DNA from: a virus
Reading direction: 5' to 3' (one strand)
IMG/VR virus record: IMGVR_UViG_3300046471_000128
Coordinates: 43,510 to 107,509 of that record
DNA: 64,000 bases
Positions within the stretch are counted from its first letter, which is position 1; every line of letters starts with the position of its first letter. A program made the translations under genes and the position numbers. The notes beneath the pieces are model-generated. The model saw nothing but the letters and a program-made list of their open reading frames with translations, was not told the origin of the DNA and made no database searches. Shown here piece by piece: positions 1 to 64,000 of this stretch.

Positions 1-1241
1 CACTTGCTCACCTGCTGGCCCACGTAGCTGCCGTATTTCGCCATGACCGCGGCGCGCACGGTGTCGAGCACTATGCCGTTATCGGTCGAGATATTCAGGT
101 CCGTGATGACCTGCGTGGCGTCCCACTGGTAGTTCTCGCTGTCGTAGAGCGTGCCGGGCACGTTCCCCACGCCGATGCTCGTGATAGGCGTCACGCGCGC
201 GTTGACGTAGCGCGGCGCGGAGTTGGTGAACGGCGTCCAATCGCTGCTGCCCACCAGCCGGTAATCGGCTTCGAGCGCCACCGAGTTGTTCTCGAAGCTG
301 CCGCTTTTCGTGCTGACGGAATACAGGCCGCTCGGGAAGTTGAAGTCCACCCGCACGGCCTCGACGTTGCCCTGCGTGGCAAACGTAAGGTAGCTGCCGT
401 CCTTGGGCAGCTTCACTTGCTTCGAGTAGGGCGTGATGACGGAGCTGAACCAGTCGATCGGCGCCTGCATCGGGTCGCCAAGCCGGGTCTGCACCGAGAC
501 TTCCGAGAATTCGGAGAGGTCGCGGTCATTGATCTTGATGCCCGAGATGGACGCGATCGGCCCCTCCCCGGCATTGATCAACATGTAGAGGATCTGGTTG
601 TTGCCGTCGGCTTCGGTATGGACGCCGATTACGTTGCCGGCGGTGCGGAACGTGCCGTAGGCGACCGGCGTCGGGATCATTTCCGCCGCGGTGTTCTTCG
701 CGCCGTCGGCGCCGTAGGTGGAGCTGGCAGCCAGGCCGCTATTGGTGTTGACGGTGGCGACCGCCGGCGGCAGCACTGCGTTGAGCAGCATGGAGCCGGC
801 GATCGTGACGGCGGCGGCCACACCCGCCTGCACCATCGCGAAGGTGGTGCCCAGGCCCGCGGCGGCCGCTGCCGACGCACTGGCCGCACCCGTATAGGCG
901 GCCGCTGCCAGCCCGCCCGTGTAGACCGAGGCGACCGCAATCGCGATCATCCCGACGATCCGGAAGATGCCCTTGCCACCGCCGCCCTGCGGGACCGGGC
1001 AGATCACGATGAAATCGTTGGGCTGAAGACGCGTCTTGGCGAAGCGCTCGCGATCGATAGCGAGGCCGTTGAGCGACACAACCACATCGGTCGCTTCGCC
1101 CAGCGGCAGATAGCGATCAAGCGTGTAGGTCTTGCGCCACTTCCATTGCTCCTCGCGCACGTCGCGCATCGGCTCGAACGGGTTGGTGATCCGTCGAACC
1201 TTCACAAACTCCGCCGCCTTCTTACCCTTCGATGTATTCAT
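1..1241 (-). CDS. Tail tip / host-specificity protein (lambda I/J-like), 5' part only, runs off the window start
   Basis: Read by hand, not in the ORF track: ATG at 1241, MNTSKGKKAAEFVKVRRITNPF...; later TYGADGAKNTAAEMIPTPVAYG and LINAGEGPI motifs; follows the NlpC gene. Confidence 0.75.
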   Translation of the reverse strand, partial: MNTSKGKKAAEFVKVRRITNPFEPMRDVREEQWKWRKTYTLDRYLPLGEATDVVVSLNGLAIDRERFAKTRLQPNDFIVICPVPQGGGGKGIFRIVGMIAIAVASVYTGGLAAAAYTGAASASAAAAAGLGTTFAMVQAGVAAAVTIAGSMLLNAVLPPAVATVNTNSGLAASSTYGADGAKNTAAEMIPTPVAYGTFRTAGNVIGVHTEADGNNQILYMLINAGEGPIASISGIKINDRDLSEFSEVSVQTRLGDPMQAPIDWFSSVITPYSKQVKLPKDGSYLTFATQGNVEAVRVDFNFPSGLYSVSTKSGSFENNSVALEADYRLVGSSDWTPFTNSAPRYVNARVTPITSIGVGNVPGTLYDSENYQWDATQVITDLNISTDNGIVLDTVRAAVMAKYGSYVGQQVSK

Positions 1242-1614
1242 AGAACCCGTCGATCCGTTTTTCCCACTCCGAGAGCCGCTCGACCGTCACGCCGCCCGAT
1301 GGCTCCCACGCATGAATGAATAACCCGTTACTCACCGTATAGCCGACATGACACACCTCGCGGCCGATCTTGAAGAAGATCATCGAGCCGATCTTCGGGC
1401 CCGGCAGCCGGCGCCAGAACTCGCGCGAGGTAATCATCAGCGCGTGCGTCGCGCCGCTGTCGTTCGGCGTTTTATAGTCAGGCACAACCTGGCCCGTCGC
1501 GCGGTGGATCAGAAACTTGACGAGGCCGTAACAATCGAACTCGTCGGGGCCGCGGCCGCCGCGTTTGAACGGCGTGCCGATCAGGTCAACGTAGGTAACG
1601 GGTGACTTATCCAT
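1222..1614 (-). CDS. NlpC/P60 tail assembly protein (gpK-like)
   Basis: LIGTPFKRGGRGPDEFDCYGLV ... HVG ... FIHA motifs; position in tail tip module. Confidence 0.85.
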   Translation of the reverse strand: MDKSPVTYVDLIGTPFKRGGRGPDEFDCYGLVKFLIHRATGQVVPDYKTPNDSGATHALMITSREFWRRLPGPKIGSMIFFKIGREVCHVGYTVSNGLFIHAWEPSGGVTVERLSEWEKRIDGFYEYIEG

Positions 1615-1615
1615 T

Positions 1616-2251
1616 TTACGCTACGACGAGGTTGCTTGAAACCAGATTTGGCGAGCCGCCGAAGTTGATGACGTTGTTGTGGGCGCGGCACCCCATCGCG
1701 CCGCCGAGCGTGCGGTCGCAGCTCGCGAGGCTACCGTTGTAGCGGCAGGTGCGCGCGTCCTTGTAGACCCACTGGCAGAAGTCGCGCCGTTGCAGGCGGC
1801 GCGGGAACTGCTTGGTGAGCGCATTCTCGGCACCGAGCGTCCACGAGGCGACGTAGTTGTCCACCGCCCCCGTGACGATGACGAAGTGCTCCTCGACGTC
1901 GGGCGCCTCGTTGAGGCCGCCGGCCTGACACACGCGAATCGTCACCGGAAAGTCGGTGCCGCCGTCGTGGTCGTTCATCAGCTTGATGAGCGCGCCCGCG
2001 TAGTCGATGAGCGACACGGTGATCTGCGGCGCGCTGCCGGCCACCGTCTTGAGGTCCAGCGAGAACTGCATCGGCTCGTAGGTGATGCCCTGCCGCACGA
2101 CCGACTCGGTGTTGTTCACGAGGTAACGCGTTTCGGTCACGGCGCCCGTGGTCGGATCGATCACCCCCATGTCGAGGAAGGCGAGATAGGGAACGTCAGA
2201 ACCGATCCGGTTCTTCTCGATGATGCTGGCAACGGAGATTTGAGCGGGCAT
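1616..2251 (-). CDS. Minor tail protein (gpL-like, C-terminal Cys cluster)
   Basis: CQWVYK...C.Y...CDRTL...C..H.N..NFGG motif. Confidence 0.8.
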   Translation of the reverse strand: MPAQISVASIIEKNRIGSDVPYLAFLDMGVIDPTTGAVTETRYLVNNTESVVRQGITYEPMQFSLDLKTVAGSAPQITVSLIDYAGALIKLMNDHDGGTDFPVTIRVCQAGGLNEAPDVEEHFVIVTGAVDNYVASWTLGAENALTKQFPRRLQRRDFCQWVYKDARTCRYNGSLASCDRTLGGAMGCRAHNNVINFGGSPNLVSSNLVVA

Positions 2252-2620
2252 TTAAGCCTCCTGCAACTTGAAGGTGACGGACCAGAGCGCTACGCCGCCC
2301 GCGCCCGAGTAGGCCCACTGCAGCGTGGAGTCCTCGGTGAAGCGCACGAGCACGAGATCCTTCGAGACGGGGTGCGTGAAGTTGAAGATCGCACTGCCCC
2401 CGTGCATGGCGTCGAAGTGCGCATCGACGGCGGCGCGCTGGGCGTCGCTGAAGTCGGTGAACCCGCAGGTGAACGTGCGCCGCGGCTTGCGCGTGTGCTT
2501 CGGGCGCGAGACGACGTAGCCGCCGTCCATCTTGGCGACCATCGCGGGGTTTTCTTTCTCCTGCTGGAATTTGCTCGAGTCCAGCAGGTCGTTGAGTGGC
2601 AAATAGCTGTAGGTGGTCAT
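2252..2620 (-). CDS. Distal tail protein (gpM-like)
   Basis: 122 aa, immediately after tape measure; DGGYV.SRP...F.F.HP motif. Confidence 0.7.
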   Translation of the reverse strand: MTTYSYLPLNDLLDSSKFQQEKENPAMVAKMDGGYVVSRPKHTRKPRRTFTCGFTDFSDAQRAAVDAHFDAMHGGSAIFNFTHPVSKDLVLVRFTEDSTLQWAYSGAGGVALWSVTFKLQEA

Positions 2621-5600
2621 TTCAGTGCGCCTTTCATACCGTCGCGGAAGGAACCCGGCTGGCTTGCCGCGGTGAGCACAACGTCAAGGATCATCTTCTG
2701 GCCGTCAAAGCGCGGCGACCCCTGCTGCTGACCCTGCACGCTCTGGCCGGTCTGGTTGATAACGTTCACGACTACGCCGCCGGCGCCGCCCGACTGCTGC
2801 TGTTGCTGGCCGCCGGTGATCGTCACGGGAATGCTGCGGCCGTCGGGCAACGGCACGAACGCCTCGTTCATCGAGCCTTCGCCGTAGACCGCGACCTGCG
2901 GGCTGTCGGCGATGCCGCCGTTCGCATACTTGCGCAGCGACATCGGGCCGAACTCGGTCATGATCCCGCCGTCGGCGAACTTGTATTGGCTGCTCATCTG
3001 GCCGCCGGTGTAGTTCCAGTTGCCGAGCGTGTTGGTGCCGCCCTGCACGCCCATCAGCGTCGACGGCGCCTGCATCGAGGCGGTCTGCGAGAGCATGCCC
3101 TCGGTGGCCGAACCGGCGCCACCGAAGTAGGCCGACGCGAGCGCGCCCGCGATCGAGCCGAGCGCACCGCCGATGCCACCGCCACCGCCCGAGGTTGCCT
3201 GGATCTGCGAGAGCGCGGCCGCGGCGTATTGCGCAGCCTGCCCGAGCGTCATCAGGGAGTTTTGGGTGGTCGTCTCGGTGGTCTGCACGACCATCAGGTT
3301 TTTCACGTTGTCTTCGAGGGTCGTGCTGTAGTGCTCGCCCGCGCCGAAGAGCTTCGTGAACATGCCCCCGACTGCATCGAGCGGACCCTTGAGCATCGCG
3401 GGGAGCGCGCTGCCGGCGCCCTCGGCGGCCGCGGTTGTGCCGCGCCCCTCGTTCTTGCCGTTGCCGCCGATTACCCCGACGAAACCCTTTGTGAGTCCGT
3501 CGAACATCTGCTGCAGGCCCCCGCCCATGCTCTTCTGGAGCGAAATCTTCAGCATGTCGGTGGCGATGCCTTCGAGCAGCTTGCCGAACTGCATCTTGCC
3601 GGTGGTCACCATCGAGACGAAGGTGTCGATGGTCGAGTTGGCCCAGCCGGTCGAGGCGTTCTCCATCTGATTGGTGGTGTCGCCCCACTTCTGCGCCAAT
3701 TGCTCCATCGGCGTTTCCATCTTCTTGAGCCAGCTCGCGTGCTCAACCGCACGGCGCTGTTCAATGATAGCTTGCTCGACATCAACCTTGCCGCCGAGCT
3801 TGCGCACCGCGTCGAGCCTTGCAGCGTCTTCCTTCTCCCACGCCTCGCGGGCAATGCGGAACTCCTCCTCCAGCTGGTCCCGCTTGTTCTGGATCAGCTG
3901 CGCGTTGATGGCGGCGGTGTCCTTGCCAAGCCCGCGCGTGTAGTCGACCAGATCCTTCGTCGGCGCGACCAGCAAGAGCTTGCGTTCTTCCTCGGTGATG
4001 CTCGCGACCGCCTTCGCCGCGTTAAGCCCCGTGACGTGGATCTTGTCGAGGTAGTTGAGCATTCGCTCGTTATTGGCGCCGGGCTTGGTCGTGTAGTCGC
4101 CCGAGGCAAGCAGGTCCAGCGAGCGCTTGAGCTCGTCCTCGGCCGGTGCGAGCTTCTTCTTGATCTGCGCGAGCTGCTCCTTCGCCTTGGTGACGATTTC
4201 GAGCGCCGTCTTGTCGTCGATGAGCTCCTGGACCCTCGGGTCGCTCATGCTCGGGCTGGACTTGCCACCGCCCTTGCCGTGCGTGACGTAATCGAGCTGG
4301 CCGGCGTCGACCATCTCCTTCACCTGGAGCTCGACGCCCTTGCGAAGTTGCTCGTAGTCGGTCGCGCCCGTCTGGATCTGACGCAGCTGCTCGGTGGCGC
4401 CCGCCAACTGCACCTTGACGTGATCGAGGCTCTTTTCGAGGAAGTCGGTCGGCGCCGCGGTGTGGCCGCCGTTGTTCTTTGGCGCGACGAACTCGTTCGG
4501 CGCGGCGAGCGCGACGCCCTGCCCCTGTGCGTTGGCGATCTCGTCGGTCAGGCGCTTTTGCTCGCGCGCGGCGGCGATAGCCTGCGCCTGAGCTTCCTTG
4601 CCCGTGCCGAACCCTGCGGCAATCGCTGCGTTGATCCTGTCGCGGCTGGCCGTGAGCACCTTCACGCGCTCATCGGTCGCGGTGATCTGCGCGGCGTGGT
4701 TGTCGGCCGTCAGTTGCTTTTGCAGCGCGATGTATTCGGCCGAGTCCTTCTTCATGCCGGCGGTGCGCTTCTCGAACGCCTGCTGGCGCTCAGCGTTGAG
4801 CTTCGACGAGTTCGCCGTGATGTTCGAGAGCGCGGCTTCCGAGTCCTGCTCGTATTTGCTCGCGAACTTGTTGGCGTTGAGCGCCGCGTTCTGCTGGTCA
4901 ACCGCACCCTGCGCCTGGTCGCGCGCAGCCTTCATGTCGCTGGCGCCCTTCTGCAGCAGCGCGATCTTTGCGCGCATCGCCTTGATCTCGGGGTCGTCCT
5001 CGCCCCGCGCGCCAATAAACTCGCCCTGCTCGTTGGCGCCCGACTTGCGCTGATTGATCTGCGACTCGAGGAGCGAAATCTCAGCCTGCTTGTTCTTCAG
5101 TGTGTCGTTGAGGTTGTCAACGGTCTTCTGGCTCGCGTCGCCCTTGGCGATGATGTTCTTGATGTTCGCGGCGTCGGCGGCGGCCTGCGCGGCGGCGCGC
5201 GCGTGGTCGCGATACTTGTCCCACAGCGCGATGCCGCCGATGATCGCCAGCGAGACGAGCCCGATCCAGCCACCCAGCGCGTTGAACGCGAACTGCAGGC
5301 CCATGATGCCGGTCTTGAGCGCCGCCGCGCCGAAGGTCATCTCCGTCATGTTGGCGATCGCGCGGCGCTCGGCGGCGATCTTGGCAGCCAGTGCGGCGTT
5401 CGCTTCGACGAGCGCGGCGTTTCCTGCGCTGGTCGCGACGTTGAGCTCCTGCTGGGCAGCGGTAGCGGCCGTCTCTTCGGCAATCGCCTGGCGCAGCAGG
5501 TTGTTTCGCTCGGTGAGCGCGACGGCTTCCTTCTCGAGCAGCGCGATTTCAGCCCGGAACGACACCAGCCCGCGCTCCATCTCTTCGGTGAGGCGCGCCT

Positions 5601-7092
5601 GCGCGGCATACTCTGCGGCGGTGGCTGAGTTCGACGCCATGCCCATCTGGGCGCGCTTGTATTGCTCGGCGAGCAGCGCTGCGCTGTAGCCCGCTTCGGC
5701 GGCCGTGAGCTCCTCGAAGAGAGCGATCTTCGCGGCGAGCACTTTCGCGTTGCCCTCGATCTCCTTCTGGTATTCCGCCTGGCGCGCGGCGTCGATCGCG
5801 GCGTAGCGCTTGTCGTTGGCGACCATGAGTTGCTGGTTCGCCGCGATTTCGCGGGCGAGCGCTTCCTGTCGCAATTCGCTTTCCATCGCGATCGAGTCGC
5901 GGCGCGCCTGGTCGGCGGCGAGGATCTGCTCGGTCACCGAGAGCTTCTTGGCGGCCACCACGCCCTCTGAGGCAATCGCATTCGCCGCATACTCGCGGTA
6001 AGCGGTCACGATGCCCGCGAGCGCGTTACGCGTGCCATTCAGCCAGCTCGCGACCACCGTCACGCTGAAGGCGGCGAGCACGACCTTGCCGAGCTCAAGC
6101 AGCTGCGGCAGGTATTCCTGCAGCGTGGTGCGTCCCTCATGGAAGAGGCCAATCATCGAGACGAACTGGTCGCTTAGGCCCTTGGCCCACTCGTGCGCCT
6201 GGGGCGTGCCGAAAAGCCCCATGATGTCGTTGAGCTCGTCCTTGGTCGCCTTGAAGAAGCCGGAATCGGCCACGTCCATCTTGAACAAGTCCCAGCGCGT
6301 GTTCAGCTTTTCGAGCGTCCCGAGCCACGTCTGCATCTGCGCCGCGCCCGCGCCCGCCGAGTCGTTGGCGAACACCGCGAGCATCTTCTTGATCGCCATT
6401 TCGGACGACACGGTGCCTTTGGAGATCGCCTTGGTGAGCTCGCCCATCGTCATGCCCATGCCCGTCGCCATCGCTTGCGCGGCGCCCGGCACGGCCTGGG
6501 AAAGCTGCATGCGCAGTTCTTGCAGCGAGACGACGCCCTTGCCGGCCATCTGCTGAATGGCGAGCGACGCGCTCTTCAACTGTTCGGAGCCACCGCCGTA
6601 TTTCGCCACTTCATTGAGCAGCGCCGTCATCGAGCCCTTCATCGGGTCGATGCCGACCGTCTTGAACTTGACGAAGGTGTCGGTGAGCGCCTGGAGCTTG
6701 AACGGAACGTTCTGCTCAAGGTTCAGGATGAAATTCTTGCCGAGTGTCGCGTCGGCGGCGCGCCCCGCGTCGGTAGCCGCCGACGAGAGCCCCTTCAACA
6801 CGACCTGAAGCTTCTCGATCTCGCCCGAGGTTTCGAGGATGGCTTTCGGGAGCGACAGGAAGACGCTATCGAGGTCCATCAGGGCGAACTTCACTGCCCC
6901 GATGGTGGTCACCCACTGGTGGAAGGTGACACCGGCCGAGTTGATCTTCGTCTCGATCGCCTTGACCGCCTGGCCGGTGCTCTCGAATTGTGCTTCGAGG
7001 GCCTTGAGCTGCGCGGAGCTTGCCTGCGCGGTGACCCGGAAGCCCGAGTCGTCAAGGATCAGGTTATAGCCAATGTTCTCGAGGGTGCTCAT
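2617..7092 (-). CDS. Tape measure protein
   Basis: 1491 aa Ala-rich helical protein; QMAGKGVVSLQELRMQL N-terminal motif; C-terminal FADGG...YANGG...GEGSMNEA. Confidence 0.93.
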   Translation of the reverse strand: MSTLENIGYNLILDDSGFRVTAQASSAQLKALEAQFESTGQAVKAIETKINSAGVTFHQWVTTIGAVKFALMDLDSVFLSLPKAILETSGEIEKLQVVLKGLSSAATDAGRAADATLGKNFILNLEQNVPFKLQALTDTFVKFKTVGIDPMKGSMTALLNEVAKYGGGSEQLKSASLAIQQMAGKGVVSLQELRMQLSQAVPGAAQAMATGMGMTMGELTKAISKGTVSSEMAIKKMLAVFANDSAGAGAAQMQTWLGTLEKLNTRWDLFKMDVADSGFFKATKDELNDIMGLFGTPQAHEWAKGLSDQFVSMIGLFHEGRTTLQEYLPQLLELGKVVLAAFSVTVVASWLNGTRNALAGIVTAYREYAANAIASEGVVAAKKLSVTEQILAADQARRDSIAMESELRQEALAREIAANQQLMVANDKRYAAIDAARQAEYQKEIEGNAKVLAAKIALFEELTAAEAGYSAALLAEQYKRAQMGMASNSATAAEYAAQARLTEEMERGLVSFRAEIALLEKEAVALTERNNLLRQAIAEETAATAAQQELNVATSAGNAALVEANAALAAKIAAERRAIANMTEMTFGAAALKTGIMGLQFAFNALGGWIGLVSLAIIGGIALWDKYRDHARAAAQAAADAANIKNIIAKGDASQKTVDNLNDTLKNKQAEISLLESQINQRKSGANEQGEFIGARGEDDPEIKAMRAKIALLQKGASDMKAARDQAQGAVDQQNAALNANKFASKYEQDSEAALSNITANSSKLNAERQQAFEKRTAGMKKDSAEYIALQKQLTADNHAAQITATDERVKVLTASRDRINAAIAAGFGTGKEAQAQAIAAAREQKRLTDEIANAQGQGVALAAPNEFVAPKNNGGHTAAPTDFLEKSLDHVKVQLAGATEQLRQIQTGATDYEQLRKGVELQVKEMVDAGQLDYVTHGKGGGKSSPSMSDPRVQELIDDKTALEIVTKAKEQLAQIKKKLAPAEDELKRSLDLLASGDYTTKPGANNERMLNYLDKIHVTGLNAAKAVASITEEERKLLLVAPTKDLVDYTRGLGKDTAAINAQLIQNKRDQLEEEFRIAREAWEKEDAARLDAVRKLGGKVDVEQAIIEQRRAVEHASWLKKMETPMEQLAQKWGDTTNQMENASTGWANSTIDTFVSMVTTGKMQFGKLLEGIATDMLKISLQKSMGGGLQQMFDGLTKGFVGVIGGNGKNEGRGTTAAAEGAGSALPAMLKGPLDAVGGMFTKLFGAGEHYSTTLEDNVKNLMVVQTTETTTQNSLMTLGQAAQYAAAALSQIQATSGGGGGIGGALGSIAGALASAYFGGAGSATEGMLSQTASMQAPSTLMGVQGGTNTLGNWNYTGGQMSSQYKFADGGIMTEFGPMSLRKYANGGIADSPQVAVYGEGSMNEAFVPLPDGRSIPVTITGGQQQQQSGGAGGVVVNVINQTGQSVQGQQQGSPRFDGQKMILDVVLTAASQPGSFRDGMKGALK

Positions 7093-7102
7093 CTTCGTCC
7101 TG

Positions 7103-7453
7103 TTACTCGGTTGGACGGGCCACCATCGCCTTCAGCTCTGCGAAGCCCGCTTCGTCTCGCTCCGCCTTCAGCGGGTCGATCACTTCATCTTTGGCCGGGA
7201 AAACCTCGGCTCGGAGCTTGGCTTCGTATGCCTGGCAGGCTTCGCCGCTCTGCCGGTTTACGTGCAACATCAGGGCACGGAGATCAGTCTCCGCGAGCAG
7301 CCGGTTGATGTTGCGGTTGAGGGTCCAGAAAGCGCGAATGGGAAGCTGCATCACTTCCCAATAGGTCATGCCGTAGTGCAGCTGGACCCGGGTAAAGATC
7401 AGCCCGAAGTCGAGTTCTTCGGGCTTTGCCTCACCAGCTGCGGTTACTTTTTT
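7103..7453 (-). CDS. Tail assembly chaperone T segment, reached by -1 frameshift from the upstream gene
   Basis: The -1 frame is open from A AAA AAG (7453-7447) through ...LDFGLIFTRVQLHYGMTYWEVM... to the stop at 7103. Confidence 0.85.
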   Translation of the reverse strand, partial: KKVTAAGEAKPEELDFGLIFTRVQLHYGMTYWEVMQLPIRAFWTLNRNINRLLAETDLRALMLHVNRQSGEACQAYEAKLRAEVFPAKDEVIDPLKAERDEAGFAELKAMVARPTE

Positions 7454-7797
7454 TCGTCACCCTCGGCGCCGGCCGACGCGTCTTTCGCGTCGGGATCGAA
7501 CATGCCGCGAATGAACGCGGTCAGGATGCCGAGCTTCTCGAGCGGCAGCTTGTTGAGCACGTCTTCCGGCACCTCCGGCACCGCGCGCTTGATCGAGGCG
7601 ATCATTTCGGCGAGTTGGATCTTCGGATCGGTCACCCCTTCGAGGCGCTCGGCCGCGAGGTTCGTTTCGATGAAGTCCTCGACATTCATTTCGCGCACGT
7701 CATATGAGACACCGCCCAGCGTGATCTGGCGTTGCGGGGCCTTCGTCGGCAGCGTGTCGAGGTTCAGAATCTTGATGTTTCCGGCATTCTTGGTCAT
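7444..7797 (-). CDS. Tail assembly chaperone (gpG-like)
   Basis: Between tail tube and tape measure; ends GAA AAA AAG TAA. Confidence 0.85.
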   Translation of the reverse strand: MTKNAGNIKILNLDTLPTKAPQRQITLGGVSYDVREMNVEDFIETNLAAERLEGVTDPKIQLAEMIASIKRAVPEVPEDVLNKLPLEKLGILTAFIRGMFDPDAKDASAGAEGDEKK

Positions 7798-7872
7798 GGT
7801 GTTCTCGATGTAGGCAGGCCGGCATTACGCCGGCCTTGATATGTCACCCGTAACTCATCTACGGGGCAGAAC

Positions 7873-8388
7873 TTACGGCGTCGGGGCGCCGCCAATACCG
7901 AACAGCTCCTTCGTGGCCGGGTCCGGGTAACCGGTGAAGGTCACGTCGAAGATCCGTTCCTTTTCGACTTCGTAGGCGAAGTTCATGCCGCCCGACGTCG
8001 CCGCCAAGGGAATCACGAAGTCTTCGCTGTAGTCGGTCGCGTCCTTGCCGATCGGGTGCAGGCGCAGCTCGCCCGCGATCGACAGCAAGTCCACGCCGAT
8101 GCCCGAGGTCACGATCGCCTTCTTGTCGCTGCCCGTGCCCGTGATCGACGCGCCCGGCATCGTTGCCACCAGGTTGTCCAGCGTGGTTTCAGCCAACGGC
8201 ACCTTCACCGACACGTCGCGGGACATGATGATTTCGTTGACGGTCGACTTGCCGAACTGGTCGATGTTGACCTTGTGGGTCTGCGTCGCCACGGTCACCT
8301 GAACGCCACCTTGTGTGTAACCCAGGTCCACGCCCTTGTAGAAGACGGCGCACACGCCCAACTTCACGTTTTTTGTATCGCTTGCCAC
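7873..8388 (-). CDS. Major tail tube protein
   Basis: NVKLGVC...DLGYTQGGV...FTGYPD motif, size and synteny. Confidence 0.8.
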   Translation of the reverse strand: MASDTKNVKLGVCAVFYKGVDLGYTQGGVQVTVATQTHKVNIDQFGKSTVNEIIMSRDVSVKVPLAETTLDNLVATMPGASITGTGSDKKAIVTSGIGVDLLSIAGELRLHPIGKDATDYSEDFVIPLAATSGGMNFAYEVEKERIFDVTFTGYPDPATKELFGIGGAPTP

Positions 8389-8443
8389 TCAAAACTCCTT
8401 TGCAAAGAGGTCAGCGGCTACAGTAAGTAACCGGTGCCTTATC

Positions 8444-8824
8444 TTACGGGAGGACGAACGCGCAGTCAATGTTCGCCACGAACTCCACCATGCCAGCGGG
8501 CGGGATCGGGTAGCCCACCGGCAGCGTGCGCGGGCGCAGATACTTGATGAGCATCGGACCGACCTGCGACTCCAGCGTGATCGTGAGCACCTGCATGGCT
8601 GCGTCGATCTGCGCCTTGGTCGCGGTGTAGCCCTTGCCGCGCGCGACGAGCGCGAACTCGGCCTTGTAATAGCCCGGCAGCTCGTAGTTGATCCGGGTGC
8701 CCTTGTAGCTCGCCTTGAGCAAAAGCCCGGCGTCGCCCGCGCGCATTTCGTTGATGAAAATCGTCTTGCCCTTCACGCCACAGCCATTCTGCTCGAGGAG
8801 CGTGGCAATCGGTTCGAGATCCAT
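8444..8824 (-). CDS. Tail terminator / minor structural protein
   Basis: 126 aa, synteny upstream of tail tube. Confidence 0.6.
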   Translation of the reverse strand: MDLEPIATLLEQNGCGVKGKTIFINEMRAGDAGLLLKASYKGTRINYELPGYYKAEFALVARGKGYTATKAQIDAAMQVLTITLESQVGPMLIKYLRPRTLPVGYPIPPAGMVEFVANIDCAFVLP

Positions 8825-9283
8825 TTACGTCGACTCCTTCACAATCTGTTTCACACGCTTGCCCATTTCACCGATCCGGGTGTTCATTGCGCGCTCCATG
8901 AACTTGCCGCCCACCTTGCCCGAGCCGCCGTCTTTCGCGATCGACCCTTCGTCGAGGTTGAAGGCGCCCGTGCCGTAGGGTGCGAGCGCCTCGTGCATGA
9001 CCCGCGCGTATTCGACCACCGGCTTGCCTTCCTTGTCGATGGCGCTCGGGTCCACCTGCACGGTCACCTGCACGCGGTTGTTGATGCCGCCGCGGTCCTC
9101 GACCACCTGGATCGCCTCTTCGAGATCGCCGTCCTTGTAAGGCGCGTTCTCGCGCGCGAGCCCGGCGATCGTGTCGCCCTCCTCCCGCATCACGCCCAGA
9201 ATGCGGCGCGCGGCGACGTCGCCCATCCGGTTGACCTTCAGCGCGAGCAGCTCCGGGTTGAAGTTGTTCTTGACTAGACCCAC
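8825..9283 (-). CDS. HK97 gp10-like neck protein (GTG start at 9283)
   Basis: AP.KDGDLEEAI ... YARVMHE ... GGKFMERA motif. Confidence 0.75.
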   Translation of the reverse strand: MGLVKNNFNPELLALKVNRMGDVAARRILGVMREEGDTIAGLARENAPYKDGDLEEAIQVVEDRGGINNRVQVTVQVDPSAIDKEGKPVVEYARVMHEALAPYGTGAFNLDEGSIAKDGGSGKVGGKFMERAMNTRIGEMGKRVKQIVKEST

Positions 9284-9618
9284 GGCGAACCCCCGACGAG
9301 ATAGTGATCGAGGACGCCCGACGTGTTGAACTGTGGCGTGATCGCAACGATGCGCAGTTCGATCCCCGCCACCGTCAGCTTGTCGCCGAGCTTCGCCGCG
9401 CTTTTGGCGGTCAGCATCAGCTCCGCGGTGATCGCGAGATCCTCGGCGTGCGTCTGCGAGCCGGAGAGTTGCGCGCGCGAGTTGGTCGCCTGGGCGGCCG
9501 ACTTCAACTCGACGATGGAGCACCCCTCGCGAACTGGCATACCCGGCTGATCCTCGCCGTAAAGGTTGCGCCCGGTGTTGGGCGCGATCCAGCAGAACAT
9601 GTTGGGCTTGAACATCAC
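9274..9618 (-). CDS. Head-closure protein
   Basis: 114 aa beta-rich protein, N-terminal NLYGE, synteny. Confidence 0.6.
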   Translation of the reverse strand: MMFKPNMFCWIAPNTGRNLYGEDQPGMPVREGCSIVELKSAAQATNSRAQLSGSQTHAEDLAITAELMLTAKSAAKLGDKLTVAGIELRIVAITPQFNTSGVLDHYLVGGSPWV

Positions 9619-10353
9619 TTACTCCGGTCGCACGAGCGTCGCGCTCGAGTTCGGGTGGAACACCTCGTCGCGCAGCGACAGGTAAGACGGGTGCGCGTCG
9701 CCCGTGAGCGATACCCGCTGCCCGTGGCCCTCGTGCGCGGGGTCCGGGTAACGCACCTCAAGCGTGGTCACACCCTCTGCTGCGGCGGCGCGCACCACCG
9801 CGTCGGCGTAGAGGCCCTGCAGCGCGCCCTTGACGGTCGCCGCGGCGAACACCGACGCCTTCCACTTGCGGCCGGCCACGTCAAACTGATGGTAGCTGAT
9901 CGGCTCGCGCGTCTCGGCGATGCGGGCCGCCTCCACCGCGGCGCTGTAGCGGCGGCGCGAGGTCTGCATCAGCATGTCCACACGCAGCGAAAAGTCGCGC
10001 AGGCGCTTGACGGCCGTGATTACGTCCCGGTGCATGGCCGCGGCGAGCGTGCCGAGTGCGGCGGCCCGCTGGGCGTGCGCGTCGTTCATCAGGAGCTCGC
10101 CCAACGCGTCGCTGGCAGCGGGCGCGGCGTTCGCGAGCAGGTCGACGATGGCCGAGTCCATCAGGCCCGCGATCGTCGTGAGCACGTTGCCTTGCAGCTG
10201 CATCATCGCGGCGGTGGTCTGCGCGCGGGCGTGCGGGCCGGTCGGGCCGCGCCCGGACATGGCGTCGGCCGTCATCGCGGTGAGTGCGAGCAGGAAGGCG
10301 CGGTAGTGCGCCTCGACGGCCTGGCCGACCGTATCGATCAGGTGGTTTTTCAT
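9619..10353 (-). CDS. Head morphogenesis / minor head protein (putative)
   Basis: 244 aa, GRKW and C-terminal FHPN motifs as in minor capsid families; inside structural operon. Confidence 0.5.
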   Translation of the reverse strand: MKNHLIDTVGQAVEAHYRAFLLALTAMTADAMSGRGPTGPHARAQTTAAMMQLQGNVLTTIAGLMDSAIVDLLANAAPAASDALGELLMNDAHAQRAAALGTLAAAMHRDVITAVKRLRDFSLRVDMLMQTSRRRYSAAVEAARIAETREPISYHQFDVAGRKWKASVFAAATVKGALQGLYADAVVRAAAAEGVTTLEVRYPDPAHEGHGQRVSLTGDAHPSYLSLRDEVFHPNSSATLVRPE

Positions 10354-11138
10354 GTGCGGGAAAGCCGAATGCGTTTGACGACGTAGCGGCCGAGCTCGTG
10401 CATGGCGCGTGCGCAGATCAGCTGGCGTGCCGGGCGCACCTGGCCGAACATGGTGGTCGAGCCGCCGACGGTTTCGGAGACGATGCCCTGCGCGCGCTTG
10501 GCGAGCACCGGGTCACCGCCGAGCAGGTCGTCCGCCTCCATGATCTGGGCGCGCTCGACCGCCTGGCGAAAGTCGATCGGCAGCGTCAGGTATTGCGCCT
10601 GAGTCATCTGGATGATCGAGTAGAGGCCGAACTCGGGCTGGATGTAGTTCTGCCAGTCCTGCGACCAGCGGTAGCGGTAGGACATCTGGCCGATGTTCAG
10701 CCGCGCCTGGATGAGTGCGGCGACCCGCTCGTCACGCGAGGCGTTGCCCCACGACGGCAGATTCGGGATGTCGAGCGCGATGAGCTCGGCCTTGTTGATG
10801 GTCTGGAATGAGTTGGTGCCGGGCACGAGCGGCTCGCTCGCCTCGATCACGTAGTTCTGGATCAGCAGGCGCGAGCCCGCGTCCGTCTTTGCCAGCACTT
10901 CGACCGTGCGCAGCGCGCGCATCGAACCGGCAGGCAGCGCGTTTTCACCGGCCCCCACCAGGATCGACACGGGGGCGCCGCCCGGGTCCAGCCACGGCAC
11001 CGGAATCGTGTCGATCAGCACGGTGCCGTCTTCGTCGAGCACGCGGTAGCTCGCCGAGGATGGCGTGAACGCGTTGCCCGAACTGTCCACGAACGGGATC
11101 GTCACGGTGACGTCTGCCCCGGCGAGATACTTTTCCAT
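10350..11138 (-). CDS. Head-tail connector with N-terminal beta domain
   Basis: NSF...W...R.AALIQA...GIVSETVG motif typical of adaptors. Confidence 0.6.
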   Translation of the reverse strand: MEKYLAGADVTVTIPFVDSSGNAFTPSSASYRVLDEDGTVLIDTIPVPWLDPGGAPVSILVGAGENALPAGSMRALRTVEVLAKTDAGSRLLIQNYVIEASEPLVPGTNSFQTINKAELIALDIPNLPSWGNASRDERVAALIQARLNIGQMSYRYRWSQDWQNYIQPEFGLYSIIQMTQAQYLTLPIDFRQAVERAQIMEADDLLGGDPVLAKRAQGIVSETVGGSTTMFGQVRPARQLICARAMHELGRYVVKRIRLSRT

Positions 11139-11141
11139 GCT

Positions 11142-11588
11142 TTACTCCGCAGCTTGCGTGGTGACGGCAGCCTCGGCAGGCGCAGCGGGTGCGACCGGTG
11201 CGACTTCAACCGGCGCCTGGGCAGCGAGGATCAACGCGATCAGGTCAGCGATGCCGCTTGCCTTTACGCCCAGCGGGTCGCCCACCACGCGCAGCGCCTT
11301 GATGCCACCCGTGCCGGCGATCTCTTCGAGCTCATCCTGCGTATAGGCGGCGCGCGGGGCCGGCGCGGGTTCTTCACCTTGCACCTGCATTGGCGTGCAC
11401 TTGCTGTCGAGGTCCTGCTGTGAGGCGCTCGGGTTCGTGCCGTCGAGCTGCTCGATCTGCACGATGTTCGCAAGGCGCGACGCCTCGCGCGGCAGCACAT
11501 CGGCGATCGATGTGCCGTCAGCGAACTCGACGCCGCCGAAGTTGCCCGTGTAGGTTTCCCAGCCGGCCTGAATCATTCGAATCTTCAT
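11142..11588 (-). CDS. Hypothetical structural-region protein with HeH/SAP-like C-terminus
   Basis: YTQDELEEIAG.GGIKALR.VG..LGVKA..IADLI; follows the capsid gene. Confidence 0.55.
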   Translation of the reverse strand: MKIRMIQAGWETYTGNFGGVEFADGTSIADVLPREASRLANIVQIEQLDGTNPSASQQDLDSKCTPMQVQGEEPAPAPRAAYTQDELEEIAGTGGIKALRVVGDPLGVKASGIADLIALILAAQAPVEVAPVAPAAPAEAAVTTQAAE

Positions 11589-11605
11589 ATCGTTCTCTCA
11601 TGGAA

Positions 11606-11634
11606 AAAGGGCATGAACCGAAGTCCATGCCCTT
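11606..11634 (-). terminator. Intrinsic terminator after the capsid gene
   Basis: aagggcatg-aaccgaagtc-catgccctt stem with A-run on the left (U-tract on - strand). Confidence 0.65.
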
Positions 11635-11676
11635 CATTTTAAAGCAGAATAAGTCACGGATGACTTATTGTCCGCC

Positions 11677-12579
11677 TTAAACGTTGGTGATGCCGCGCAG
11701 ACGTGCCAGCGAGCGCGTGGACTTCAGCGCCGAGCCGCAATACCACTTCACGCGGATACGGTCGGCGTCCTTGTTCTGGACCGTGCCGATGTCTTCCACG
11801 CGGATGCCCGCGTCCTTGCCGCCCCACAGACCGTGGAAGCCGTCGAGCTCGTTCAGGCGAACCGCGTAGACCGAGCACGTATTCAGATTCGTGCCCATGT
11901 CTTCGTCACCTGCGAGCCAGTCGTTGCGCAGAATCGGAATCCCGTTGTGGCCGAGCACTGCCTGGCCGAAGTTGGGGATCTCGATCATCGCCGGCTGGAT
12001 GCCGCCGGTTGCATACAGCAACGAGCGATATGCGCGAATCGTGCCCGCGCGCATCACGAACGCGTCAGCGCCGTTGATCACCGCGTCGGCCAGTTGGTCG
12101 AGCATGTTCAGCGTGAGCGCTGAACCGTTCACACCCGCGTCGAGCGTCATCGGGGCCGACACCAGCTGCGGCAGGCCGTCGAATTCCTTCGTGTTCACGG
12201 AGCTGTTGCCCTGTGCGATGGTCTTCTTGAACTTGCGTGCGACTGCCTTGGCCTTCAGACCGATCTGCGTTGCGCGCTGATCGTTCGTGTCCGACTCGGT
12301 TTCTTGCAGGAACTTGTCGACGTCCACGTCACCCGCGAGGATGCGCAGCTTCGACACGACTTCCGTGAACGTGCCGGCCGATTCGTTCACCGTGTCGTTC
12401 GGCGACAGGAAGTCGGCGTCCGGCAGGGTGTTTTCACGGTCATACACATACGCTTTGCCGTTGATACCCACGAACGGCAGAAGGGCGAAGAGCTCATCCT
12501 TTTCGATGATTTCCTCGATGACGCCGGCGACCAGCTGGTTATTACTCAGCTTGTCCGCTTCGACTTGCAGCAATGGCAT
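11677..12579 (-). CDS. Major capsid protein
   Basis: 300 aa; GVIEEI...LPF..ING...GDVDVDKF...FDGL...RVKWYCG...ARLRGI. Confidence 0.9.
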   Translation of the reverse strand: MPLLQVEADKLSNNQLVAGVIEEIIEKDELFALLPFVGINGKAYVYDRENTLPDADFLSPNDTVNESAGTFTEVVSKLRILAGDVDVDKFLQETESDTNDQRATQIGLKAKAVARKFKKTIAQGNSSVNTKEFDGLPQLVSAPMTLDAGVNGSALTLNMLDQLADAVINGADAFVMRAGTIRAYRSLLYATGGIQPAMIEIPNFGQAVLGHNGIPILRNDWLAGDEDMGTNLNTCSVYAVRLNELDGFHGLWGGKDAGIRVEDIGTVQNKDADRIRVKWYCGSALKSTRSLARLRGITNV

Positions 12580-12664
12580 GGCTTTTTCCTTTCGAAAGAA
12601 TCGGGATATAGTAACCCGTCACTTACTTTATCAGGAAGGTGACGGGTTTACAAGCAAAACAGCC

Positions 12665-13549
12665 TTACTTCAGGCCCGCCTTAGCCAGCCCTGCGGCGAT
12701 CTTCGAGCGACCCGTGCCGACGGTTGCCGAGTTGGGCTTCGCGCCCGGCACCGAGGCCGCGTTCGTGATCGAACCGGCGCCCGCTTTGAGCTTCGACTTG
12801 CGCAGGGTGTCCTTGTCCGGGTCCAGCTCGACCAGCTTCTCGATCGCGGCTTCGAACGCGAGCGGCTCGCCCTTGCTATCGACCAGCACGTTGCGGTCTT
12901 TCGAACCCGCAGGCTTGTCGAACGCGACGACCCCACCGTCCTTGAACTCGAAGTGGCTACCGTAGACCCGGCGGGCCTTAGCAACAGAGAGAGTGAGCTC
13001 CTCGGCGATGAACTTGGAGGTGCCAAAGGCGTTGCCCACCGTCAGTTCTGCGATCTGCGAAGCCAGCTCGACTACACGCTGCTCGGCGGCGCTCTTGCCG
13101 TCGCGTTCAGCCTGCAGTTCCTTGCCGTGTTGCTCGACCATCTGGGCCTTCAACGAGTCCCATTGGCCCTTCGCTTCCAGCTGCGCGATTTCGGCGTCTT
13201 TCTTTGCCTGCACCAGCGCTCGCAGTTCCTTCGGGTCCAGACCATCGAATTCCTTCAGGCGAGCATTCGCTTGCTCGAGCTGAGTGGCGGTGGCCCTGAG
13301 CTTGTCCTTCTTATCCATCACTTCGCGCAGCAACGCGGCCTCTTCGTCGCTCGGCTTCTTGCCGCGAACACGCTCGGCCTCGGCGCGTTCAGCTTCAGCG
13401 CGCTCAGCCTCCTTGGCTGCCGCCGCAAGTTTCGCCGCTTCGTCGTCACCGCCCGACGCGCCGCCTACGCCACCGCCACCAGAGCCGCCTTCGCCCTCGG
13501 GTGCCATGTAGCCGCCGCGCATCATCAAATGCATCAGGAACTTGTTCAT
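12665..13549 (-). CDS. Capsid scaffolding protein
   Basis: Charged coiled-coil between portal and capsid genes. Confidence 0.75.
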   Translation of the reverse strand: MNKFLMHLMMRGGYMAPEGEGGSGGGGVGGASGGDDEAAKLAAAAKEAERAEAERAEAERVRGKKPSDEEAALLREVMDKKDKLRATATQLEQANARLKEFDGLDPKELRALVQAKKDAEIAQLEAKGQWDSLKAQMVEQHGKELQAERDGKSAAEQRVVELASQIAELTVGNAFGTSKFIAEELTLSVAKARRVYGSHFEFKDGGVVAFDKPAGSKDRNVLVDSKGEPLAFEAAIEKLVELDPDKDTLRKSKLKAGAGSITNAASVPGAKPNSATVGTGRSKIAAGLAKAGLK

Positions 13550-13625
13550 CTCTTTGCTGCCTTTACGTGTGAGCGTTCTCTCGCTCGGGTTGTGTCAGTG
13601 AGGCCGTTCACTTGGCCCGGTCGTG

Positions 13626-15191
13626 TTACGTGGACTTCAACATCTGATTCGCGACGGTTTTGCCACCCATCTTCTGAATCTCGGCGCTAGACATAGGCGA
13701 CTGTCCCGCGCCAGGTGCAGCCAGTGCGTCCACCGGCGGCCAGCTTTTCAACTCGCCTTTCATCTTCGTGATCAGGTCTTCCTTGAGCATCGGGAAGAGC
13801 TTGTCGATCACCGAGTCCATCTGCTGACGACGCACGCCCTCGGGCGCTTCAATCATCGCGAGGCGCGCGGCGATATCGAACTCGTCATACAGCCCGCGAA
13901 CATCGAAGTTCTTCGGGTAGGCGACCATCTGCTTCGTCACGTCGGTGGCGGTCGCATCGGGCGCCGTGTCAATCGGCTGGCCGTTGTAGAGCGCGACCAG
14001 TTGACAGAGCTTGCGTTCGACCTGTTCCAGCGCGTCGGCCTTGGCCGCCAGCAACGAATTCACTCGCTCGAAGTCGTATGCCTTTGCCACGCCGGAGCTG
14101 TTGTCGATGCCCTGCGAGTTGTCTTCCTTGGTGCGCTCGCCGGCGAGGCCGATCGAGTGGTAAATCTCGTTGATGATCTTGGAGATCACCTTGACGATCA
14201 GGTCCGCCTGCTTGACGTCCGGACTGATGAACCCGGGTTTGTCGCCGCCCGAGGCGTCGTAGGTGAAAATCCGCTTGGTGCCCATCTCCACCAGCTTGTC
14301 GTGCGCCTCGTCGCCGGCGGTGAGTGCCTGCGCGGGGATCACCAGCTGGCTGAAGGTCTGGTCCTGAATGATCGCGTCGAGGTTCGACAGGTAGTTCGCG
14401 ACCGCGCGGTCCAGATACGCGGCGTCGGCGATCAGCGCGGGCGACGTGTAGGGGTCGTCGGAGATCACGTTGTCGGCGGCGAACACCGGCACCACGCCCA
14501 GCCCGTGCACGATCGGATCGTTCACGACGATGGTCTTCTTGCCCTTCGAATCCACATCGACCTGGAACATCTGCGAGAAATCGCGCGTCCACAGGCGGTA
14601 GCGGTCGATCAGCTTGCCGCTTGACTCCATCGGGTCGGCGTCATCGCGTGCCGTCTCGTAGATCAGAATCCACTGCAGCTTCGCCAGGTCGTCATAGCTC
14701 ATGTCGAGCACATGCTGGGGCTTGACGATGTAGGCGTAGACGCGCGCGTCGGCGGCCTTCTCGTCGGCCTTGGTGGTGATGTCGGCGGTCTTCGTCGAAT
14801 CGACCACGATCCACGGCCGGCCGTAGGTTGACGCTCGGTTGCTCACGCGCTTCATGAAGTCGTCGATGGGCGACTCATTGAGTGTGGCGCGCTTCCAGAA
14901 GCTCTTGATGCACTCGGGCGCGTCGTCGTTGCGCTTGATGTCGATCTTGAACACGTATTTGTCCAACAGATCGACCACTTCGCGCGTGTGATTGAAGCGG
15001 TAGGCCCGCTGCAGCCGATGGCGATACTCCTGCTCGCCCTCTTTCACGTATTTGTGCAGGTTTTGCTTAAACCACGCCCGGCCACCCTCGTAAGTGGATT
15101 CCAGGAAGTCCCAATGCGCTTCCATCTCGGCAAACACCGGGTGGCGACGCTTGATGAACTGTTCGAGCTTCTTCTGCTGACTGAGTGCCAT
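13626..15191 (-). CDS. Portal protein (start likely MALSQ at 15191)
   Basis: About 520 aa after terminase; RHP...W......Y.GG, E...Y..RL..A...N, SGVAKAYDF motifs. Confidence 0.88.
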   Translation of the reverse strand: MALSQQKKLEQFIKRRHPVFAEMEAHWDFLESTYEGGRAWFKQNLHKYVKEGEQEYRHRLQRAYRFNHTREVVDLLDKYVFKIDIKRNDDAPECIKSFWKRATLNESPIDDFMKRVSNRASTYGRPWIVVDSTKTADITTKADEKAADARVYAYIVKPQHVLDMSYDDLAKLQWILIYETARDDADPMESSGKLIDRYRLWTRDFSQMFQVDVDSKGKKTIVVNDPIVHGLGVVPVFAADNVISDDPYTSPALIADAAYLDRAVANYLSNLDAIIQDQTFSQLVIPAQALTAGDEAHDKLVEMGTKRIFTYDASGGDKPGFISPDVKQADLIVKVISKIINEIYHSIGLAGERTKEDNSQGIDNSSGVAKAYDFERVNSLLAAKADALEQVERKLCQLVALYNGQPIDTAPDATATDVTKQMVAYPKNFDVRGLYDEFDIAARLAMIEAPEGVRRQQMDSVIDKLFPMLKEDLITKMKGELKSWPPVDALAAPGAGQSPMSSAEIQKMGGKTVANQMLKST

Positions 15192-15245
15192 ATATGCCTG
15201 TGCGTGAAAAACAGGTGACAAAGTCACCTGTTACTTATTTTAAGA

Positions 15246-16532
15246 TCAAATGGATACGCCTGCAATCGTTACTTCGCGCACCGGGAACATGTATTGGATC
15301 GGGTAGCCGAGCGCATCGCCCATGTGATCCACGCCCATGCTCTTGTCGACCTCGCGGCCGCCCTCCTCATAAATCGTCTGTTCGAGCGCGCGGATCACCT
15401 CCTTGCACGGCTTGTTGACCTTCAGCTTGATCTTGCCGTCGGCCGCGCGCAGCATGCGGTTCACCGCGTTCACCCGGTCAGCCACTGGCGGGTGCTTCTT
15501 GTGATAGACGATGTGCTTGAAGCCCTTTTCCTTGAAGATGTCCAGGTCCGACTCGCCGCGTGCGTGCTGGCGATAGCCGCCGGCCGGGTCAGGGAAGATC
15601 GTCGTGCGCTTCATGAGCTTCCAGTAGAGGCGCTCGAGCTCGTTGCTGACCTCCTCGGTGTTCGAGGACTTGAGCGACAGCTCGTGCACCACCCACACCT
15701 CGCCGTTTTCCTGCGGCTGCAAGATGCAGGAGCTCATCGGGTCGATGTTAAAGTCCTGCCCCACCCAGATCGGCAGGGCCGGATTGAACGGGAAGTCGCC
15801 AACGTGCGTCTTCCGGTCGAACGGGTAATAGACCCGGCCGCTCATCGTCTCGAACGAAGCCTCAAATTCCTGCTTGAACGACTTCTCGTCCATGTCGGCG
15901 CGCGCAGCCTCGATTTCAGAGGCCGGGATGAACGGCGACGTGATGGTCGGGAACTGCCAGCTCTTCCAGCGGCCGAGGATCTGGTTCTTCGGGTCCTGCC
16001 CGAGCGCATACAGGTCGTAGAGGAAGTTGTAGGACTTCGGCGTGCCGATGAAGAGAGCGTGGCCGCCGGTTGACGCGAGCGTCGGGCGCAGCACCTTCTT
16101 CCAGGCTTCCGGGTTGATGTCCTGCACCTCGTCCATGACGAGAAAGTGCACGCCCACGCCGCGCAGCGAGTCAGGGTTGTCCGCGCCCTTCAGTTCGATC
16201 CGGGTGCCGTTGACCAGGATGATCGTGAGGGTCGTCTCGTTGACCTTTCGAATCCAGCGCTTTGGGATCGACGCGAGCAGGTCCGGCCACATGATCTGCT
16301 TTGCCATCCGGTAAGACGGCGCCACATACCACACGAGGCGCTTGGGCACTTTCGCGTATTTGATGAGCGAGACTTTGGCGAGGACCGTTTTGCCCCAGCG
16401 TCGCCCCGCCACGACCACGCGAAAGCGGTGCGGCGAGCGAAACACCTCCATCTGCTTCGGATGGAGGAAAATCGTCTGCAACTCACTCGCGATCGCCGAG
16501 ATGGTCGGCAGTCCGGGCTCACGCAGGCGCAT
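15246..16532 (-). CDS. terL: Terminase large subunit
   Basis: Walker A AGRRWGKT, Walker B LVMDE, GTP coupling motif, nuclease GQDFN...DH.GDA. Confidence 0.95.
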   Translation of the reverse strand: MRLREPGLPTISAIASELQTIFLHPKQMEVFRSPHRFRVVVAGRRWGKTVLAKVSLIKYAKVPKRLVWYVAPSYRMAKQIMWPDLLASIPKRWIRKVNETTLTIILVNGTRIELKGADNPDSLRGVGVHFLVMDEVQDINPEAWKKVLRPTLASTGGHALFIGTPKSYNFLYDLYALGQDPKNQILGRWKSWQFPTITSPFIPASEIEAARADMDEKSFKQEFEASFETMSGRVYYPFDRKTHVGDFPFNPALPIWVGQDFNIDPMSSCILQPQENGEVWVVHELSLKSSNTEEVSNELERLYWKLMKRTTIFPDPAGGYRQHARGESDLDIFKEKGFKHIVYHKKHPPVADRVNAVNRMLRAADGKIKLKVNKPCKEVIRALEQTIYEEGGREVDKSMGVDHMGDALGYPIQYMFPVREVTIAGVSI

Positions 16533-17187
16533 CGTCGTCCTCGTCGTCGAGGCTGCCCTCACCCGGGCCCGGCAGCGCCGCCATCACCTCCGCGTCGCCC
16601 ATGTCGAGGCCGGAGTCTTCCTGACGCTGCTGCATCTCGAGGATCTGGTCCGCGGTCATCTCCTGGATGCCCAGCTCCGGAAGCTCGTCTTCGTCGTTCT
16701 TCTCGCCGTCGGCGATGCCCAGCAGGATGAAGCGCTCCTCGCGCAGCGTGGAGAGCGCCTCGGCCGCGAGCTTGAGCGTCTTGATCTCGTTCTGGACGGT
16801 GGCGAACGGGCGCTTGGTCTGCTGCGCCTCGAGCAACTGCTTCTGGATCAGCCCCGCGATCACCTTCGCCGCGTTGTAATGCGACTCCTTCGTCTCGCGA
16901 ATCCGCCCGGCAATCACGCCCGCGTCGCCCGTGAGTTGCTGGTGCACCTGCTGTTGAACCGCGGCATGCACTTGGGCGCGTTTAGAGCCCTTCTCAGCGC
17001 CCGCCTTCGCGAACATGAAGCTCAGCGCGCGCGGGGTGCGGTGGAAGCGCTTGGAGAGGTCGTCAAGCGTCACCTCGCCCGATTCCCAGAGCGCGATGAT
17101 CTCCGCCTTCTGCTTCTCGGTGAGCGACTTGCTGCCGACCGTGCGACCCCCGCCTTTCTTCGGGGGCGTCTTCGTCTGTTCCGTCAC
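16519..17187 (-). CDS. terS: Terminase small subunit (HTH)
   Basis: N-terminal HTH (LTEKQKAEIIALWESGEVTLDDLSKRF), overlaps terL start. Confidence 0.75.
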   Translation of the reverse strand: MTEQTKTPPKKGGGRTVGSKSLTEKQKAEIIALWESGEVTLDDLSKRFHRTPRALSFMFAKAGAEKGSKRAQVHAAVQQQVHQQLTGDAGVIAGRIRETKESHYNAAKVIAGLIQKQLLEAQQTKRPFATVQNEIKTLKLAAEALSTLREERFILLGIADGEKNDEDELPELGIQEMTADQILEMQQRQEDSGLDMGDAEVMAALPGPGEGSLDDEDDDAPA

Positions 17188-17393
17188 GATTCGATTCCCG
17201 CAAAAAAAATGGGGCAGCCGTGTCGGTCTGCCCCTTGGAGGTGTTGCTTGAGGAGCAAACTATAACCCGGCCGCAGCCTTGTGTAAATAACCCATAACTT
17301 ATTTTGTGGGCCAGTCTTTCCCACCCGCGTCCTGCTACTCATGCTTCATCGTCCTTTTCCCGAGCCGGGGTCTACCTGACAGAAACCTTACTT

Positions 17394-17495
17394 ACTTATC
17401 ACTTTTTGGGGGTTCCCATAGTTTTTAAAATGTAATTAGTAGTTGTTTTTAAAAAAGGGGATATATATAGAGGGAACCCCCAAAAAGTGATAAGT
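17394..17495. repeat. Perfect 24-bp inverted repeat flanking a 54-bp AT-rich spacer
   Basis: acttatcactttttgggggttccc (17394-17417) and gggaacccccaaaaagtgataagt (17472-17495). Confidence 0.95.
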
Positions 17496-17523
17496 GGTAA
17501 AAACTACAAAATTTGCTTACTTT

Positions 17524-17976
17524 TTAATCAAAAACGATCTCTTCGAGAGAAATCTCCGGCTCGGGAAAAGAAAGCTCCGGGAGAGAAACCAGCTGCGGCT
17601 CGGGTAAGTTATGGCTTAGTTCCTGAGCCTCGACTTCCACAGTGACCTGCGGCTCGGGAAGAATTTCGGCCGAACCCACCGCGGCTCCCGGACCCGGTGC
17701 CGGCCGACCGGTGCCGCCGACCACGGCCCGTCCGAGATCCGTCGGCCGAACCAGACGTCGCAGGCGGCCGCGCCGGTGCTCGGCGAAGCTGCGGTCGATC
17801 AGACCGTGCCGCTCGATCGCGCGCAGGCTGAACTGCAGGCTCTCCTTGGTCGTCTTGTAGGTGAGGCGCTCAAGAAGCTGGTCGAGGTCAACCGCGGCGC
17901 CCTCAGAGGCCCCGGCGACGACCACCTTCATGATCTCGATCTGCTTGATGGTCAGATTCATCGCGGCCGGCAGCAC
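17524..17976 (-). CDS. Winged-helix (MarR-like) DNA-binding protein with acidic tail
   Basis: LTIKQIEIM...DLDQLLERL...SLQFSLRAIERHGLI...RRGR...PTDLGR. Confidence 0.7.
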   Translation of the reverse strand: MLPAAMNLTIKQIEIMKVVVAGASEGAAVDLDQLLERLTYKTTKESLQFSLRAIERHGLIDRSFAEHRRGRLRRLVRPTDLGRAVVGGTGRPAPGPGAAVGSAEILPEPQVTVEVEAQELSHNLPEPQLVSLPELSFPEPEISLEEIVFD

Positions 17977-18179
17977 CAGAAGTGATCGCCCTGCTCCGAG
18001 TGCGCGAGCGCCCGGCTGACCGTCGCGTATTCGTCCGCGCTGGGCGTGCGCACCCAGATCACGAAGTCATAGGCGCGGCCGCGGGCCTGGTCGGCCTCGT
18101 CGATCGATTCCATCGTCCAGGGCGAGAGGGCGCCCTTCGTGCCCACGATAGCGAGCGTCTTGGCGGTCGTCTTGATCAT
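17958..18179 (-). CDS. Hypothetical protein
   Basis: 73 aa ORF translationally coupled within the operon. Confidence 0.45.
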   Translation of the reverse strand: MIKTTAKTLAIVGTKGALSPWTMESIDEADQARGRAYDFVIWVRTPSADEYATVSRALAHSEQGDHFWCCRPR

Positions 18180-19165
18180 GCTGTCTCCTGAGTGGCGAGT
18201 AAGTCGAGGCGCAACGGTTCGTCGACGCCTTGGTTTTCGAAAGCGGCGAGCGGGATGCGCGCCGGCAGCGGGCGCATCGCCTGTGTGTTCGGATCCCAGT
18301 CGGGGTTGGTCCAGGCGGCATACACGGTCGCGCCGAACACGAGCTGCTGGGTCTGTTTGAGGAGATACCCGAGCTCCATCGTCTCGACGCGGCTGGTGCC
18401 GTTTAGCCGGTTGTCGCCCGACTTCTCCATCGAGCTGTTGCGGTAATAGAAGGCTCGGAGCTCCTTCAACGTGTGCTCGCGCAGGTAATCGGGCATCGCC
18501 TCGATCTCCGCCTTGATCGCCACGTAGTCGTAGGCCGGGCTCTTGAAGTGGCGCGCGAAGAACGCCAGGCCCGACTCGAACGCCGGCGCCGACTTCGGCT
18601 TCACGAAGCGCATGCCGGCCTTGATCGAGAACGGGTTGTAGCGGCTCATCGAGCTGCGGCTCTCCACATACCGGAAGCCCATCAGCCGGTAGCCGATGTT
18701 CTTGAAGCGGTAGGCAATGCCGCCGCCCCGATACATCGTGTCGAGCACCGTGCGTGAGGACAGGATCAGGTTCTTGTTGATCCAGGCCATGCGCTGCACG
18801 TTGATGAGACGCGTGTCGCGGCCGTTCTGGTTCGGCCGCATGTGCGGGAACACCTGATTGCGCCCGGAATCGAGCGGCTTGGGCACCGTGAACACCATCA
18901 CGCCGATCGTGAGCGGCGGATTCTCGCCGTCGTCGATCACCAGGCGCACGTAGCGCGGGCCGATGCCGTTCTGGCTCGCCTTGTAGTGGAGCTCATGCAA
19001 GAGCTGCCAGTCCTCCAGCGTGCCGCGCTCGACATACATGTGCTTCACGAGCGACAGGGGGCGCGTGCCGGCCGCCGGGTCACGCCAGGCGATGATCGGG
19101 CTGTCCGGATCGTCCGAGGCCGTGATCGGCCCGGCAAGGTTCAGGGCGGAGGCCGGCGCGTTCAT
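18176..19165 (-). CDS. GNAT-fold (Mom-like) acyltransferase candidate (start MNAPASA at 19165)
   Basis: Acyl-CoA-binding motif A SRTVLDTMYRGGGIA; motif B-like NPFSIKAGM; N-terminal LHY. Confidence 0.65.
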   Translation of the reverse strand: MNAPASALNLAGPITASDDPDSPIIAWRDPAAGTRPLSLVKHMYVERGTLEDWQLLHELHYKASQNGIGPRYVRLVIDDGENPPLTIGVMVFTVPKPLDSGRNQVFPHMRPNQNGRDTRLINVQRMAWINKNLILSSRTVLDTMYRGGGIAYRFKNIGYRLMGFRYVESRSSMSRYNPFSIKAGMRFVKPKSAPAFESGLAFFARHFKSPAYDYVAIKAEIEAMPDYLREHTLKELRAFYYRNSSMEKSGDNRLNGTSRVETMELGYLLKQTQQLVFGATVYAAWTNPDWDPNTQAMRPLPARIPLAAFENQGVDEPLRLDLLATQETA

Positions 19166-19491
19166 TCGAAATCCAGCCCGTCGGTGATGACGTAGTTGGC
19201 CGCGAGCCACTCCTTGATCTGCGCCTTGGTGCGTGCCCCGACGAACTGGCTCCTGACGACGGTGTTCTGGAGCACCCGCACGTTCGGCACGTTGCGCACG
19301 CCAAGCGTCTGCAGCTCGGCTTCCGAGAAGTCGGTCACGCAAAGCTCGTGGTAGCCGAAGCCATAGTCGGCCTTGAGCGCCTGGAGCGCGGGCTTCACCA
19401 CCTTGCAGGGGCCGCACCACGGCGCCGTGAAGATCACGACCTGCGGGCGGTGGGAGGAATCAACGAGTGCTGCGTCGTATTGCGGTTTCAT
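19162..19491 (-). CDS. Thioredoxin
   Basis: WCGPC active site, cis-Pro motif GVRNVP. Confidence 0.9.
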   Translation of the reverse strand: MKPQYDAALVDSSHRPQVVIFTAPWCGPCKVVKPALQALKADYGFGYHELCVTDFSEAELQTLGVRNVPNVRVLQNTVVRSQFVGARTKAQIKEWLAANYVITDGLDFE

Positions 19492-20207
19492 CAGGCCATC
19501 CGTTTCAAAAGTTCAAATGCTTCGTCGCGAGTCATCGCGCGATGCCCCTCTGCCGCGTCAGCAAGCTCGCGGTGGGCTTCGATGCGTAACTTCTCCCGGT
19601 AACGCTTCTCGATGTAGAGAGACGGCTGGAGGTCTTCCACGAGGTCGAGGTGGGTCGTTGCGACGATCACCGTCGCATTGACCTTGCGGGCGGTCTTCTG
19701 CAGCGCGAACGCGATCACCTTGGCGGCGGTCCGGTCAAGCACCGCCATGAACTCGTCGGCGACCCAGACGTCGGCCTGGCTCTCGATGGCTTTGGCGAGC
19801 TTGAAGCGGTAGCGCTGGCCGTCAGAGAGCTCGCCGGGCTTACGAATGAAGAGGTAGGCGTCGTTGAGGCCGGCGATCGACAGGAGGCGAATCGCGTCGT
19901 TGGTCGAGGTGCCGATCTGGTCGATCAGCGGCAGGTCGGGGTCGAGCGCCACCTCGTCGAGGTTGGCGACCTTCTGCCCTTCGGCAGCCATCTGGTGCGC
20001 GAGCTCGCGCAGGAGCAGCGACTTGCCCGAGCCCGACTGGCCGGTGATGTAGACGACATCGCCCCGCACCACGTCGAGGTCGAGCTTGTCGAAGATCACG
20101 AATTCCTTGTCGTCCAGGCCCAGGCCGAACGCTTCAGCGACTTCGACGACGCGCTGGCTGCGGGCCACGCGCGTGTGGAATCGCTTGTCGATGGTGTAGA
20201 TGCTCAT
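19491..20207 (-). CDS. Stand-alone ABC-type ATPase with no permease
   Basis: GQSGSGKS, signature LSDGQ, Walker B VADE, H-loop ATTH. Confidence 0.9.
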   Translation of the reverse strand: MSIYTIDKRFHTRVARSQRVVEVAEAFGLGLDDKEFVIFDKLDLDVVRGDVVYITGQSGSGKSLLLRELAHQMAAEGQKVANLDEVALDPDLPLIDQIGTSTNDAIRLLSIAGLNDAYLFIRKPGELSDGQRYRFKLAKAIESQADVWVADEFMAVLDRTAAKVIAFALQKTARKVNATVIVATTHLDLVEDLQPSLYIEKRYREKLRIEAHRELADAAEGHRAMTRDEAFELLKRMA

Positions 20208-20572
20208 GCTGGGTATGTCGGGTAGTGGCTATTGAGGCGGGAGAACCAGTCCCAGTAGCCGAGGTTGTCTTGCCAGAAGGCGCACAGGCCGTTTGCCGTG
20301 AGCGTGGTGAAGTCCTCTTCCGTGCTGGAGTTCTCCAGCCCGTAGACCCAATGGATCGCGTGCAGGCACTCGTGCAGGAAGGTGTTCGCGAGCTTCTGGG
20401 GCGTCATGCCGGGCTGCAGTCGGATGCGCTGGCCGATCGTGTTGCAGTGGCCGAACTCACGGTTGCCCTCGGCGTCGTGCTGGCTCATCAGCTCCACGAC
20501 GAACCAGTAGTTGCCTACGCGCACCGCGCGGGGCATGTCCTTGTAAGGATCAAAAACGGCGATATCAGTCAC
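20204..20572 (-). CDS. HExxH zinc metallopeptidase-like protein
   Basis: TFLHECLHAI...EE motif. Confidence 0.65.
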   Translation of the reverse strand: MTDIAVFDPYKDMPRAVRVGNYWFVVELMSQHDAEGNREFGHCNTIGQRIRLQPGMTPQKLANTFLHECLHAIHWVYGLENSSTEEDFTTLTANGLCAFWQDNLGYWDWFSRLNSHYPTYPA

Positions 20573-20579
20573 GGGTAAC

Positions 20580-21221
20580 TTATTCCAAGGTTTGGAGGAA
20601 GGTGGACAGCGCGTCGGCGCCGGCAAGCCCGGTGACAGCCTGGGCGCGCGCCATGAAGCGCACGATGTGGATCTCGTCGGCGCCTGAGACGTCCTTGAAG
20701 CCGAACACCTTCGCGAGCGGCACGCGGCGCGCGCTCACCTCGTCGGCTTTGGCGTGCGCGGCCTCTTCCTGCATCTCGACGGCGACCGCGACGTCCGGCA
20801 CGAAGGCCGCGTCGTTCAGCTCGCCGAGGTCGGCCATCGAGAACTCGAGCTCCTTCACATCGAAAATGCCGCTCAGCAGGCCCTCAATGCCCTCGATCTC
20901 GTCGCGGAACATCATCGTGTCGATGCCGCCCTCGTTCGTGCGGTTGTCCGCCAGGCGCAGCGCCCGCTTCTGCTCATCGGTCAGGCCCGACAGCACGACC
21001 ACCGGCACTTCGGTGATTGAGAGCTTGATCGCCGCCAGGCGCCGGCCGTGGCCGGCGATGATCTCGTTGTTCTCATCGATCACGATCGGCTGGGTCCAGC
21101 CGAACTGCTGGATCGACTCGACGATCTTGGCGACCTGCGCGTCGTCGTGTTTCTTGACGTTCTTCGCGTAGGGCACGAGCGCGGCGACGGCGCGTCGCTC
21201 TTCGGTGCGGGCGGGATTCAT
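20580..21221 (-). CDS. ParB/Srx-domain protein 1
   Basis: LVPY.KN...H...SI..FGWTQPI...IIAGHGR..AA...LADN. Confidence 0.85.
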   Translation of the reverse strand: MNPARTEERRAVAALVPYAKNVKKHDDAQVAKIVESIQQFGWTQPIVIDENNEIIAGHGRRLAAIKLSITEVPVVVLSGLTDEQKRALRLADNRTNEGGIDTMMFRDEIEGIEGLLSGIFDVKELEFSMADLGELNDAAFVPDVAVAVEMQEEAAHAKADEVSARRVPLAKVFGFKDVSGADEIHIVRFMARAQAVTGLAGADALSTFLQTLE

Positions 21222-21436
21222 GCGGCCTCCGGGTGTTCGAAGCGCACGCACGCGGCGGTCTTGTGGACCTTGAACCCGCCGATCCCGCAGCGCAGGTTCG
21301 TCTGGTTGACGTAGACGCTGCCACCGAAGGCGGCCTTAACCGTCACTTCCTCGAACTCGAAATGGCGGCAGCTGCCGCAGTTGTTCGGCGCGCGGCTGTA
21401 GTGCTGCGCGGCCTTGGCTTCGCTTTGTTTGCTCAT
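21218..21436 (-). CDS. Small Cys-rich protein
   Basis: CGSCRHF...RC.IGGF.V...A.C. Confidence 0.55.
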   Translation of the reverse strand: MSKQSEAKAAQHYSRAPNNCGSCRHFEFEEVTVKAAFGGSVYVNQTNLRCGIGGFKVHKTAACVRFEHPEAA

Positions 21437-21708
21437 GCTGCTTGCAGCTCCTTCTCTTCAATGGCTGGCTCAAGTGCGTCAGGAATGCACTCGGCAGGCA
21501 GCGGGGTTTGGATCTTGCGGAAAAACCGCACGACGGCGGCCTTGCGCTGGGAAAGCTTGTCGTCGAGGTCGTCATCCGGCTCGTATTCGTCGCCGTTGTC
21601 GCAGTTCTCGCAGATGGCTGGCTCCCGGTTGTGGAAGTAGCAGCTCTGGCACTCTGGGAAAAGGAACTCGGAGCGCGGGATGCGCGCAAAACCCGTCGGG
21701 CGTGTCAT
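21433..21708 (-). CDS. Small Zn-finger-like protein
   Basis: CQSC...CENC, start MTRPTG at 21708. Confidence 0.55.
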   Translation of the reverse strand: MTRPTGFARIPRSEFLFPECQSCYFHNREPAICENCDNGDEYEPDDDLDDKLSQRKAAVVRFFRKIQTPLPAECIPDALEPAIEEKELQAA

Positions 21709-22067
21709 ACCGTGATCCAGTCGTCCGCGAGCATGTCGAGGTTGGTCGGAAACCAGCCCGACCAGCTGGCGCCGTCCGTCTCGCACTTGAACAACCCATC
21801 GACGATCGCCAGTGTGTAGGTGCGCGTGAAGCCCGTTTTCCAGCCCACGCGAGAGACGCGCAGGCCCGTCTTCAATGCCTCCAGCGCCATGCCGAAGCTC
21901 ATGCCGACGGCCGGCCGGTAGGCTTTCTCGAAGACCGCCTTGGGTGACCAGCTGATGTAGCCGTCCTCGTAGCGAACTGAGTAGCCCTCTTCGGCGTTGC
22001 CCGTGACCGGGTTGATCGCGGCGAGGGGCTCCGCGTGGATGATCTTGCTGCCGATGTATCGGTTCAT
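21705..22067 (-). CDS. DUF2829 / Tad2-like cyclic-nucleotide sponge with N-terminal extension
   Basis: MSFGMALEALKTGLRVSRVGW...W.P...DMLADDW is the DUF2829 signature. Confidence 0.75.
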   Translation of the reverse strand: MNRYIGSKIIHAEPLAAINPVTGNAEEGYSVRYEDGYISWSPKAVFEKAYRPAVGMSFGMALEALKTGLRVSRVGWKTGFTRTYTLAIVDGLFKCETDGASWSGWFPTNLDMLADDWITV

Positions 22068-22726
22068 TTGTATGCCTTCATGAGATCGACGAAGGCGTTG
22101 CCCGCGTTCGTCATGGAGTCTTCGGTGGTGAACCCTTGCTCGCGCTGGCGGCGCTCGATCGCGGAGGTGATCCAGGCGACGTCTTCGACCGGCACCTTGA
22201 AGCGCATCACCTGATGGGTGGCGCCCAGGCCCGCGCCGGACAGATCAGGCATTTCGGTCTGATCCAGCTGGTCAAGCTCGTCGATGTCTATACTTGACGC
22301 TGCCAGAATCGTTTCGAGTTCGGTGTCGGTGTAAGGCATGAACAGGGCGATGTCTTCGGTGCCGAGTTCCTTGAGCAAGCGCGAGAGCGCAAGCGTGTCG
22401 TCTTCGCCGTAGCGGCCGTTGTCGACCAGGCCGATCTCCTTCGCCGTGGTGTCCGAGATCGGTCCCACATCGACGATGGGCACTTCGGTGTAGCCAAGGC
22501 GCTGCGCGGCTTCCCAGCGGTGCTGACCGCCGAGGATCTGGTAACCGGTGCCGTCTGGGTGCGGGCGCACGACGATCGGCTTGTAAACGCCGAACCGCTT
22601 GATACTGATGTCCAACTTGTCCTCATTTTCGGGAGCGACATAGTTGGTGTTCCAAGGGTTCGGGCGCAGACTTGCAACTGACACCTTGCCCTGTGCGGGG
22701 TAGATCGAGGATGGCGAAGCAGCCAT
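22064..22726 (-). CDS. ParB/Srx-domain protein 2
   Basis: LRPNPWNTN...SIKRFG..KPIVVR...ILGGQHRWEAA...DN. Confidence 0.85.
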   Translation of the reverse strand: MAASPSSIYPAQGKVSVASLRPNPWNTNYVAPENEDKLDISIKRFGVYKPIVVRPHPDGTGYQILGGQHRWEAAQRLGYTEVPIVDVGPISDTTAKEIGLVDNGRYGEDDTLALSRLLKELGTEDIALFMPYTDTELETILAASSIDIDELDQLDQTEMPDLSGAGLGATHQVMRFKVPVEDVAWITSAIERRQREQGFTTEDSMTNAGNAFVDLMKAYK

Positions 22727-22788
22727 AATGCACTCACACGTAATAAGTTACCGCTTACTATAGCGATGGAACTCCTATAAGGCAAGAA

Positions 22789-24519
22789 ATGACGACTCCC
22801 ATTACCCTCGCCGCAGGTGCGGTGAACGCCAAACTGATCGGCGCGCCGCGCGAAGCGGCGCTGCTCGTGCGCGACAAGCTCTCCTACCTGGTGGACGGCG
22901 CGAGCTACTCGCAGGCGTTCAAGGGCACCTCGTGGGACGGCACGTCAAGCTTCTACGACTTCTCGACCGGCATGTTTCCGGCGGGTTTCGTCTACAAGGT
23001 CTATTCGACGCTGCTGAAAGCCGGCTACCGGGTCAACCTCGTGAGGAAGGAAGCACCGCCGCCGCTGGGCCCGGAGCGCCCCGTGGTCGACAGCTTCGGC
23101 TACGACCCGCGCTACGCCTATCAGCCCGAGGTGGCCGACAAGCTCGTCAAGCACCGGCAGGTGATCGCCCGCGTCGCGACGGGCGGGGGTAAATCCCGGA
23201 TTGCCCGCATCTGCTACAAGCGCATCGACCGGCCGACGCTCTTTCTGACCACCCGGGGCATCCTGATGTATCAGATGGGCGAAGCCGTCGAAGAGAACCT
23301 CGGCGAGCGCGTGGGCGTCGTGGGCGACAGCCAGCGGGACTTCTCCCGCAAGTTTACGCTCGGGATGGTGCAGACGATTAGCCAGGCGATCGACAAGTGG
23401 ACCGACGACGGGGAGCTCCTCGCCTACATCAAGAACCGGGATGCGGCCGAAGACCGCGAGGTCGTGAAGCTGCAGACGCGGCTCAAGAAGCAAAAGCTGC
23501 CGCTCGGCCAGGTCGCCGACGCCACCACCGCGCTCAGGAAGACGCTCGAAGCGCAGCGCCCCGCCGACGCGCAGGTCGTGGCCGACATCCAGGCGAAGGT
23601 GCGGGATCACAACCGCAAGCGCGAGGAAATGATCGCCTTCCTGGCGAAAATTGAATTCGTTATTCTCGAGGAAGCGCATGAGGCGTCCGGCGAGGGCTTC
23701 TACGAGATCATGCGGCACTGCGTGAACGCCCACTACCGGTTGGCACTCACCGCCACGCCGTTCATGAAAGACAGCCCCGAAGCGAACATGCGGCTCGAGG
23801 CGTGCTCCGGGCCCGTGGCGATCACGGTCACTGAGAAGCAGCTGATCGACCTCGGCGTGCTTGCGCGGCCGTTCTTCAAGTTCGTGCGGCTGCAGAACGC
23901 GGCGCCCTCGTATGTCGAGACGGTCGAGAGCAAGGGAATCACGCGCCAAGTCACGCACCGGCTGTTCCGCTCGACCCCGTGGCCGAAATGCCTCGAGATC
24001 GGCGTGGTCCACAACGAGGAGCGCAACCGCGCGATCGTCTATGAGGTGAGCCGCGCGAAGCAATACGGGCTGCCGTCGATGATTCTGGTCGGCCGCCAGG
24101 AGCACGGCAAGAAGCTCGTGGAGATGCTCACGCAGGCGGGCGTGCGCTGCGCATTCATCTTCGGTGAGCACAACCAGAAGGAGCGCAAGGCCGCGCTCAA
24201 CGCGCTCGCACAGGGCAAGATCGACGCGCTGATCGGCTCGACCATCCTCGACGTGGGCGTCGATGTGCCCGCCGTCGGCATGATCGTGCTCGCGGGCGCG
24301 GGCAAAGCCGAGGTCCAGGCCCGCCAGCGCATCGGCCGGGGTCTGCGCGCGAAGAAGAAGGGGCCGAACGTTGCGTTCGTGGTCGATTTCATCGAAGCAG
24401 CCAACAGCACGCTGCGGGACCACCAGAACGAGCGCCTGTCGATCATTCAGAGCACGCCGGGCTTTGCCGAGAACATCGTGAGCGACTTCGACTACTCGAT
24501 TTTCAGGGAGGCGGCGTGA
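22789..24519 (+). CDS. Superfamily 2 helicase
   Basis: ATGGGKS, EEAH, LTATP, DVGVDVP, QRIGRGLR. Confidence 0.92.
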   Translation: MTTPITLAAGAVNAKLIGAPREAALLVRDKLSYLVDGASYSQAFKGTSWDGTSSFYDFSTGMFPAGFVYKVYSTLLKAGYRVNLVRKEAPPPLGPERPVVDSFGYDPRYAYQPEVADKLVKHRQVIARVATGGGKSRIARICYKRIDRPTLFLTTRGILMYQMGEAVEENLGERVGVVGDSQRDFSRKFTLGMVQTISQAIDKWTDDGELLAYIKNRDAAEDREVVKLQTRLKKQKLPLGQVADATTALRKTLEAQRPADAQVVADIQAKVRDHNRKREEMIAFLAKIEFVILEEAHEASGEGFYEIMRHCVNAHYRLALTATPFMKDSPEANMRLEACSGPVAITVTEKQLIDLGVLARPFFKFVRLQNAAPSYVETVESKGITRQVTHRLFRSTPWPKCLEIGVVHNEERNRAIVYEVSRAKQYGLPSMILVGRQEHGKKLVEMLTQAGVRCAFIFGEHNQKERKAALNALAQGKIDALIGSTILDVGVDVPAVGMIVLAGAGKAEVQARQRIGRGLRAKKKGPNVAFVVDFIEAANSTLRDHQNERLSIIQSTPGFAENIVSDFDYSIFREAA

Positions 24520-24521
24520 TG

Positions 24522-25304
24522 TTAAGTCCAGTTTCGTTCCAGTGCCAACGCTTCTCCTTGCTTCGTCAAACCGAGTGTATCCACCGCATAACCCGGCAAT
24601 ACCGTAACGTAGCTAGCCAGCTTGTCGACAGAGTGAGCAAATCGCAGCTTCGACACCTTCAAGTCGCGCATAAGATCGACCGAAGCGATCGCTCCATAAT
24701 GGGCAAGCAGCCTGATCATTTTCTCCTCGACCGGTGAAAATGCATGCTCGGCAGGAGCTGCTGGCGTTGCGCGAGCGGCCGGCTCGGCGAAGTCAGTTTG
24801 CGCGGGAGCGGGCTGAACCTTATCGAACGCCTTCGCAACGCCGCCCTCCAGTCCCGTCCACCCTCGCTCGAAGCGTTCTCGCAACGCCGACTCCTTTTCT
24901 GGGGCTTCGTTGGCAGTGTTGATCGCTATGACCAGGGCGAGAAAGTCCTCTTTCTCGAACACCGTAGCTTGGAACTGTGCAAGCGGGGAGGGCAATCTGC
25001 TCTTGTCGACGCGAAGGCACAGTGGATGGATCGCCGCGTTAGCCATTGACTTTGAGAGCGCGCCCGCTTCGAAATGAAGCCACGGTTCCTGCATGTTGTC
25101 CTGCGTGACGCATATGATGCCGACGTTCGTGCTGTCGAGTTCCTGCGCGAGTTGCAGCCCCCACCGCCGCCCCTTCTGAAGATCGGCATCAGACACCCAA
25201 ACGTCGGCCGTGCGAAGCGTCATTTCGAGAAAGTGCTTCAGCTCCACAGCGATCGTTTTCGCCGGCTCTTTGGACCAGCTTACGAATATCTTCATGGACC
25301 CCAT
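24522..25304 (-). CDS. TIR-domain protein with C-terminal winged helix
   Basis: IFVSWS...VWVS..DL.KG..W...L..EL...WLHFEAGA (catalytic Glu present); lower GC than neighbours. Confidence 0.85.
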   Translation of the reverse strand: MGSMKIFVSWSKEPAKTIAVELKHFLEMTLRTADVWVSDADLQKGRRWGLQLAQELDSTNVGIICVTQDNMQEPWLHFEAGALSKSMANAAIHPLCLRVDKSRLPSPLAQFQATVFEKEDFLALVIAINTANEAPEKESALRERFERGWTGLEGGVAKAFDKVQPAPAQTDFAEPAARATPAAPAEHAFSPVEEKMIRLLAHYGAIASVDLMRDLKVSKLRFAHSVDKLASYVTVLPGYAVDTLGLTKQGEALALERNWT

Positions 25305-25420
25305 CCGAACGATTAATGCGGCAATATTCGGATTATACCGGCCACTGACCGCCGTTCTTATGTGGTGTCATTCGGCGGCTTCGGATAAAGTAAGCTATAG
25401 CTTACTTTAAAGGAGAAGCC

Positions 25421-25651
25421 ATGTTCCCCTCGCGCGTTCCGGTGCTGTATCTGTTTCACATCGCCTGCGTCATCGGCATCATCGCGCTCGTGGTCATCTG
25501 GACCAGCAACCCTCTGGCCCTGCTCGCGCTGAACTTCCTGCCCGACGTGCCGCTCATGCAAGACCCCGAGCAGGTCGCCCGTATTGGAGCCATCGAGCGT
25601 GAGCTCGAGGATGCCGACGGCGGCTCTGGGAATCCGATTGGGTTCATGTAG
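25421..25651 (+). CDS. Small membrane protein
   Basis: AAGGAG SD, hydrophobic N-terminal half, followed by a terminator. Confidence 0.65.
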   Translation: MFPSRVPVLYLFHIACVIGIIALVVIWTSNPLALLALNFLPDVPLMQDPEQVARIGAIERELEDADGGSGNPIGFM

Positions 25652-25671
25652 CCCAAGCCCCACCCTTCCCG

Positions 25672-25700
25672 AACGGCGCGCAATGCGCCGTTTTTCGTTT
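25672..25700 (+). terminator. Intrinsic terminator
   Basis: aacggcgc-gcaat-gcgccgtt stem followed by T-run. Confidence 0.7.
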
Positions 25701-25757
25701 GGATCTGCCGCGTTGCCTATAATTATAAATATGACATAACCATAGGGTCGCATAACA

Positions 25758-26042
25758 ATGACCGATCGCCTTCGCACCGCCATCGCCCTCACCGACACCT
25801 CGCGGGAGCGCCTCGCACGGATGGCCGAGGTCGCCGGGCTCTCCCAGAACGCCACTCTCGAGTCGATTATCCTCGGCATCACCGACGACGAACTGCGCAC
25901 GATTGCCGCCCGGGGCAACGTCGTGGTGAAGGCAGAGAAACGGGAGCGTCTCGCCCAGAAGCGGGCCATTCGCGAGAAGCTCGCCGCGCTCACGCCGGCC
26001 GAGCAGGAGCGTCTTTTCAAACTAGCCAAGGACGAAAAATGA
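25758..26042 (+). CDS. Putative ribbon-helix-helix DNA-binding protein
   Basis: RTAIALTDTSRERLARMAEVAGLSQNATLE; TATAAT at 25718 upstream. Confidence 0.5.
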   Translation: MTDRLRTAIALTDTSRERLARMAEVAGLSQNATLESIILGITDDELRTIAARGNVVVKAEKRERLAQKRAIREKLAALTPAEQERLFKLAKDEK

Positions 26043-26542
26043 GCCTTTATTCCGAGGTGATGGACTACGCGAAGGCCAACCTGCCCGAGATCGCGGGTGA
26101 CATCGACGTCACCAGTTACATCGTCGCGGTGGCCGAGCTGATGCGCCGGATCAACTACTGCCCGAACGCCGCGGACCTGGGCGACACGCACAAGTCTTGG
26201 GCCTGGCAGTTGAAGGAGCCGATCAAAGACCCGAAGGCGGCGCGGCGCACGTATCGGCGGTTCGCCGAGGCGATGAACGCGGACATGGTGAAAGCGCTCA
26301 AGCACACGCTGGAGCTGCGCGCGGCGAAGAACGCGGGCCTGCCGCCGCCGGCACCGCCTGTCCGGTTGGGTGAGGATGGCGACACCGCGCTGCCAGTGCT
26401 AAGCCCGGCAGGGGCGCTCGAACACACGGTGGATGACGGGCCGGTGATGGTGGTCGCGCCCGTCGATGAGGCGATTGAGGCGATCGTGGGCAGGTTGCTC
26501 GACGAGCAGCCGCTCGACAATGAGGCGTGGGCCGCGTGGTGA
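26039..26542 (+). CDS. Hypothetical protein (ends EAWAAW)
   Basis: ATGA overlap with the upstream gene. Confidence 0.6.
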   Translation: MSLYSEVMDYAKANLPEIAGDIDVTSYIVAVAELMRRINYCPNAADLGDTHKSWAWQLKEPIKDPKAARRTYRRFAEAMNADMVKALKHTLELRAAKNAGLPPPAPPVRLGEDGDTALPVLSPAGALEHTVDDGPVMVVAPVDEAIEAIVGRLLDEQPLDNEAWAAW

Positions 26543-26578
26543 GATAGAATCGCGCACCAATCATCGGGGGAATCAAAA

Positions 26579-26893
26579 ATGAAGAAATGGGGAATGATGC
26601 TGTTGCTGGCGGTCGCAGGTAGCGCGCATGCGTATTCAGAAGGGTCGGCGGAGGAGCTCACGAAGCGCGTTCGCGTGTGCAAGGTCTACGCCGACCTCGG
26701 CGATCTGTATTACCGGATGGCGCTGCAGGGGAAGAAGCCGACCGCGCAGAAGGACGACTGGGCCGAGCCGATGCGCCAGCACATCGAGGATGAGATTTTC
26801 GGGAACGTTGCCTCGTATGACCGGCAGTCGGCAGCAGAGATGGCAGGCACTTACTGCCTTGACAACATCGTGCGCCTGTCGCACGGCGCTTGA
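26579..26893 (+). CDS. Secreted protein
   Basis: Signal peptide MKKWGMMLLLAVAGSAHA, two Cys. Confidence 0.65.
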   Translation: MKKWGMMLLLAVAGSAHAYSEGSAEELTKRVRVCKVYADLGDLYYRMALQGKKPTAQKDDWAEPMRQHIEDEIFGNVASYDRQSAAEMAGTYCLDNIVRLSHGA

Positions 26894-27262
26894 TCGACGG
26901 GCACGGACGGTAGCTGCGGGGCGCGCCAGCGCCCCTAGCGCCGTCTGCCTGGGCCCGCAGGGCCGCGAGGGTGCGATTCCCCATGTGGACACACTCAAAG
27001 CCCCACAGCCCCTTCCCCACGTCCCACCTTCCACTTTCCCGCTGCCCCACTCCCCGCTTTGCCACGGCCCTATAAGGATCTCGGATTCGCCGAGGCCCGG
27101 CTGTATAAGGATCGGGTCTGGATCGGAAAAAAATTTCCAACGAGGCCCCACCACTATTGCGCGCCGTTCTAAGACCACCGACGTGCCGCATGGTCGGTGA
27201 TCAGTGGGCGGGGCGGGGTCGGTGCGTCCGCCCATCGTTAGATGGGCGAACTATGACGATAG

Positions 27263-27451
27263 TTAGGTTAGCGTATCAATCGACAGACTGAACCGGTCGA
27301 TTGCATGCGCGTGCATATCGCTCTGTTCGTAAGCGCGCGAATCGTAGCGCGTGGGTTGAAACACTGCATCGAATGCATCGAAGGTTTCACTGTGCGCACG
27401 TTCCCCGTGCTGGGCAATGCGGGCAAAATGAGCGCTCTGCAAGGTTTTCAT
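27263..27451 (-). CDS. Small hypothetical protein in the KCCD-free zone
   Basis: 62 aa ORF, co-oriented with neighbours. Confidence 0.35.
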   Translation of the reverse strand: MKTLQSAHFARIAQHGERAHSETFDAFDAVFQPTRYDSRAYEQSDMHAHAIDRFSLSIDTLT

Positions 27452-27515
27452 GGTCTGGTAGGTCGTCAGGTAGCAGGTAGAGAACGCGGGCGCTTTGTGC
27501 GCCCGCTATGCGCGT

Positions 27516-27698
27516 TTAGCGCGACGCGTTCAAGTGAGCACGGGCACGCGCGCGACGCATGCGGGCACGCGTTGCCCGTGTGCGGTGCGGTGCGTTATTG
27601 ATGGGTTCGGGCAATGCGTGAAAAGCGAGCACGACAGCAAGCGCGACCAGCAAGACAGACAGCAAGGGTAAAAGGTATTGATTCATCGTTAGCATCAA
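27516..27698 (-). CDS. Small membrane peptide in the KCCD-free zone
   Basis: Hydrophobic helix followed by Arg-rich tail. Confidence 0.4.
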   Translation of the reverse strand: MMLTMNQYLLPLLSVLLVALAVVLAFHALPEPINNAPHRTRATRARMRRARARAHLNASR

Positions 27699-27752
27699 TC
27701 GAAGGGTTAGAAACCCGGGCGCACCGTGCGCCCGGTAAAAGTCACAGGTTCC

Positions 27753-28424
27753 TTATTCTTTCTTCGCGCCCTTTACGAGTGAGAGGGTATCGCTAGAAGC
27801 TTGTTCTACCATCTTTGCAATTGCAGCGACAAAGGGAGATTTAGCATTCACTTCGAGCACTGCGCTTTTACCCTTAACCTTAACCATTTGACCCATATTG
27901 AGATACTTACAGAAACCATTCACACCGAACGAGCGTGAAACCTTGGTTTCTTCGCTAGTAACACCGACGCCCGGTATCACGCGACGCAGTTTCGAAACCA
28001 GCGACAGGTCTTTAACGATATCGCTAGTCGATTCGTCTCCCTTGCCCGTGTTAGCAAAGTAAAGCGCTTCGCGCGACACTGCGCCCGCATGCACTGCGCT
28101 AAGCAGGGAAAGCGCGGTAACACCGTCAAGCTTGCTGTAGTCTTTCGCATGCAGACAAGCGAAAAATTCTGATACGCGCTTGCAAGCTTTCACGCCCATG
28201 TTATCTGCAATGGTTGCAAGAAACGTTGTTTCGTCAATGCGCGCTTTTTTCAGCATGCCCGAAGCGAAAACACAAAGCGCGTCATCCCAATATGCGAGAG
28301 CGGTTTTGATATCGTCTTGCAAGTGAGCGCTGCCCGTCTTTGTGTTGTAACGATCGTTTGCGCGGTTGAATGCGATTGAAACATTTTCGAGCGTGAAAAT
28401 CGTTTCTTTAACTTGTGCGTTCAT
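27753..28424 (-). CDS. Candidate immediate-early protein, 223 aa (start MNAQVK)
   Basis: AAAGGT SD, canonical sigma70 promoter, downstream hairpin 27715-27736, unusual codon usage. Confidence 0.8.
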   Translation of the reverse strand: MNAQVKETIFTLENVSIAFNRANDRYNTKTGSAHLQDDIKTALAYWDDALCVFASGMLKKARIDETTFLATIADNMGVKACKRVSEFFACLHAKDYSKLDGVTALSLLSAVHAGAVSREALYFANTGKGDESTSDIVKDLSLVSKLRRVIPGVGVTSEETKVSRSFGVNGFCKYLNMGQMVKVKGKSAVLEVNAKSPFVAAIAKMVEQASSDTLSLVKGAKKE

Positions 28425-28484
28425 TTTGATTACCTTTGATTGAGTGTTGGTCTGTTTGCCCGGTCTCGCTGAACCGGTAGAGAA

Positions 28485-28513
28485 ATAGTAACCGCACACC
28501 TAGCCCGGTGCAA
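28485..28513 (-). promoter_or_regulatory. sigma70-type promoter TTGCAC-N17-TACTAT
   Basis: Read on - strand about 60 bp upstream of the ATG at 28424. Confidence 0.7.
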
Positions 28514-28750
28514 TAAGTATGCGAAAAAAAACGTATGGCTTTTCTATTCGCGTTGTTTTTCAGAGGAGTGCTTGAAAGGTGTTTTTGACTGTGCTATTTG
28601 CGCGGGCGCACCTGCATGCATGCTCAATAGGGAGCGCGCATATCGAATGCTTAGATAGGGATACGATGTATCGTGGATCTGATTAATCGATCATAGGGAG
28701 TTCGAACTATGTGATTGTTCGTGGACCCGATTAACCGGTCGTTAGCGGAG

Positions 28751-28817
28751 CGACGCTTCGTGGCCCGACGCTTCGTGGCCCGATGCTTCGTGGAGCGATG
28801 ATTCGTGGAACCGATGA
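28751..28817 (+). repeat. 15-bp tandem array CGAYGMTTCGTGGMS (about 4.5 units; degenerate copies near 28664 and 28712)
   Basis: cgacgcttcgtggcc twice, cgatgcttcgtggag, cgatgattcgtggaac, cgatga. Confidence 0.9.
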
Positions 28818-29119
28818 CCACGGCGCCCAGCGGGCGCCGGTGCCCGAACCGCGCCATCCCTGCCCTGCCCGCAGCCGGTGCCGGTTTCTGCCAATCCGCC
28901 CTTACCTGGCCCGGGTTTTTCCAAAAATTGCCACGGATTTGAACGGAACCCGGGCGCCCGCCCCACAGCAAGCCACGGCACGCCATCCGAGCGCTTACGG
29001 GCACCCAGCCACGGCAGTGTAGAACGAAAAAAGGGCTGGCACCCGAAGGTGGCAGCCCAAAAGTCTTACGTATCACAGTAGGACTCACTCAGGTAAATCG
29101 AGGCGAAGCATACAGCAGG

Positions 29120-29287
29120 TCAGTCCCAGCGTGCGCGCTCTTCAACAAACGGACGACGGCGGCGCGTGGTGAGCGTGCGGAGTTCCCGCTGCTCTTCGAA
29201 TTCTTGGAAAAGCTCCAGCTCCGTGAGCTCCGCATCGAGGTGGTCATCGGACAGCAACGATTCGACATGGATCTGACGGACTTGCAT
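29120..29287 (-). CDS. Small protein, 55 aa (MQVRQIH...)
   Basis: AGGAGAG SD; terminator at 29027-29060 downstream. Confidence 0.6.
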   Translation of the reverse strand: MQVRQIHVESLLSDDHLDAELTELELFQEFEEQRELRTLTTRRRRPFVEERARWD

Positions 29288-29447
29288 GGTTCTCTCCTGG
29301 GTAGGTCGGTGCAGCGCTCGTTGCGCTGCGACAGAAGAGAGTTTGACGGGCAAGTCTTGGATCACGCGTGCTGCGCTGCAGGCTCTTTATAGCCCCGCCA
29401 CGGCCCCTGCAAGCAGCAGGTGCGCGTGAGCACACCCGCTGGCCCTG

Positions 29448-29612
29448 CTAGGGCGACCGATGGCGTCGACGCGCTTCGACACTGCGGCGGTGCTTTGCAC
29501 GGCTCAGACGACAGACGAATGAATCAAGGAACAACACGAGCAGGAAGATCAAGATAAACAGCGCACCGTGGATCGGAATCAGCCACAGCCCGCCTTCATA
29601 GAGCAGCTTCAT
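29448..29612 (-). CDS. Small membrane protein, 54 aa (below ORF track cutoff)
   Basis: MKLLYEGGLWLIPIHGALFILIFLLVLFL...; AGGGA SD; promoter-like element at 29642. Confidence 0.5.
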   Translation of the reverse strand: MKLLYEGGLWLIPIHGALFILIFLLVLFLDSFVCRLSRAKHRRSVEARRRHRSP

Positions 29613-29682
29613 GGCTGGTCCCTGTGAGTGGTCAAGTGATTATCGTATTGACGCACTCACGGACCCGGGCGCTAGGAAGTCA

Positions 29683-30072
29683 TCAGGCCAGGTGGATCAG
29701 GTGTCCAAGGGCCGGCATCAGCTTGGCGACGTGGTGCGAGAGGCTCATCACGGAGAACCCGTCATCGAAGCCGATCACCGCAAGGGCCAGCGCACCGAAG
29801 GCGGCGCCCCGCTCGATCAGCTTGCCGCCGCGGCCCGCCATCCACTGCAGCGCCGCGTTCGAGACGGTCGGCTGCTTGCGCTCCGGCGCATACAGATTAA
29901 CGTCTACCACCACCTCTTCAATGCGCGTCGCCGAGATCACCTCGATGCCATCGCGTTTATATGCCTGCACCATTGCCGCTACTACCCCTTCGATGGCCGC
30001 ATTGTCGGAGCTCGTCGACACCGTAAATAGCTCGCCTTCCTGGTCTACACACTCGAATGTGATCCTGCTCAT
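29683..30072 (-). CDS. Hypothetical protein with C-terminal hydrophobic segment
   Basis: 129 aa ORF with SD. Confidence 0.6.
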   Translation of the reverse strand: MSRITFECVDQEGELFTVSTSSDNAAIEGVVAAMVQAYKRDGIEVISATRIEEVVVDVNLYAPERKQPTVSNAALQWMAGRGGKLIERGAAFGALALAVIGFDDGFSVMSLSHHVAKLMPALGHLIHLA

Positions 30073-30549
30073 TTCCCTACGACTCCAGATTCTTATTGAT
30101 GAAGTGCCGATTGGATGCGGAGACGTTGGTGTCCCCTGCGCATGGGTCGAGATTGTCCATCAAACGTTTGCTGTCCAACAGATCAGGATTCAGCGTCATC
30201 TGCTAAGCAATCTTTTCCGATTCCTTATCTGGCAAGGGTTTTCACTGACATAAGTGTCAGATACATCGCTCCGCCATCGGTAAAAAATGTTAAAAAGGTA
30301 ACATTTTGTAGCCGGAGGGCAACACTTAGTCGGTAAAAAGACCGGGATACCCAATTTGGCAGTAGATATCCCTTGCGTCCGCGTTAGAAGTGGTGTCGGC
30401 GTGCGCGTCGCTCTTCAGCCCGTTGCGTCTGACGCGCCATGCGATACGCTTCCCGCGGCTCAGCCCCTGCCGAGCGTGCACCCAGATAGACCGCCCGCTC
30501 GATGAACGTGCGCAGCGTCCCGGCAGCGTAGTGTGTGGTTGCTGGCATC

Positions 30550-30726
30550 TCAGTGACCCCGCATCAGGTTGGCGATACGCTTGGGCATCGCACAGCGCTT
30601 CAGACGGGCGGCGCGCTTCAGACCACCCGTGAAGAGGTCGATCAAGAACCAGAATGCGGCACCTATCACGACCGCGGCGAGAATCACGAGCAGCACGGCA
30701 AAGAACCACTGCAACTGTTCGAACAT
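30550..30726 (-). CDS. Small membrane protein, 58 aa (below ORF track cutoff)
   Basis: MFEQLQWFFAVLLVILAAVVIGAAFWFLI...; GAGGTG SD; full class-II element at 30755. Confidence 0.6.
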   Translation of the reverse strand: MFEQLQWFFAVLLVILAAVVIGAAFWFLIDLFTGGLKRAARLKRCAMPKRIANLMRGH

Positions 30727-30885
30727 GGGACACCTCGTTGATGGGAGAGACTTCAGTCTCCCGACGAGGCTTCGGATGACACCCGGATACGTTTGCCCTC
30801 ACGTGGCCGTGTGATATCACCTGGCCGTGGTAACCCAGGCTGCTTTCGGTCCTCCGATACACTATCCGCACCGGGAGGGCCATCT

Positions 30886-31197
30886 ATGACGTTGCTCGAC
30901 TATCTGTCGATCGCCGCCACGCTTATAGGCTTTGCCATCTTTGTCACCCAACTTGTGCTGCTCGAACGCGAGCGCCGGATAACGCTTGCTCGATTGACCA
31001 AGTGGGCTTTGCTCCACGCATCGATTGTCGGCACCGGTCTGAGCGTCCTGATGCTCTCTAAATCATCTCCTTGGCTCATCGAAGATCCTGACGCCTCTTC
31101 TCCCGTGCGTCTAAACATGCTCTCCACGAAGGATTTCATCGCCTTTGCGGTCATCTATATCTTCGTCGCGTGGCGCTCGTTGAAGTCATTGGAGTAG
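30886..31197 (+). CDS. Small 3-TM membrane protein (moron-like)
   Basis: GGGAGG SD, three hydrophobic segments, opposite strand, lower GC. Confidence 0.55.
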   Translation: MTLLDYLSIAATLIGFAIFVTQLVLLERERRITLARLTKWALLHASIVGTGLSVLMLSKSSPWLIEDPDASSPVRLNMLSTKDFIAFAVIYIFVAWRSLKSLE

Positions 31198-31262
31198 GCA
31201 ATCCACGGCGTGCCACGGCAACGAGCACACAAAGAACAACGGGCACACGGCCCGTCATCGGA

Positions 31263-31547
31263 TCAACCGAGGTCGCTGAAGTCGTGCCCGGAGCAATCGA
31301 TGATCTCGACACGGCGCACCTGCGCAACCCGGCACTCACCGACGGGGATCATCATGAGGTGCGCCATCAGACGCCCGAACTGCGCTTCGGACAGAAAGAC
31401 AGGCGTCATGTGATACATCGAGCGGAGGTGCGCGTCGACAAAATCCTTCGACTCTTTGAGGCCCATCCCGGTGGTCGCACGGATCAGCTTGATGAGCGGA
31501 ATGCGATCGGTCGTGTTCGATTCGAGATAGGCTTTGATCTTCTTCAT
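31263..31547 (-). CDS. Ribosomal protein bL12 (L7/L12) C-terminal-domain-like protein
   Basis: RIPLIKLIRATTGMGLKESKDFVD matches bL12 K..VIK.VR..TGLGLKEAKDLVE. Confidence 0.7.
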   Translation of the reverse strand: MKKIKAYLESNTTDRIPLIKLIRATTGMGLKESKDFVDAHLRSMYHMTPVFLSEAQFGRLMAHLMMIPVGECRVAQVRRVEIIDCSGHDFSDLG

Positions 31548-31611
31548 GCTGCGCTCCCTGCGCTGGTTGGTGAGCTTCTATTTTCTCGACCAACACATGG
31601 CCCAGACTTGG

Positions 31612-31746
31612 ATACTTATAGGGCGCCAAGGGACTACTTTCCATAGGGCCACCGTCCGCGGCGGGCCAATCTTATACGTGGCAGGTGCCTATACTTATAC
31701 GTAGCACGGGCCAATCTTATAGAGCGCCAGCCGATACTTATACGAG
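31612..31746 (+). repeat. CTTATA-core repeat array with about 22-bp period
   Basis: CTTATA at 31615, 31671, 31694, 31716, 31737; alternating GGGCCAATCTTATA and ATACTTATACG. Confidence 0.85.
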
Positions 31747-32429
31747 CCACGGCGCGCCTTACGGGCCTGCAGCCACGGCAATTTGGCCAAGGATTTGAAC
31801 GGATTCTGGGAGGGTGGCACGCCGCGGCCCTTGCTGGGCTTGGCTTTGAGCGAACATGGCTCGGGTTGGCTTGGCGAGTTCCCATAAGAAAATTCTGTGG
31901 CGTGTCGATTGAAAGACAATGAAGCGCCGCAACAGCATGGAGCTCTTATAGAGCCGAAGCGTATGTCTTGTGTCTCCATACCGGATCATCTATGTGCATG
32001 AGTGTCGTTTAGGGCTTCCCTAGCCGTGATCTCTCTTACGGGATTGTCGTCCTCGGCGTTTCCGCCACAAGCATCATTCTTTCCTTTCTCTCTACTGGTA
32101 AAAGGGTTTGCGCCCGATCTGGTGGTTCGGACTCTAGCGTTGCGCTTCTCAGATCGCTTGGCATCGGGCTTGTTTGCGTTGCGGGTTGTCTGCTTACCTG
32201 TCGGGAAATGGAACGCTCGGCGCGGGCTTAGCGTTCTCTCTGGGCGGGCGTAATGGCGCTGCAATTGGGTCGAAAGTGCGGGCCTTACGGAAATACGCTA
32301 ATACTGTTTACTATCAATGACTTACGGGCGTTTCGATCCGTGGCTGTCTCGGGGACGAAATAACACCCTGTATTTCCTAGTTTTCGTGCCGTTATCATGC
32401 GTGCGAATCGGATAACTAGAGGAACGAGA

Positions 32430-32813
32430 ATGCTGAGGAAATGGGTGGTTTGCGGCGCGCTCGCGTGTGCGGCTAGCAGCGCGTCCGCTGCGAATTGGGT
32501 CGTCTTGGATCGACAACCGGATATCACGAAAAGCGTGGATCTCTCTACCGTTGTCGTCAACGGCATCTATCGCAAGGTGTGGGTGCGATCCGACTACACG
32601 AACGGGTTGAAGATGCCAGGCGGGCAGAACATTGGGCAAATATTCTTGCGCTACACGCTGCGCTGCTCGGATCGTGAGTATGCGTCAGGTCAGCTCATTG
32701 CCTATGACCGTGGTGGGCAAATGGTGCATTCGGAAGACGGCGACCCGAACAAGTTCGAGGAAGCGGTGCCGGGCTCATTTGGGGAAGCCATGCTTATCTC
32801 TCAATGCAAATGA
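32430..32813 (+). CDS. Secreted surface-adhesin E-like protein
   Basis: Signal peptide ending ASA; W...VD..T...KVW...C...PGS..E...C pattern. Confidence 0.65.
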   Translation: MLRKWVVCGALACAASSASAANWVVLDRQPDITKSVDLSTVVVNGIYRKVWVRSDYTNGLKMPGGQNIGQIFLRYTLRCSDREYASGQLIAYDRGGQMVHSEDGDPNKFEEAVPGSFGEAMLISQCK

Positions 32814-32826
32814 GACGGCACCGTCG

Positions 32827-33474
32827 CTAGCGCGTGCGGCCCCATCCGAGCGCTGCTGGCCGGCTGTAGTCGGCGAACTTCACCTTGAGCCAATCCTTTG
32901 AGCGACCGCGCTGATACGGCGCGTCGAGTCGCTTGCCTACCATCCCTTCAAAGTCGTGCTGTTTCACCTGATCGAACACCCATGCCCCTGCCGAGACGAC
33001 TCCGGTCACGTAGACGAGCACGGCGGTGTTCTCGAATGAGTCGCGCAACAGCTCTTTTCGTTCGACGAGTGGCAGCTGCCTAATGTCGCGCTCACCATCG
33101 GCGAGCATGTCGAACACGTAGAGACGCGCCGGGTGCAGCTTCATGGCGGCGCGCACGCGTGTTGCGACCGATGTGCGGGCACGGATCTGCAGACGCTCGA
33201 ACGAGGACTGGCCGGTTGGCTCGTCGACCGTGAGCTCCGCATCCCACACGAAGTTGCCATACACGTTCTCGACCGCCGCGACCACATCAGGAAACGAGCG
33301 ATTCATGAGGTTGCCCTGCCGCGAGATCAGCTCGACCCGCGAGCCGACCTTGCGCACCAGACAGCGGAACCCGTCGTATTTAAGTTCGAACAGCCAATCC
33401 TCACGGGAAAACGGCGCGCGGTTGAGCGTGGCGAGCATCAGGTCGCCCGCGTCGATCAGCGGGATGGCACTCAC
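32827..33474 (-). CDS. ATP-dependent DNA ligase, adenylation domain only (LigD-like)
   Basis: ELKYDGFR, DAEL, YVFDML, EGMVGK, WLKVK. Confidence 0.85.
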   Translation of the reverse strand: MSAIPLIDAGDLMLATLNRAPFSREDWLFELKYDGFRCLVRKVGSRVELISRQGNLMNRSFPDVVAAVENVYGNFVWDAELTVDEPTGQSSFERLQIRARTSVATRVRAAMKLHPARLYVFDMLADGERDIRQLPLVERKELLRDSFENTAVLVYVTGVVSAGAWVFDQVKQHDFEGMVGKRLDAPYQRGRSKDWLKVKFADYSRPAALGWGRTR

Positions 33475-33671
33475 AACTTTGAGATCCGCGCGCTGACGAA
33501 GGCGAGCTTCGCCCAGGCATAGGCTTGGGCGCTAACTTCACTGCGATTGCAGCCCGAGTAGGCGCAGAAGTGGTCGAAGTCGTCGAGCACCGTGTGGCCG
33601 TGCTCGTCCGGTGTCAGCGGGCGCGCAGCAAGGATGTCGGCGAGCATTTCGTCTGGATTTCCATAGCACAT
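33471..33671 (-). CDS. Hypothetical protein
   Basis: GGAGG SD, GTGA overlap with the ligase start. Confidence 0.6.
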   Translation of the reverse strand: MCYGNPDEMLADILAARPLTPDEHGHTVLDDFDHFCAYSGCNRSEVSAQAYAWAKLAFVSARISKL

Positions 33672-33742
33672 GGGAGCCTCCGTGGAGTGTCAAACCCTTG
33701 AGCATAAAGGATTCCCGGTCGCTGGACCGGGAAGCTGGCGCG

Positions 33743-34042
33743 TTACCAGTCGTATTGCGGCAGGTCCGCGACCACGCTCTGATCACAGTCCATGCGCAAC
33801 CACTTGAGGTTGTGCCGGTTGCCCCACTCCATCACTTCGCGCAGGTCCGCCGGCAGGTTCAGTTCGTCGAGCAGGTCGCTCGGCTGCACCCAGAGGAACC
33901 AGCCGTGCTCATACGCGGCGACGATCGTCCACGGGCATTGAGCGTCGCCCTTGTCCAGTTGCTCCGCCGTCTCTCTCGTGACGTGGCACGTCGAGATCGC
34001 TGGGATGATGTCCACGTTGAAAATTTCTACGTTGCTGCTCAT
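33743..34042 (-). CDS. DUF5983-like protein
   Basis: STCH...YEHGWF...LP.DL...W...D.D...LP.YDW. Confidence 0.6.
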   Translation of the reverse strand: MSSNVEIFNVDIIPAISTCHVTRETAEQLDKGDAQCPWTIVAAYEHGWFLWVQPSDLLDELNLPADLREVMEWGNRHNLKWLRMDCDQSVVADLPQYDW

Positions 34043-34087
34043 GTGCTTCTCCAAGCTGCGCCCGGGCGCTCGGCCCGGGCTGTGGTG

Positions 34088-34603
34088 TTATTCGGGCAGG
34101 AGCTCGTCGCTCAGCATTTCGAGCAGCGTCTCGCTGTCATGGCACACCAGCGTGGTGATGTCGTCATCGACCGGCACGCCCGCGTCGCGCAGAATCTTGA
34201 GCACGGTTTGCGCGCGCGCAACGACGTCGGCATCGACCTCATCGTCATCGACGTGTCCGTCTTGCGTCTCGACCAGGCGACGCGCAAAGCACACGGCCCA
34301 CTCTTCGGGCGTGGCGCAGGTGTATTCCCACGGTGACGCACCTGCGGCGCCCATATCGCCCGACAGGTCGAAAACCCACTTGTGGTCAGGACCGCGCCCG
34401 ATGATGACCTTCGCGGCTGCGTAGACCATCGAGACGGACTCGACGCAGATCGCGTGTTTGTGGAACTGGTCGATCACGAACCCGTAGGCGTCGAGATACA
34501 GGTTGTCGAGCGTCTGGTTGGACTCTTGCACGAGCTGCTCGGCGGAGGGCTTGAACTCGGACGTGTCGACAGTCGCGAGGATTTCTTCGTAGGTGATGGA
34601 CAT
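34088..34603 (-). CDS. Acidic hypothetical early protein
   Basis: ORF directly downstream of class-II element 34638. Confidence 0.7.
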   Translation of the reverse strand: MSITYEEILATVDTSEFKPSAEQLVQESNQTLDNLYLDAYGFVIDQFHKHAICVESVSMVYAAAKVIIGRGPDHKWVFDLSGDMGAAGASPWEYTCATPEEWAVCFARRLVETQDGHVDDDEVDADVVARAQTVLKILRDAGVPVDDDITTLVCHDSETLLEMLSDELLPE

Positions 34604-34678
34604 GGTGTGTCTGGGTGGTTGTGGTTGCGATGAAGTCATTCTCCCGACCCGGGTGTGGCCCGGGCCCGGATCGGTTGA

Positions 34679-35071
34679 TCAGTGGGCGGACGTAAGCATT
34701 TCGGGAATGACCATCGGCAAGCTGGTCGAGCACGGCTCGTCGAGATTCAGAATGTCGAACGCTTCGGCGACAGGGCGGCCCGGGTGCGCGTAGGCGTTCA
34801 GCGTCGCGGTCACGCACGCTTCAAGGTGGTCGGCGTCACGGTAGTGCGGCGACACGCCCGCGTCGAAGGATTCGACGATCACCGTGTTCCCGTGCAGGAT
34901 CACCTTACCGACGCACGGGATCGGCCCGGTGTGGTCAGGATGCTCGAACTTCACGACCAGGACGACACCACCGTCGGCACGGGTGCGCAGACGGTAAAGG
35001 CGCGTGTGGTGCACGTTGCGGTAGGCGTGAGCATGGGCACGGCGCTGCTCGGGATTCAGGTTGAGGCTCAT
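34679..35071 (-). CDS. Hypothetical early protein (start MSLNLN)
   Basis: ORF downstream of class-II element 35103. Confidence 0.65.
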   Translation of the reverse strand: MSLNLNPEQRRAHAHAYRNVHHTRLYRLRTRADGGVVLVVKFEHPDHTGPIPCVGKVILHGNTVIVESFDAGVSPHYRDADHLEACVTATLNAYAHPGRPVAEAFDILNLDEPCSTSLPMVIPEMLTSAH

Positions 35072-35112
35072 GATGTTTCTCATGTGTCGTTTCGATAGAC
35101 ACAGTTTCCCGA

Positions 35113-35959
35113 TCACGCACTGGCGCGCTGTCGGATCGTTTGTGCGGTGTGCGGCACCGGGTAGCGGGCGACCAGCCACTCGGTGAACTGCTGTTGTTCG
35201 GCGAACCCCATCTCTGCTCGGACCGTTGCGTGCACATCGCACCAGAGCTTCGCCTGGTGGCCGATCCAGTAGACATAGGGCCGCGTGTGGTGCGTGCCGT
35301 AGCGCGCCATGTCCTTCGCAAGCTGCTCCGCCGGCGACCCTGCCCCGTGCGCGATACAGTAGGCGGCGTAGCGCGGCGTCGCGCCCTTGAACGGGCCGCG
35401 CGCGATCACCAGCAGACCTCGATCTGTTCCACCTGCTCGGGGTCGATGAGGACATGGCGCCCGGTGGGTGCGAGATCGGCATCAGGGCGGGGCTCCCACA
35501 GCTCCAGCTCCAGCAGCAGCCCGCCTTTGTGCACGCGCATTTCGCCGCCGTAGACCGAGCCGTGCACCTGCCGACCCGAGCGCAGCCACAGGTTCACGGT
35601 GTAGCCGTTCCCGTCGTTCTTCTCGTCGTTCGCGTCAGCGAGCGCGTAGGCAACGATCGTGCGCCCGCTCATCGTTGGCTATCCTTCACCGCTGCGTCGA
35701 GCTCGCGCACGGCGGCCGCCAGCCCGCTGCTGCCCTCTTCTATCGCGCCCACGACCTTAATCGCGGCGGCGCGCAGGTTGTCCAGTTTGTCGCCCTGCTT
35801 GTTCATCTTCAGGACCGCATCGAACGGTGCTTCGGAAAGCTGCGCTTGGATGCCCTGATTGTTGAACTCGTTCGAGAGGAACGAGAACATGTCGAATTCC
35901 CGGTCCTGCCCGTAGTTCGTGTCGGCGGGGCGAATGAGGATGGTGTGAATCTTGGGCAT
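35113..35959 (-). CDS. Three coupled small hypothetical genes (35669-35959, 35406-35672, 35113-35409)
   Basis: ATGA/GTGA overlaps; class-II element 35989 upstream. Confidence 0.65.
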
Positions 35960-36049
35960 GGTTGGTGTCCCGTGGTTGCGATGTGTTCAGTGTCCCGACC
36001 GATCGTTGGACCGGTCGCGGCTTTCGTTACGGGTGACTTATTCGCCCGC

Positions 36050-36562
36050 TTATTGCGCGCCCCCGAGCCCGATGGCGATCGAGATACGCTCGTCGGACAC
36101 CAGCGCGCGAATCCGCTTGGCGACCATATCGGGCGTGACGAGCGGAATGCCGTCGTCAAACATGACATCTGGCTCGTCATCGTATGATTCCGCGTTGAAC
36201 AGGTATTGAGCCCATGAGTCATTCAGACCGAAGAAGTTCTCGATGGCGGCCCAGCCCTCACGGCCCTCGTAAAATGGCTGCGCGTGCCGCGCGCCCCAGA
36301 CCGGAACGACCAGCTTGAGCCCTTGGGATTGGAACTCGGGCATCAAGGCGGCGTGCCCGCACGCGCACGCGGCGGCACCACACTGCACCTTGACGGGATC
36401 GACCACGATGGACTTGGCACCACCGAGCAGCTGGACAACTTCTCCCGTGGAGGGCAGATCCGCAGGCGCTTTCAACCAGTGGTCGAGGTGGAATGCGGCG
36501 GGCGCTGCGAATGTCTGCTGCTCAAGCACAGTGGCGAGCAGCTCAAGGCGTTCGATGTTCAT
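36050..36562 (-). CDS. Hypothetical protein of the CGxxAC family (paralog of 48061-48468)
   Basis: LDHW...CGAAACACG...P.FQ.QGL...FFG...LF...KRIR. Confidence 0.7.
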   Translation of the reverse strand: MNIERLELLATVLEQQTFAAPAAFHLDHWLKAPADLPSTGEVVQLLGGAKSIVVDPVKVQCGAAACACGHAALMPEFQSQGLKLVVPVWGARHAQPFYEGREGWAAIENFFGLNDSWAQYLFNAESYDDEPDVMFDDGIPLVTPDMVAKRIRALVSDERISIAIGLGGAQ

Positions 36563-36590
36563 GTTTGTGTGTGTGGTTGGTTGCGACAGG

Positions 36591-37832
36591 TCAATTGTCG
36601 TGATCGTCTGCTGGCGTGTGCACGTCGGTGCGTGGATGGTTTTCGAAAATCTGCTGCGGCGTGCCGCGGTAGTCGTCGAAGCGGCTAATCTCGCGACGGC
36701 AGTCCGAGCAGTAGAAGGCGCGCATCGGGCGGTTCCACCACTTCACGTCCTCACCGCGCGTCTCACATGCCGTGACGTTGCACTTGCCGCCGAACTGGCC
36801 CTTGCCGGTCTGATCGATGTGCCCATACGGATCGTCGGGCAGCTCGCGCGGCGCACGGAGAACGTCCGCGACCGCCTGGATCTGTTCCCGCGACGGCATG
36901 CGGCCGCGCGCACCGGGATAGACGCGATTCAAGGACACGCGCTGCGTCGTGTTCAGGGACGGTGCCGTCTTCATGAGACGGCGTTCTTTCTTGGTCAGGT
37001 GCATCGAGCGCTCCATCCCCGCCCGTCGAATCCGAGCGAGTCGTCAAAGTAGTTATCGTCCACGAAGCGCACAGCGGCGAACCACTGCGCGTCCGATTCG
37101 AGGTGGACCGTGTTGCCGAAGTCATCGACCGTCGTGCCGCTTAGCGCGATGGCGAACGGCATGGGTCGTGCGGAATTGAAGTGAATCAGGCGCATGGCGC
37201 GCTCCAGTTGATGTTGGAGTAGCCCTCGCCGAACATCGCGACCAGGCGGTCGTGTTGCTCTTCGTCGAGCGGCAGCTTCCAGCGCATCACCGCCGTCAGA
37301 TAAATCTCCTGCGCGTTCTCGGTCATTTCCTCGAAGCACGAACCCATGCTCGGGCGGAACTGGATTCGATGGAGCTGCACGCCGCACGACTCGCGGCGGC
37401 GCTGATTGCTCGGGCGCTCCCGCAACCAGCCGCCCATGTTGTAGTCCGACTCGAGGATCGAGTAGGCTTCGCAGATGTCAAAGCGATCCCAAGTCGCCAT
37501 CAGAGCGTCTCCCACTTCGTGTCGCCAACCTTCCGATACTGCATGGTCGTGCAGCCCGCGTGCCCTTCGGCCCAATCGAGCGGCTCGAACGCCGTTTCTT
37601 GAATAGCGTCGTGCAGGTCAACACAGCGGCCCGTGTAGTAGAGCTCGGCGTCGTCATCGAGCAACTGGAACTCGAAGTTGAAGCGCTCGCTGTGGAGCGT
37701 GATGAATTGGTCAACCGCGTCGCGGCGCCGCAGCGGATCGCGGATCGCAACCAGCGGCGAGTTGCGGTTGTCGTAGCGGCCCGTGCCCACCTGGCCGTCG
37801 GAGATGTGGTCCTTTGTGATGATCCACTGCAT
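36591..37832 (-). CDS. Four coupled small hypothetical genes (37500-37832, 37186-37500, 36995-37195, 36591-37016; the last has Cys pairs)
   Basis: Overlapping start and stop codons; class-II element 37866 upstream. Confidence 0.6.
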
Positions 37833-37898
37833 GTTGCGCTCCCTGTGCGCGTTGTCGATATGAAGATTGTCCCGACCGGGCATTGGCGCCCGGTTGGA

Positions 37899-39544
37899 TT
37901 AGTCACTGCCCCACTTGCGATCCTCTGCGATCTCCGCGAGGGCCATCTCCTGCACGCGATCAAGATCGGCTTGCAGGGCGCGACGCCGGCGACGGGCGCG
38001 CAGGATCATGCGCAAGATGTTCTTGGCGTGGGCCTCAGTCATATCGTCAACCGCGATGCGACGGCCGTCTTGACAGCGCCAGATTTCGTCGGGTGGCGTG
38101 CTCATGCCGGCACGCTGACGGGCCAATGCCATTCGCCCGAGGTCACCGCGGCGGGATTCGGGGCGTTCCGCTCATTCTTGAGAATGTCGCGCATCCTGTC
38201 GCCGAAGCTGAAAAGGCTATAGGCGCGGTTCGACAGGAAGTCGAAGTCGCTCTGGATCACGCGGGCGACGCCGATCTCCAACCCTGTCATGGCTTCGAAG
38301 TTTTCAGGACCGATCGCGTGCGCCAGCCCGTGAACGTCCAGTCTGTTGTAGCGGGCGTTCACGATTTGATCCAACTGCTCATCGGTGAAGAACGTGCCGA
38401 TCGCGCACACGCACGTCGAAATGGTTGGGGTGACCCGGGCGCTGCGATAGCGCCCGTGTGCCCGGGTGCCGATGCGGCCCGTCGAGAGGTCGTGCAGGAT
38501 CTTCTTGATGGCGTCGTGACGCGTGGCGGGCACGACGAAACCATTGACGCGGATCAGGTTGTAAGGACGGGTCATTGCTGTCTCATGTTCAGACTGTTCG
38601 ATGACGGGAGCACGTAGCCCCCGAGCTTTTCCATTGCCTTGTAGGCGTCGTCGGACGTGTGGAACCGCTCGACCGAGGTGAGGCGCCCGGGCGCGTCATC
38701 GACGCGCGTCCACAGCGTGTCGTGCCACAGGGGCATCGGGTTCTGCTGCTGGTGCCAGGTGCTCATGTGCCACCCGACTTGAACGACCAGCAGGACCAGC
38801 CCTTGCCGTCGGTCATCTGCACGATCACGCGGCCCGCATCGGCGCGCGTGAACGCGTAGCTCCGATGGTTGTGCCCGAGGTAGTGCAGCCGCGTCGCGCC
38901 CGCGTCGTCGGCTTCGACCTCGAACTCTTGGTGGAAGGTGGTCGAATAGCCACCCCATGCGTTGCGCGCGACGACGCGCGTCGGCTCGGTGAGCTTTCTC
39001 ATGCCGTCTCCTTCTGCTTGCCGCGCTTCTTGAGAGTGTCGGCGACCAGATCCCCGATCACGTCGAGGAAGCGCGCGCCCTGCTTCGGATCGAGTTGCGG
39101 CAGCCCGAAGATCCCGTCCGCGAGCAGGTCACCGTCGCGGTCGCGCGGCCCTTGGTTGAACGTGCGCTCAGCGAACACCGTGCGAATGCCCGATGCGACC
39201 AGCACCCGGCGCGCGAACTCGGCGAAGTTGTTGTCGGGCACATAGCCGAGCTCGAGCTCCATCTTCTTGAGCTTGCGGGCAATGCCGGTCATCACCTTCA
39301 TCGTGGCTTCGAGCTCGTCCATCTCGACGTAAGGACCGGGCTCGCGCATGGCGAACTTGGTGGCGTAGCTGTAGTCCCATTCACCGTTGACCGAGGTGCG
39401 GATCACAAGGTCGGTGGAGAAGAGATACCCTTGCGCGCTCTTGACCAGGCGGCGCAGCTGGATCTCGATGTGTGCGTAGCCCGGCGTGCTCTCACGAGCG
39501 CAGGCGTAGGCATACGGGGCATCGTTCTTAGCGGTCGGAAACAT
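37899..39544 (-). CDS. Five coupled hypothetical genes (38999-39544, 38763-39002, 38572-38766, 38102-38575, 37899-38105)
   Basis: ATGA overlaps throughout; class-II element 39576 upstream. Confidence 0.65.
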
Positions 39545-39910
39545 GGTCGTTTCTCTGTGTGGTTGCGATGAATTCATTTTCCCGAGCGCCCGTAGGCGCA
39601 TCGGTGGACTTATTTCGCATGGGTTTTACTGGCTGGTTGCGGTGAAGTAAATTGTGCTCGCGCCCCTTTGGCAAGCTAAGTTACCGCTTATTTATCCATT
39701 ATAGCCACGCGGAAAGATCGGGCGCGTGAAAACGTGCAAGATGTTGCGCGATTTGTGCAACTTTTTACCGGGGGTGCCGAACCCTTGCCTACCCGTAGAT
39801 AGACGGTCGGTGCTGTGGGAAGGGTAATTTTGGGCGCGGTGGCCCGCCCGAGGGCGCCGTGGCAGCGCGCGGGCACGAACAAAGCGGGCCGAAGCCCGCT
39901 TCGCTGACGG

Positions 39911-40996
39911 TCATTCAGCCGCCGTCGTTTCTTCCGCCGTCACTTCTTCGACGACCGGCTCTTCAACCGTCGGCTCTTCAACCGTCGGCTCTTCAACCGT
40001 CGGCTCGACGGTCGGTTCTTCCGCAACCGGTTCTTCGGGCAGCGGTTCGCTTGCCGGGTTCATCGCTTGCTGCGCCATCATGAGGAACAGCGAGTTCGGG
40101 TTGGGAACAAATTCGCCCTTGCCCGTCTGGACGATCATCTTCGTCTTCTCCATCACCGTCACCGTGTTGCGGCCCATCGCGCGCGCAGCGCTCGGGCTAT
40201 ACGGCTTGCTCAGCAGGTTCTTGTGGAGGTTCCCGTTGTCGCCCGTCTGGATCTTCCCGTCGGCGGCGAGCACGTCGAGGGCACGCTTGAAAATCTCGTT
40301 CGGCTTGTTCGTTTTGCCCGACAACCAGTCCATCAGGAGCGAGGCGCGATTCTTGACCTTGACGGACATCGCGTCGATCACCGCGAGCGTCTCGTCCTGC
40401 TTCGCTTTCAGCGCATCGCCCTCCAGCCCAGCGTCAGCGATCTCCAGCACGAGGTAGTCACCGAGCGACGCACCCAGGCGCGCTACGATGCGATCCGTCT
40501 TGTTCTGGTAGTGCGTGCGCGGGGCGCGGACCTTCTTCGCTGCTGCGGCGGTGGGCTCTGCTGCGCTCATTTCGGTCGCAAGCGCTTCTTCGGCGAGCAG
40601 ACGCTCTTTCTCGGCTTCTTCGTCCGTGACGCCCTCGTGGGCAGGCGCATCAGCGGGCACCAGCGCGTAGGCTTCTTGCACTTCGATGTTGGCGAGCGCA
40701 GCTTCGAGCGCTTCCCCGTGCGCTTCTTCGGACGGGAGTGCGGACTCGGCTGCGACTTCGAGCAACGGCGGCACGTCGAGAACTTCGACCGTCCCGGAGT
40801 CGAGCAGGACTTCTTCGCTCGATTCGACCAGTGCGGCGACCGACGCTTCGAACGTCTCGACCGGCGCTGCGCCCATGTTCGGCTCGCCCAGCACATCGAG
40901 GAGCGCTGCGAGTTCGGGGTCCATCGGGGCTGCTTCGCTCGCGCCCAGCATGTTGATGTTGAGGACGGCTGCGACTGCGTTTTTCTTGGCGTTCAT
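39911..40996 (-). CDS. 361-aa early protein with acidic N-terminal half, folded C-domain and EEPTV-repeat tail (start MNAKKN)
   Basis: CAGGAGAG SD, three upstream promoter-like elements, hairpin 39882-39901; 15-bp coding repeat near 39956-40005. Confidence 0.8.
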   Translation of the reverse strand: MNAKKNAVAAVLNINMLGASEAAPMDPELAALLDVLGEPNMGAAPVETFEASVAALVESSEEVLLDSGTVEVLDVPPLLEVAAESALPSEEAHGEALEAALANIEVQEAYALVPADAPAHEGVTDEEAEKERLLAEEALATEMSAAEPTAAAAKKVRAPRTHYQNKTDRIVARLGASLGDYLVLEIADAGLEGDALKAKQDETLAVIDAMSVKVKNRASLLMDWLSGKTNKPNEIFKRALDVLAADGKIQTGDNGNLHKNLLSKPYSPSAARAMGRNTVTVMEKTKMIVQTGKGEFVPNPNSLFLMMAQQAMNPASEPLPEEPVAEEPTVEPTVEEPTVEEPTVEEPVVEEVTAEETTAAE

Positions 40997-41294
40997 GATG
41001 CTCTCCTGAGTGAGATTGGGTAACGCGTTCATCGCGTCAGATTCAATTTTGTCGATCAGGTAGAGGCGCGTATCGCATGAGTCAGGATCGTTTCTCTGCC
41101 CGGTCTGGGTGTCGTGCACTGCATCGACTAGAGAAATTCTAGGGAGCGGGTTGTGGCGTAAATCCTGTGCGTTTGGATATGTGCTTGCTAGAAAGAAAGG
41201 TGCGCGCGCCCGCGCGAATAGCACCGGGCTTCTGGCTCGGGCCCGGAAAATAGAAAGGGCGCCCGAAGGCGCCCTGTCATGGGGTTGGAGGCTA

Positions 41295-42019
41295 TCACCA
41301 GCTACCCGCCAATTCGCTGCCAATCTCCGCGATCCGTGCCCGCGACTTGCGGTCGTCCACTTCCTCACTTGAGTTCTGGTAAAGGGCTTCGGCGACGTTC
41401 GAACGGATCACGGCCGTCACCCCGGGCATCTCCGCGCACACGAAGCGCTCGGCGGCGTAGTGACTCAGTTCTCGCTCCTCTGCGGCGAGCCATGCGAAGA
41501 AGGCGTCCCGCATCGTCGCTGCCAATTCATCGCACTCCGTCATCACCAGCTCCCCGCCAGGTCTGCAATGTCCTCGTCCATCCCGCGTGTGTCGGGCACA
41601 TCGGGCGGGGGTGGCACGAGAATGTTGCCCTTCTCGACGAACTGGCGCCCGCTCTCACCCCTGCTTGAGGGCAGCCATTCGCAGTCGGCGTAGCGCACGA
41701 GGATGTCCTCGTAGGCGTCGATCGCCTCCTGCTCGGTGCGAAACTCGCGCGTCGCCTGCGGATCGGGTGAGCGCCGCGGTGCGTCGAGCGGACGGCCCTC
41801 GCCATCGGTCGTGACGATGTTCTCGACGTCCAGACGGTAGAGCTTCCAGTGCTGCTTCGGAATCGTTTTGGCGTTCTTCTGGAAGCCAAGCCACTCGCAG
41901 GTGACGCGGATCTTTTCGTTCTCGAACTCCCGGAAGAACCGGTAGGCGTGATTTTTTTGCAGCGCTACCCACGCTGCCTGCGTGATCGAGCCGCCATCTC
42001 TGTTGACGAATGCGAGCAT
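41295..42019 (-). CDS. Two coupled hypothetical genes (41543-42019, 41295-41546), both ending LAGSW
   Basis: SD before 42019, 4-nt overlap, terminator 41255-41275. Confidence 0.65.
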
Positions 42020-42186
42020 GTCCTACTCCTGAAAGACGTTGAATCGCTGTCCACAGGCCGGCCGCAGACATTGCTCTTCGGTGTGATCCTCATGGGACGC
42101 GAGCCAGTCGGTGCGCGCGCCACAAAACGAGCAGGTTGTCGGCTGCTCGTCGGCGATAAGGTTGATCGGTGGTTCGTTTTCTCGGC

Positions 42187-42537
42187 TCATAGTCCTTTGG
42201 CGAACGTGACGGGCACGCCCGCTTCCTTTGCTTGTCCCACCATGTTGAGGGTGCCCCGTCCACCGGGCAGCGCGAACACATGGTCGGGTTTGCCCTCGCG
42301 GAGCATCTGCGCATTGCGTGTCGGCCCAGCGGCGTTACGCAAGCGCGACCAGTCGGCGGGGAACCGCACAAATTCGATTCCCCGCGCGACTGCCCATTCT
42401 TCCCCGATGGTGTCGGCACCGCGCGCTGCACCGTGGATCACGAGGGTCACGGTGTGCGCACGGGCGAACCGATCGAGCTTGGCGAACGCCCACTCCCGCT
42501 CGTCGAAGTCTCGGCCGCCGCAGATCAGTAGACGCAT
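42187..42537 (-). CDS. DUF2493 / YspA SLOG-family protein
   Basis: LICGGRDF...IHGAARGAD...ADW...AGP.RN..M...PGG.GT..M. Confidence 0.85.
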   Translation of the reverse strand: MRLLICGGRDFDEREWAFAKLDRFARAHTVTLVIHGAARGADTIGEEWAVARGIEFVRFPADWSRLRNAAGPTRNAQMLREGKPDHVFALPGGRGTLNMVGQAKEAGVPVTFAKGL

Positions 42538-42546
42538 GGTCGCTCC

Positions 42547-43098
42547 TTACTTCGCCGCGACGCGCAGGCTCGGCGGCTGCTCGCCCACCGTGCCCGACGG
42601 ATCGATCTGCGCCATCGCCTCGCCCTTCACGAGCCGGTGGCGCGTGAGGATGATGCGGACCTTCGGATCGACTTCGGCCAGGATCTCGAGCGCGGCGGCG
42701 CGCAGCTCGGCGGCGTTAGCCGGGTCCGATGCAGCGGCTTGCTGGACGCGCTCGAACGTGCGCAGGAATCGGCAGGTGTCGTCGAACTTCGGCGCACCGC
42801 CCGATACCGAGAAGCCCGGCCCGCCTACCGCGACCCCAGCCGTCCCGCCGCAATAGTCCGACGAGAACGAGCCCGCGAACCCGCTGACGACCGCCTGACC
42901 CGTCGTGCGCGCGGTGTAGGAGCCAGAGTAGTGCTGGTCGCCCGGATTGTTGAACACGATCTGCTGCGCATTCCCGGCGTTGTTCGCGCCCGCAGTGGAT
43001 GCGGTGCTCGCCAAGCTGGTCGAGTCCACTGCGGTCTGTGCGTGTGCCGAGACAGCGGCGACCAGGAGCAGCGATGCAAAGACTGCCTTTAGTTTCAT
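42547..43098 (-). CDS. Secreted protein with Cys pair
   Basis: Signal peptide ending AHA; SSDYCGG...DDTC. Confidence 0.75.
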   Translation of the reverse strand: MKLKAVFASLLLVAAVSAHAQTAVDSTSLASTASTAGANNAGNAQQIVFNNPGDQHYSGSYTARTTGQAVVSGFAGSFSSDYCGGTAGVAVGGPGFSVSGGAPKFDDTCRFLRTFERVQQAAASDPANAAELRAAALEILAEVDPKVRIILTRHRLVKGEAMAQIDPSGTVGEQPPSLRVAAK

Positions 43099-43175
43099 GG
43101 AATCAAGCTCCTCAAAAAGATTGCCCCGGCCGAAGCCGGGGCTCTTGTTATGTGACGGCCCCCTTCGCGCTGCTC

Positions 43176-43658
43176 TTAGAAGCGCGTGCTACCGATCGCT
43201 GCGACGCCGCCGATGCCCGCGACACCACCGACTGCCGTCGCACCGAAGGTGGCACCGACCGCGGCCGCGTTGTCGACCTTGCCGAAGCCGGTCGTGCCGT
43301 TCACGATCGAGTCGCCGTCCTTCCCCGGAGCGTTGCCGGTCGTGGTCCCGTAGCTGTGGATCTCCGACAGCTGCGAGGTTTGGCTGCCCACCGTCGCACC
43401 GTGCAGGTTGATGTTGCCGCCGACGCTCGCGCTGCCCTGCGAGAGTCCGTCGGTGTGCTGGAACGACGTGCCGTTGCCGATCACCTCGGTCGTGCTGATG
43501 GCGTTGCCCGTGCTGATGCTCGACGCGCTGCCGTTGATCGTGCCGCCGTAGGTGTTTGCGAAGCCGCCGACGACTGCGCCGCCGCCTACTGCTGCACCAC
43601 TTGCGAAAGCTGCCGATGCGCCCAATGCCAGGATTGCTGCGATGATGGTCTTTTTCAT
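43176..43658 (-). CDS. Secreted Gly/Ala/Ser/Thr-rich protein (fibre- or amyloid-like composition)
   Basis: Signal peptide MKKTIIAAILALGASAAFA; GAGGAG SD; terminator 43123-43143. Confidence 0.75.
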   Translation of the reverse strand: MKKTIIAAILALGASAAFASGAAVGGGAVVGGFANTYGGTINGSASSISTGNAISTTEVIGNGTSFQHTDGLSQGSASVGGNINLHGATVGSQTSQLSEIHSYGTTTGNAPGKDGDSIVNGTTGFGKVDNAAAVGATFGATAVGGVAGIGGVAAIGSTRF

Positions 43659-43812
43659 GTTTTAGAACTCCTCAATTTGTATGTCCGGAACCCGCCGGAC
43701 GCGGTTTGTTTAAACCTGCCCGGTATCGCTTCGTTTTCTGCGTTGCGTTACCGTATTAGTATTCTGACTTGCGATTCTTGGCGTCGTTTTGGATCATTGC
43801 GACGCGTTCAAA

Positions 43813-45053
43813 TCACGTCAGGATCGGGACCGGCGCGTTCATGATGCGCACGGCGGTCGGATCGTAGATTGCGCCACCCTTGATGTCATGGTCGATCGGG
43901 CCGAACTGGACCTGGAGCGCGACCGTGTTCTTCAGCAGCTTCTTCGCGTCCTCTTCGCACTGGAGATAGATGCGCTCCGCAAGCTTCTTGTTGCCGTCGG
44001 TGAGCGCCGCATGCAGCTGGCTCCCCGGCGCGGCCCATGTGTCCTTGTATCGGATGCATCTGCGGTTCATTCCTTCTCCTTTGTTACGGCGGGCACCCAC
44101 TCGTAGCGGGGTTTCCCGCCCGTGCAGTCCCACCCGATGATGTTCCCGTGAAAGTCTCGGACCCTCTTGAACTTTCGAACGTGCACCACGCCACCGATCA
44201 GCTTCCGATCGCCGACCTGTGGCTTCGGCCGGCGCGGCGCGGTCGTGATGGTGATCCTCACCGCGGCACCCCGCGCGCGGCACGCACTTTCGCGACGAGA
44301 CGCTCGGCCTCGTCCGAAAGACAGCCGAGCTCCTTCAGCCGCGTGGTGAAGAACTCATCCACCGCTTTAAGCGCCTCGCCCTGCACCTCCGCGTGCATCA
44401 GGAGCCGCCGCACGTCGCGCTGTGGATCGCCTTTCCCGCCCAGATAGGCGAGCTTGTTGAGGTGCTCGATCTCGGCGTCGGTCAGGACTTTAGGCACGCG
44501 TATCTCCCACGGTGGCTGCGAGGTGCGCTTCATATGCTTCTGCGCCATCGAACTCCGGCGAGCCGGGCTGTGTTGCCGGGTCATACGCCCCGTCTACGGT
44601 GGCCGTCATGAGCGCCCACGCTTCGGTGAACGCTCGGTATTCCGGAAATTGCGAGGTGTCCACGTCGAAGACGCGGCGCATGAAGATCGCTGCGCCCTCA
44701 TTGCCGAGCCGGTGCTTGTCAGCGGCGTTGGTGCCCGCATCGACCACCGCCATCGCGATGTTGCAGTGCCAGGACCACGCATACGCGTCGCCACCTTTGA
44801 GGGCGGCCTTCAACGCGTCGAGTGCCGCAGGCGCCTGCTGGGCTTCGTGGAGCTTCACCAGCAGGTGGCCCACGAGATCGATCAGATCGGACTTCGCGTG
44901 ACGCTCACCCACGAGAATCGCGGCCGCGTCGAACGCCGGGTAGTGCGGGAAAAGGTTCACGCCGCTCGGGTGCGACGCCAAAATCGTCTCTTGATCGACG
45001 TAAAATTGCTGAGCCCGCGGCGCGAGGTGATGCTTGTGATTCGGAATGGTCAT
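43813..45053 (-). CDS. Four small hypothetical genes (44490-45053, 44258 to about 44548, 44067-44261, 43813-44070)
   Basis: Coupled ORFs downstream of class-II element 45085. Confidence 0.55.
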
Positions 45054-45741
45054 GCTTGGTTCCCCGTGTTTTTGCATTGATTTGATTGTCCCGACGCACT
45101 CTCGGCGGTGCGCTGGATCTCTTCGACCGTGTAACCGCACTTGCATGCGATGCTCGCTTTGGCGCTGCTGTGCACGACGTATTGGCGCCCGTTCGGCTGC
45201 GTGATGAGCCATTCGCCTTCGAGCGTGGGCGGCACTTGCACCACCTGAGCGGCTTCGAGAAAGCGCCGCTGCATCTCTTCGCCCTGTTTCCAACGCGTGC
45301 CGAGCGCCCTCTCGATCGCTCTTAGCGCATTACTCGCAGCCGCAGCGCCGTGCGCGCGCAGGTCGAGCGCGAGGTGGTAGTCGCCAATCGCCTGACGAAT
45401 GGCAGCCAACTGCTCGTCTGGGCGGTGCGAATTCGCGATTTCGGTGATCGCGAATATCGGCACTTCGATAGCTTTTTGCTTTTCAGGCAGAGGATTTATC
45501 AGTCTCTCAATATTTTTCAATCCAACTTCTCCCTCAATTCAAAGATCCAGCCAGGCTTATCAAGCTTTAGCTGCTCACATTTGGCTTTTAACCGGCTAAC
45601 CTGCGATTCGGTCCTAGCCCAATAAACTGTGGCTTTACTTAACTGTGTTACCTGGACCATATGATCCATGTCCATCGCCTTGAAACGCTTCTCCCTCGGG
45701 GCTCTACCGTAAATCCGGTAGTCCTTCAGACGCGTGCTCAT
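45050..45741 (-). CDS. Two hypothetical genes (45517-45741, lower GC; 45050-45520)
   Basis: SD; TATAAT promoter with operator-like site at 45757-45782. Confidence 0.55.
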
Positions 45742-46022
45742 CGGCCTCTCCTTTGATTATAGGATGAGTTACCTCTTACTTATGTTGAAGGACTAAAAAA
45801 AAGCGCCCTTCTCCCGCCCTGCTGCTTTTCAGATTACCGATCACTTATTGGACCGACTTCAATCTCTTTGCGAGCTCCTCGATTGTCACGTTCTCCGAGG
45901 TCACACCGCCCAGCAAACCAAGAATCGGTAACTTAATCAGGAGACTGATAGTCGACCAGAGCCGATATAGAAGCGTCGATGGACGCGCGAGACTCGGAAT
46001 GATCAGATTAAACAGCAGAATC

Positions 46023-46736
46023 TCAGGCAAGGTCAGGAATGCCCATACCGACCCGAGCCACAAGCTGTTCAGCCGGTTCTTGTTCTTCCCAAGGCGGTAT
46101 TGATGAAAGCCGGGGGTCCATAACATAGTTGTTCCACTCCTCTTCATTGAAGCCAAACGCGAACGTGCGCCTGTTGTTCTGGTCGAGCATCCTATCCGCT
46201 TTCCGCGATTCTCGCTTTTTCGAGCATTCGTCTGCGCTAGGCTTAGGGCGCTTAGGGCGCGTGAAAAGCTCGGGCAGCGGCTCTACACGGGCCTGTGCGC
46301 GTGCCTCGCGCATTCCCATCTTAGCTAGGTGATCGCATTGATTATTGACCCACAGACGCGGCTGCTCCCCGTTTGTGTGCCCTTTGACGTGCTTCCAACG
46401 CACGGTTGCGTTTTTGATCTGAAGGAGTGCGACCAACCCGTCAACGATAATCCTCTCGTCTTCCTGCAGGATACGCTTTCGCTCGAAGGCTGCAATAGCC
46501 GCGGTGCAGTCGGTCTGAATGAGTATCGTGTCGCCCGGCCATGCAATCAAGTGCACGAATGTCATGTGCAGAGCGTTTAGACACGCCATCATTTCCGCGA
46601 TGCCGCTGTTACGGGCAAGGGACTTAAAAGGCCCGCCTCCCGAGTGTTGCCCGCGCAAGGACTTCGACCAGTAGCCAAAGCCGCCCGCGCGAGTTTCAGG
46701 ATCGAACGACGCGTCGGCGAATACGCTTACGAGCAT
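46023..46736 (-). CDS. RNase HI-family nuclease with C-terminal extension
   Basis: FADAS, AEMMA, QTDC, WKHVKGH, N..CD.LA catalytic set. Confidence 0.85.
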   Translation of the reverse strand: MLVSVFADASFDPETRAGGFGYWSKSLRGQHSGGGPFKSLARNSGIAEMMACLNALHMTFVHLIAWPGDTILIQTDCTAAIAAFERKRILQEDERIIVDGLVALLQIKNATVRWKHVKGHTNGEQPRLWVNNQCDHLAKMGMREARAQARVEPLPELFTRPKRPKPSADECSKKRESRKADRMLDQNNRRTFAFGFNEEEWNNYVMDPRLSSIPPWEEQEPAEQLVARVGMGIPDLA

Positions 46737-47397
46737 GCGCAGCCCTCCCTGATCCCGCCAACCGCCTTGATGTGATCCGCATACTGGATCGGCAGCCCAA
46801 GCTCCCTTGAGATCCGCGCGTGCAGGTGCGTGTCGTCGTCCCACGGTTTTTCCGTGATGTGTTCAAGCGCCTCGCGCAGCAGCCCCCGAAGGCGGTCTTC
46901 GGTCGCGGTGCTCATGCGGGCACCTTGCGCTTCGTCGGCGGGATATGCCCGTTCCCGTTGGGGGTGAAGCGCTCGTAGACTTCGAGGAATGCCTCTGCGG
47001 CCGCGAGCGGTGACTTTCGCGCGATGCGGGCGCGCTCCTCACCCTCGGGTTGCCGACCCCAGCACCAGAAGTAATAGAGGCCGTCCTTCTCGTGCATCGG
47101 TAGCCCCGTCATGCGCCGCCCGCGGTGCTCCTGCACCAACGTCCACTCCTCGTCGGTGATGGCGCGCTCGGTCGCTTTGTCGGGCTCTGCCACCTCGACG
47201 CGCGGCTCTTGCACGACCTTGATCTTCACGCGATGGCCCATGCCGCTATAGACCACGCCGTTGCCCGCGCGCAGCGCATCAAGGCTATCGACATTGATCT
47301 TCGCGCCCGCACGGTCGAGCGTGTGGAGGATCGCTTCTGCGACACGGTGATGCCCGGAACCGACCTGACCCTTCACGATGACTTTGATTTTGCTCAT
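46727..47397 (-). CDS. Two hypothetical genes (46912-47397, 46727-46915)
   Basis: ATGA-coupled ORFs. Confidence 0.6.
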
Positions 47398-47969
47398 GCT
47401 GCCTCCAGAACTGCGGGCACCGGCTGCACGATGTGCGGGCCGAAGAAGCCCATCGCGCGCGCAGCGAAGTAAGCCTGCATATTTACCGAAATATCGTATT
47501 CAGCGGCATGGGCCAGCGCCGGGTTGTAGTCCACGCCGCAGGCGAAGCACAACTCGCCCAAGTTCGGCAGCTTGCCGAGCGGGGTCGCCCAGCGCGCCTC
47601 TTCCATCGTGTCGATCAGTTCGAGCTTCGGCACGGCCATCCCGATGCGCTGGAACTCGCCCGACAGGAACGGCCAGTCGAACCCGCGCACGTTGTGCCCG
47701 CCCATGTATTGCGCCGCGGTGAGAATGCGATGCACGTTTGGAGCGACCTGCTCCCACGTCGGCTCATTCGCTAGCATGTCGAACGTGATCCCGTGCACCG
47801 CCTGGGCGGCTGCGTCAATCGGCCGTTGCGGATTCACGCGCTGCACGTATTTGCCCATGAAGCGCGCGGACTCGAGCTCATAGAGCAAGGCGGCAACTTC
47901 GATGATGCGGTGGCCGGCGGACTGGTCTAGCCCGGTCGTCTCTAAATCCAGACCTACAAGAAGGGTCAT
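47394..47969 (-). CDS. DEDDh 3'-5' exonuclease (DnaQ-like)
   Basis: DLETTG, HN.RGFD, IDTM, H.A.YD. Confidence 0.9.
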   Translation of the reverse strand: MTLLVGLDLETTGLDQSAGHRIIEVAALLYELESARFMGKYVQRVNPQRPIDAAAQAVHGITFDMLANEPTWEQVAPNVHRILTAAQYMGGHNVRGFDWPFLSGEFQRIGMAVPKLELIDTMEEARWATPLGKLPNLGELCFACGVDYNPALAHAAEYDISVNMQAYFAARAMGFFGPHIVQPVPAVLEAA

Positions 47970-48060
47970 AAGAACCTCACATTTAATAACTGTTCGCTTA
48001 CTTATTATAGCGCCCGCTCTTTGGCGGGCACGTTTTAGAACTAATGGGCGATCTTGCGTT

Positions 48061-48468
48061 TCATGCGGCGGCCCACGCGGCGAGTTGACTCTTCAACTGC
48101 CCGTGCCTCGCCAGGAAGTCGCGAATGCGCTTGAGAGCGATCTTCTTGTGGCTCCGCTTCGTCGTGTGCGCCGGTCTGAACAGTGCCCACGCGATCGTAG
48201 AGTTGATTCCGAAGAGCTTTTCGAGCGCCGCGTAACCCCGCTCGTCGCCAACTGCGATCATGTCGTAGCCAGGCTGCGCTCCGTCATATCGCAGACCGAG
48301 CGCCTGGAACTTCGGGTGCAACGTCAGCCACCCGATCGTGCAGGCGACCGTGCCGCAGTTCATACCGTTGTCGCGCGCCCGCCAGTTGTCCAGGTCGATG
48401 TTCTCTGCGGGGATTCCGTCGATGATTTCGTAGGCGTCTTTCAACAGTTCGAAGTTCGGGCGTTGCAT
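48061..48468 (-). CDS. Hypothetical protein of the CGxxAC family (paralog of 36050-36562)
   Basis: LDNW...CGTVACTIG...PKFQALGL...LFG...LF...KRIR; class-II element 48514. Confidence 0.7.
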   Translation of the reverse strand: MQRPNFELLKDAYEIIDGIPAENIDLDNWRARDNGMNCGTVACTIGWLTLHPKFQALGLRYDGAQPGYDMIAVGDERGYAALEKLFGINSTIAWALFRPAHTTKRSHKKIALKRIRDFLARHGQLKSQLAAWAAA

Positions 48469-48557
48469 GGGCTCTCCTGAATGGTCTCAATGCGACCGGG
48501 TTGCGATTGAGTCATTCTCCCGACCGCGCATTGGCGGTCGGGCGGATACAGCGGGTG

Positions 48558-50294
48558 TTACGTGAGTGCGAGTTGGTGCTCGGCGGCGATAGGCGAACCC
48601 ACCTGCTCACCTTGCACCGGCTCCCCTGCGAGAGCAGCATCCAGCGCAGCGTCTTCCTCGGGCGTCATCGGTGCGGCGGCCGACTTCGCACGCTTCGGGA
48701 GGATCTCGCGCAGCGCGTCGGCGTTGTCCACGATGAAGCAGGCGACTTGGTTCACCGTCACCGCGTCGAGATACTGCATGCTGTCCTCGCTGTTCGGCAG
48801 CTGTGCAGCAACGAGCTCCATGACCTTGCGCACGCGGTCCAGGTCAGCCTGGTGCTTCATCGCGTCAACCTTGCTCTCGAAGGTTTGGCCGTCGCTGGTT
48901 TCGTATTGGGCCTTGACGATGCGCTTGATGAGGTTTGCCATGATGTGTAGATCCTTATAGGGAGTGGAAAATCGGGTCCGCGCTGGCGCGGATTTCTCGG
49001 TTTGGGTTTTACAGCTTCACGCGGCCGGTTTCACGCAGGGTGTCGGCCAGTTGCAGCGTGGACATTTCGATCAGCAGCACGTCGCGGTTGCGGGCCGGGT
49101 CGAACTTGCGGAGCGAACTGGGCGCAGCGCCGTTCACGCGTTCGAGCGCTTCGACGAGCTCCTCGCGCAGGTGCAGCAGCGTGCGGGCTTCGGCGAGCAC
49201 CGGGTGCGGCGCGAACATGCAGGAGATGCTGTCCGTCTCCATCACGCCCGGAATGTATTCGACGATGTGGCCGGGGAAGTGCTTGCTCTCAAAGAGGATC
49301 ACCCCGCCGCCCCGGCGGGATTGCGCGAAGATCGCCTTCTTCTGTTCGTCGGTGCGGTTCTGAAGCTCCCCCAGGATGGTGTAGAGCTTGTCCTCGTCGC
49401 GAATGATCTGGATCTCGTTCGCACGGGCGACGAGATTGGCGACGTCAAGACGAATGGCTGAAATGGTGGTGCTCATGTTCCCTCAAAGGTTGTTAAGTTT
49501 CTCGTTACTAATCATTATAGTAACGAGAAAAGATCGGCGATCAGAACTGCTGCTTGATCGAATCCGCGAGCTTGTCGTAAGCGCGCAGGCGCGTGAGGAC
49601 GTGGTAGATCGAACGATCCGAAGTGCTGCTGTCCTTCATGCCGGCGATCAGCTCGTCGGCGTTCTCAGCCCACTGGAACTCCCCGCCGTGCGTGACGGTG
49701 AGAATCGACTGGTTGATTCCGCCGTAGAAGTGCACGCTCGGCTTCAGGAACTCGGGCGACAGCGTGAGAGTGCCGACGAACCCGTCATCGGGTGCTTGTG
49801 CGCCGCTCGGGGTGAGCGGCGGCACGTATTGACCGCTTTCCATCAGGTTCTCCTCAGAGGGCGATAGCGCCCGGTTGATCACGGAATTTCTTCGCGGTGG
49901 TCAGGAACAGGCGCAGCGCGGACGCGGAGGAGTCGTCCTCGACGCGGGTTTCCTTCGACACCAGCGCGACGCCCGGCTTCTTCAGGGTCGTCTCGACCGT
50001 CAGGCTGCCGACGAGCCACCGCACGACGACGACCACCTCGCCGATCACCGTGACCGAGCGCTGGACCTCGCTCACCCCGCCCAGATACTCCTTGCGGGCC
50101 GCGCTGATGATCTCCATCGACTCTTTGCTCACCAGGCCCGCCACACCGCCCCACAGCCCTTCGAGGGTCTGGTGGTAGGCGTAGCTGGTGATCTTGCCGG
50201 CGCGCACCGCCAAAAACGCGCGCTCGATCTCCTCGACGACCTTGCGTTCGAGCTCCTCGCGAATGGTCGGCGGCTCGCCGTTGAGCGTGCTCAT
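48558..50294 (-). CDS. Four hypothetical genes (48558-48941, 49009-49476, 49541-49882, 49854-50294)
   Basis: Co-oriented ORFs with typical codon usage. Confidence 0.6.
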
Positions 50295-50923
50295 GCTGCG
50301 ACGGGAACGATGGCGAGGGCGGGCGCCGGCTTCGCGGGCTTGATTACGCCCACCTTGATGCCGGCGTCGCGCAGCGCCGCGTTCAGGTCATCGACCGGCA
50401 GCGCGGGCAGCATGGGCTTCGGGGCAGTCAGATCGGACGGGAGGAAGCCTTCGACCTCGGGCCACATTTCGATCAGCTTGTTGAGCGAGGACGTCGCATA
50501 GACGGTGAGCCGGATGCTTTCCGCAAGCTCACCGCGCTTCTTGTCCAGGGCGGCGCGCTCATCGTCGAGCGTGCGATAGGCGAGATACACGTCGCGGTCA
50601 TAGACCGACAAATAGCCGAGACTTTCGCGTGAGAAGAATGGCAGCGGCTTGGCTACCTCGACGCTTCGCTCGGTCTTGAGATGACTTTTCGTGTCCACGT
50701 CATAGAAGCGCAGCGTCAGGCTGTTGGTCAGACTGAGAAACTCTTCGGGCGCCTGACGCGCTGCCTTCTCCTTCGCGGCGGGCACCACCGAGCGGTAGCA
50801 GTCCATCGCGATCTTGGCGAGGCGCTTCTTGATGTCCGCATACTCTTTTTCGAAAGCGCCGCGCAGTGCATTGGAAATGATCTGGTCGCGGGCGTGGTTG
50901 GTCAGCTTAACGTTCTTCGTCAT
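50291..50923 (-). CDS. Nmad5-family (nucleotide-modification-associated domain 5) protein
   Basis: KLTN..RDQII.NAL ... L..LIE.WPE...LP...LPA...DDLNA.L. Confidence 0.7.
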   Translation of the reverse strand: MTKNVKLTNHARDQIISNALRGAFEKEYADIKKRLAKIAMDCYRSVVPAAKEKAARQAPEEFLSLTNSLTLRFYDVDTKSHLKTERSVEVAKPLPFFSRESLGYLSVYDRDVYLAYRTLDDERAALDKKRGELAESIRLTVYATSSLNKLIEMWPEVEGFLPSDLTAPKPMLPALPVDDLNAALRDAGIKVGVIKPAKPAPALAIVPVAA

Positions 50924-51029
50924 GGAGAAATCCTCTAATTGTTTGATTTGAAAGGGACAACCGACACTTAGAAGTGTAGTCGTCCCTGTTTGGCAATTTG
51001 TAACCGGTGACTTATCGTAACCGGTTTTC

Positions 51030-51656
51030 CTAGTGCAGCACAAGGCCCGCTTCGTGCATCGACTGCATGGCGGCGTTGTGACGCACCGCGGACTTGCTCA
51101 CCCCGTGCGCCACCGCTGCGACGCGCTGCTTGAGATCCGTGCAGCTGCGCGGCATGCTGAAGTGGTCGCACTTGAGCGCCCCGCCCGCCATCAGGCCCAG
51201 CATCAGCGCGTTTAAATGCTCGACATACGCTGGGTTCGCCGGCGCCTTCCCTTCCGCGTCGACCAGCTGAATGCCCGGCTGCACGAGGATCAACGTGGTG
51301 AAGTGCCGGTTGGCGCATTCGTAGCAGTCGTGCATGTAGCGTTGCAAATCCGCGACAAGCGGCATGGGCACGTTTTCGCGCGTCACGTCGGCGAGCGTGT
51401 AGCCCAGCAGGTCGATCGGCGTGCGGTCGGTGATGAACTGCATGCCGCTCTTCTCGTAGAGCGTGTTCACGTCCTTGAGGATCTCCCGCTGGATCAGGAG
51501 GCGGGTTGCGAAGTCGTAGTCCTTCTTCGGGTCGAAGCCGAGGCGCTCGAAGGTCGCCGAAGCACCGGTCGCCACATACTTGACGCCCGAGTGCTCCGAA
51601 AACGCCCGTGCGAGGGTCGATTTGCCGGATCGATGCGAACCGCACAGGCCGAGCAT
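51030..51656 (-). CDS. P-loop nucleotide kinase-like protein
   Basis: GSHRSGKSTL, ITDRTPID. Confidence 0.75.
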   Translation of the reverse strand: MLGLCGSHRSGKSTLARAFSEHSGVKYVATGASATFERLGFDPKKDYDFATRLLIQREILKDVNTLYEKSGMQFITDRTPIDLLGYTLADVTRENVPMPLVADLQRYMHDCYECANRHFTTLILVQPGIQLVDAEGKAPANPAYVEHLNALMLGLMAGGALKCDHFSMPRSCTDLKQRVAAVAHGVSKSAVRHNAAMQSMHEAGLVLH

Positions 51657-52324
51657 TACGCTGCTACCTGTTCAGCGCCGGCTTCTAGGAGCGTGCGCTC
51701 GGCGGCGACGTCACGCTGCACCGCGGCGTTCGGATCGAACGCGCCCGCCTGGTAGCGGCCCGCCTTCTTGTCCTTCAGCTTCTTGATGTTGGTGAAATTG
51801 CACTGCTCGCGGGTGTAGCCGAGCGCGTCGAGCGCGATCTCGCCATACCAGGAAGCGTCGCCCTGTTCTTCCAAAGCGTTCACCTTGTCGACCGGCTGGC
51901 CGAAGAACGTCGGGATCAGCGCGGCGACAAACTCCGTCGACTCGGTGAACTGACCGAGCGCCGCGTGCAAGAGCCGCACGTCCACGCCCTGCAGCGACAA
52001 CGCTTCGCGCGCTTCCTTCTCGATGCCGGGGAAGAAGTCGGCGTCGCGCTGGTCACGGTAGCGGCCGGTCGCGAGCGGGAACGTCAGATCCTTCATGATC
52101 CCGGGGATCGCCTGCAGAGCTTGGCCCGTGATCTGCGGGTCGAGGTCCTTGCCGTAGAACACGGCGCGCTTGACCTGATCGAGCAGGTTGCCGGCCTGGA
52201 CCGCGAGGTTCAGTGCCATCACGAGCGTGGCCGGGCCGAAGTTGATCGCGTCGGGCTTCGATTCCGTCGAGAGGACTTCGGTGCGGTAGGTGGCGTTGTC
52301 CATCGTGTTTTGTGCTTGCGTCAT
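51656..52324 (-). CDS. MazG-like NTP pyrophosphohydrolase
   Basis: LLHAALG..TE..E...N..EE.GD..WY...NI.KL. Confidence 0.8.
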   Translation of the reverse strand: MTQAQNTMDNATYRTEVLSTESKPDAINFGPATLVMALNLAVQAGNLLDQVKRAVFYGKDLDPQITGQALQAIPGIMKDLTFPLATGRYRDQRDADFFPGIEKEAREALSLQGVDVRLLHAALGQFTESTEFVAALIPTFFGQPVDKVNALEEQGDASWYGEIALDALGYTREQCNFTNIKKLKDKKAGRYQAGAFDPNAAVQRDVAAERTLLEAGAEQVAA

Positions 52325-52375
52325 GGTTCGTTACTCCTTGGTTTGGGTGGTCGATAAGTGTTCAATTACTTATCA

Positions 52376-53386
52376 TTATAGTGAGGCAAAAGGTTCAGTC
52401 AGACGTGAACTGCGACGGAGCGGACCTTTCTTCGCAACCGCCTCTGCTTCAGCCTGCTTCTTCGCGCGCTCGATGCGCAGCTCCACGTCGCCGCGAAACT
52501 GGTGCCAGCCGACGAAGTTCTTGTGCGTGTCCGTGCCGTTCTTGAGCGGCGCGGCGATGTGCTCGGTCGGACTGGCGTGCAGCGGTTCGGCGCCCACCAG
52601 GCGTTCGTAGAGCCCCATGTCCTTCTCGGGGTTCGGCGTATCACCGTCATGCGTCAGATACGACACGCGGGCATTACGGGCCGTCGAGAGGGCTTGCAGC
52701 ACGTCCAGACGGTAGAGCTTGCGCTCGGTGTCGAGCACATACGGCAGGTGCCACGCATAAGCGTCGCTCCAGTCGCCACCGCGCAGCACGGGGTCGGACT
52801 GTTCCATCGCTGCCTTCATGGTCGCGGCCAGGTCTTGAATTTCCGGCTGGGCGTCAGGGTGATTGCGCAACTGGAAGAAGTTCTCCCACTCCGTCGCGGT
52901 CACGATCACGCTGATGTATTGGAACGGCTCGAGGATTCGGTTGACCAGTTGTTTGTGGTAGCCGGCCGCGTTCATTGCTTCGGCCACTTCGGCCGCGTTA
53001 TGTGCCGCCTCTACCCATGCTTCCTGGATCGTGAACTCCTGGCTGAAGCCATCGAATAAGTTGTCGGTCGGCGCGCCAACGTTCGCATACTGGAACAGCG
53101 TAACCGGTGCGTCGTGCTGCTCGTTCGCCTGCATGCCGGGCTGGTTCTTTCCCCAATGGATCGGACCCGCCGGGTCGTTGCGCACCTGCTCGATCATTTT
53201 GGCGACGGGGATCGCACGCGAGGAGCTCGCGTTTCGACTGAGCATGCGGTGCGTGAGGAACTCGGCGTGGATCGCACGCCAGTAGCGCAGCTCCAGCGTC
53301 GTGATGCGCTTCCGGTTGGTGATGCCGTTCGCAATGCTGTCGGCGATCACGCGCACCCGACAGCCTGGTCCTTGCAGTTCGATCAT
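52376..53386 (-). CDS. thyX: Flavin-dependent thymidylate synthase
   Basis: EFLTHRMLSRNASSSR motif, FF.LR....AQ.EI, HASP.EH. Confidence 0.85.
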   Translation of the reverse strand: MIELQGPGCRVRVIADSIANGITNRKRITTLELRYWRAIHAEFLTHRMLSRNASSSRAIPVAKMIEQVRNDPAGPIHWGKNQPGMQANEQHDAPVTLFQYANVGAPTDNLFDGFSQEFTIQEAWVEAAHNAAEVAEAMNAAGYHKQLVNRILEPFQYISVIVTATEWENFFQLRNHPDAQPEIQDLAATMKAAMEQSDPVLRGGDWSDAYAWHLPYVLDTERKLYRLDVLQALSTARNARVSYLTHDGDTPNPEKDMGLYERLVGAEPLHASPTEHIAAPLKNGTDTHKNFVGWHQFRGDVELRIERAKKQAEAEAVAKKGPLRRSSRLTEPFASL

Positions 53387-53513
53387 GTGTTTCTCCGTGG
53401 TGAAAGATGTCATTGAGCTCGCCACCCGTCAGGTGTGCGACTTCAATGGCTACCTCTCGATTGGGTCGGGCATCGCGCCCGACCTGTATTCTCGAATCAG
53501 ACTTCTGGCCCGA

Positions 53514-53900
53514 CTACCTGCGCTTGAACGAGCCGAAGTTCGCGGGGCGCGACGGCGCCCGGTAGACGTAAGCGTTGGCGCGCGGAGCGGCGATCACCGC
53601 TTTGTTGACCGTGACATTCCGGGTGACCGACTGATTCACGACGGTCGTGTGCTGCACCGGCGCGTGATACCCACCGCCGCCACTCATCATGTGACCCATC
53701 AGGAGGCCCGTGAGCAGCCCGTCGTGGCTCGGGGCTGCCTGCACAACTGTTACGGGCGCGGGCGCCACCGCGAGCCCGGGAGCGGCTACCACGGCCGGTT
53801 GCGCATAGGCGATCGGGTCGTTGCGGTAGCAGCCGGTCACGATCGAGGCGAATATGGTCAGCGCAATCACGCCGAGCACGCAGAGCAAAGTCTTTTTCAT
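53514..53900 (-). CDS. Putative lipoprotein or membrane protein
   Basis: MKKTLL...IVTGC; GLLTGLLMGHMMSGGG. Confidence 0.6.
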   Translation of the reverse strand: MKKTLLCVLGVIALTIFASIVTGCYRNDPIAYAQPAVVAAPGLAVAPAPVTVVQAAPSHDGLLTGLLMGHMMSGGGGYHAPVQHTTVVNQSVTRNVTVNKAVIAAPRANAYVYRAPSRPANFGSFKRR

Positions 53901-53986
53901 CCTTCTTCCTTCAGTGAATGCCCGGTTTCCCGGGCGGTTATCGACCATTATAGTAACGTGTGACTTATGGTGGCGAATAAATCGGA

Positions 53987-54979
53987 TCAGTCCCAATCGC
54001 CGAGGGTGCCCGTCGCGTAGTCGCCGATCTTTGCTTCGAAGAAATTTGCCTCCTCTCCTTCCGAGAACGGCTTGAACCACGGCACCGGCGATTTCACGCC
54101 CGGATAAAGCGGCGCGAGGCCAATCTCGACCGCGTGTTCATTCGCCGTCGCCTCGAGGAAGCCCCGCACGATCGGTGGCGTGACGCCCAGCATGCCCTTG
54201 CTGACGATGTAGGCGCCCCACTGCGCCTCCAGGTCCACCGCACCGCGCAGGATGGCCCCTGCGTCCTCCCAGAACTGCGCGTCGTAAAGCTCCGGGCGCT
54301 CCTGCATCATCGTCTTGTGCATCTGCTTGAAGAGGCCCAAGTGCGTGCGCTCGTCGCGGTGGATCAACTTCACGCTGTCCGCCGAGCCCGTCATCTTCCC
54401 GTTGCGCGCGAGCGCGTAGAACACGAGGAACGCGCTGTAGAAGTAGATGCCCTCAAGCGCGACGTTGGCGACCAGCGACCGGGCGAACTGCGCGGGCGTT
54501 CGCTCACCCGCAAGAATGCGCGTTTGTTTGAGGATGTGCTCGTTCTTCGCTGCGAGCATGCCGTCCTTCTCGAAGCGCATGTAGACGGCCATCGGGTCTG
54601 AGGAAACCGTCTCGACCATTTCGCTGTAGGCATCGACGTGCAGCGCCTCTTCATACATTTGACGCTTGATGCACATCTCCACCTCGGGCGATGTGATGCA
54701 CGCCTCGATGTTGGACAGGCTGTGCAGCTGGAACCCGTCGAGGTTCGAGGCGAAGGCCAAGGCGCTGTCGTAAGCGAAGCGCTCGCCTTCCGTGAGGCGG
54801 TTGCGGTAGCACGGGCCGTCCTCGGTCAAATCAGTCTCGTGGAGATCCCACGTATTTGCTTTCATCTGCTTCCAGATTTCGCGCGCCCACTTGTGCTTTG
54901 CGGGCGAAATCGCCATCAGGTCTGATCGCGGGCCGAAGGCGAGTCGGCGGTCGTTGATGATCTGTGCGTAGTTGCTCAT
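53987..54979 (-). CDS. nrdB: Class I ribonucleotide reductase beta subunit
   Basis: EEALH...Y, EGIYFYSAF, RDERTH, NFFE...DY. Confidence 0.93.
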   Translation of the reverse strand: MSNYAQIINDRRLAFGPRSDLMAISPAKHKWAREIWKQMKANTWDLHETDLTEDGPCYRNRLTEGERFAYDSALAFASNLDGFQLHSLSNIEACITSPEVEMCIKRQMYEEALHVDAYSEMVETVSSDPMAVYMRFEKDGMLAAKNEHILKQTRILAGERTPAQFARSLVANVALEGIYFYSAFLVFYALARNGKMTGSADSVKLIHRDERTHLGLFKQMHKTMMQERPELYDAQFWEDAGAILRGAVDLEAQWGAYIVSKGMLGVTPPIVRGFLEATANEHAVEIGLAPLYPGVKSPVPWFKPFSEGEEANFFEAKIGDYATGTLGDWD

Positions 54980-55227
54980 TGCTGTGTCTCGGTGGAAAGG
55001 GAAAGAGCGCCGTCCATCGCCTGCAGGGCGGCTCTGGCGCGCGCCCCGTGGTCGAACCCCTGATTCGCATAGAAGGCGAGCGTTTGACCGACGAGGGAGT
55101 GTGCGAATCCAAACTGCGCAAAGTTCTGCTCGATCGTCTGCTCCATTGCTGCGGGGAGCGCGGGCACCGGTGCCGGTTCGGGTTTCTTGGCCGCGCGGCG
55201 CGCAGCGAGGCTGATGACATTGCTCAT
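54976..55227 (-). CDS. Hypothetical protein
   Basis: 83 aa ORF coupled to nrdB. Confidence 0.55.
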   Translation of the reverse strand: MSNVISLAARRAAKKPEPAPVPALPAAMEQTIEQNFAQFGFAHSLVGQTLAFYANQGFDHGARARAALQAMDGALSLSTETQQ

Positions 55228-55265
55228 AGTCGATTAGGGCCGGTTGCCCGGCCCTTCCTTGTTGG

Positions 55266-57512
55266 TTACTGGCAGGACTCGCACTCCGGGTTGGTGATGG
55301 AGCACATCGGGATCGCCTCCTCCATCACGTCAGCGACCGGTGCGGCCGCCTCCGCTACGGGCTGCTCGGCGGCCTTCGCGCTCTCGGTGCGCAGGTAGTA
55401 GGTCGTTTTCAGACCGCGCTTCCACGCTTCGATGTAAATCGCCGAGAGCACCTTGCCCGTCGTGCCGGCCTTGATCCAGATATTCGTGCTCTGGGCCTGA
55501 TCCAACCATTTCTGACGCGCGGCCGCCGCCTTCACGATCCACATCGGGTCGATCTCGAACGCCGTCTTGATCGTGTCCGCGTAGCGCAGCGACGGTGCGA
55601 TCACCAGGAACTTGCCGCCCATGTTCTTCTTCGAGTAGTGGCGCTCGAAGTTCGGCTCGATGCACGGCGACACGCCGATGATGTTGCTGATCGTCGCGGT
55701 CGGCGCAATCGCCATCGTGTTGCTGTTGCGCATGCCGAAGGTCATCACGCGGTGGCGCGTCTCGCCCCAATTGAGCGTCGCGCGCTGGTCGCGGGCCGTG
55801 TCGATCGGGAGGATGCCCTGATGCCATTTGGATCCGATGAACGTCGAATACGCCCCGCGCTCGATCGCCAGGTCCACCGACGCGTTGATCGCGGCGAACG
55901 ACAGGTGCTCGAAAATCTCGTCGTTAAAGCGCACGCACTGCTCCGACTCCCAATCGATGCCCCACTGCGCAAGCAGGTCCGACAGCCCCATCAGGCCCAG
56001 GCCGACCGGGCGGTGCCGCAGGTTGGCGGTCTTTGCGCGGTCGCTCGGGTAGAAATTGATGTCGATCACGTTGTCGAGCATGCGCATCGCCGTCTTGATC
56101 ACCCGCTTGAAGCGCGCCGGCTCCTCGAAGGGGTTCACTTCTGCGACGTTCACCGAGCCGAGGTTGCAGACGAAGGTTTCGTCGGCGGAATTGTTCAGCG
56201 CAATCTCCGTGCAGAGGTTCGTGTTGTGGATCACCCCGACGTGGCTCTGCGGGTTGCGACGATTCATTTCGTCCTTGAAGCAGATCCACGGGTTGCCCGT
56301 CTCGAACAAGGCGGTCAGCATCTTGCGCCACAGCTCGATCGCCTGAATCTCGCCCACGAATGCGCCCTGCGCTTCCAGCTCCTCGTAGCGGGCCTTGAAC
56401 GCGTCGCCGTGGAGCTCGTGGAGGTCCGGGTGGGCGTTCGGGTCGAACAGGTGCCACACACCACGCGCTTCGACGCGCTCCATGAAGAGGTCGGGAATCC
56501 AGTTGTTCGGGAAAATGTCGTGCGTGCGCTCGTGGTCGTCGCCGGTGTTCTTCTTGAGATCCAGGAAGGCGAGGATGTCCGGGTGCCAGGTTTCGAGGTT
56601 CGGCGAGAAGCTGCCCTTGCGCTTGCCGCCCTGATTCACCGCCACCGCGGTGTCGTTGTAGACCTTCAGGTAAGGGACCACGCCCGAGGACTTCCCGTTC
56701 GTGCCCTTGATGTGCGAGTTTTTCCCGCGCACCTTCGTCCAGTCGGTGCCGATGCCGCCCGCATACTTCGACAGGAGCGCGCACTCGGTGATCGCGCCAT
56801 AGATCGAGTCGTAGGGGTGCTCACCCGGTTCCGACACGATCTGGTCGCCCACCTGATTGCCGTAGCAGGACGACATCTGCTGGTGCAGCGTGGCGGAATT
56901 GAAGAGCGTCGGGGTGGAGTTGATGAACTCGTGGCGCGACAGCACGCCGTAGAACTCGATCGCGCGCTCGGTCGGGTTGTCCTCTCGCAGCGCCAGGCCC
57001 ATCGCGACACGCATGAAGAAGTGCTGCGGCATCTCCAGAATGCGGCCGTCCGGCGTCTCACGGATGAAGTAGCGGTCGGCGAGCGTTTGCAGGCCCAGAT
57101 AGTCGAACTTGTCGTCGCGGTCTGCCACGATCTCCGAATTCAGCGCGTCGATGTCGAACCGGCCATCGAGGAGCTCGGGCGTCAGGCGCCCTGCGCCGAC
57201 GGCAGCTGCGAGGTAGTCCCACAGATACGGATAGTCGATCGAGTTGACCGACTCCTTGAAAATCTGCTGCTTGAGCAGGCGCGCGGCGACGTAGGTGTAG
57301 TCGGGCGCGGCCAAGCTGATGAGCCCGCCGGCGGCGAGGATGGTCGCGCGGTGGATTTCAGCGGTGGTGATGCCGTCGAAGAACATCTGGCCGACGCTCG
57401 TTTCGAGCTCGGACTGCGAGACATTCAGGCCCTTACAGGCCCATTCGACGCACTTTTGGATCTTTTCGATGTTCAGCGGCTCGCTTGAGCCATCTCGCTT
57501 TACTACGTTCAT
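55266..57512 (-). CDS. nrdA: Class I ribonucleotide reductase alpha subunit with ATP cone
   Basis: VVKRDG, TPTLFN, SSC, NLCTEI, APTAT, KTTYY, C-terminal CESC. Confidence 0.96.
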   Translation of the reverse strand: MNVVKRDGSSEPLNIEKIQKCVEWACKGLNVSQSELETSVGQMFFDGITTAEIHRATILAAGGLISLAAPDYTYVAARLLKQQIFKESVNSIDYPYLWDYLAAAVGAGRLTPELLDGRFDIDALNSEIVADRDDKFDYLGLQTLADRYFIRETPDGRILEMPQHFFMRVAMGLALREDNPTERAIEFYGVLSRHEFINSTPTLFNSATLHQQMSSCYGNQVGDQIVSEPGEHPYDSIYGAITECALLSKYAGGIGTDWTKVRGKNSHIKGTNGKSSGVVPYLKVYNDTAVAVNQGGKRKGSFSPNLETWHPDILAFLDLKKNTGDDHERTHDIFPNNWIPDLFMERVEARGVWHLFDPNAHPDLHELHGDAFKARYEELEAQGAFVGEIQAIELWRKMLTALFETGNPWICFKDEMNRRNPQSHVGVIHNTNLCTEIALNNSADETFVCNLGSVNVAEVNPFEEPARFKRVIKTAMRMLDNVIDINFYPSDRAKTANLRHRPVGLGLMGLSDLLAQWGIDWESEQCVRFNDEIFEHLSFAAINASVDLAIERGAYSTFIGSKWHQGILPIDTARDQRATLNWGETRHRVMTFGMRNSNTMAIAPTATISNIIGVSPCIEPNFERHYSKKNMGGKFLVIAPSLRYADTIKTAFEIDPMWIVKAAAARQKWLDQAQSTNIWIKAGTTGKVLSAIYIEAWKRGLKTTYYLRTESAKAAEQPVAEAAAPVADVMEEAIPMCSITNPECESCQ

Positions 57513-57673
57513 GGATGCTTTCTCGGGTTCGGTTTCACAGGGGGAAAAGAGTATAAGTCACAGATTACTATTTTGCAGGGGCAAAATAAAAGCCGCGACT
57601 CAGCGACCCTCTATCTATCAGTATAGTGCGGCTACCAGCTTCCGAACCGTTCGTCGTTCGTCTTTGCCACATG

Positions 57674-58276
57674 TCAGGCCGCCTTCGCGAAACTCAGCAT
57701 GGCGACCGCTTGCTTGAACTGGTCGGTCAGAATGCCGGCTTCGGCGACCGCGACGGCATCGGCCAAGTGCTCGTTATCGTTCACTAGGTCGCCCACCTTC
57801 CACTCCTTGAAGCCGGTCTTTGTCTTGACACGCCCGTTCTTCTCGTGCCGCAGCCAGTTTGCGTTCGGGTATTTCGCGGCTGCCCACTCGATCATTTCTT
57901 CCTTCGCAGCCTGCCGGTGCCCGACCGCCGCCATCTTCACTTCGAGCGGGCTGACCTGAATGAGCGGCACAGGCAGGTTCGCAAGAATGCCGATGACCAT
58001 GCCAAACGCGAGTGCTGCCCGGGCGCTCTGGGCACCCATCGGGACTTCTGAGACGGCGAACAGCGCGCCGTCGCACGCTGCATGAACGCCCGTCACGACC
58101 TCGCGGGCGCGACGCAGATCGTCCGAGTTCTGTCGGACGGTCTTGCCCTTTTGGTTGTCGGTCACGATCAGTCGGAGTTCGGGCGCGGCAAACCTGCCCG
58201 TATCGATGTCATATTCCATTATCGCGATGCCCGTGTGGGTGAGGGACGGGTCGAGTCCTACCAGTTTTACTTTCAT
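57674..58276 (-). CDS. RuvC-like Holliday junction resolvase
   Basis: GLDPS..HTG, E.P, P.EVK, EH.ADA. Confidence 0.8.
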   Translation of the reverse strand: MKVKLVGLDPSLTHTGIAIMEYDIDTGRFAAPELRLIVTDNQKGKTVRQNSDDLRRAREVVTGVHAACDGALFAVSEVPMGAQSARAALAFGMVIGILANLPVPLIQVSPLEVKMAAVGHRQAAKEEMIEWAAAKYPNANWLRHEKNGRVKTKTGFKEWKVGDLVNDNEHLADAVAVAEAGILTDQFKQAVAMLSFAKAA

Positions 58277-58290
58277 GTTCCTTCCTGTGG

Positions 58291-58722
58291 TTACCAGCTG
58301 GCGAATTCGGGGTCGGCAAGCATCGAATCGTGCTCGGCCGCCGCCGCTTGAGTCTTTTCCGTTTCGATCCCGGCCACAATCGTGTCGATGTCTGCGATAC
58401 CAAACGTCTGCATGTATTGTCTGAACCCGACCAGGCGATCCGGCGCTTCAGACAAGGGAATCTCGATGTAGGCGTAGTCGACCGGCAACCTGTTCTTGAA
58501 TACGAGGATCACACCGTCGCGCGAACCTGCATAGGCGCTTTGCAGCATCATCTCCTCGTCGCCCAGGAAGGCCTTCTTCTTGTATTGCGACTGGCGGGTC
58601 TTGATGGTCAGTTGCGCCGCGCCGCTCAGCTTGAACGCCTGAGCCGATCCGCTGCCGCCCTTCAGGAAATCGTTGATGTGCTGCGCCAGTTGCAGCGCTG
58701 CCTTGTGTTTTGCGTCATCCAT
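58291..58722 (-). CDS. Hypothetical protein (ends PEFASW)
   Basis: GAGGAG SD before MDDAK. Confidence 0.65.
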   Translation of the reverse strand: MDDAKHKAALQLAQHINDFLKGGSGSAQAFKLSGAAQLTIKTRQSQYKKKAFLGDEEMMLQSAYAGSRDGVILVFKNRLPVDYAYIEIPLSEAPDRLVGFRQYMQTFGIADIDTIVAGIETEKTQAAAAEHDSMLADPEFASW

Positions 58723-58790
58723 AGTGTTTCGCTCCTCTTCAAATCGTGTGAACTGTGTGGCTGCTGCACGCAGCCCGTCCAAAACTCCAC

Positions 58791-60752
58791 TCATGCGCTC
58801 AGCGCTCCCGTGACTGTGGACACCCCGCCCTCCTTCGTGACTGTGCAGATCTGGTCGACCCAATCTGCGAGACTTTCGTGGCTGATGATGAGCACCGTGC
58901 CCTTCTCACGCGCCTTCTGCTCCAGCACGGTCATGAGGCGCTCAAGGCCCGCACCGTCCAGCGCGTCGTCGATCTCGTCACCGACCCAGAGGGACATTGG
59001 CTTGGTCGCGCGGGACGCAACCAAGTCCTGCAGGGCGAGCATGGTCGCGAGCCGCACTTTGCGCTTCTCACCGCCCGACAGACCCCCGAAGGTTTTCGCC
59101 CCGGTGGCGTTCTCGACCTCGATGTTGAACTTCTCGCGGAGCTCTCCCTTCGTGGTGGTTGCAATGGTTGACCAGACGGCGCTGATGTTCCCGTCCGACA
59201 GGGCCGACAGATAGTCCGAGGTCCGGTCATTCAGGAACGGCGTCACGGTGTCGAGAATCTGCGCACGCACGCCACCGGGGCTGAACACCTTGACGACGCT
59301 CTCCGCGACCTCGACCGCCTTGATGAGCTCTTCGGCGCCCTTCTTGATCGAGGTGATCTGCTCCTCGATCTTGATGATCTGCTCGCGACCCATGTCGATC
59401 GCGGACTGGTGCGGGTTGAGCGCGGTGAGCGCCTTGTCCGCTTCAGCCTTCACGGCGTCGTGGTTCGCTTTCTGCGTCTGAATCAGCCCCTTGAGGCGCT
59501 GACACTCCTGCAATGAGCGCTGAACCTCGGCGAGCCGCGCGCTGGTGGCCGACACATCGGGAATCGTCGCGGTGAAGTCCTCGACAGCTTTGCCGGCGGC
59601 GGCCGCCTGGTTCTGCAGGTCGGTTACTTCAGCCTGAATCTGCCCCGCTTCAGCGGCCAGCTCCTTTGCGCGCTTGGTCTGGTGCGCTACGAAGTCGTTG
59701 AGCTCCTCCGGCGTGTGGGGCTTGCCGCACTCAGTGCAGGGCTTCGCCATCGCCTCGGGCGCGTTCTTGATCCCTTCGACTGCGGCGAGCATCTGCTTGC
59801 GCACCCGCTCGAAGTCATTCAGCCGGACCCGGTGTGCGGTGCCGGCCGCGCTCTCTGCCTTGATCAGCTCGTTGCGCTGCGCGTTGAACTTGCCGTGCTC
59901 CGCGAGGACGGCTACGAGCGAATCGCGCTCCTTCCCGAGCTCTGCCTCGTTGAGCGCCTTGTATGCTTCGAAGTTCGTCCGCAGCGCATCGGCGAAGCCG
60001 GTTGCCCGCGCCATCCATCCCGCCTGCTGGTTCGGGCGATCCGCCTCGAATGTGGCGTGGTTCGTCTCTGCCTGCGCCAGCGACACCTTCCAGTTGACGA
60101 TGTGCCCTTCCAGGTTCGCGATCTGCTTGGTGGACCCATCGACCGCTGCCACCGCGTCGTCGCGCTTGCGGCACGCGATGGTGTAGGCCGATTCGAGGCG
60201 CTCGATGCCTGATGCCTTCTCGATCAGCATCTTGAGCGGCTTGTCGGTCATCTTCGGCAGGTCGGGCATGTCCTCCTGACCCGCGTAGATGGCCGACTTG
60301 AACACGTCGTAGTTGCAGCCTACGATCTCGGTGATCTGGTTCTGGATCTCCTTCTCGGTGCCCTTCTCGATGCGATCGCCGACTGCTCCGTTGTGGAAAT
60401 TCTCGGCCGGGTTCCAGAGCGTGATCGTGGTCGCGTTCTTGAACTGCTTGTCCTTGCGGTGGCGGCGGATCTCATAGATCGACTCGCCGTCCTGCAGGAT
60501 CGCGGACACATAGGTGCCCTTCTTCGCCTTCTCGTTGACGATGGAGTCGCCCGACTCGCCCCGCGCGGTGGTGCCGAAGAGTGCCCAGCACAGCGCGTCG
60601 GCGATCGACGACTTGCCCGCGCCGTTCGACACGGTGGATGTGTCGTCCTTGTTGACCCCTTGAATCAGGATCAGCCCGCGGTCCTTGAGCGCCAGGTCGC
60701 CCGAGTCGCCGAGCGTCAGGAAGTTGACCGCCCTCAGTTTCAGAAAATCCAT
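58791..60752 (-). CDS. SbcC/Rad50-like recombination ATPase
   Basis: NGAGKS, zinc hook CTEC, LSGGE, GDE, ISH. Confidence 0.92.
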   Translation of the reverse strand: MDFLKLRAVNFLTLGDSGDLALKDRGLILIQGVNKDDTSTVSNGAGKSSIADALCWALFGTTARGESGDSIVNEKAKKGTYVSAILQDGESIYEIRRHRKDKQFKNATTITLWNPAENFHNGAVGDRIEKGTEKEIQNQITEIVGCNYDVFKSAIYAGQEDMPDLPKMTDKPLKMLIEKASGIERLESAYTIACRKRDDAVAAVDGSTKQIANLEGHIVNWKVSLAQAETNHATFEADRPNQQAGWMARATGFADALRTNFEAYKALNEAELGKERDSLVAVLAEHGKFNAQRNELIKAESAAGTAHRVRLNDFERVRKQMLAAVEGIKNAPEAMAKPCTECGKPHTPEELNDFVAHQTKRAKELAAEAGQIQAEVTDLQNQAAAAGKAVEDFTATIPDVSATSARLAEVQRSLQECQRLKGLIQTQKANHDAVKAEADKALTALNPHQSAIDMGREQIIKIEEQITSIKKGAEELIKAVEVAESVVKVFSPGGVRAQILDTVTPFLNDRTSDYLSALSDGNISAVWSTIATTTKGELREKFNIEVENATGAKTFGGLSGGEKRKVRLATMLALQDLVASRATKPMSLWVGDEIDDALDGAGLERLMTVLEQKAREKGTVLIISHESLADWVDQICTVTKEGGVSTVTGALSA

Positions 60753-60938
60753 TTATTCCTCGATCCAGTAAGCCGTCACGTCGGCCGGGTTGATGTGGGT
60801 GGCGCGATAGCCTTCCTGCTTGCCGATTTTGATGCGTCGAAGGTCGCCCTCGAAGTTGTGGATGACCTCGATCGTTTCCGCAACGACGCGGAGCGGCGTC
60901 GGGTCGTGTCGAATGTAGAACGTGCCCTTAACCATCAC
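60753..60938 (-). CDS. Small hypothetical protein
   Basis: Coupled between the SbcD-like and SbcC-like genes. Confidence 0.55.
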   Translation of the reverse strand: MMVKGTFYIRHDPTPLRVVAETIEVIHNFEGDLRRIKIGKQEGYRATHINPADVTAYWIEE

Positions 60939-62002
60939 GCCGCCTCCGCAAGCACCGCGATGGCGCCCTGCGCCACGAGCTCGGCATGCTCGAACCCGGC
61001 GCCCTTGATGTAGTCGGTCACTTGAACCTCAACCGATGCGCCCGCTTTTACTGTGCTCGTCGCTGCTCGGCCCGTCGATGCGGTTTTGACGACGTTCACG
61101 TTCACGCCGAGCGCGCCCTGCTTCATCAGGCCGTCGCGAATCGCGCTGACCTCAGACGGCTTGGCGTTGCTGACTTTGACGCGGACGTAATTGCCATCGC
61201 AGCGCAGCGTGACCTCGGTCGGGTCCATGCCGGCGTCGATGTCGACGAACTGCGGCGCGTGGGTGCTGTGCCACTTGACCTCGCTCTCGCTCACGACCAG
61301 GAAGCCCGCCTTGCTGCCGACGTCGCCCCATGTCTGGTGCGTCAAAGCGCCGATCGACCAGACCTTGCCGGGCGTGATTTCCTTATGGTTATGGTAGTGG
61401 CCGCTGAATACGCGCTTGAAGCCGAGCTCTGCGAGCCAGTCACCGGACAGCCCGTGGTCGGGCAAGCCCTCGATCACGCCGTCGATCGGCGCGTGGATGA
61501 TCAGATCGAACTCGCTCGGGTCGCCGTGCCCTGCGACCAGCAGGTTGTCGCGCTCCAGCGTGAGCGCCGCTTTCAAGTCCTCGACCCGCTCGATCCAGGG
61601 CACCTGCACCACCTTGTGCTCGTGGTGGATCTGCGTCTCGTGATCGACCTCAACCCACTCGCTCGCCATCGCCTCGACCGAATTGCCGACCTTGTGCGAG
61701 TGTTTGAATTCGAGATCGTGATTCCCCGGCAGCAGGCGGAACTTCACGCCGTGTGTCCGGTAGATGTGCTCGAACCGGGCGCGCGTCGGGTTCAGCACGC
61801 TCGGCTCGATCGAACCGCGAACGTGGAACAGGTCGCCCCCGTGATACACCGTGTCACCGCCCGCTTTCTTCGTCTCGACGGCGCACCGCTCGATCTCGTC
61901 GAGGATCATGGTGAGGCGCGTGTTGACCATATCCTCGCCCGTTGACGAGAAGGCTGACCACGAATGGCAATGTGTGTCTGACAAAAGCCCGTATGGCTTC
62001 AT
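60935..62002 (-). CDS. SbcD/Mre11-like metallophosphoesterase nuclease
   Basis: SDTH, GDLFH, GNHD, GHYH. Confidence 0.9.
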   Translation of the reverse strand: MKPYGLLSDTHCHSWSAFSSTGEDMVNTRLTMILDEIERCAVETKKAGGDTVYHGGDLFHVRGSIEPSVLNPTRARFEHIYRTHGVKFRLLPGNHDLEFKHSHKVGNSVEAMASEWVEVDHETQIHHEHKVVQVPWIERVEDLKAALTLERDNLLVAGHGDPSEFDLIIHAPIDGVIEGLPDHGLSGDWLAELGFKRVFSGHYHNHKEITPGKVWSIGALTHQTWGDVGSKAGFLVVSESEVKWHSTHAPQFVDIDAGMDPTEVTLRCDGNYVRVKVSNAKPSEVSAIRDGLMKQGALGVNVNVVKTASTGRAATSTVKAGASVEVQVTDYIKGAGFEHAELVAQGAIAVLAEAA

Positions 62003-62101
62003 GATTCCCCCGTTTGATTGCCCATATGAGCATTGTCACTGCTGATGTTTGGATACTGAACAGGGGCACTTGGCCCCTGTTTCTACTGCTGTGCGACGCG
62101 C

Positions 62102-62641
62102 TTATGCAGACGCGGCGATGTCCTTGCTCGTGAACGGGTAACCGAAGGCGGGGTCGCGCGCGGCGTTCGGGTTGACCTTCACTTCGAGCGTCGTGGCTTT
62201 GGGCGCCGGTTCGGCATGGCCGAGGTCTTCGTCGACCTGCTCCTGGTATTCGTCGAGCGACCGCGAAAGCGACCGCAGCATGGCCTCGATCTGACGCTCG
62301 GCCTGGCGAATCGAGGCGTAGGCCGAATAGACCATCGAGGCGGAGACAGCGAGCAGGAAGGCGGCAAAGAAGTGCGCATGCGAGGCGAGCGTCAAGACCA
62401 TCACCCAGCGCGAGACGTGAAATAGCAGGAACGCTGCGCGGCCCAGGCCCTTGCCGGGCACGTCGATCGACGACAACCCGCCATTGAGGAGGGTCGACAC
62501 GATGACGCTGAACGCCGAGAAGCCGATCACGAATACGAGCGCGTTCTCGATGCCGACCGCTTTCTGTTGGAAGGCGTAGAACAGCGCGAACCACAGCACA
62601 AAGTGCGTGAAGAACTTCGAGAGGAACGACAAGAATTTCAT
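62102..62641 (-). CDS. Multi-pass membrane protein
   Basis: About 4 hydrophobic segments. Confidence 0.65.
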   Translation of the reverse strand: MKFLSFLSKFFTHFVLWFALFYAFQQKAVGIENALVFVIGFSAFSVIVSTLLNGGLSSIDVPGKGLGRAAFLLFHVSRWVMVLTLASHAHFFAAFLLAVSASMVYSAYASIRQAERQIEAMLRSLSRSLDEYQEQVDEDLGHAEPAPKATTLEVKVNPNAARDPAFGYPFTSKDIAASA

Positions 62642-62715
62642 AGGGGTAACTCCGAGTGGGTTGAAGGGTGAAACGGGTTTTTATCGCTGCACGGTCAATT
62701 ATAGTAACGCGTCAC

Positions 62716-63123
62716 TTATATGTAGCGATAAAAAATGTGATTGCCGATGGAAATCGCTCGCTCGACGTGGTGCCGCCATGCGGGCTTGACGCGCGTCGCG
62801 TGGTAGAAGGTCGCGCCGTGCGTGAGGTCGATCTTCTTGCCCGTGAGGGTGTTGTAGGCGATCTTGCTCGCGACCATCCAGGCGAAGTCATCCTTCGGCA
62901 CGCCGGCCGCCTTGAGCCGCCAGCCCTGGCGGTCGCGGGCGAGCTTGCTGGTGGTCCAGCTGAACTGATGCGGCGCGGTGACCACTTCACAGACCTTGGC
63001 GGGGTCATCCCCTGCCCGGTTCATGGTGACGGCGGCGACCGCATATTGCCCGAGGATGGGCTCGCCGCGAGCCTCGTTATAGACGTTGAGGCTTAAGCAC
63101 AAGAGTGCGCTGGCTAGAATCAT
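62716..63123 (-). CDS. SleB/CwlJ-like cell wall hydrolase (Hydrolase_2)
   Basis: NVYNEARGE..GQ.AVA.V..NR...QFSW...GATFYH...P.W...IGNH.FY. Confidence 0.9.
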   Translation of the reverse strand: MILASALLCLSLNVYNEARGEPILGQYAVAAVTMNRAGDDPAKVCEVVTAPHQFSWTTSKLARDRQGWRLKAAGVPKDDFAWMVASKIAYNTLTGKKIDLTHGATFYHATRVKPAWRHHVERAISIGNHIFYRYI

Positions 63124-63177
63124 TGATTGGCCCCTTATTTCAGAACAGTCAATTGTAACCCATAGGTCACGGCTGAC

Positions 63178-63980
63178 TTATCGACGCCCTCGGATCTTCA
63201 TGAGCTCGATGGTCGTCTCAGGCGGCGCGAGTTGCTGCACGAACGCCGAGCGCGGGAGATACCACTGGCGCGCGCCGAGCTTGCCCCGGGCGCCGCGGTG
63301 CGCGCTGTAGTTGAGGACGACGGCGCCCTTGTCCTTGTCGGTCATCGTTTCGATGCGCGTCAGGTAGGTGTCGCCATTGGTCACGAGAATGCCGATGTGC
63401 GTGACGCGCCGACTCTTCATGACGGACACGGTTTCGGTATCGACCGCCCACGCGTCGAGCTCCACGAACACCTCGTCGGGCTTCCTGAAGGCCCAATAGA
63501 TCGTCGTGCCGTTCGGGTATTTGCGGATCTCGCCGTAAAGCGCGTGGCCCTTTTTGACCTTGGCGGCCTGGTATTTGCCGCAGGTCGAGGGCTTCCAGTC
63601 TTTGACCTTCAGTTCTGCCATTACTCGATCCTCTTCAGGTAAATGCAGGTTGTGAGTTTATTGTCTGTGATCAGGTGCGGCCCGTAGCGCTTTGTCATGT
63701 TGGCGATCAAACGATCCGCAGCGCCCGCCGTGTCAGGGTTCCCGGTCTGGTTGTGGTTGAACCGCGCGTGCGCTTCGGCGAGCTCCCTGAGCTTCCCCTT
63801 GTGCACGTCGCCGACCACCGCGCGCCCGAACACCTGCATCTTCTTCGACCACATGAGGAACACCTCGTCGCCCGTCTTGAGGCGCTCTGACCAGACGCGG
63901 CCCAGGCGGAAGGTGTTGAAAACAGAAACGCCGTCGAGCCCTTCGGCCGGCGGCGCAAATTCGATCACATGTTGTTCCAT
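63178..63980 (-). CDS. Two hypothetical genes (63621-63980, 63178-63621)
   Basis: TAATG-coupled ORFs. Confidence 0.65.
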
Positions 63981-64000
63981 CGTTGCCTCACTATTGGTTC

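Follow-up and report, generated by a model that had tools for sequence, protein, structure and literature searches.

What do the genes that precede the terminase in this virus do, and might they mark its DNA before packaging? The first-pass annotation of the window (the whole 64,000-nt stretch of DNA analysed here) had described a translationally coupled operon directly upstream of terS/terL and proposed it as a candidate writer of a sequence-specific DNA mark. The operon was confirmed in place: it comprises 11 genes on the minus strand, from 22726 to 17524, including all of those originally listed, and at nine of its ten junctions neighbouring genes overlap, either by 4 bases (ATGA type) or by 1 base, coordinates that confirm translational coupling; the exception is a gap before the gene for an HExxH protein. 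ParB1 is separated by 62 bp from a divergent UvsW-like SF2 helicase gene (22789-24519, plus strand), which adjoins it in 57 of 58 SSU5-like loci; this gap contains a sigma70-like promoter (TTGCCT-17-TATAGT; 22757-22785, minus strand), identified by a consensus scan only.

All 58 of these loci are collinear in the order ParB1-ParB2-ABC-GNAT-orf150-terS-terL. The operon has a core of four genes, encoding ParB1 (22064-22726; Pfam ParB_N, 1.2e-14), ParB2 (20580-21221; ParB_N, 1.9e-6; phrog_930, 9e-67), a soluble ABC ATPase (19491-20207; ABC_tran, 6.5e-13) and a GNAT-fold acyltransferase of 329 aa (18176-19165; phrog_886; SRTVLDTMYRGGGIA), followed by a small conserved DNA-binding-like protein, orf150 (17524-17961), which comes directly after GNAT in every locus. 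The GNAT gene had been given a start at 19420; its true start is the ATG at 19165, which overlaps the stop codon of the preceding thioredoxin gene as ATGA. The N-terminal ~85 aa of orf150, which had no hit in Pfam, match SSU5_130 and a Cyrano protein annotated 'DNA binding domain containing'. No match to C5, N4/N6 or Dam-type methyltransferases (PF00145, PF01555, PF02086) was found across the whole 107.5-kb genome, in agreement with the first-pass annotation, indicating that some other enzyme would have to write any mark on the DNA.

In the ABC ATPase, Walker A, the LSDGQ motif, Walker B and the H-loop are all intact, and no permease gene that would go with it is present. The AF2 model of the GNAT protein (pLDDT 87.7) matched many GNATs in Foldseek with a probability of 1.0, its best 50 rows in VIA-align were all GNAT-type acyltransferases (Z 9.0-11.0), and its Atlas neighbours are GNAT clusters. 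Motif A, the acyl-CoA motif, is intact (R146-G-G-G149-I-A151), and its R-x-x-G-x-A pattern is kept in 74 homologues. We are therefore confident that the modelled protein has the GNAT fold that was originally assigned to it, with an intact acyl-CoA motif; it also carries a conserved helical insert at residues 196-277. A search with the GNAT profile returned 804 proteins, many of which (mostly of ~450-500 aa) have the GNAT-like domain after residue ~200; one fused relative passed Pfam Acetyltransf_1, and in a Pfam scan of ten fused forms, every one had an ABC_tran domain at its N-terminal end. When the fused proteins were compared with HMMs of the SSU5-like clade, the ABC HMM scored 1e-88 and the GNAT HMM 1e-26 to 1e-32. 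These profile matches identify the two genes as the halves of a widespread fused protein of the COG2401 type (MK0520-like; PHROG 293/886), a single polypeptide in many other viruses, with the ABC ATPase the orthologue of its N-terminal half and GNAT that of its C-terminal half. Both halves share motifs with the fused proteins (EAFGLG, GxSGSGKS and LSDGQ; HY[KR], R-x-x-G-x-G/A and [RK][FY]NPF), but in the operon the enzyme is split in two genes, and its GNAT half has an N-terminal extension and the long conserved helical insert. Hundreds of relatives have the two joined in one protein, from which we infer that GNAT works with the permease-less ABC ATPase. JGI names close relatives 'ABC-type ATPase fused to a predicted acetyltransferase domain'; some members of the fused family are also joined to a family-B DNA polymerase or to a TFIIB repeat, and one ABC domain contains an intein. 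No functional study of the family was found in the literature, and the split-gene relation is new here.

Two known enzymes invite comparison with this ATPase-GNAT pair. Mom of phage Mu, a GNAT-fold DNA adenine modifier (PDB 8bv8), had been offered as a parallel, and the likeness stands at the level of the fold (Z 10.6, rmsd 3.5 Å over 149 residues) and in that both proteins are phage encoded, but it does not extend further: dozens of unrelated GNATs score as well as Mom does, and the GNAT profile has no sequence match in the PDB, Mom included, at E-values up to 10. The target of Mom is a short degenerate word, as KCCD would be; to our knowledge, however, Mom lacks both the helical insert and any partner of the ATPase or ParB kind. 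TmcA/NAT10 enzymes acetylate cytidine in RNA with a GNAT domain that is coupled to a helicase-like ATPase domain, and the operon would share this design, except that its ATPase is of the ABC type. The enzyme could accordingly be an analogue that acetylates bases of tRNA or rRNA, as NAT10 appeared among the Foldseek matches and, in Gordonia phage BiggityBass, the gene after the fused ABC-GNAT is annotated as a tRNA methyltransferase. The NAT10 alignments were nevertheless poor (TM 0.1-0.3), no tRNA-binding domain was seen in the enzyme, a search of the window gave no tRNA genes, and tRNA chemistry would not account for the links to ParB, terminase and DNA polymerase, making an RNA substrate quite improbable.

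The two ParB proteins both have an N-terminal ParB/Srx domain of the CTPase fold, to which their sequence matches in the PDB are confined (approximately residues 14-110), and the C-terminal ~110 residues of each have no such match. The motifs GGQHR and DNGRYGEDD are conserved in ParB1, as is GHGRR in ParB2 in 11 of 11 genomes compared. As noted originally, neither has an obvious helix-turn-helix: no such domain or centromere-binding domain was detected among the PDB sequence matches, and no ParA gene is adjacent. SSU5-like elements are phage-plasmids and the ParBs are annotated as ParB-like partition proteins, as would be expected if they were the centromere-binding proteins of a phage-plasmid and the remaining genes unrelated cargo. 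Besides the missing domain and partner, such a role in partition is made very remote by a separate ParA-like gene elsewhere in SSU5 and RHph_N1_10 and by the ParB-ABC-GNAT set in Gordonia, Leptospira and Pasteurella phages, which are unrelated to the SSU5-like phage-plasmids.

A closer precedent is given by DNA-modifying enzymes. ParB2 belongs to a ParB/Srx subtype that also occurs as the N-terminal module of certain phage DNA methyltransferases, with which it aligns (phrog_498, 2e-37; PADLOC PDLC03229, 3e-23), although the methyltransferase domain is absent here, with the ABC-GNAT genes downstream of ParB2 instead, directly in 34 of the 58 loci and after the HExxH insert in 24. ParBs without a DNA-binding domain have been shown experimentally to activate the phage 5mYOX thymine dioxygenases, which require them for activity on dsDNA, and such dioxygenase pathways co-occur with ParB (27%) and with terminases (19%) (PMC13229309). 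The earlier statement that ParB-like domains near terminases accompany DNA-modifying enzymes is thus borne out by the 5mYOX pathways (PMC13229309) as well as by the match of ParB2 to the methyltransferase-fused module. The 5mYOX systems and the operon each have a small ParB-fold protein with no obvious DNA-binding domain, encoded beside a known or candidate DNA-modifying enzyme and often near the terminase; they differ in that an Fe/2OG dioxygenase is found there and ABC-GNAT, with two ParBs, here (PMC13229309).

The association with the terminase extends well beyond this clade. In a scan of prokaryote genomes, terL was directly upstream of the ABC-GNAT gene, often overlapping it, in 53 of 80 loci, almost all archaeal and mainly Bathyarchaeia proviruses. 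Firmicutes prophages have the order ABC-GNAT, amidoligase, terL, portal (one of them also has a DNA methyltransferase gene directly upstream), and in Gordonia, Leptospira and Pasteurella phages a ParB is followed by a fused ABC-GNAT and then by the terminase. The ABC-GNAT unit therefore keeps company with the large terminase across widely differing tailed viruses, both bacterial and archaeal, and this linkage across independent lineages is new here. Clade-specific ParB HMMs found no ParB beside the fused gene in the archaeal and Firmicutes loci, indicating that ParB is not an obligate partner.

In the window itself, the operon does adjoin terS (16519-17187), terL (15246-16562) and the portal gene (13626-15227), all on the minus strand, but the two do not form one unit, being separated by a 336-bp AT-rich spacer (17188-17523) with a 26-bp inverted repeat (~17380-17520), its own sigma70-like promoter (17287-17259) and a hairpin with a T-run (~17237-17203). 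This spacer is a candidate pac/cos and late-leader region; the end of the SSU5 record falls in its equivalent. With a structured region right after the operon, an order fixed with terS/terL in 58 of 58 loci and translational coupling to an adjoining terL in archaeal proviruses, ABC-GNAT and the ParBs might work with the terminase itself and leave no mark on bases. Possible roles would be acetylation of terminase, portal or capsid proteins or of DNA-condensing polyamines (protein N-terminal and spermidine acetyltransferases are among the structural neighbours), or recognition or processing of pac/cos. We know of no well-studied packaging system that needs such an enzyme, however, and in the BcepMu-like phage phiE255 the fused gene is not near the terminase but closes the tail operon, the position where Mu carries mom, and is followed by a formyltransferase gene. 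The PolB and TFIIB fusions and the link between ParB2 and methyltransferases likewise point to DNA chemistry and away from capsid assembly, and we consider a packaging accessory rather unlikely.

The remaining genes are variable inserts. Thioredoxin, HExxH and Cys-rich proteins had been taken as parts of the machine, but they occur in only 42, 24 and at most 21 of the 58 loci, respectively, and are accessory. They comprise the WCGPC thioredoxin (19162-19491; 9.6e-15), encoded between the ABC and GNAT halves where present; a zincin-like protein with HECLH (20204-20536, its ORF possibly extending to 20626; phrog_1233, 8e-11), with SprT-like and DUF6782 matches only, both sub-threshold; CysA (21433-21708; 91 aa, CxxC...CxxC; 21/58); and CysB (21218-21436; 72 aa, CxxC; 2/58). 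Three operon members had not been listed before: orf150, the small coupled orf73 (17958-18179; 8/58) and a variable Tad2-like/DUF2829 protein (21705-22067; PF11195, 1.5e-11; 15/58), a candidate anti-Thoeris sponge. Such cargo, a TIR-TM-like gene nearby and the GNAT toxin 7byy among the structural neighbours would suit a counter-defence or host-takeover island, in which the ATP-driven GNAT acetylates a target other than DNA, such as a host protein, a signalling nucleotide or, like GNAT toxins, aminoacyl-tRNA. The core genes are not variable, though: within the clade, conservation of the ABC ATPase (median identity 67%) equals that of terL. Moreover, a terminase link spanning bacterial and archaeal viruses is unusual for host-specific counter-defence genes, and both ParB2 and the fusions with DNA polymerase suggest a role on DNA. 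This explanation is unlikely.

The mark had originally been assigned to the word KCCD/HGGM. The zone free of this word is real (27227-28536, both strands; 1 site versus 56±7 expected) and is under selection, with a CC-word-free island at the same syntenic place in 14 of 14 SSU5-like genomes examined, SSU5 itself among them; which word is avoided differs from genome to genome (KCCD, GCCD, GSC, VCCK, CC). Nothing, however, ties the operon to KCCD. The sole gene of the island (27753-28424, minus strand) encodes a 223-aa protein whose C-terminal half is probably a winged-helix DNA binder, which allows an explanation without any DNA mark. Two complete phages outside the SSU5-like clade have ParB/ABC-GNAT and no island, and genomes with relaxed islands keep intact ABC, GNAT and ParB motifs, so that relaxed islands do not track broken enzymes. 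Operon and island are both invariant within a single clade, so finding them together does not count as independent evidence.

Tentatively, then, the operon may encode an ATP-driven DNA acyl-modifier that acts before packaging, a reading to which we give a probability of roughly 0.4. Several points count against it. The usual substrates of GNATs are proteins or small molecules, and Mom is one of many GNATs tied in the structural comparison, with no sequence match. A position beside the terminase is just as compatible with a part in packaging itself, and the region just before terS is a common site of miscellaneous cargo genes. ParB is not found beside the gene in some lineages, the tRNA methyltransferase annotation in the Gordonia phage hints at RNA, and literature searches on SSU5, nickie and the Rhizobium phages gave no mention of DNA modification. 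Under the acyl-modifier reading, the ABC dimer would hydrolyse ATP in order to grip double-stranded DNA and bring one of its bases into the active site of GNAT, which would transfer an acetyl or other acyl group to it from acyl-CoA, in a coupling akin to that of TmcA/NAT10. Like the ParB of the 5mYOX dioxygenases, the two ParB/Srx proteins would serve to load the enzyme onto the duplex or to activate it there, and the thioredoxin, HExxH, Tad2-like and Cys-rich genes would be exchangeable cargo, probably for counter-defence. The mark would be laid on phage DNA about to be packaged and would protect that DNA on entry into the next host.

The source genome, that of an uncultivated phage, is complete at 107,509 bp with terminal repeats (IMG/VR); the window is its last 64 kb, and one of its genes has a close relative in a Burkholderia assembly. 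The operon reported by the first-pass annotation exists as described, with corrections. It comprises eleven minus-strand genes running from 22726 to 17524, in the order ParB1, a Tad2-like/DUF2829 protein, two small CxxC proteins, ParB2, an HExxH protein, an ABC ATPase, a WCGPC thioredoxin, a GNAT-like protein (gene start, 19165), orf73 and a conserved 145-aa protein, and every junction but one is a 4-base (ATGA type) or 1-base overlap. Pfam and PHROG searches bore out the ParB_N, ABC_tran, thioredoxin and Tad2-like assignments, and a sigma70-like promoter lies 5' of ParB1. The terS and terL genes do lie downstream, as had been stated, but a 336-bp AT-rich spacer (17188-17523, minus strand) separates the operon from terS, terL and portal. 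This spacer contains a perfect inverted repeat of 26 bp that flanks an AT-rich core, upstream of a sigma70-like promoter (17287-17259), and a GC hairpin with an eight-T run within ~50 nt, just before the terS start. With a promoter, inverted repeat, hairpin and T-run of their own, the packaging genes therefore form a separate unit. The promoter, hairpin and T-run resemble a late leader under antitermination, and the inverted repeat is a possible pac/cos or terminator candidate; the SSU5 record terminates at the equivalent spot. A TIR-domain protein encoded at 24522-25304 (minus strand; Pfam TIR_2, 2.9e-8; PADLOC 'TIR-TM' model, 6.5e-49) may serve in defence or superinfection exclusion.

The AlphaFold model of the GNAT-like protein, built on 36 homologues, had a pLDDT of 87.7 (AF2), and Foldseek matched it to many GNATs at a probability of about 1.0. 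The top 50 rows of an exhaustive VIA-align search were all GNAT-type acyltransferases (Z 9.0-11.0, 120-159 residues aligned), and Mu Mom (8bv8; Z 10.6, 149 residues) was tied with other GNATs. Motif A (R/Q-x-x-G-x-G/A) is present as R146-G-G-G149-I-A151; R146 and G149 do not vary across the homologue alignment, A151 has a conservation of 90% or more, and the acyl-CoA loop was intact in 11 of 11 genomes compared. The protein was assigned to phrog_886 (3e-100) and had no Pfam or NCBIfam match, and in P0180, a fused relative, the equivalent region scores 25.4 bits with PF00583, above the cut-off of 20.7. The model, the two structural searches and the conserved R-G-G-G-I-A vindicate the earlier GNAT call; on its modelled fold the protein belongs to the GNAT superfamily, and acyl-CoA-dependent transfer is a prediction. 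Membership in the Mom family by sequence was rejected, because the profile of the 36 homologues retrieved no PDB chain at E up to 10, Mom included, and the structural match was tied with those of many GNATs.

In the ABC ATPase, Walker A, LSDGQ, Walker B/D-loop and H-loop are conserved. Its fusion partner elsewhere is the GNAT domain, and family matching of the operon proteins found no permease or transmembrane-domain family; an ABC transporter was thus rejected despite the motifs. With the GNAT profile, a full HMM search retrieved 804 proteins, many of which, mostly about 450-500 aa long, carry the GNAT-like domain after residue ~200, whereas a word-indexed search for such longer relatives had found none. 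All ten fused forms scanned against Pfam have an N-terminal ABC_tran domain; the ABC HMM of the SSU5-like clade matches 81 fused proteins (best E, 1.8e-88), its GNAT HMM matches 80 (2.6e-32 and weaker, about 1e-26 to 1e-32), and the consensus of 30 fused proteins shows the motifs of both window proteins. Close relatives bear the JGI name "ABC-type ATPase with predicted acetyltransferase domain", the label used for COG2401. Compared with COG2401-type ABC-GNAT proteins, the window has ABC and GNAT-like domains of the same family subtypes, but in two genes (19491-20207 and 18176-19165) with the thioredoxin gene between them; judged from sequence, the pair is a split variant of the fused enzyme. 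Further members include PolB-ABC-GNAT fusions (P0218 and P0207; the form with a family-B DNA polymerase has 1260 aa), a fusion to a TFIIB repeat (P0160) and a protein with a LAGLIDADG intein within the ABC domain (P0164). An enzyme that modifies RNA would be a highly improbable reading; the resemblance to TmcA/NAT10 is an analogy only, as the window ATPase is of the ABC rather than the helicase type and NAT10 matches at a TM of only 0.1-0.3. A counter-defence enzyme acting on something other than DNA is doubtful as well. No PADLOC defence-system model fitted the ABC or GNAT protein beyond generic ATPase similarity. Literature searches on the COG2401 family of ABC ATPases with an acetyltransferase domain, on the ParB and ABC genes of SSU5, on proviruses of Bathyarchaeia and on restriction in Nickievirus returned no functional study.

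Both ParB proteins match ParB_N (PF02195; ParB1, 1.2e-14; ParB2, 1.9e-6), and their structural matches to ParB, Spo0J and Noc span residues ~14-110, that is, the CTPase-fold domain only. The remark that neither has an obvious HTH or a neighbouring ParA holds: the PDB alignments end before the HTH domain, none is detectable in either protein, and no ParA gene adjoins them. With TIGR00180 scores of 47.7 and 37.0 bits, below the cut-off of 58.45, they were rejected as partition ParBs of a ParABS system, and a module serving plasmid partition has a negligible probability. ParB2 matches the ParB part of phage DNA methyltransferases that carry a ParB fusion. According to a 2026 study, thymine dioxygenases require phage ParBs without a DNA-binding domain as activators on dsDNA, and pathways of this kind co-occur with ParB in 27% and with terminases in 19% (PMC13229309); ParB-acetyltransferase fusions were reported in a 2025 survey (PMC12704722). 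The CTPase-only ParBs, the link between ParB2 and methyltransferases, the dioxygenase precedent (PMC13229309) and the polymerase and TFIIB fusions make DNA the likeliest substrate. We therefore consider the ParB and ABC-GNAT module a candidate for a new DNA-modifying machine, with a probability of about 0.4. Such a machine would attach acyl groups to DNA before its packaging, driven by ATP and assisted by ParB. We know of no DNA-modification pathway that uses an ATP-driven GNAT.

Among viral contigs spanning ParB1 to terL, the order ParB1, ParB2, ABC, GNAT, orf150, terS and terL was kept in 58 of 58, and a UvsW-like helicase was divergent to ParB1 in 57. The conservation of the ABC protein equals that of terL (median, 67% identity). 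The remaining genes are accessory: thioredoxin was present in 42 of the 58 loci, HExxH in 24, CysA in 21, Tad2-like in 15, orf73 in 8 and CysB in 2. Annotations show this core also in Salmonella phage SSU5, Escherichia phage Cyrano, Klebsiella phage-plasmids and Pseudomonas phage nickie, and in Stenotrophomonas, Xanthomonas and Rhizobium phages. The Tad2-like/DUF2829 gene inside the window operon (21705-22067, minus strand; PF11195, 1.5e-11) encodes a candidate anti-Thoeris sponge.

Beyond this clade, a scan of prokaryote genomes showed that the fused family has undergone a large expansion in Bathyarchaeia, where a single genome carries several copies. A large terminase gene (phrog_2, 1e-21) lies directly upstream of the fused gene, often overlapping it, in 53 of 80 loci, and tail genes precede the terminase. 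Bathyarchaeia genomes (MAG contigs L085-L164) contain several copies each of a conserved tail genes-terL-ABC-GNAT cluster bordered by host genes; these clusters could be proviruses or domesticated tailed-virus-like elements. Two Firmicutes prophages carry fused ABC-GNAT, amidoligase, a small gene, terL and portal, and one of them also has a DNA methyltransferase directly upstream. An amidoligase (phrog_2443, 1e-49) is located between fused ABC-GNAT and terL at 9516-10406 of locus L085 and 9886-10359 of L114, and its position in Firmicutes hints at a multi-step modification pathway. Clade-specific ParB HMMs detected no ParB adjoining the fused gene in the archaeal and Firmicutes loci. ParB does accompany the family in cultured phages: Gordonia phage BiggityBass has ParB, an ABC-like protein and a gene annotated "tRNA methyltransferase" before terminase, in Leptospira phage LE3 a ParB-like protein and a GNAT-annotated fusion precede terL, and Pasteurella phage Pmp13 has ParB (ParB2 HMM, 3e-39), the fusion, terS and terL. 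In the transposable, BcepMu-like Burkholderia phage phiE255 (L209, 4986-6718), gp29-gp30 encode a fused ABC-GNAT and a formyltransferase-family protein (PF00551) at the end of the tail-fibre operon, the position of com and mom in Mu; a Com-like zinc finger before gp29 was rejected, as gp28 is not Cys-rich. The link of ABC-GNAT to terminase is thus ancient and repeated. This neighbourhood would also suit a packaging accessory, an alternative that we consider unlikely.

The zone 27227-28536, in which a single gene is located (27753-28424, minus strand), contains one KCCD/HGGM site against 56±7 expected, and GCCC (20) and TCCC (5) are still present. The purge persists in relatives with an island protein of only 70-75% identity; two of them show it in absolute form, over 1137 and 1703 bp, and two more in relaxed form. 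All 20,382 distinct degenerate 4-mers were scanned across whole genomes and, for Cyrano and RHph_N1_10, across the locus only. A kilobase-scale island with no CC-core words on either strand was found at the same syntenic place in 14 of 14 SSU5-like genomes examined, relaxed in three, and it was the top outlier in the genomes scanned whole, except G005 and G013. The avoided word varies by lineage between KCCD, GCCD, GSC, VCCK and nearly all CC. The window genome avoids YGGM, GCCD and KCCD (best, YGGM; log10P -23). KCCD is avoided in G006 (-54; 76660-78329), G007 (-33; 7224-8319) and G010 (43% GC; -22; 65004-66714), GSC in G011 (-31; 88396-89400), GCCD in G013 (-11; 1-1043), and VCCK in SSU5 (-19.5; 95391-96692) and at the Cyrano locus (-14); at the RHph_N1_10 locus GSC is avoided (-53) and nearly all CC is gone, and in G005 a relaxed KCCD avoidance is not significant. 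Islands also occupy 16168-17408 of locus L001 and 127-1447 of L004. Some CC-directed activity with changing flank specificity is therefore a trait of the whole clade, one that belongs to the phage itself and not to its host, and the clade-wide island is a strong signal of selection.

The island always lies a few kilobases past the helicase and contains a single, rapidly evolving gene of about 220 aa (190-256 aa), the product of which models as a helical domain and a winged helix. For the C-terminal half of the modelled island protein (pLDDT 86), all 50 top rows were winged-helix regulators such as MarR, PadR and SmtB, with weak but consistent scores (Z 5.6-7.0). A consensus scan revealed no sigma70 promoter upstream of the gene. 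By hhalign, homology between the island proteins of two different subgroups reached only E 0.001 and 21% probability, and the SSU5 group gave no signal; what points to a common ancestor is their equal length and position, a TQ...KG motif present in all groups and BFVD fold hits.

The first-pass annotation had proposed the operon as the writer of a mark at KCCD. In the fuller form of this idea, the module would write a dense acyl mark at CC-core words (KCCD here) just before packaging, with lineage-specific flanks, and all SSU5-like phages would keep the winged-helix gene and its flanks word-free; the gene could then be read straight after injection from fully marked DNA, which would amount to a viral epigenetic timing system of the writer-avoider-reader type. 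In line with that model, the window genome has no methyltransferase, whereas SSU5 has two. Since operon and island are each fixed traits of the clade, finding them together adds no independent evidence. The expected co-variation across phages was not seen: the whole genomes of Pmp13 and phiE255 carry ABC-GNAT and no island was found in them, and in the relaxed-island genomes (G001, G003 and G005) the ABC, GNAT and ParB motifs are intact, so no correlation exists. In 67 archaeal and Firmicutes loci, each of at most 17 kb, only composition-driven gaps were detected, and an island may be located in other parts of these genomes. The island may instead reflect a DNA-binding protein's gene that avoids its own or a partner's sites, which needs no chemical mark. 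We consider it improbable that the module writes at KCCD, and the complete timing system equally so; a DNA-modifying module remains a good candidate, and writing at KCCD is one possibility for it.

The island occurs in the experimentally tractable phages SSU5, Cyrano and RHph_N1_10, which makes the writer-avoider idea directly testable. Whatever the substrate, a widespread, uncharacterised gene set of ParB, ABC-GNAT and terminase has been defined, and its core separated from its cargo. If ABC-GNAT modifies DNA, it would represent a new class of DNA-modifying machinery that runs on ATP, depends on acyl-CoA and is assisted by ParB. The enzyme is found across tailed viruses of bacteria and archaea, among them the SSU5-like phage-plasmids of Salmonella, E. 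coli and Klebsiella; such an activity would bear on restriction evasion, sequencing artefacts and possibly enzyme tools.

What the first reader, a model, noticed from the sequence alone, without database searches (positions are those of the whole stretch)
27231..28535. A 1.3-kb zone purged of the word KCCD on both strands, around a sigma70-driven gene
Seen, by reading line by line: between 27231 and 28535 there is no GCCA, GCCG, GCCT, TCCA or TCCG and none of their complements. The only KCCD is one TCCT at 27750, just past a stop codon. GCC occurs only as GCCC, GGC only as GGGC and GGA only as GGGA, while ACC and GGT are freely used. GGC Gly codons in 27753-28424 are therefore always preceded by G (ACG GGC, ATG GGC, TCG GGC). 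A rough uniform expectation is 12/256 x 1300, about 60 hits. On the + (template) strand the depletion extends to 28834. The zone covers a canonical promoter, the 223-aa gene and two small downstream ORFs, and ends abruptly near 27230. Inference: KCCD is chemically modified (or nicked) in virion DNA in a way that blocks host RNA polymerase, so the first-expressed operon must be free of it. The alternative is avoidance of a host restriction motif in first-injected DNA.
Basis: partly seen in the sequence, partly recalled or inferred. Interest (0 to 1): 0.92.

Follow-up and report, generated by a model that had tools for sequence, protein, structure and literature searches.

The report
Phage operon purged of one word
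A 1.3-kb regulatory operon of a 107-kb phage-plasmid contains none of the twelve tetranucleotides KCCD/HGGM (rhizobial relatives lack every CC and GG there), and this conserved, selected purge points to an undescribed factor that reads the word and obstructs transcription.

Summary
Window 27231-28535 has 1 KCCD/HGGM where about 83 are expected. ACCN, CCCN, GCCC and TCCC occur at normal frequency. Codon shuffles and a 2nd-order Markov model do not explain the gap.

The purge recurs around the orthologous gene in 9 metagenomic loci (28-76% protein identity). It also recurs in a Cupriavidus metallidurans plasmid. In Rhizobium phage RHph_N1_10 and a Shinella plasmid the zone lacks all CC/GG, and the encoded protein family has almost no Gly, Pro or Trp. 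The scan's first-stage notes record the same purge on other DNA.

The zone gene encodes an orphan protein with a probable winged-helix C-terminal domain. The element is a phage-plasmid (Rep3, ParA, Pol III alpha, RNR).

Neighbouring early transcription units lack the same six words on the template strand only. Word arrays upstream of the promoter point one way in every locus. The word therefore acts with transcriptional polarity.

The same word across hosts argues against host restriction. No methyltransferase or DpdA (TGT-like) gene was found.

Best reading (about 0.35): a lineage-encoded mark, nick or polar reader at the word blocks RNA polymerase, and early units are written clean.

The parts
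27231..28535 (.). Zone free of KCCD/HGGM on both strands (one exception, TCCT at 27750, which is polymorphic)
   Evidence: The C27751A variant in co-occurring strains removes the exception.
27753..28424 (-). Zone gene P0001, 223 aa. Orphan family with an N-terminal helical domain and a probable winged-helix C-terminal domain (residues about 95-213). Nearly invariant motifs TGKGDExTSD and TQxSRSFGxNGF.
   Evidence: No Pfam or PHROG hit. Homologues. Alignments. Model pLDDT 91.7. MarR/PadR/ArsR-like matches at Z 6-7.
28432..28438 (-). Shine-Dalgarno AAAGGTAA. It uses AGGT, which is not an HGGM word, instead of AGGA. Coordinates are approximate.
   Evidence: Sequence. Conserved in relatives. Rhizobial relatives use AGAGAG with no GG.
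28485..28513 (-). Sigma-70-like promoter TTGCAC-N17-TACTAT with a T-rich upstream tract
   Evidence: Read. Conserved as TTGCAC/TTGCAG-N17-TACTAT in L001, L002 and L008. Not called by the consensus scan, 7 of 12 matches.
27716..27734 (-). GC hairpin CGGGCGC-loop-GCGCCCG just after the stop codon, built only from allowed words. Terminator-like, with a weak T tract.
   Evidence: D5/I5
27487..27505 (-). Second copy of the same hairpin
   Evidence: D5/I5
27263..27451 (-). Small ORF P0003 (62 aa), conserved at 30-48% identity in three relatives. Part of the purged unit.
28674..28835 (-). Array of direct repeats. Six 15-bp units start at 28746-28821, plus two more at 28674 and 28722. Each carries KCCA on the minus (sense) strand only, and the + strand stays KCCD-free.
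   Evidence: (D1-D3). One-orientation arrays occur upstream of the promoter in all 9 loci.
27065..27113 (+). Two tandem boxes CGGCYNTATAAGGATC beyond the 3' end of the zone, pointing into it. Candidate antisense promoters or protein-binding sites. Equivalent boxes in the same orientation occur in L010, L007 and the Cupriavidus plasmid.
   Evidence: (D11)
27061..27068 (.). First copy of the palindrome GCCRYGGC (two inverted words). 11 of the 37 KCCRYGGM matches are intergenic, all between 27061 and 39856; a further GCCACGGC (31772) lies inside a called ORF (copies at 27061, 28930, 28972, 29008, 29397, 31202, 31212, 31746, 31772, 32337, 33679, 39856).
   Evidence: 11 of 37 genome copies are intergenic against 9% intergenic DNA.
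34257..35174 (+). Second purge on one strand only. There is no KCCD on the + (template) strand for 919 nt across two early units. Sense HGGM is 0 against about 35 expected, and sense KCCD is normal.
   Evidence: Orthologues in L005 show 0-1 against 20-24.
39911..41368 (-). 485-aa early gene with template-strand KCCD at 23 against 73 expected (z = -9.5). The sense strand is normal.

Best explanation
Shown:
- The operon is kept free of a CC-core word by purifying selection across a whole lineage of roughly 105-117-kb phage-plasmids.
- The word acts with transcriptional polarity. Early units lack it on the template strand. The P0001 operon lacks it on both strands. Arrays of the word in one orientation border the operon.

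Inferred:
- Each KCCD in the template strand is an obstacle to RNA polymerase.
- The obstacle is set by a factor encoded by the element lineage. Most likely it is a strand-specific mark or nick placed on DNA before packaging.
- Only template-clean units can then be read from incoming virion DNA. Word-rich middle and late genes become readable after replication.
- The P0001 operon is clean on both strands because it is probably read in both directions: the sense mRNA, plus an antisense transcript from the inward-pointing TATAAGG boxes.
- The one-orientation arrays would then work as polar stops.
- P0001, a probable winged-helix DNA binder, would be the first regulator made.
For: Word-specific purge not explained by codon or Markov models.

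Conservation:
- 10 hits against 469 expected over nine homologous zones down to 28% protein identity.
- Also in the C. metallidurans ZM02 plasmid. Its 196-aa gene matches the family profile with hhalign probability 98.4%.
- In Rhizobium phage RHph_N1_10 and a Shinella plasmid all CC/GG are missing (8 against 175, and 12 against 134). The protein there has the same fold as P0001, judged by shared BFVD hits.

Ongoing selection:
- 35 natural variants create no word, where 16.7% of random substitutions would.
- Three variants that would create a word alone come with compensating neighbours.
- The lone TCCT is lost in variants.

Polarity:
- The same six words are missing from the template strand only in early units. 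This is conserved in L005 and in Cupriavidus.
- Arrays upstream of the promoter have one orientation in all loci.

Lineage-intrinsic: the word is the same in elements from different metagenomes and from a cultured host. Genome-wide density is as expected.

Precedents for short CC-core readers and for clean first-expressed DNA: Nt.CviPII nicks ^CCD (PMC3017599). T5-like phages resist nucleases only if the first-step-transfer region lacks sites (PMC10644984).
Against: - No writer gene was identified. There is no C5, N4/N6 methyltransferase or TGT homologue.
- Nmad5 is absent from the rhizobial elements that do have a purge.
- The conserved ParB-ABC operon is also present in a Methylobacterium plasmid with no purge in the 70 kb scanned.
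- Antisense transcription of the zone is inferred from box orientation only. No RNA data are available.
- Most known phage DNA hypermodifications do not block host RNA polymerase (my own knowledge).
- Several promoters with a strong TATAAT drive word-rich genes.
- Sequence alone cannot separate three formulations: template-strand KCCD, non-template HGGM, and HGGM in the RNA.
Confidence: 0.35

Rival explanations
1. A lineage-encoded stoichiometric reader, possibly the zone protein itself, binds the word as a polar DNA roadblock, on the exposed single strand of the transcription bubble, or as HGGM in nascent RNA. It stops or destroys transcripts that carry the word, giving host shut-off or prophage silencing. 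Its own operon and a few early units are written to be immune.
For: - P0001 has a probable winged-helix domain.
- It has a nearly invariant recognition-helix-like motif TQxSRS across a family that keeps the same avoided word.
- A single winged helix reads about 4 bp (my own knowledge).
- The palindrome GCCRYGGC, which is two inverted words, clusters in intergenic DNA around the zone.
- Word arrays lie next to its promoter.
- The most stringently purged unit is the one that encodes the protein.
- The word broadens to CC/GG where the protein has diverged beyond sequence recognition.
- The strand polarity fits RNA-level or single-strand reading.
Against: - A symmetric double-strand binder cannot give a one-strand purge.
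- A reader of a word that occurs 63 times per kb would also hit host DNA or RNA and the element's own late genes. That would be toxic in a lysogen.
- Per-site effects of a weak 4-bp site should be small, yet the purge is nearly absolute.
- The winged-helix assignment rests on Z 6-7 only.
Confidence: 0.25
2. The zone is an iteron-type replication module. P0001 would be a Rep-like initiator, for example for lytic replication as with P1 repL/oriL, with iterons and an AT-rich tract upstream. The word would be excluded for a replication reason, such as a priming or nicking site of the element's replisome.
For: - Six 15-bp direct repeats plus an AT-rich tract lie directly upstream of a winged-helix gene.
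- Weak fold hits to ORC/Cdc6 and RepL.
- The element has its own replisome genes.
Against: - The element already has a Rep3 initiator with ParA elsewhere.
- P0001 matches no Rep family.
- One-strand purges follow transcription units and promoter elements.
- No known origin requires absence of a tetranucleotide.
Confidence: 0.1
3. Avoidance of a host defence that acts at the word (a restriction or nicking enzyme, or a DNA- or RNA-modifying toxin). The counter-defence or first-entering operon survives long enough to act, as in the T5 first-step-transfer region.
For: - T5 precedent (PMC10644984).
- The neighbourhood holds counter-defence-like genes: a Tad2-like domain and a TIR protein.
- In several close relatives GATC is also scarce in the zone.
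Against: - The same degenerate word is purged in elements from Cupriavidus and from several unrelated metagenomes.
- No host system is known to read a word that occurs every 16 bp.
- The rest of the genome is not depleted.
- DarT1, the one candidate checked, has no consensus motif (PMC11543638).
- Cleavage elsewhere in the genome would still kill the phage, unless DNA entry is stepwise. That is untested.
Confidence: 0.1
4. A compositional artefact: a lower-GC, horizontally acquired gene with unusual codon usage happens to lack these words.
For: Zone GC is 0.51-0.56 against 0.62, and GC3 is 0.51 against about 0.85.
Against: - Codon-preserving shuffles and a 2nd-order Markov model reject it.
- Another low-GC kilobase of the genome has 42 hits.
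- Non-coding parts of the zone are purged too.
- The purge is conserved at 28% protein identity.
- ACCN and CCCN are at normal frequency.
Confidence: 0.01

Closest known systems
Site-free first-step-transfer (FST) region of T5-like phages
   Same: A first-expressed region must lack the recognition sites of a DNA-level agent while the rest of the genome keeps them (PMC10644984).
   Different: In T5 the sites are ordinary 5-13-bp host restriction sites that differ from host to host, and the region is the terminal repeat. Here the word is a degenerate 4-mer (or a dinucleotide), the same across hosts, with strand polarity. The position relative to the genome ends is unknown.
Strand bias of EcoP15I sites in phage T7 (cited within PMC10644984; details from my own knowledge)
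   Same: One-orientation placement of an asymmetric word as a selected trait.
   Different: T7 shows genome-wide orientation bias of a 6-bp site against a Type III enzyme. Here the one-strand absence follows the transcription direction of single early units.
Nt.CviPII / M.CviPII of chlorella virus NYs-1
   Same: A virus-encoded enzyme pair that reads the very short word CCD (D = A, G, T) and acts on one strand (PMC3017599).
   Different: ACCD is not avoided here, so the word is KCCD and not CCD. No C5 methyltransferase is encoded. No homologue was sought by sequence.
SspABCD single-strand phosphorothioation at CpsCA, and Dnd systems (my own knowledge, not checked here)
   Same: A strand-specific backbone mark at a CC step. 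These systems include ParB-like and ABC/SMC-type ATPase parts, as does the operon next to terS here.
   Different: ACCA and CCCA are not avoided. No cysteine desulfurase or PAPS-reductase-like gene was looked for or seen. A Methylobacterium relative has the ParB-ABC operon but no purge.
Motif-less transcripts that resist sequence-specific RNases (ACA-less mRNAs and MazF; T4 RegB cutting GGAG; my own knowledge)
   Same: Exclusion of a 3-4-nt word from particular transcripts. This fits the one-strand purges.
   Different: The zone is purged on both strands and in non-transcribed promoter DNA. No such RNase is known for HGGM.
MarR/PadR/ArsR-type winged-helix regulators
   Same: The C-terminal half of P0001 superposes on these folds (Z 6-7, rmsd about 3 A, 80-90 residues).
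   Different: No Pfam membership. There is an extra N-terminal helical domain. Z lies in the range the tool calls common.

Membership tests
Restriction-site avoidance against host R-M | The avoided word is a plausible R-M site and differs with the host's enzymes. | tested here: not met
   The same degenerate 4-mer is purged in 9 metagenomic loci and a Cupriavidus plasmid. The word occurs 63 times per kb.
Restriction-site avoidance against host R-M | Avoidance extends over the genome or all exposed DNA. | tested here: not met
   Genome-wide density equals the compositional expectation. Only the zone, and one strand of some early units, is purged.
T5-type first-step-transfer region | Lies at the DNA end that enters first (terminal repeat). 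| not testable with these tools
   The record is a circularly closed metagenome assembly with a 127-bp overlap. Only contigs of the runs are held, not reads.
T5-type first-step-transfer region | Free of the sites of the agent it counters, and read by the unmodified host polymerase. | tested here: inconclusive
   It is free of the word. The promoter is sigma-70-like and conserved, but matches only 7 of 12 consensus positions and was not called by the scan.
MarR/PadR-like winged-helix DNA-binding proteins | Winged helix-turn-helix fold. | tested here: inconclusive
   The top 50 VIA matches are almost all wHTH regulators at Z 5.7-7.2 over residues 95-213. Foldseek against the PDB found nothing.
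MarR/PadR-like winged-helix DNA-binding proteins | Sequence membership (Pfam model). | tested here: not met
   No Pfam family at E <= 0.01. No PHROG. No PDB sequence relative.
Iteron-type plasmid initiators (Rep3/RepA) | Rep_3 WH1/WH2 domains. | tested here: not met
   P0001 has no Rep family hit. The element's Rep3 protein is a different gene at genome 15317-16060.
Iteron-type plasmid initiators (Rep3/RepA) | Direct repeats and an AT-rich tract upstream of the gene. | tested here: met
   Six 15-bp repeats at 28746-28835 and a T-rich tract before the promoter.
M6-type pyrimidine hypermodification cassette | Nmad5, a DNA kinase and a pyrimidine hydroxymethylase together. | tested here: inconclusive
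   Nmad5 (E 2.5e-21), a P-loop kinase-like protein, a MazG-like protein and a ThyX-like protein lie at 50291-53425. aGPT-Pplase, radical-SAM and PLP parts named for phage SN1 (PMC9476957) were not seen among the proteins scanned.
M6-type pyrimidine hypermodification cassette | Co-occurs with the purge, as required if it writes the mark. | tested here: not met
   Nmad5 is present in this genome, in L002's record and in the Cupriavidus plasmid. It is absent from the Shinella plasmid and phage RHph_N1_10, which do have a purge.
CviPII-type nicking and modification pair | The word is CCD, with a cognate C5 methyltransferase. | tested here: not met
   ACCD occurs at the expected frequency. No DNA_methylase or N6_N4_Mtase match in six frames.
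7-deazaguanine (Dpd) DNA modification | A DpdA/TGT-like transglycosylase. | tested here: not met
   No PF01702 match in the genome. The control genomes all matched.

The most novel reading that the evidence does not exclude
In this phage-plasmid lineage, gene timing is hard-coded by the placement of a 2-4-nt word. Packaged DNA would carry a strand-specific mark or nick at K-CC-D (every CC in the rhizobial clade) that stops RNA polymerase on the template strand. Only word-free units would be readable on arrival. One-orientation word arrays would act as polar terminators. Replication would erase the block for the late genes. The writer would be an undescribed enzyme, since no known methyltransferase or transglycosylase is encoded.
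Probability: 0.3. Interest if true: 0.95.

Novelty: categorically new. Interest (0 to 1): 0.9.

Why it matters
I know of no described case in which a gene-sized stretch excludes a word this short and this frequent.
- The purge is so complete that in one clade a 60%-GC phage has about 1 kb without a single CC or GG.
- There the encoded protein family has almost no glycine, proline or tryptophan, and the ribosome-binding site is rewritten.
- Such a cost implies that every single occurrence matters. That points to an agent acting at each word. The strand polarity ties the agent to transcription.

Any of the likely answers would be a new principle of phage gene control or host takeover: a new DNA mark, a nicking system, or a polar reader of DNA or RNA.

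The agent's specificity can already be read from sequence. Cultured systems exist for testing: Rhizobium phage RHph_N1_10 and the C. metallidurans ZM02 plasmid. The purge also gives a simple computational signature for finding further cases in other phages.

Tried and rejected
Context came from the search for related loci instead.
- tblastn of P0001 against the phage and plasmid collections: no match. The genome-contig scan found no relative.
- Alignment A1 was too diverse for a locus scan. P0022 gave nothing in viral contigs.
- Pfam, PHROGs, PDB sequence search and Foldseek against the PDB gave no family for P0001. The ESM Atlas gave only unnamed viral clusters and weak DUF3102/DUF6192 leads.
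- hhalign between the beta-clade family (A1) and the rhizobial family (A3) found nothing (single sequences). The link rests on shared structural hits only.
- DarT1 was considered as a guanine-directed reader and dropped, since no consensus motif is known for it.
- A CRISPR PAM (CC or NGG) was rejected for the beta clade because ACC and CCC are not avoided.
- Oxidation-prone GG steps were rejected because GGG is kept.
- DNA melting was rejected because GC and CG steps are at normal frequency.
- Rfam: no match in 26000-30000.
- No RNA holder is listed for the stretch, so expression and antisense transcription could not be examined.
- The runs are held as contigs, so genome ends and nicks cannot be read.
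- GNAT and thioredoxin assignments in the earlier notes for the operon at 17524-22726 were not reproduced by Pfam. I found ParB_N twice, ABC_tran, weak SprT-like and Tad2-like. PGAP does annotate a glutaredoxin in the Cupriavidus operon.
- GATC scarcity is not universal across zones.
- The motif ATCGNNNCCAC, shared by iterons and early promoter elements, is only modestly enriched: 11 against 3.1.
Full report
**1. The observation**

In window 27231-28535 the only match to [GT]CC[AGT] or its complement is TCCT at 27750. The window belongs to a single 107,509-bp contig closed by a 127-bp overlap. That contig carries 6,767 such words, or 63 per kb. The two gaps in the zone (786 and 523 nt) are followed by 191 nt as the next largest gap anywhere in the genome.

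I enumerated all IUPAC 4-mers. KCCD/HGGM is the description with the largest expected count (83) at one hit or fewer.

The NCCN table shows how sharp the cut is:
- GCCA, GCCG, GCCT, TCCA, TCCG and TCCT score 0, 0, 0, 0, 0 and 1 against 12.5, 31.8, 11.4, 8.7, 8.4 and 9.2 expected.
- ACCN, CCCN, GCCC and TCCC are at expectation.

- Shuffling synonymous codons within the gene, which keeps the protein and its codon usage, gives 19.9 +/- 3.2 words (minimum 9 in 5000 shuffles) against 0 observed.
- A 2nd-order Markov chain trained on the zone itself gives 17.6 +/- 4.3 against 1 observed.

**2. The purge is conserved and under current selection**

P0001 (27753-28424, minus strand, 223 aa) has no Pfam or PHROG family. 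It does have homologues on contigs of about 105 kb.

Every locus I could fetch shows the same purge around the gene:
- L002, L003, L005 and L008: 0 hits over 1.0-1.6 kb.
- L010, L011 and L007 (28-38% protein identity): 0-2 hits over 0.7-1.1 kb.
- L001 and L004: 7 and 6 hits where about 60 and 44 are expected.
- In the fully purged loci KCCD is again the top-ranked absent motif.
- Pooled over nine zones there are 10 words against 469 expected.

The plasmid of the cultured strain Cupriavidus metallidurans ZM02 is syntenic. It has an 836-bp KCCD-free gap over a 196-aa gene that matches the family profile (hhalign probability 98.4%).

In Rhizobium phage RHph_N1_10 and a Shinella zoogloeoides plasmid the equivalent zone lacks essentially all CC and GG:
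- 8 against 175 expected, and 12 against 134.
- GC and CG dinucleotides are at normal frequency.
- The ribosome-binding site reads AGAGAG.

The rhizobial zone protein family contains almost no Gly, Pro or Trp. It is not alignable to P0001 by sequence. Its model and the P0001 model do have the same two significant hits in the viral structure library, A0A7S5RLS2 and A0A6J7WLV9. They also share the same order of secondary-structure elements.

A Methylobacterium oryzae relative shows no purge in the 70 kb scanned.

Contigs of three rhizosphere metagenomes carry co-occurring variants of the zone:
- 35 listed substitutions create no word, although 16.7% of random substitutions would.
- Three substitutions that would create a word on their own are accompanied by compensating neighbours.
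- The single TCCT is removed by C27751A in the variants.

First-stage notes of this scan report the same purge in another genome.

**3. What the element and the gene are**

The genome encodes:
- Rep3 and ParA, DNA polymerase III alpha fused to a UDG domain, RecA, a gp32-like protein and CobS/CobT-like proteins.
- Ribonucleotide reductase, a ThyX-like protein, a ligase, RNase H and an SbcCD-like pair.
- Terminase, portal and capsid proteins.

It is therefore a temperate phage-plasmid. I note from my own knowledge that this gene set resembles the SSU5/pHCM2 type.

The P0001 model is confident (pLDDT 91.7). Residues 95-213 superpose on MarR/PadR/ArsR-type winged-helix domains at Z 6-7. The hit list is consistent, but the Z range is one the tool calls common, so the assignment is probable rather than proven.

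Other features of the operon:
- The family keeps a nearly invariant TQxSRSFGxNGF segment in the putative recognition helix.
- The promoter TTGCAC-N17-TACTAT is conserved, but it is only 7 of 12 to consensus and was not called by the scan.
- The Shine-Dalgarno is AAAGGTAA.
- The small ORF 27263-27451 is conserved. The ORF at 27516-27686 is not.

**4. The word acts with strand polarity**

Outside the zone, several minus-strand genes between 31 and 41 kb lack KCCD on the + (template) strand while keeping it on the sense strand:

| Gene | Template strand | Sense strand or expectation |
|---|---|---|
| 34088-34639 | 1 | 19 on the sense strand |
| 36050-36562 | 5 | 24 on the sense strand |
| 39911-41368 | 23 | 73 expected, z = -9.5 |

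The + strand has a 919-nt KCCD-free run at 34257-35174. All large one-strand gaps lie in this early region.

Within that run the same six words are at zero on one strand. Sense HGGM is 0 against about 35 expected, while CGGG, GGGC, NGGT and all sense KCCD words are present. This is the same word-specific effect, not a G/C skew.

The asymmetry is conserved in the orthologues of L005 (0-1 against 20-24) and in early genes of the Cupriavidus plasmid.

Many of these units follow a conserved element: a hairpin, then TCGGGAnAATGA...ATCGCAACCAC, about 45 nt before the start codon.

Upstream of the P0001 promoter, every locus has an array whose words all sit on the sense strand. Here that is six 15-bp repeats starting at 28746-28821.

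Downstream, two TATAAGG boxes point into the zone, and relatives have equivalents.

The palindrome GCCRYGGC, two inverted words, clusters in intergenic DNA between 27061 and 39856.

A symmetric double-strand binder cannot produce a one-strand purge. The agent must therefore act on the template strand, on the exposed non-template strand, on the RNA, or as a polar roadblock.

**5. Who reads the word**

Host restriction is unlikely. The word is the same across elements from different samples and a cultured host. It occurs every 16 bp. It is not avoided genome-wide.

I found no known writer:
- No C5 or N4/N6 methyltransferase and no TGT/DpdA.
- An Nmad5, kinase-like, MazG-like and ThyX-like cluster exists, and Nmad5 belongs to thymidine-hypermodification cassettes (PMC9476957). 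It is absent from the rhizobial elements that also have a purge.
- The ParB/ParB/SprT-like/ABC operon next to the terminase genes is conserved throughout the lineage. It is also present in the Methylobacterium element without a purge.

- A lineage-encoded mark or nick at the word on packaged DNA obstructs RNA polymerase on the template strand.
- Only clean units are readable on arrival.
- The P0001 operon is clean on both strands because it is read both ways.

The main rival (0.25) is a stoichiometric polar reader, possibly P0001 itself, acting on DNA or nascent RNA, with the purge as self-immunity. A replication-module reading and a host-defence reading get about 0.1 each. Composition alone is refuted.

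**6. Comparison with known systems**

- The logic resembles the site-free first-step-transfer region of T5-like phages (PMC10644984) and the T7 strand bias of EcoP15I sites.
- The closest known reader of such a word is the chlorella-virus nickase Nt.CviPII (^CCD; PMC3017599).
- The CC-step phosphorothioation of Ssp systems and motif-less transcripts that resist MazF or RegB are further analogies, from my own knowledge.
- None fits. ACCD is not avoided, no cognate methyltransferase is present, the word is constant across hosts, and the effect is polar.
- I found no description of a gene-scale purge of a 2-4-nt word in the literature searches made.

**7. Verdict**

The mechanism is unresolved, but it is constrained to a word-specific, strand-polar, lineage-intrinsic agent. 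Interest is high, and cultured systems exist for the decisive tests.

Noticed in passing
L018:23154-24403 (Rhizobium phage RHph_N1_10, MN988505.1) and L017:23862-24778 (Shinella plasmid NZ_CP132310.1): About 1 kb with virtually no CC or GG on either strand in 60%-GC genomes. The encoded 190-aa protein family has almost no Gly, Pro or Trp. The zone is flanked by dense G-run arrays (GGG every 7-9 nt, G-quadruplex-like) on one strand.
   Followed up: partly
window 12615, 49524, 53957, 62708 and genome 22715, 26100, 26860, 31470 (minus strand): At least 10 copies of a quasi-palindromic promoter or operator, ATAAGTNAC-N3-GTTACTATAAT, in front of replication, head and tail genes. It looks like a dispersed operator set of a master repressor, as in P1. 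The P0001 promoter carries a half-copy (GGTTACTAT).
   Followed up: partly
window 30755, 31580, 34638, 35103, 35989, 37898, 39576, 45085, 48546 (minus strand): A conserved element of about 24 nt, TCGGGAnAATGAnnTCATCGCAACCAC, preceded by a hairpin whose loop holds KCCA, about 45 nt before start codons of early genes. It may be a phage-specific promoter. The 15-bp iterons resemble its ATCGNNNCCAC part (11 matches against 3.1 expected).
   Followed up: partly
window 21705-22067 and 24522-25304: A Tad2-like (Thoeris anti-defence 2) domain protein and a TIR-domain protein lie between the packaging genes and the zone. This suggests a counter-defence neighbourhood.
   Followed up: no
genome 4098-7442 (L012): DNA polymerase III alpha with a C-terminal uracil-DNA-glycosylase domain fused to it (1114 aa).
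   Followed up: no
window 50291-53425: A cluster of Nmad5, a P-loop kinase-like protein, a MazG-like protein and a divergent ThyX-like protein next to ribonucleotide reductase. It is a candidate pyrimidine-modification cassette. It is present in the beta-proteobacterial clade only.
   Followed up: partly
window 27231-28535 and orthologous zones: GATC is also scarce in the zones of the close relatives (0-1 each) and in L010, but not in L008, L011 or L007. GCCC/GGGC, GCGC, CGCG and TGCA are about 2-fold enriched as replacement words.
   Followed up: partly
L016 and L019 (Methylobacterium oryzae plasmid NZ_CP090351.1): A syntenic relative with the ParB-ABC-helicase block but no word-free zone in the 70 kb scanned.
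   Followed up: partly
window 28104-28107, 28154-28155, 28183-28184: Co-occurring strains in rhizosphere metagenomes differ by paired neighbouring substitutions.
   Followed up: yes

Follow-up and report, generated by a model that had tools for sequence, protein, structure and literature searches.

Genome context and full elements

The window analysed here is a 64,000-nucleotide stretch of the 107,509-bp virus record of an uncultivated, Burkholderia-type phage, in which nearly all genes lie on the minus strand and 17% of the sequence is non-coding. We infer that the host belongs to the Burkholderiaceae. The phage carries ~20 copies of a strand-specific, promoter-like signal that combines a weak -10 box with one or two KCCD boxes and has no -35 box. 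The full (two-box) class-A element has the form A-TCCR-N7-KCCD-N8-TCGGGAnAAT-N6-ATCGCAACC. Ten full elements lie inside the window and one elsewhere in the phage genome, giving a total of 11 (the range from distal box to 10-mer end is in parentheses).

48499-48547 (48547-48514), minus strand: ATCCG-N7-GCCA-N8-TCGGGAGAAT-N6-ATCGCAACC; 9-bp hairpin centred on the GCCA box; upstream of gene 48468-48061
45070-45118 (45118-45085), minus strand: ATCCA-N7-GCCG-N8-TCGGGACAAT; upstream of gene ~45050-44490
43746-43794 (43794-43761), minus strand: ATCCA-N7-GCCA-N8-AAGTCAGAAT; divergent 10-mer; gene 43658-43176 begins 102 nt downstream
39561-39609 (39609-39576), minus strand: GTCCA-N7-GCCT-N8-TCGGGAAAAT-N6-ATCGCAACC; hairpin present; upstream of gene 39544-38999
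37851-37899 (37899-37866), minus strand: ATCCA-N7-GCCA-N8-TCGGGACAAT-N6-ATCGACAAC; 7-bp hairpin with GCCAAT as its loop; upstream of gene 37832-37500
35974-36022 (36022-35989), minus strand: AGCCG-N7-TCCA-N8-TCGGGACACT-N6-ATCGCAACC; hairpin present; upstream of gene 35959-35669
35088-35136 (35136-35103), minus strand: ATCCG-N7-GCCA-N8-TCGGGAAACT-N6-ATCGAAAC; upstream of gene ~35068-34679
34623-34671 (34671-34638), minus strand: ATCCG-N7-GCCA-N8-TCGGGAGAAT-N6-ATCGCAACC; hairpin present; upstream of gene 34603-34088
31565-31613 (31613-31580), minus strand: ATCCA-N7-GCCA-N8-TCGAGAAAAT; upstream of gene 31547-31263
30740-30788 (30788-30755), minus strand: ATCCG-N7-TCCG-N8-TCGGGAGACT; upstream of gene ~30726-30326
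22303-22271 of the genome, outside the window: eleventh full element

The first-pass annotation had listed 11 full elements with invariant N7 and N8 spacing. Ten of these are real, and the three quoted in full were exact; the eight listed "start" coordinates are actually 3' ends, ~32 nt off. The remaining position, 41215, sits in a terminator-like GC hairpin and was rejected as a full site. A recurrent sequence had also been noted after several elements, and ATCGCAACC or a close variant does lie 6 nt past the hexamer in 6 of the 10 sites. At 9 of the 10, a start codon follows 19-45 nt past the 10-mer.

A degenerate form of the motif (KCC-N8-KCC-N14-A.A[AC]T) matched 11 times on the minus strand, once on the plus strand and never in the reversed sequence, while 0.43 ± 0.6 matches were expected by chance in Markov-1 simulations. 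Comparison of four genome records, namely this phage and the related G001, G002 and G003, yielded 39 pooled sites. Degenerate matches on the main and other strand numbered 18:0, 6:1 and 5:1 in G001-G003, and a position weight matrix trained on these three records alone scored all 11 sites above 16 bits and found nothing in three control sequences. Searching with TCGRGA.A.. alone returned nine sites, and all nine had T at hexamer position 6 and both boxes, the first base of which was only ever G or T. The A at hexamer position 2 and the T at position 6 were invariant at every site, and across the 39 sites the box words had only G or T at base 1 and never C at base 4. These results confirm that the motif exists with its spacing, favours one strand and intergenic sequence, and is conserved in all four records.

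KCCD is also nearly absent from an island at 27231-28535, where both strands together hold 1 match against 56 ± 7 expected, and the purge is kept in every related genome copy of the island (0-1 copies in 1.3-1.5 kb). KCCD thus appears to be a meaningful word, as had been proposed, given the base rules over the 39 sites and the purging of the same word from a conserved island.

Proximal-only sites

A second set of sites carries the proximal box alone.

63152-63173, minus strand: GCCG-N12-TACAAT
62032-62053, minus strand: TCCA-N12-GACAAT; upstream of an Mre11/SbcD-like gene
53488-53509, minus strand: GCCA-N12-GAGAAT; upstream of a ThyX-like gene
50973-50994, minus strand: GCCA-N12-TACACT; class-B palindrome immediately upstream
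48004-48025, minus strand: GCCA-N12-TATAAT; upstream of RNase T-like exonuclease gene 47969-47394
41136-41157, minus strand: GCCA-N12-TAGAAT; upstream of gene 40996-39911
41046-41067, minus strand: GCCT-N12-CAAAAT; upstream of gene 40996-39911
39651-39672, minus strand: GCCA-N12-CACAAT, then CCGCAACC; half-site GTAACTTA in the place of the distal box
36594-36615, minus strand: GCCA-N12-GACAAT, then TGTCGCAACC; upstream of gene 36562-36050
29340-29361, minus strand: TCCA-N12-CAAACT; weak

Of 12 such sites proposed earlier, these 10 match KCCD-N12-nAnA[AC]T, whereas 29642 and 49517 match only loosely. Genome-wide, with full sites excluded, a loose proximal pattern was marginally enriched (22 matches versus 17.6 ± 3.4), and ~13 of the 22 sit in the non-coding 17% of the sequence. 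The exact pattern GCCA-Nx-A.AAT matched 13 times at x = 13 in this genome and 0-2 times at all other spacings; in the four genomes it peaked solely at x = 13, with 13, 13, 6 and 4 matches over a background of 0-3.

Putative promoter geometry and known systems

The arrangement supports the earlier proposal of a non-canonical promoter class that lacks a -35 box: the elements have a -10-like hexamer and two same-sense KCCD boxes offset by 11 bp, at about -38 and -27 as originally placed, and no TTGACA. Sigma70-consensus promoters were fewer than expected from shuffles between 29 and 49 kb (1 versus 4.8), and 4 were found versus 2.4 expected between 49 and 64 kb. In its normal position, sigma region 4 needs a 16-18-bp spacer to the -10 element. 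A box that ends 12 bp upstream of the -10 is out of its reach, which points to a distinct factor or to a sigma that has been remodelled. Since KCCD boxes stand in place of a -35 element, host RNA polymerase is probably guided here by a factor that the phage encodes. Our tentative reading, to which we give slightly less than an even chance, is that the elements are phage-specific promoters, early or middle, that lack a -35 box and at which the host multisubunit RNA polymerase works with a phage-encoded factor. We infer promoter function, the start site, the need for a factor and the identity of that factor.

The analogy to T4 middle promoters drawn in the first-pass annotation is apt. T4 middle promoters also lack a -35 element and carry a phage-specific box, the MotA box, 12 ± 1 bp from a sigma70 -10 hexamer, just as the proximal box here lies exactly 12 bp from the hexamer; in both cases dozens of copies precede prereplicative genes and the -10 is stricter than the box (PMC2988021). 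The box word differs, however (KCCD/GCCA here, (a/t)(a/t)(a/t)TGCTTtA in T4), and the elements described here have a second same-sense box one helical turn upstream, a hexamer that starts with G, TCGGG before the hexamer and a conserved initial transcribed sequence. T4 relies on sigma appropriation by AsiA and MotA, whereas homologues of these proteins were not detected here. In lambda and P22, CII promoters carry the direct repeat TTGC-N6-TTGC (PMC2629481). The full elements resemble them in having a 4-bp word twice in the same direction, roughly a helical turn apart. The CII repeat straddles -35, and in both cases the words lie at about -38 and -27, upstream of a weak -10. At CII promoters a phage activator takes over the -35 contact, as we propose for class A. 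The period is 11 bp here and 10 in CII promoters, however, and the repeat words differ. Many of the sites here make do with the proximal box alone, and the elements would drive lytic/early genes, whereas CII promoters drive lysogeny genes.

Candidate readers and alternative explanations

No member of the MotA, AsiA or CII families was detectable, and none of ~40 early-region ORFs belongs to a recognisable DNA-binding family. The candidate readers are a probable winged-helix protein and a divergent phage sigma-like protein.

27753-28424, minus strand: candidate trans-factor gene (223 aa), inside the KCCD-purged island
8081-8728 of the genome, minus strand, outside the window: sigma-like protein gene (215 aa)

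In the model of the 27753-28424 product (pLDDT 80), the N-terminal part forms a helical domain and the C-terminal half probably resembles winged-helix DNA binders.

The sigma-like protein could potentially read the sites directly, a point against the factor model. It is unlikely, though far from negligible, that this protein combines with host core polymerase into a holoenzyme that reads class-A elements, its domain 2 reading TCGGGAnAAT or the hexamer alone and its C-terminal domain reading one KCCD box. The signals that identify it as a sigma are weak but consistent (Pfam Sigma70_r2, E 0.03; PHROG sigma family, 8e-4), and a PDB profile search gave region 2 of FliA, SigA and SigB as best matches. 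AlphaFold models it as two helical domains with an acidic linker between them; the best 50 Foldseek matches are all sigma chains, and the N-terminal domain superposes on sigma domain 2 (Z 8-9.2, rmsd 1.6-2.7 Å, ~70 residues, 20-22% identity). Homologues carry the JGI label sigma24, and the gene is found in all relatives with the class-A motif. Likewise, phiEco32 gp36 is a small divergent phage sigma with sigma2-like and sigma4-like domains that reads a -10-like element in an unusual geometry and contacts -37G at middle/late promoters without a canonical -35 (PMC12276001); the distal box of class A lies at -39 to -36. The phiEco32 consensus, however, is AATGTA centred at -11.5, as opposed to GAnAAT with an extra box at -28 to -25. 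Furthermore, the proximal box, which is the core of class A, lies so near the hexamer (12 bp) that sigma domain 4 on the flap would not fit. A proximal-only class-A site (genome 10028) also lies upstream of the sigma-like gene itself, which means that class A would have to be active before the protein that reads it is made. Judging from T4, SPO1 and phiEco32, late promoters are the more usual target of a sigma encoded among replication genes, and a second motif, TAAGTSAC-N3-GTTAC-TATAAT, which precedes structural genes, is the more natural target. Stenotrophomonas phage BUCTxx99 has a hypothetical gene at the syntenic position (a position match only) and no class-A sites, a comparison that neither links nor unlinks the gene and the sites. 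The host holoenzyme might also use the sites by itself as constitutive early promoters, the boxes being host-specific upstream contacts or functionless, but we consider this improbable. In its favour, promoters that the host can use unaided are normally required for early phage genes, and A2 and T6, the hexamer positions most critical for sigma70, are retained. Nevertheless, the sites have no -35 hexamer or TG extension, a box that lies 12 bp from the -10 is out of reach for sigma region 4, the motif is missing from the related Stenotrophomonas phage, and the conservation of two boxes at constant spacing in diverged genomes implies a reader.

More doubtful still is a role mainly through nucleic-acid structure, either as intercistronic RNA hairpins, which could be processing, 3'-end protection or attenuation sites, or as hairpin/cruciform promoters of the N4 kind. 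A 6-10-bp stem (z < -2 versus shuffles) with the GCCA box as its loop can form at 7 of the 11 sites in this genome and ~1/3 of the 39 overall; stem sequences vary from site to site, a sign of compensatory change, and the preceding genes stop just short of the elements, so that read-through RNA would carry the hairpin. This subset, with its short GC stem and small conserved loop upstream of the presumed start, recalls N4 virion-RNA-polymerase promoters. However, two thirds of sites lack the hairpin, the loops are 4-6 nt with a pairing register that varies between sites, no U-tract follows the stem, and no Rfam family matches the elements. A2, T6, the box words and the fixed 6-nt gap to the conserved A suit promoter geometry, not a stem. 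The phage has no giant virion polymerase gene (its largest ORFs are tail proteins), and a T7/N4-type polymerase was not detected, with no match to a T7-type RNA polymerase, in a search whose own control gave no signal either. We assign the lowest probability to the first-pass proposal that KCCD boxes are read only if phage-modified, with promoters that fire from incoming virion DNA and stay silent in the prophage. KCCD is clearly a selected word (0-1 copies in the conserved island versus 56 expected), both promoter boxes follow its degeneracy (base 4 is never C in 39 sites), and in T4 a few MotA boxes change in activity with cytosine modification (PMC2988021). Avoidance of binding sites for a protein could explain the purge just as well, however, and the sequence itself carries nothing that reports a modification. 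C5, N4/N6 and D12 methyltransferase families were looked for and none was detectable; the proposed packaging-adjacent "writer" operon has no recognisable base-modifying enzyme, only two ParB_N, ABC ATPase, SprT-like and Tad2-like domains, and a like ParB/ATPase module occurs in BUCTxx99, a phage without the motif. A prophage state is unsupported for this phage record because no tyrosine integrase was found. Thus, the promoter class, its boxes, the T4 analogy and the KCCD word survive from the earlier interpretation, whereas the modification link and the "epigenetic infection sensor" find no support.

Proposed mechanism

Some features of the sites also count against host polymerase acting with a phage-encoded factor: base 1 of the hexamer is G and not the usual T, the conserved TCGGG directly upstream of the hexamer is unexplained by plain -10 reading, and the hairpin possible on the GCCA box at 7 of 11 sites is unneeded by the model. 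Under this reading, the host multisubunit RNA polymerase would transcribe from the elements, with the GAnAAT hexamer as a putative -10 element at -12 to -7, for which the host primary sigma is the most likely reader. The phage-encoded factor would touch the KCCD box (usually GCCA) at -28 to -25, exactly 12 bp upstream of the hexamer, and in the strong sub-class also a second same-sense box (A-TCCR) at -39 to -36, one helical turn up. Transcription would start 7 nt past the hexamer at the conserved A of ATCGCAACC; the spacer between hexamer and ATCGCAACC is fixed at 6 nt, which would place A at +1 after a pyrimidine-rich -1. Proximal-only sites would serve replication and nucleotide-metabolism genes (DnaE, the CobS/sigma-like operon, ThyX, exonuclease), and two-box sites with TCGGGA would serve a block of small unknown genes. 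If transcription starts at that conserved A, a CA-rich 5' leader would be common to the mRNAs of these genes.

A strand-specific two-box element precedes small genes of the phage

Searching with the 10-mer core alone (TCGRGA.A..) recovered nine intergenic sites on the minus strand, and the same upstream and downstream features were common to all nine. The consensus of this element, here called class A, is A-TCCR-N7-KCCD-N8-TCGGGAnAAT-N6-ATCGCAACC (i.e., a distal TCCR box, a proximal KCCD box and a 10-mer whose last six nucleotides form a hexamer). Across the genome (G000), the looser pattern KCC-N8-KCC-N14-A.A[AC]T matched 11 times on the minus strand and once on the plus strand; reversed sequence had 0 matches and Markov simulations 0.43. 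All but one of the 11 full sites lie inside the window, the exception being:

Genome 22303-22271: eleventh full class-A site, upstream of a hypothetical gene and the DNA ligase gene

The first-pass annotation had listed eleven full elements in the window, and our pattern search bore out ten of them. Its observation holds overall with small corrections: eight of its "start" coordinates are 3' ends, and the site at 41215, which sits in a GC hairpin beside a terminator-like site, is rejected as an element. Pairs of KCC boxes lacking the hexamer were not enriched (19 versus 16 on the other strand); KCC boxes are informative only within the composite element. The two-box sites precede small genes without family assignment. 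The gene at window 31263-31547 (minus strand), immediately behind a full site, encodes a 94-aa product with a match to the C-terminal domain of ribosomal protein L7/L12 (PF00542, E 1.7e-7). The early region also contains two strong hairpins that resemble intrinsic terminators and carry T-tracts (window 43123-43142 and 41256-41275, minus strand), which suggests that the early block is divided into several transcription units.

Class A is conserved in an uncultivated phage clade

The IMG/VR virus record, of which the window covers positions 43510-107509, comprises 107,509 bp at 62% GC with a 127-bp terminal repeat, and nearly all of its genes lie on the minus strand. In the direction of transcription, SbcCD-like, RNR and ThyX-like genes come first, followed by a block of small genes without known identity (window 49-29 kb), then ParB-like, terminase, head and tail genes, and last a replication block (ligase, CobT/CobS-like, DnaE, SSB, exonuclease and RecA-like genes). 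The nearest named phages are distant, with DnaE 42-46% identical to that of Rhizobium phages (B1VFA, RHEph10), Stenotrophomonas phage BUCTxx99 and Pseudomonas phage nickie; BUCTxx99, whose DnaE is 44% identical, is syntenic with G000. Megablast of 20 kb against phages gave no match, no tRNA genes or tyrosine integrase were found in G000, and no Rfam family reached its gathering score. The host is probably a member of the Burkholderiaceae because homologues of two G000 proteins are present in Paraburkholderia and Burkholderia assemblies, among them those of Paraburkholderia sp. RCC_158 and Burkholderia sp. MSMB1072, and the clade consists of uncultivated ~105-kb Burkholderiaceae siphophages that are distant kin of Nickievirus/RHEph10/SSU5-like phages. 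A TIR-domain protein (PF13676, E 3e-8; window 24522-25304, minus strand) and a Tad2-like (Thoeris anti-defence 2) protein (PF11195, E 1.5e-11; window 21705-22067, minus strand) are encoded by the same phage.

Three related records came from a scan of the collection and a search by protein:

G001: 215 kb (IMGVR_UViG_3300046694_000296, 215,656 bp), apparently two related ~108-kb genomes joined
G002: 104-kb provirus call
G003: 93-kb provirus call

The same degenerate class-A pattern is strand-specific in each of these relatives (main versus other strand 18:0, 6:1 and 5:1 in G001, G002 and G003). With a weight matrix built from the relatives only, all 11 G000 sites scored >16 bits, a value that no position in three control sequences reached. 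The copies are not recent duplications, because the N7, N8 and N6 stretches vary between copies that share box words and spacings. Scanning the collection with TCGGGANAMT-N6-ATCGCAACC returned three loci, one of them a true relative (L012, in G001); the other two lack the other features and look like chance matches.

Class-A geometry fits a promoter without a -35 element

Positions 2 and 6 of the hexamer are A and T, respectively, in 11/11 sites, and the first search, which used the 10-mer core, did not require T6; position 1 is G rather than T in 10/11. A2 and T6 are the most important positions for recognition of sigma70-type -10 elements. Exactly 6 nt always separate the hexamer from the conserved A of ATCGCAACC, and at every site precisely 12 bp lie between the proximal box and the hexamer. 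With the hexamer at -12 to -7, the conserved A would therefore fall at +1, the proximal box at -28 to -25 and the distal box at -39 to -36. A start codon follows 19-45 nt past the 10-mer in nine of the ten window sites. Canonical sigma70 promoters carry a TTGACA-like -35 hexamer 16-18 bp upstream of the -10, and such a hexamer was found at 0/10 window sites. A sigma70-consensus scan likewise detected no enrichment anywhere in 29-64 kb (1 match in 29-49 kb versus 4.8 in shuffles). Anatomy, statistics and conservation at the sequence level thus lend good support to the first-pass interpretation of these elements as probable promoters.

The annotation had also reported sites with the proximal box only. 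These are weak one by one, and a loose pattern gave 22 matches genome-wide beyond the full sites versus 17.6 ± 3.4 expected, of which ~13 fall in the non-coding 17% of the genome. In a spacing scan with GCCA-Nx-A.AAT, 13 matches occurred at x=13 and only 0-2 at each other x from 6 to 21; this single peak is common to all four genomes. This peak, together with the lack of a distal box at seven of the 13 sites, defines GCCA-N12-hexamer as the core element; sites that add the distal box, TCGGG and ATCGCAACC form a sub-class that is stronger or separate. Genes behind proximal-only sites include DnaE, the CobS/sigma-like operon, ThyX-like, an RNase T-like exonuclease and the 361-aa gene at 40996-39911.

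Class A resembles, and differs from, known promoter systems

In phage T4, AsiA remodels sigma region 4 such that MotA can bind its box. Class A is like T4 middle promoters in placing a box 12 bp upstream of a sigma70-type -10 without a -35; the MotA box lies 12 ± 1 bp from the -10 element (PMC2988021). The words differ, however, as the MotA box reads (a/t)(a/t)(a/t)TGCTTtA and the class-A box KCCD, mostly GCCA. A six-frame scan of the genome at E <= 1, which is blind to remote structural analogues, gave no match to PF09114 or PF09010 (MotA/AsiA homologues). The lambda CII target, TTGC-N6-TTGC (PMC2629481), resembles class A in repeating a 4-bp word in the same sense after one helical turn, but the class-A word is different and its period is 11 bp. 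The CII family (PF05269) had no match in G000.

The ATCCR-N18-GTCGGGA spacing is ECF-like in full sites only, and proximal-only sites lack both parts. ECF-sigma promoters have an AAC-type -35 and a CGT/GTC-type -10 that are 16-18 bp apart. The fixed distance of 6 nt to the conserved A agrees better with the hexamer being the -10 than with an ECF-type reading.

Each N4-type promoter has a stem of 5-7 bp capped by a 3-nt loop and is used with a virion RNA polymerase; in contrast, hairpins are found in only some class-A sites and their loops are 4-6 nt. A 6-10-bp GC stem with the GCCA box as loop is possible in 7/11 G000 sites and in about one-third of 39 sites. These stems score z < -2 versus shuffles, their sequences vary between sites, their pairing register is variable, and most sites in the relatives have no stem. 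We regard the hairpin as an accessory rather than a defining feature, which perhaps provides insulation or protects the 3' ends of read-through RNA. Class A does not belong to the MotA, CII or N4 families, probably not to the ECF family either, and would work most like MotA and CII.

The phage encodes a putative sigma factor and a candidate winged-helix protein

Two phage products are of interest as candidate factors:

Genome 8081-8728, minus strand: sigma-like protein (L009), 215 aa, encoded between a CobS-like gene and DnaE
Window 27753-28424, minus strand: island protein, 223 aa, candidate factor

HMM matches of the sigma-like protein are weak (Sigma70_r2, E 0.03; a PHROG sigma family, 8e-4; PDB profiles of FliA and SigA region 2). 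In its AlphaFold model (pLDDT 76), an acidic linker joins two helical domains, and the predicted N-terminal domain superimposes on sigma domain 2 (rmsd 1.6-2.7 A, Z 8-9.2). The top Foldseek matches were all sigma chains. This product looks like a divergent sigma70-family protein with sigma2-like and sigma4-like domains, for which the two-domain phage sigma gp36 of phiEco32, which contacts -37, is a precedent (PMC12276001). The BUCTxx99 gene at the syntenic position is annotated as hypothetical only. The single Sigma70_r4_2 match, at genome 28971-29027, was judged spurious, covering 19 positions inside a metallophosphoesterase ORF.

The island protein was modelled with pLDDT 80 and pTM 0.78. 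A wide structure search likened its C-terminal half to winged-helix regulators, with MarR, PadR and ArsR proteins filling nearly all of the top 50 (Z 5.5-6.9); at these middling scores, the predicted likeness is a lead and not proof. Foldseek against the PDB returned nothing at E <= 0.001, and tblastn against phages and plasmids gave no match. Upstream of the gene lie a degenerate element of the second motif class (class B, below) and a host-type promoter (TTGCAC-N17-TACTAT). Paralogy with the 361-aa product of 39911-40996 is unsupported (BLASTP E 0.05; hhalign probability 1%, E 0.048, 149 colinear columns).

A second motif class precedes structural genes

Dyad enrichment in non-coding DNA uncovered class B, (r)aTAAGTSAC-N3-GTTAC-TATAAT, a quasi-palindrome that abuts a near-perfect -10 and lacks a -35. 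There are 14 places on the minus strand and seven on the plus strand, including:

Window 62718, 53967, 51014, 12625, 8441, 1609, minus strand: class B
Window 22744, 49494, 52355, 57554, 25391, plus strand: class B
Genome 38342, 26111, 22728, 12680, 10051, 3393: class B

Structural genes (head, tail and tail fibre) and some metabolic ones lie behind class-B sites, as does the sole clear plus-strand gene, a helicase at 22789-24519. Class B is kept in G001, where the -10 part is TATACT. At three places (50994, 39672 and genome 10028), class B or its half-site GTAACTTA takes the position of the class-A distal box. Class B looks like a late or operator-controlled class and is reminiscent of phage P1 late promoters. 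A cascade from class A to the sigma-like protein to class B is plausible because the sigma-like gene lies among replication genes behind a class-A site. BUCTxx99 carries neither class A nor class B.

The box word is purged from one conserved gene

The island at window 27231-28535, which holds the 223-aa gene, contains one KCCD/HGGM word, where the dinucleotide content of the island itself predicts 56 ± 7; the genome mean is 82 ± 14 per 1.3 kb. GCCC and TCCC are still common inside it. Purged islands occur exactly once per related genome copy (two in G001, of 1,521 and 1,475 bp with zero words each, and one strongly depleted zone each in G002 and G003), and an orthologue of the 223-aa gene lies inside every one. 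In G001, motif sites and island are each present twice, ~108-110 kb apart and with differing sequences; this contig appears to hold two related, non-identical genomes of ~108 kb.

Among 39 sites, C is never the fourth base of either box, against a background of ~21% C at this position: the distal box has G (17), A (16) or T (6) there and the proximal box A (28), G (10) or T (1). In the nine sites recovered by the 10-mer core, a search that ignored the boxes, each box starts with G or T only. Promoter boxes and purged word therefore have exactly equal degeneracy, which gives real support to the earlier idea that KCCD has one reader.

The further proposal that KCCD DNA is modified, by the products of a "writer" operon at 18176-22726, fared less well. 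No C5, N4/N6 or D12 methylase family was found in G000, in domain scans that are blind to novel enzyme classes, and the purge is no proof of modification. The operon encodes no recognisable modifying enzyme, only two ParB_N, an ABC ATPase, SprT-like and Tad2-like domains.

On the plus strand, GCC[AGT] drops to zero per kb at window ~34042-35090 and ~40242-41242 (genome mean 21.6 ± 7.4). These zones cover genes 34603-34088, ~35068-34679 and 40996-39911, directly downstream of class-A sites, in which HGGC is missing in the mRNA sense.

It would be a long shot, though one worth stating, that KCCD is a lineage-specific word read singly by a phage protein or modification system, which builds the upstream boxes of ~20 promoters without a -35, matters so much that it is purged on both strands, in all genome copies, from a conserved gene for a probable winged-helix regulator with a host-type promoter, and as GCCD is purged from the template strand of several class-A-driven genes. 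If this were true, class A would be a single facet of a wider, as yet undescribed system that controls or marks the whole genome through words and sets the timing of phage gene expression.

A phage activator acting with host sigma is the favoured reading

We tentatively favour, at a little short of even chances, an activator working together with the host sigma factor, in which host RNA polymerase with its primary sigma would sit on the hexamer and a phage factor would bind the KCCD box or boxes. This reading is favoured because a box 12 bp from the -10, the spacing of the MotA box, is out of the normal reach of sigma region 4, and because the paired boxes resemble the CII target. Among ~40 early-region ORFs, no HTH, activator or anti-sigma family turned up in Pfam and PHROG scans. 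That a phage sigma reads class A is possible but rather unlikely: the phage does encode a sigma-family protein, and the cascade in which this protein would instead serve class B lowers, without removing, its chance of reading class A.

Host polymerase alone, for which the -10-like hexamer would speak and the reach of region 4 would not, is distinctly improbable, and structure-level roles of the kind that the stems might suggest are more improbable still. A T7-like polymerase search had no match in G000 and gave no signal in its control genomes either. Least probable is dependence on modification: a comparable ParB/ATPase module lies upstream of terminase in BUCTxx99, a phage without the class-A motif, there is no tyrosine integrase among the G000 genes found, and avoidance of protein binding sites explains the purge equally well.

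Significance

T4 and a few other model phages capture host polymerase via a phage-specified box in place of the -35 contact. To our knowledge, only a handful of such systems have been defined, all in enterobacterial or Bacillus phages. Class A would add a clean, statistically solid case from an uncultivated clade, with an unusual two-box, one-helical-turn layout and a conserved predicted transcript start. The predicted promoters are short and modular, and could serve as orthogonal parts in Burkholderia and Paraburkholderia. The box word is also the word that is nearly wholly purged from a conserved gene, so that a connection of promoter recognition with word avoidance across the genome can be put to the test. 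Finally, the presence of class A, class B and a putative divergent sigma in one genome suggests that this phage may run a compact three-tier transcription programme.
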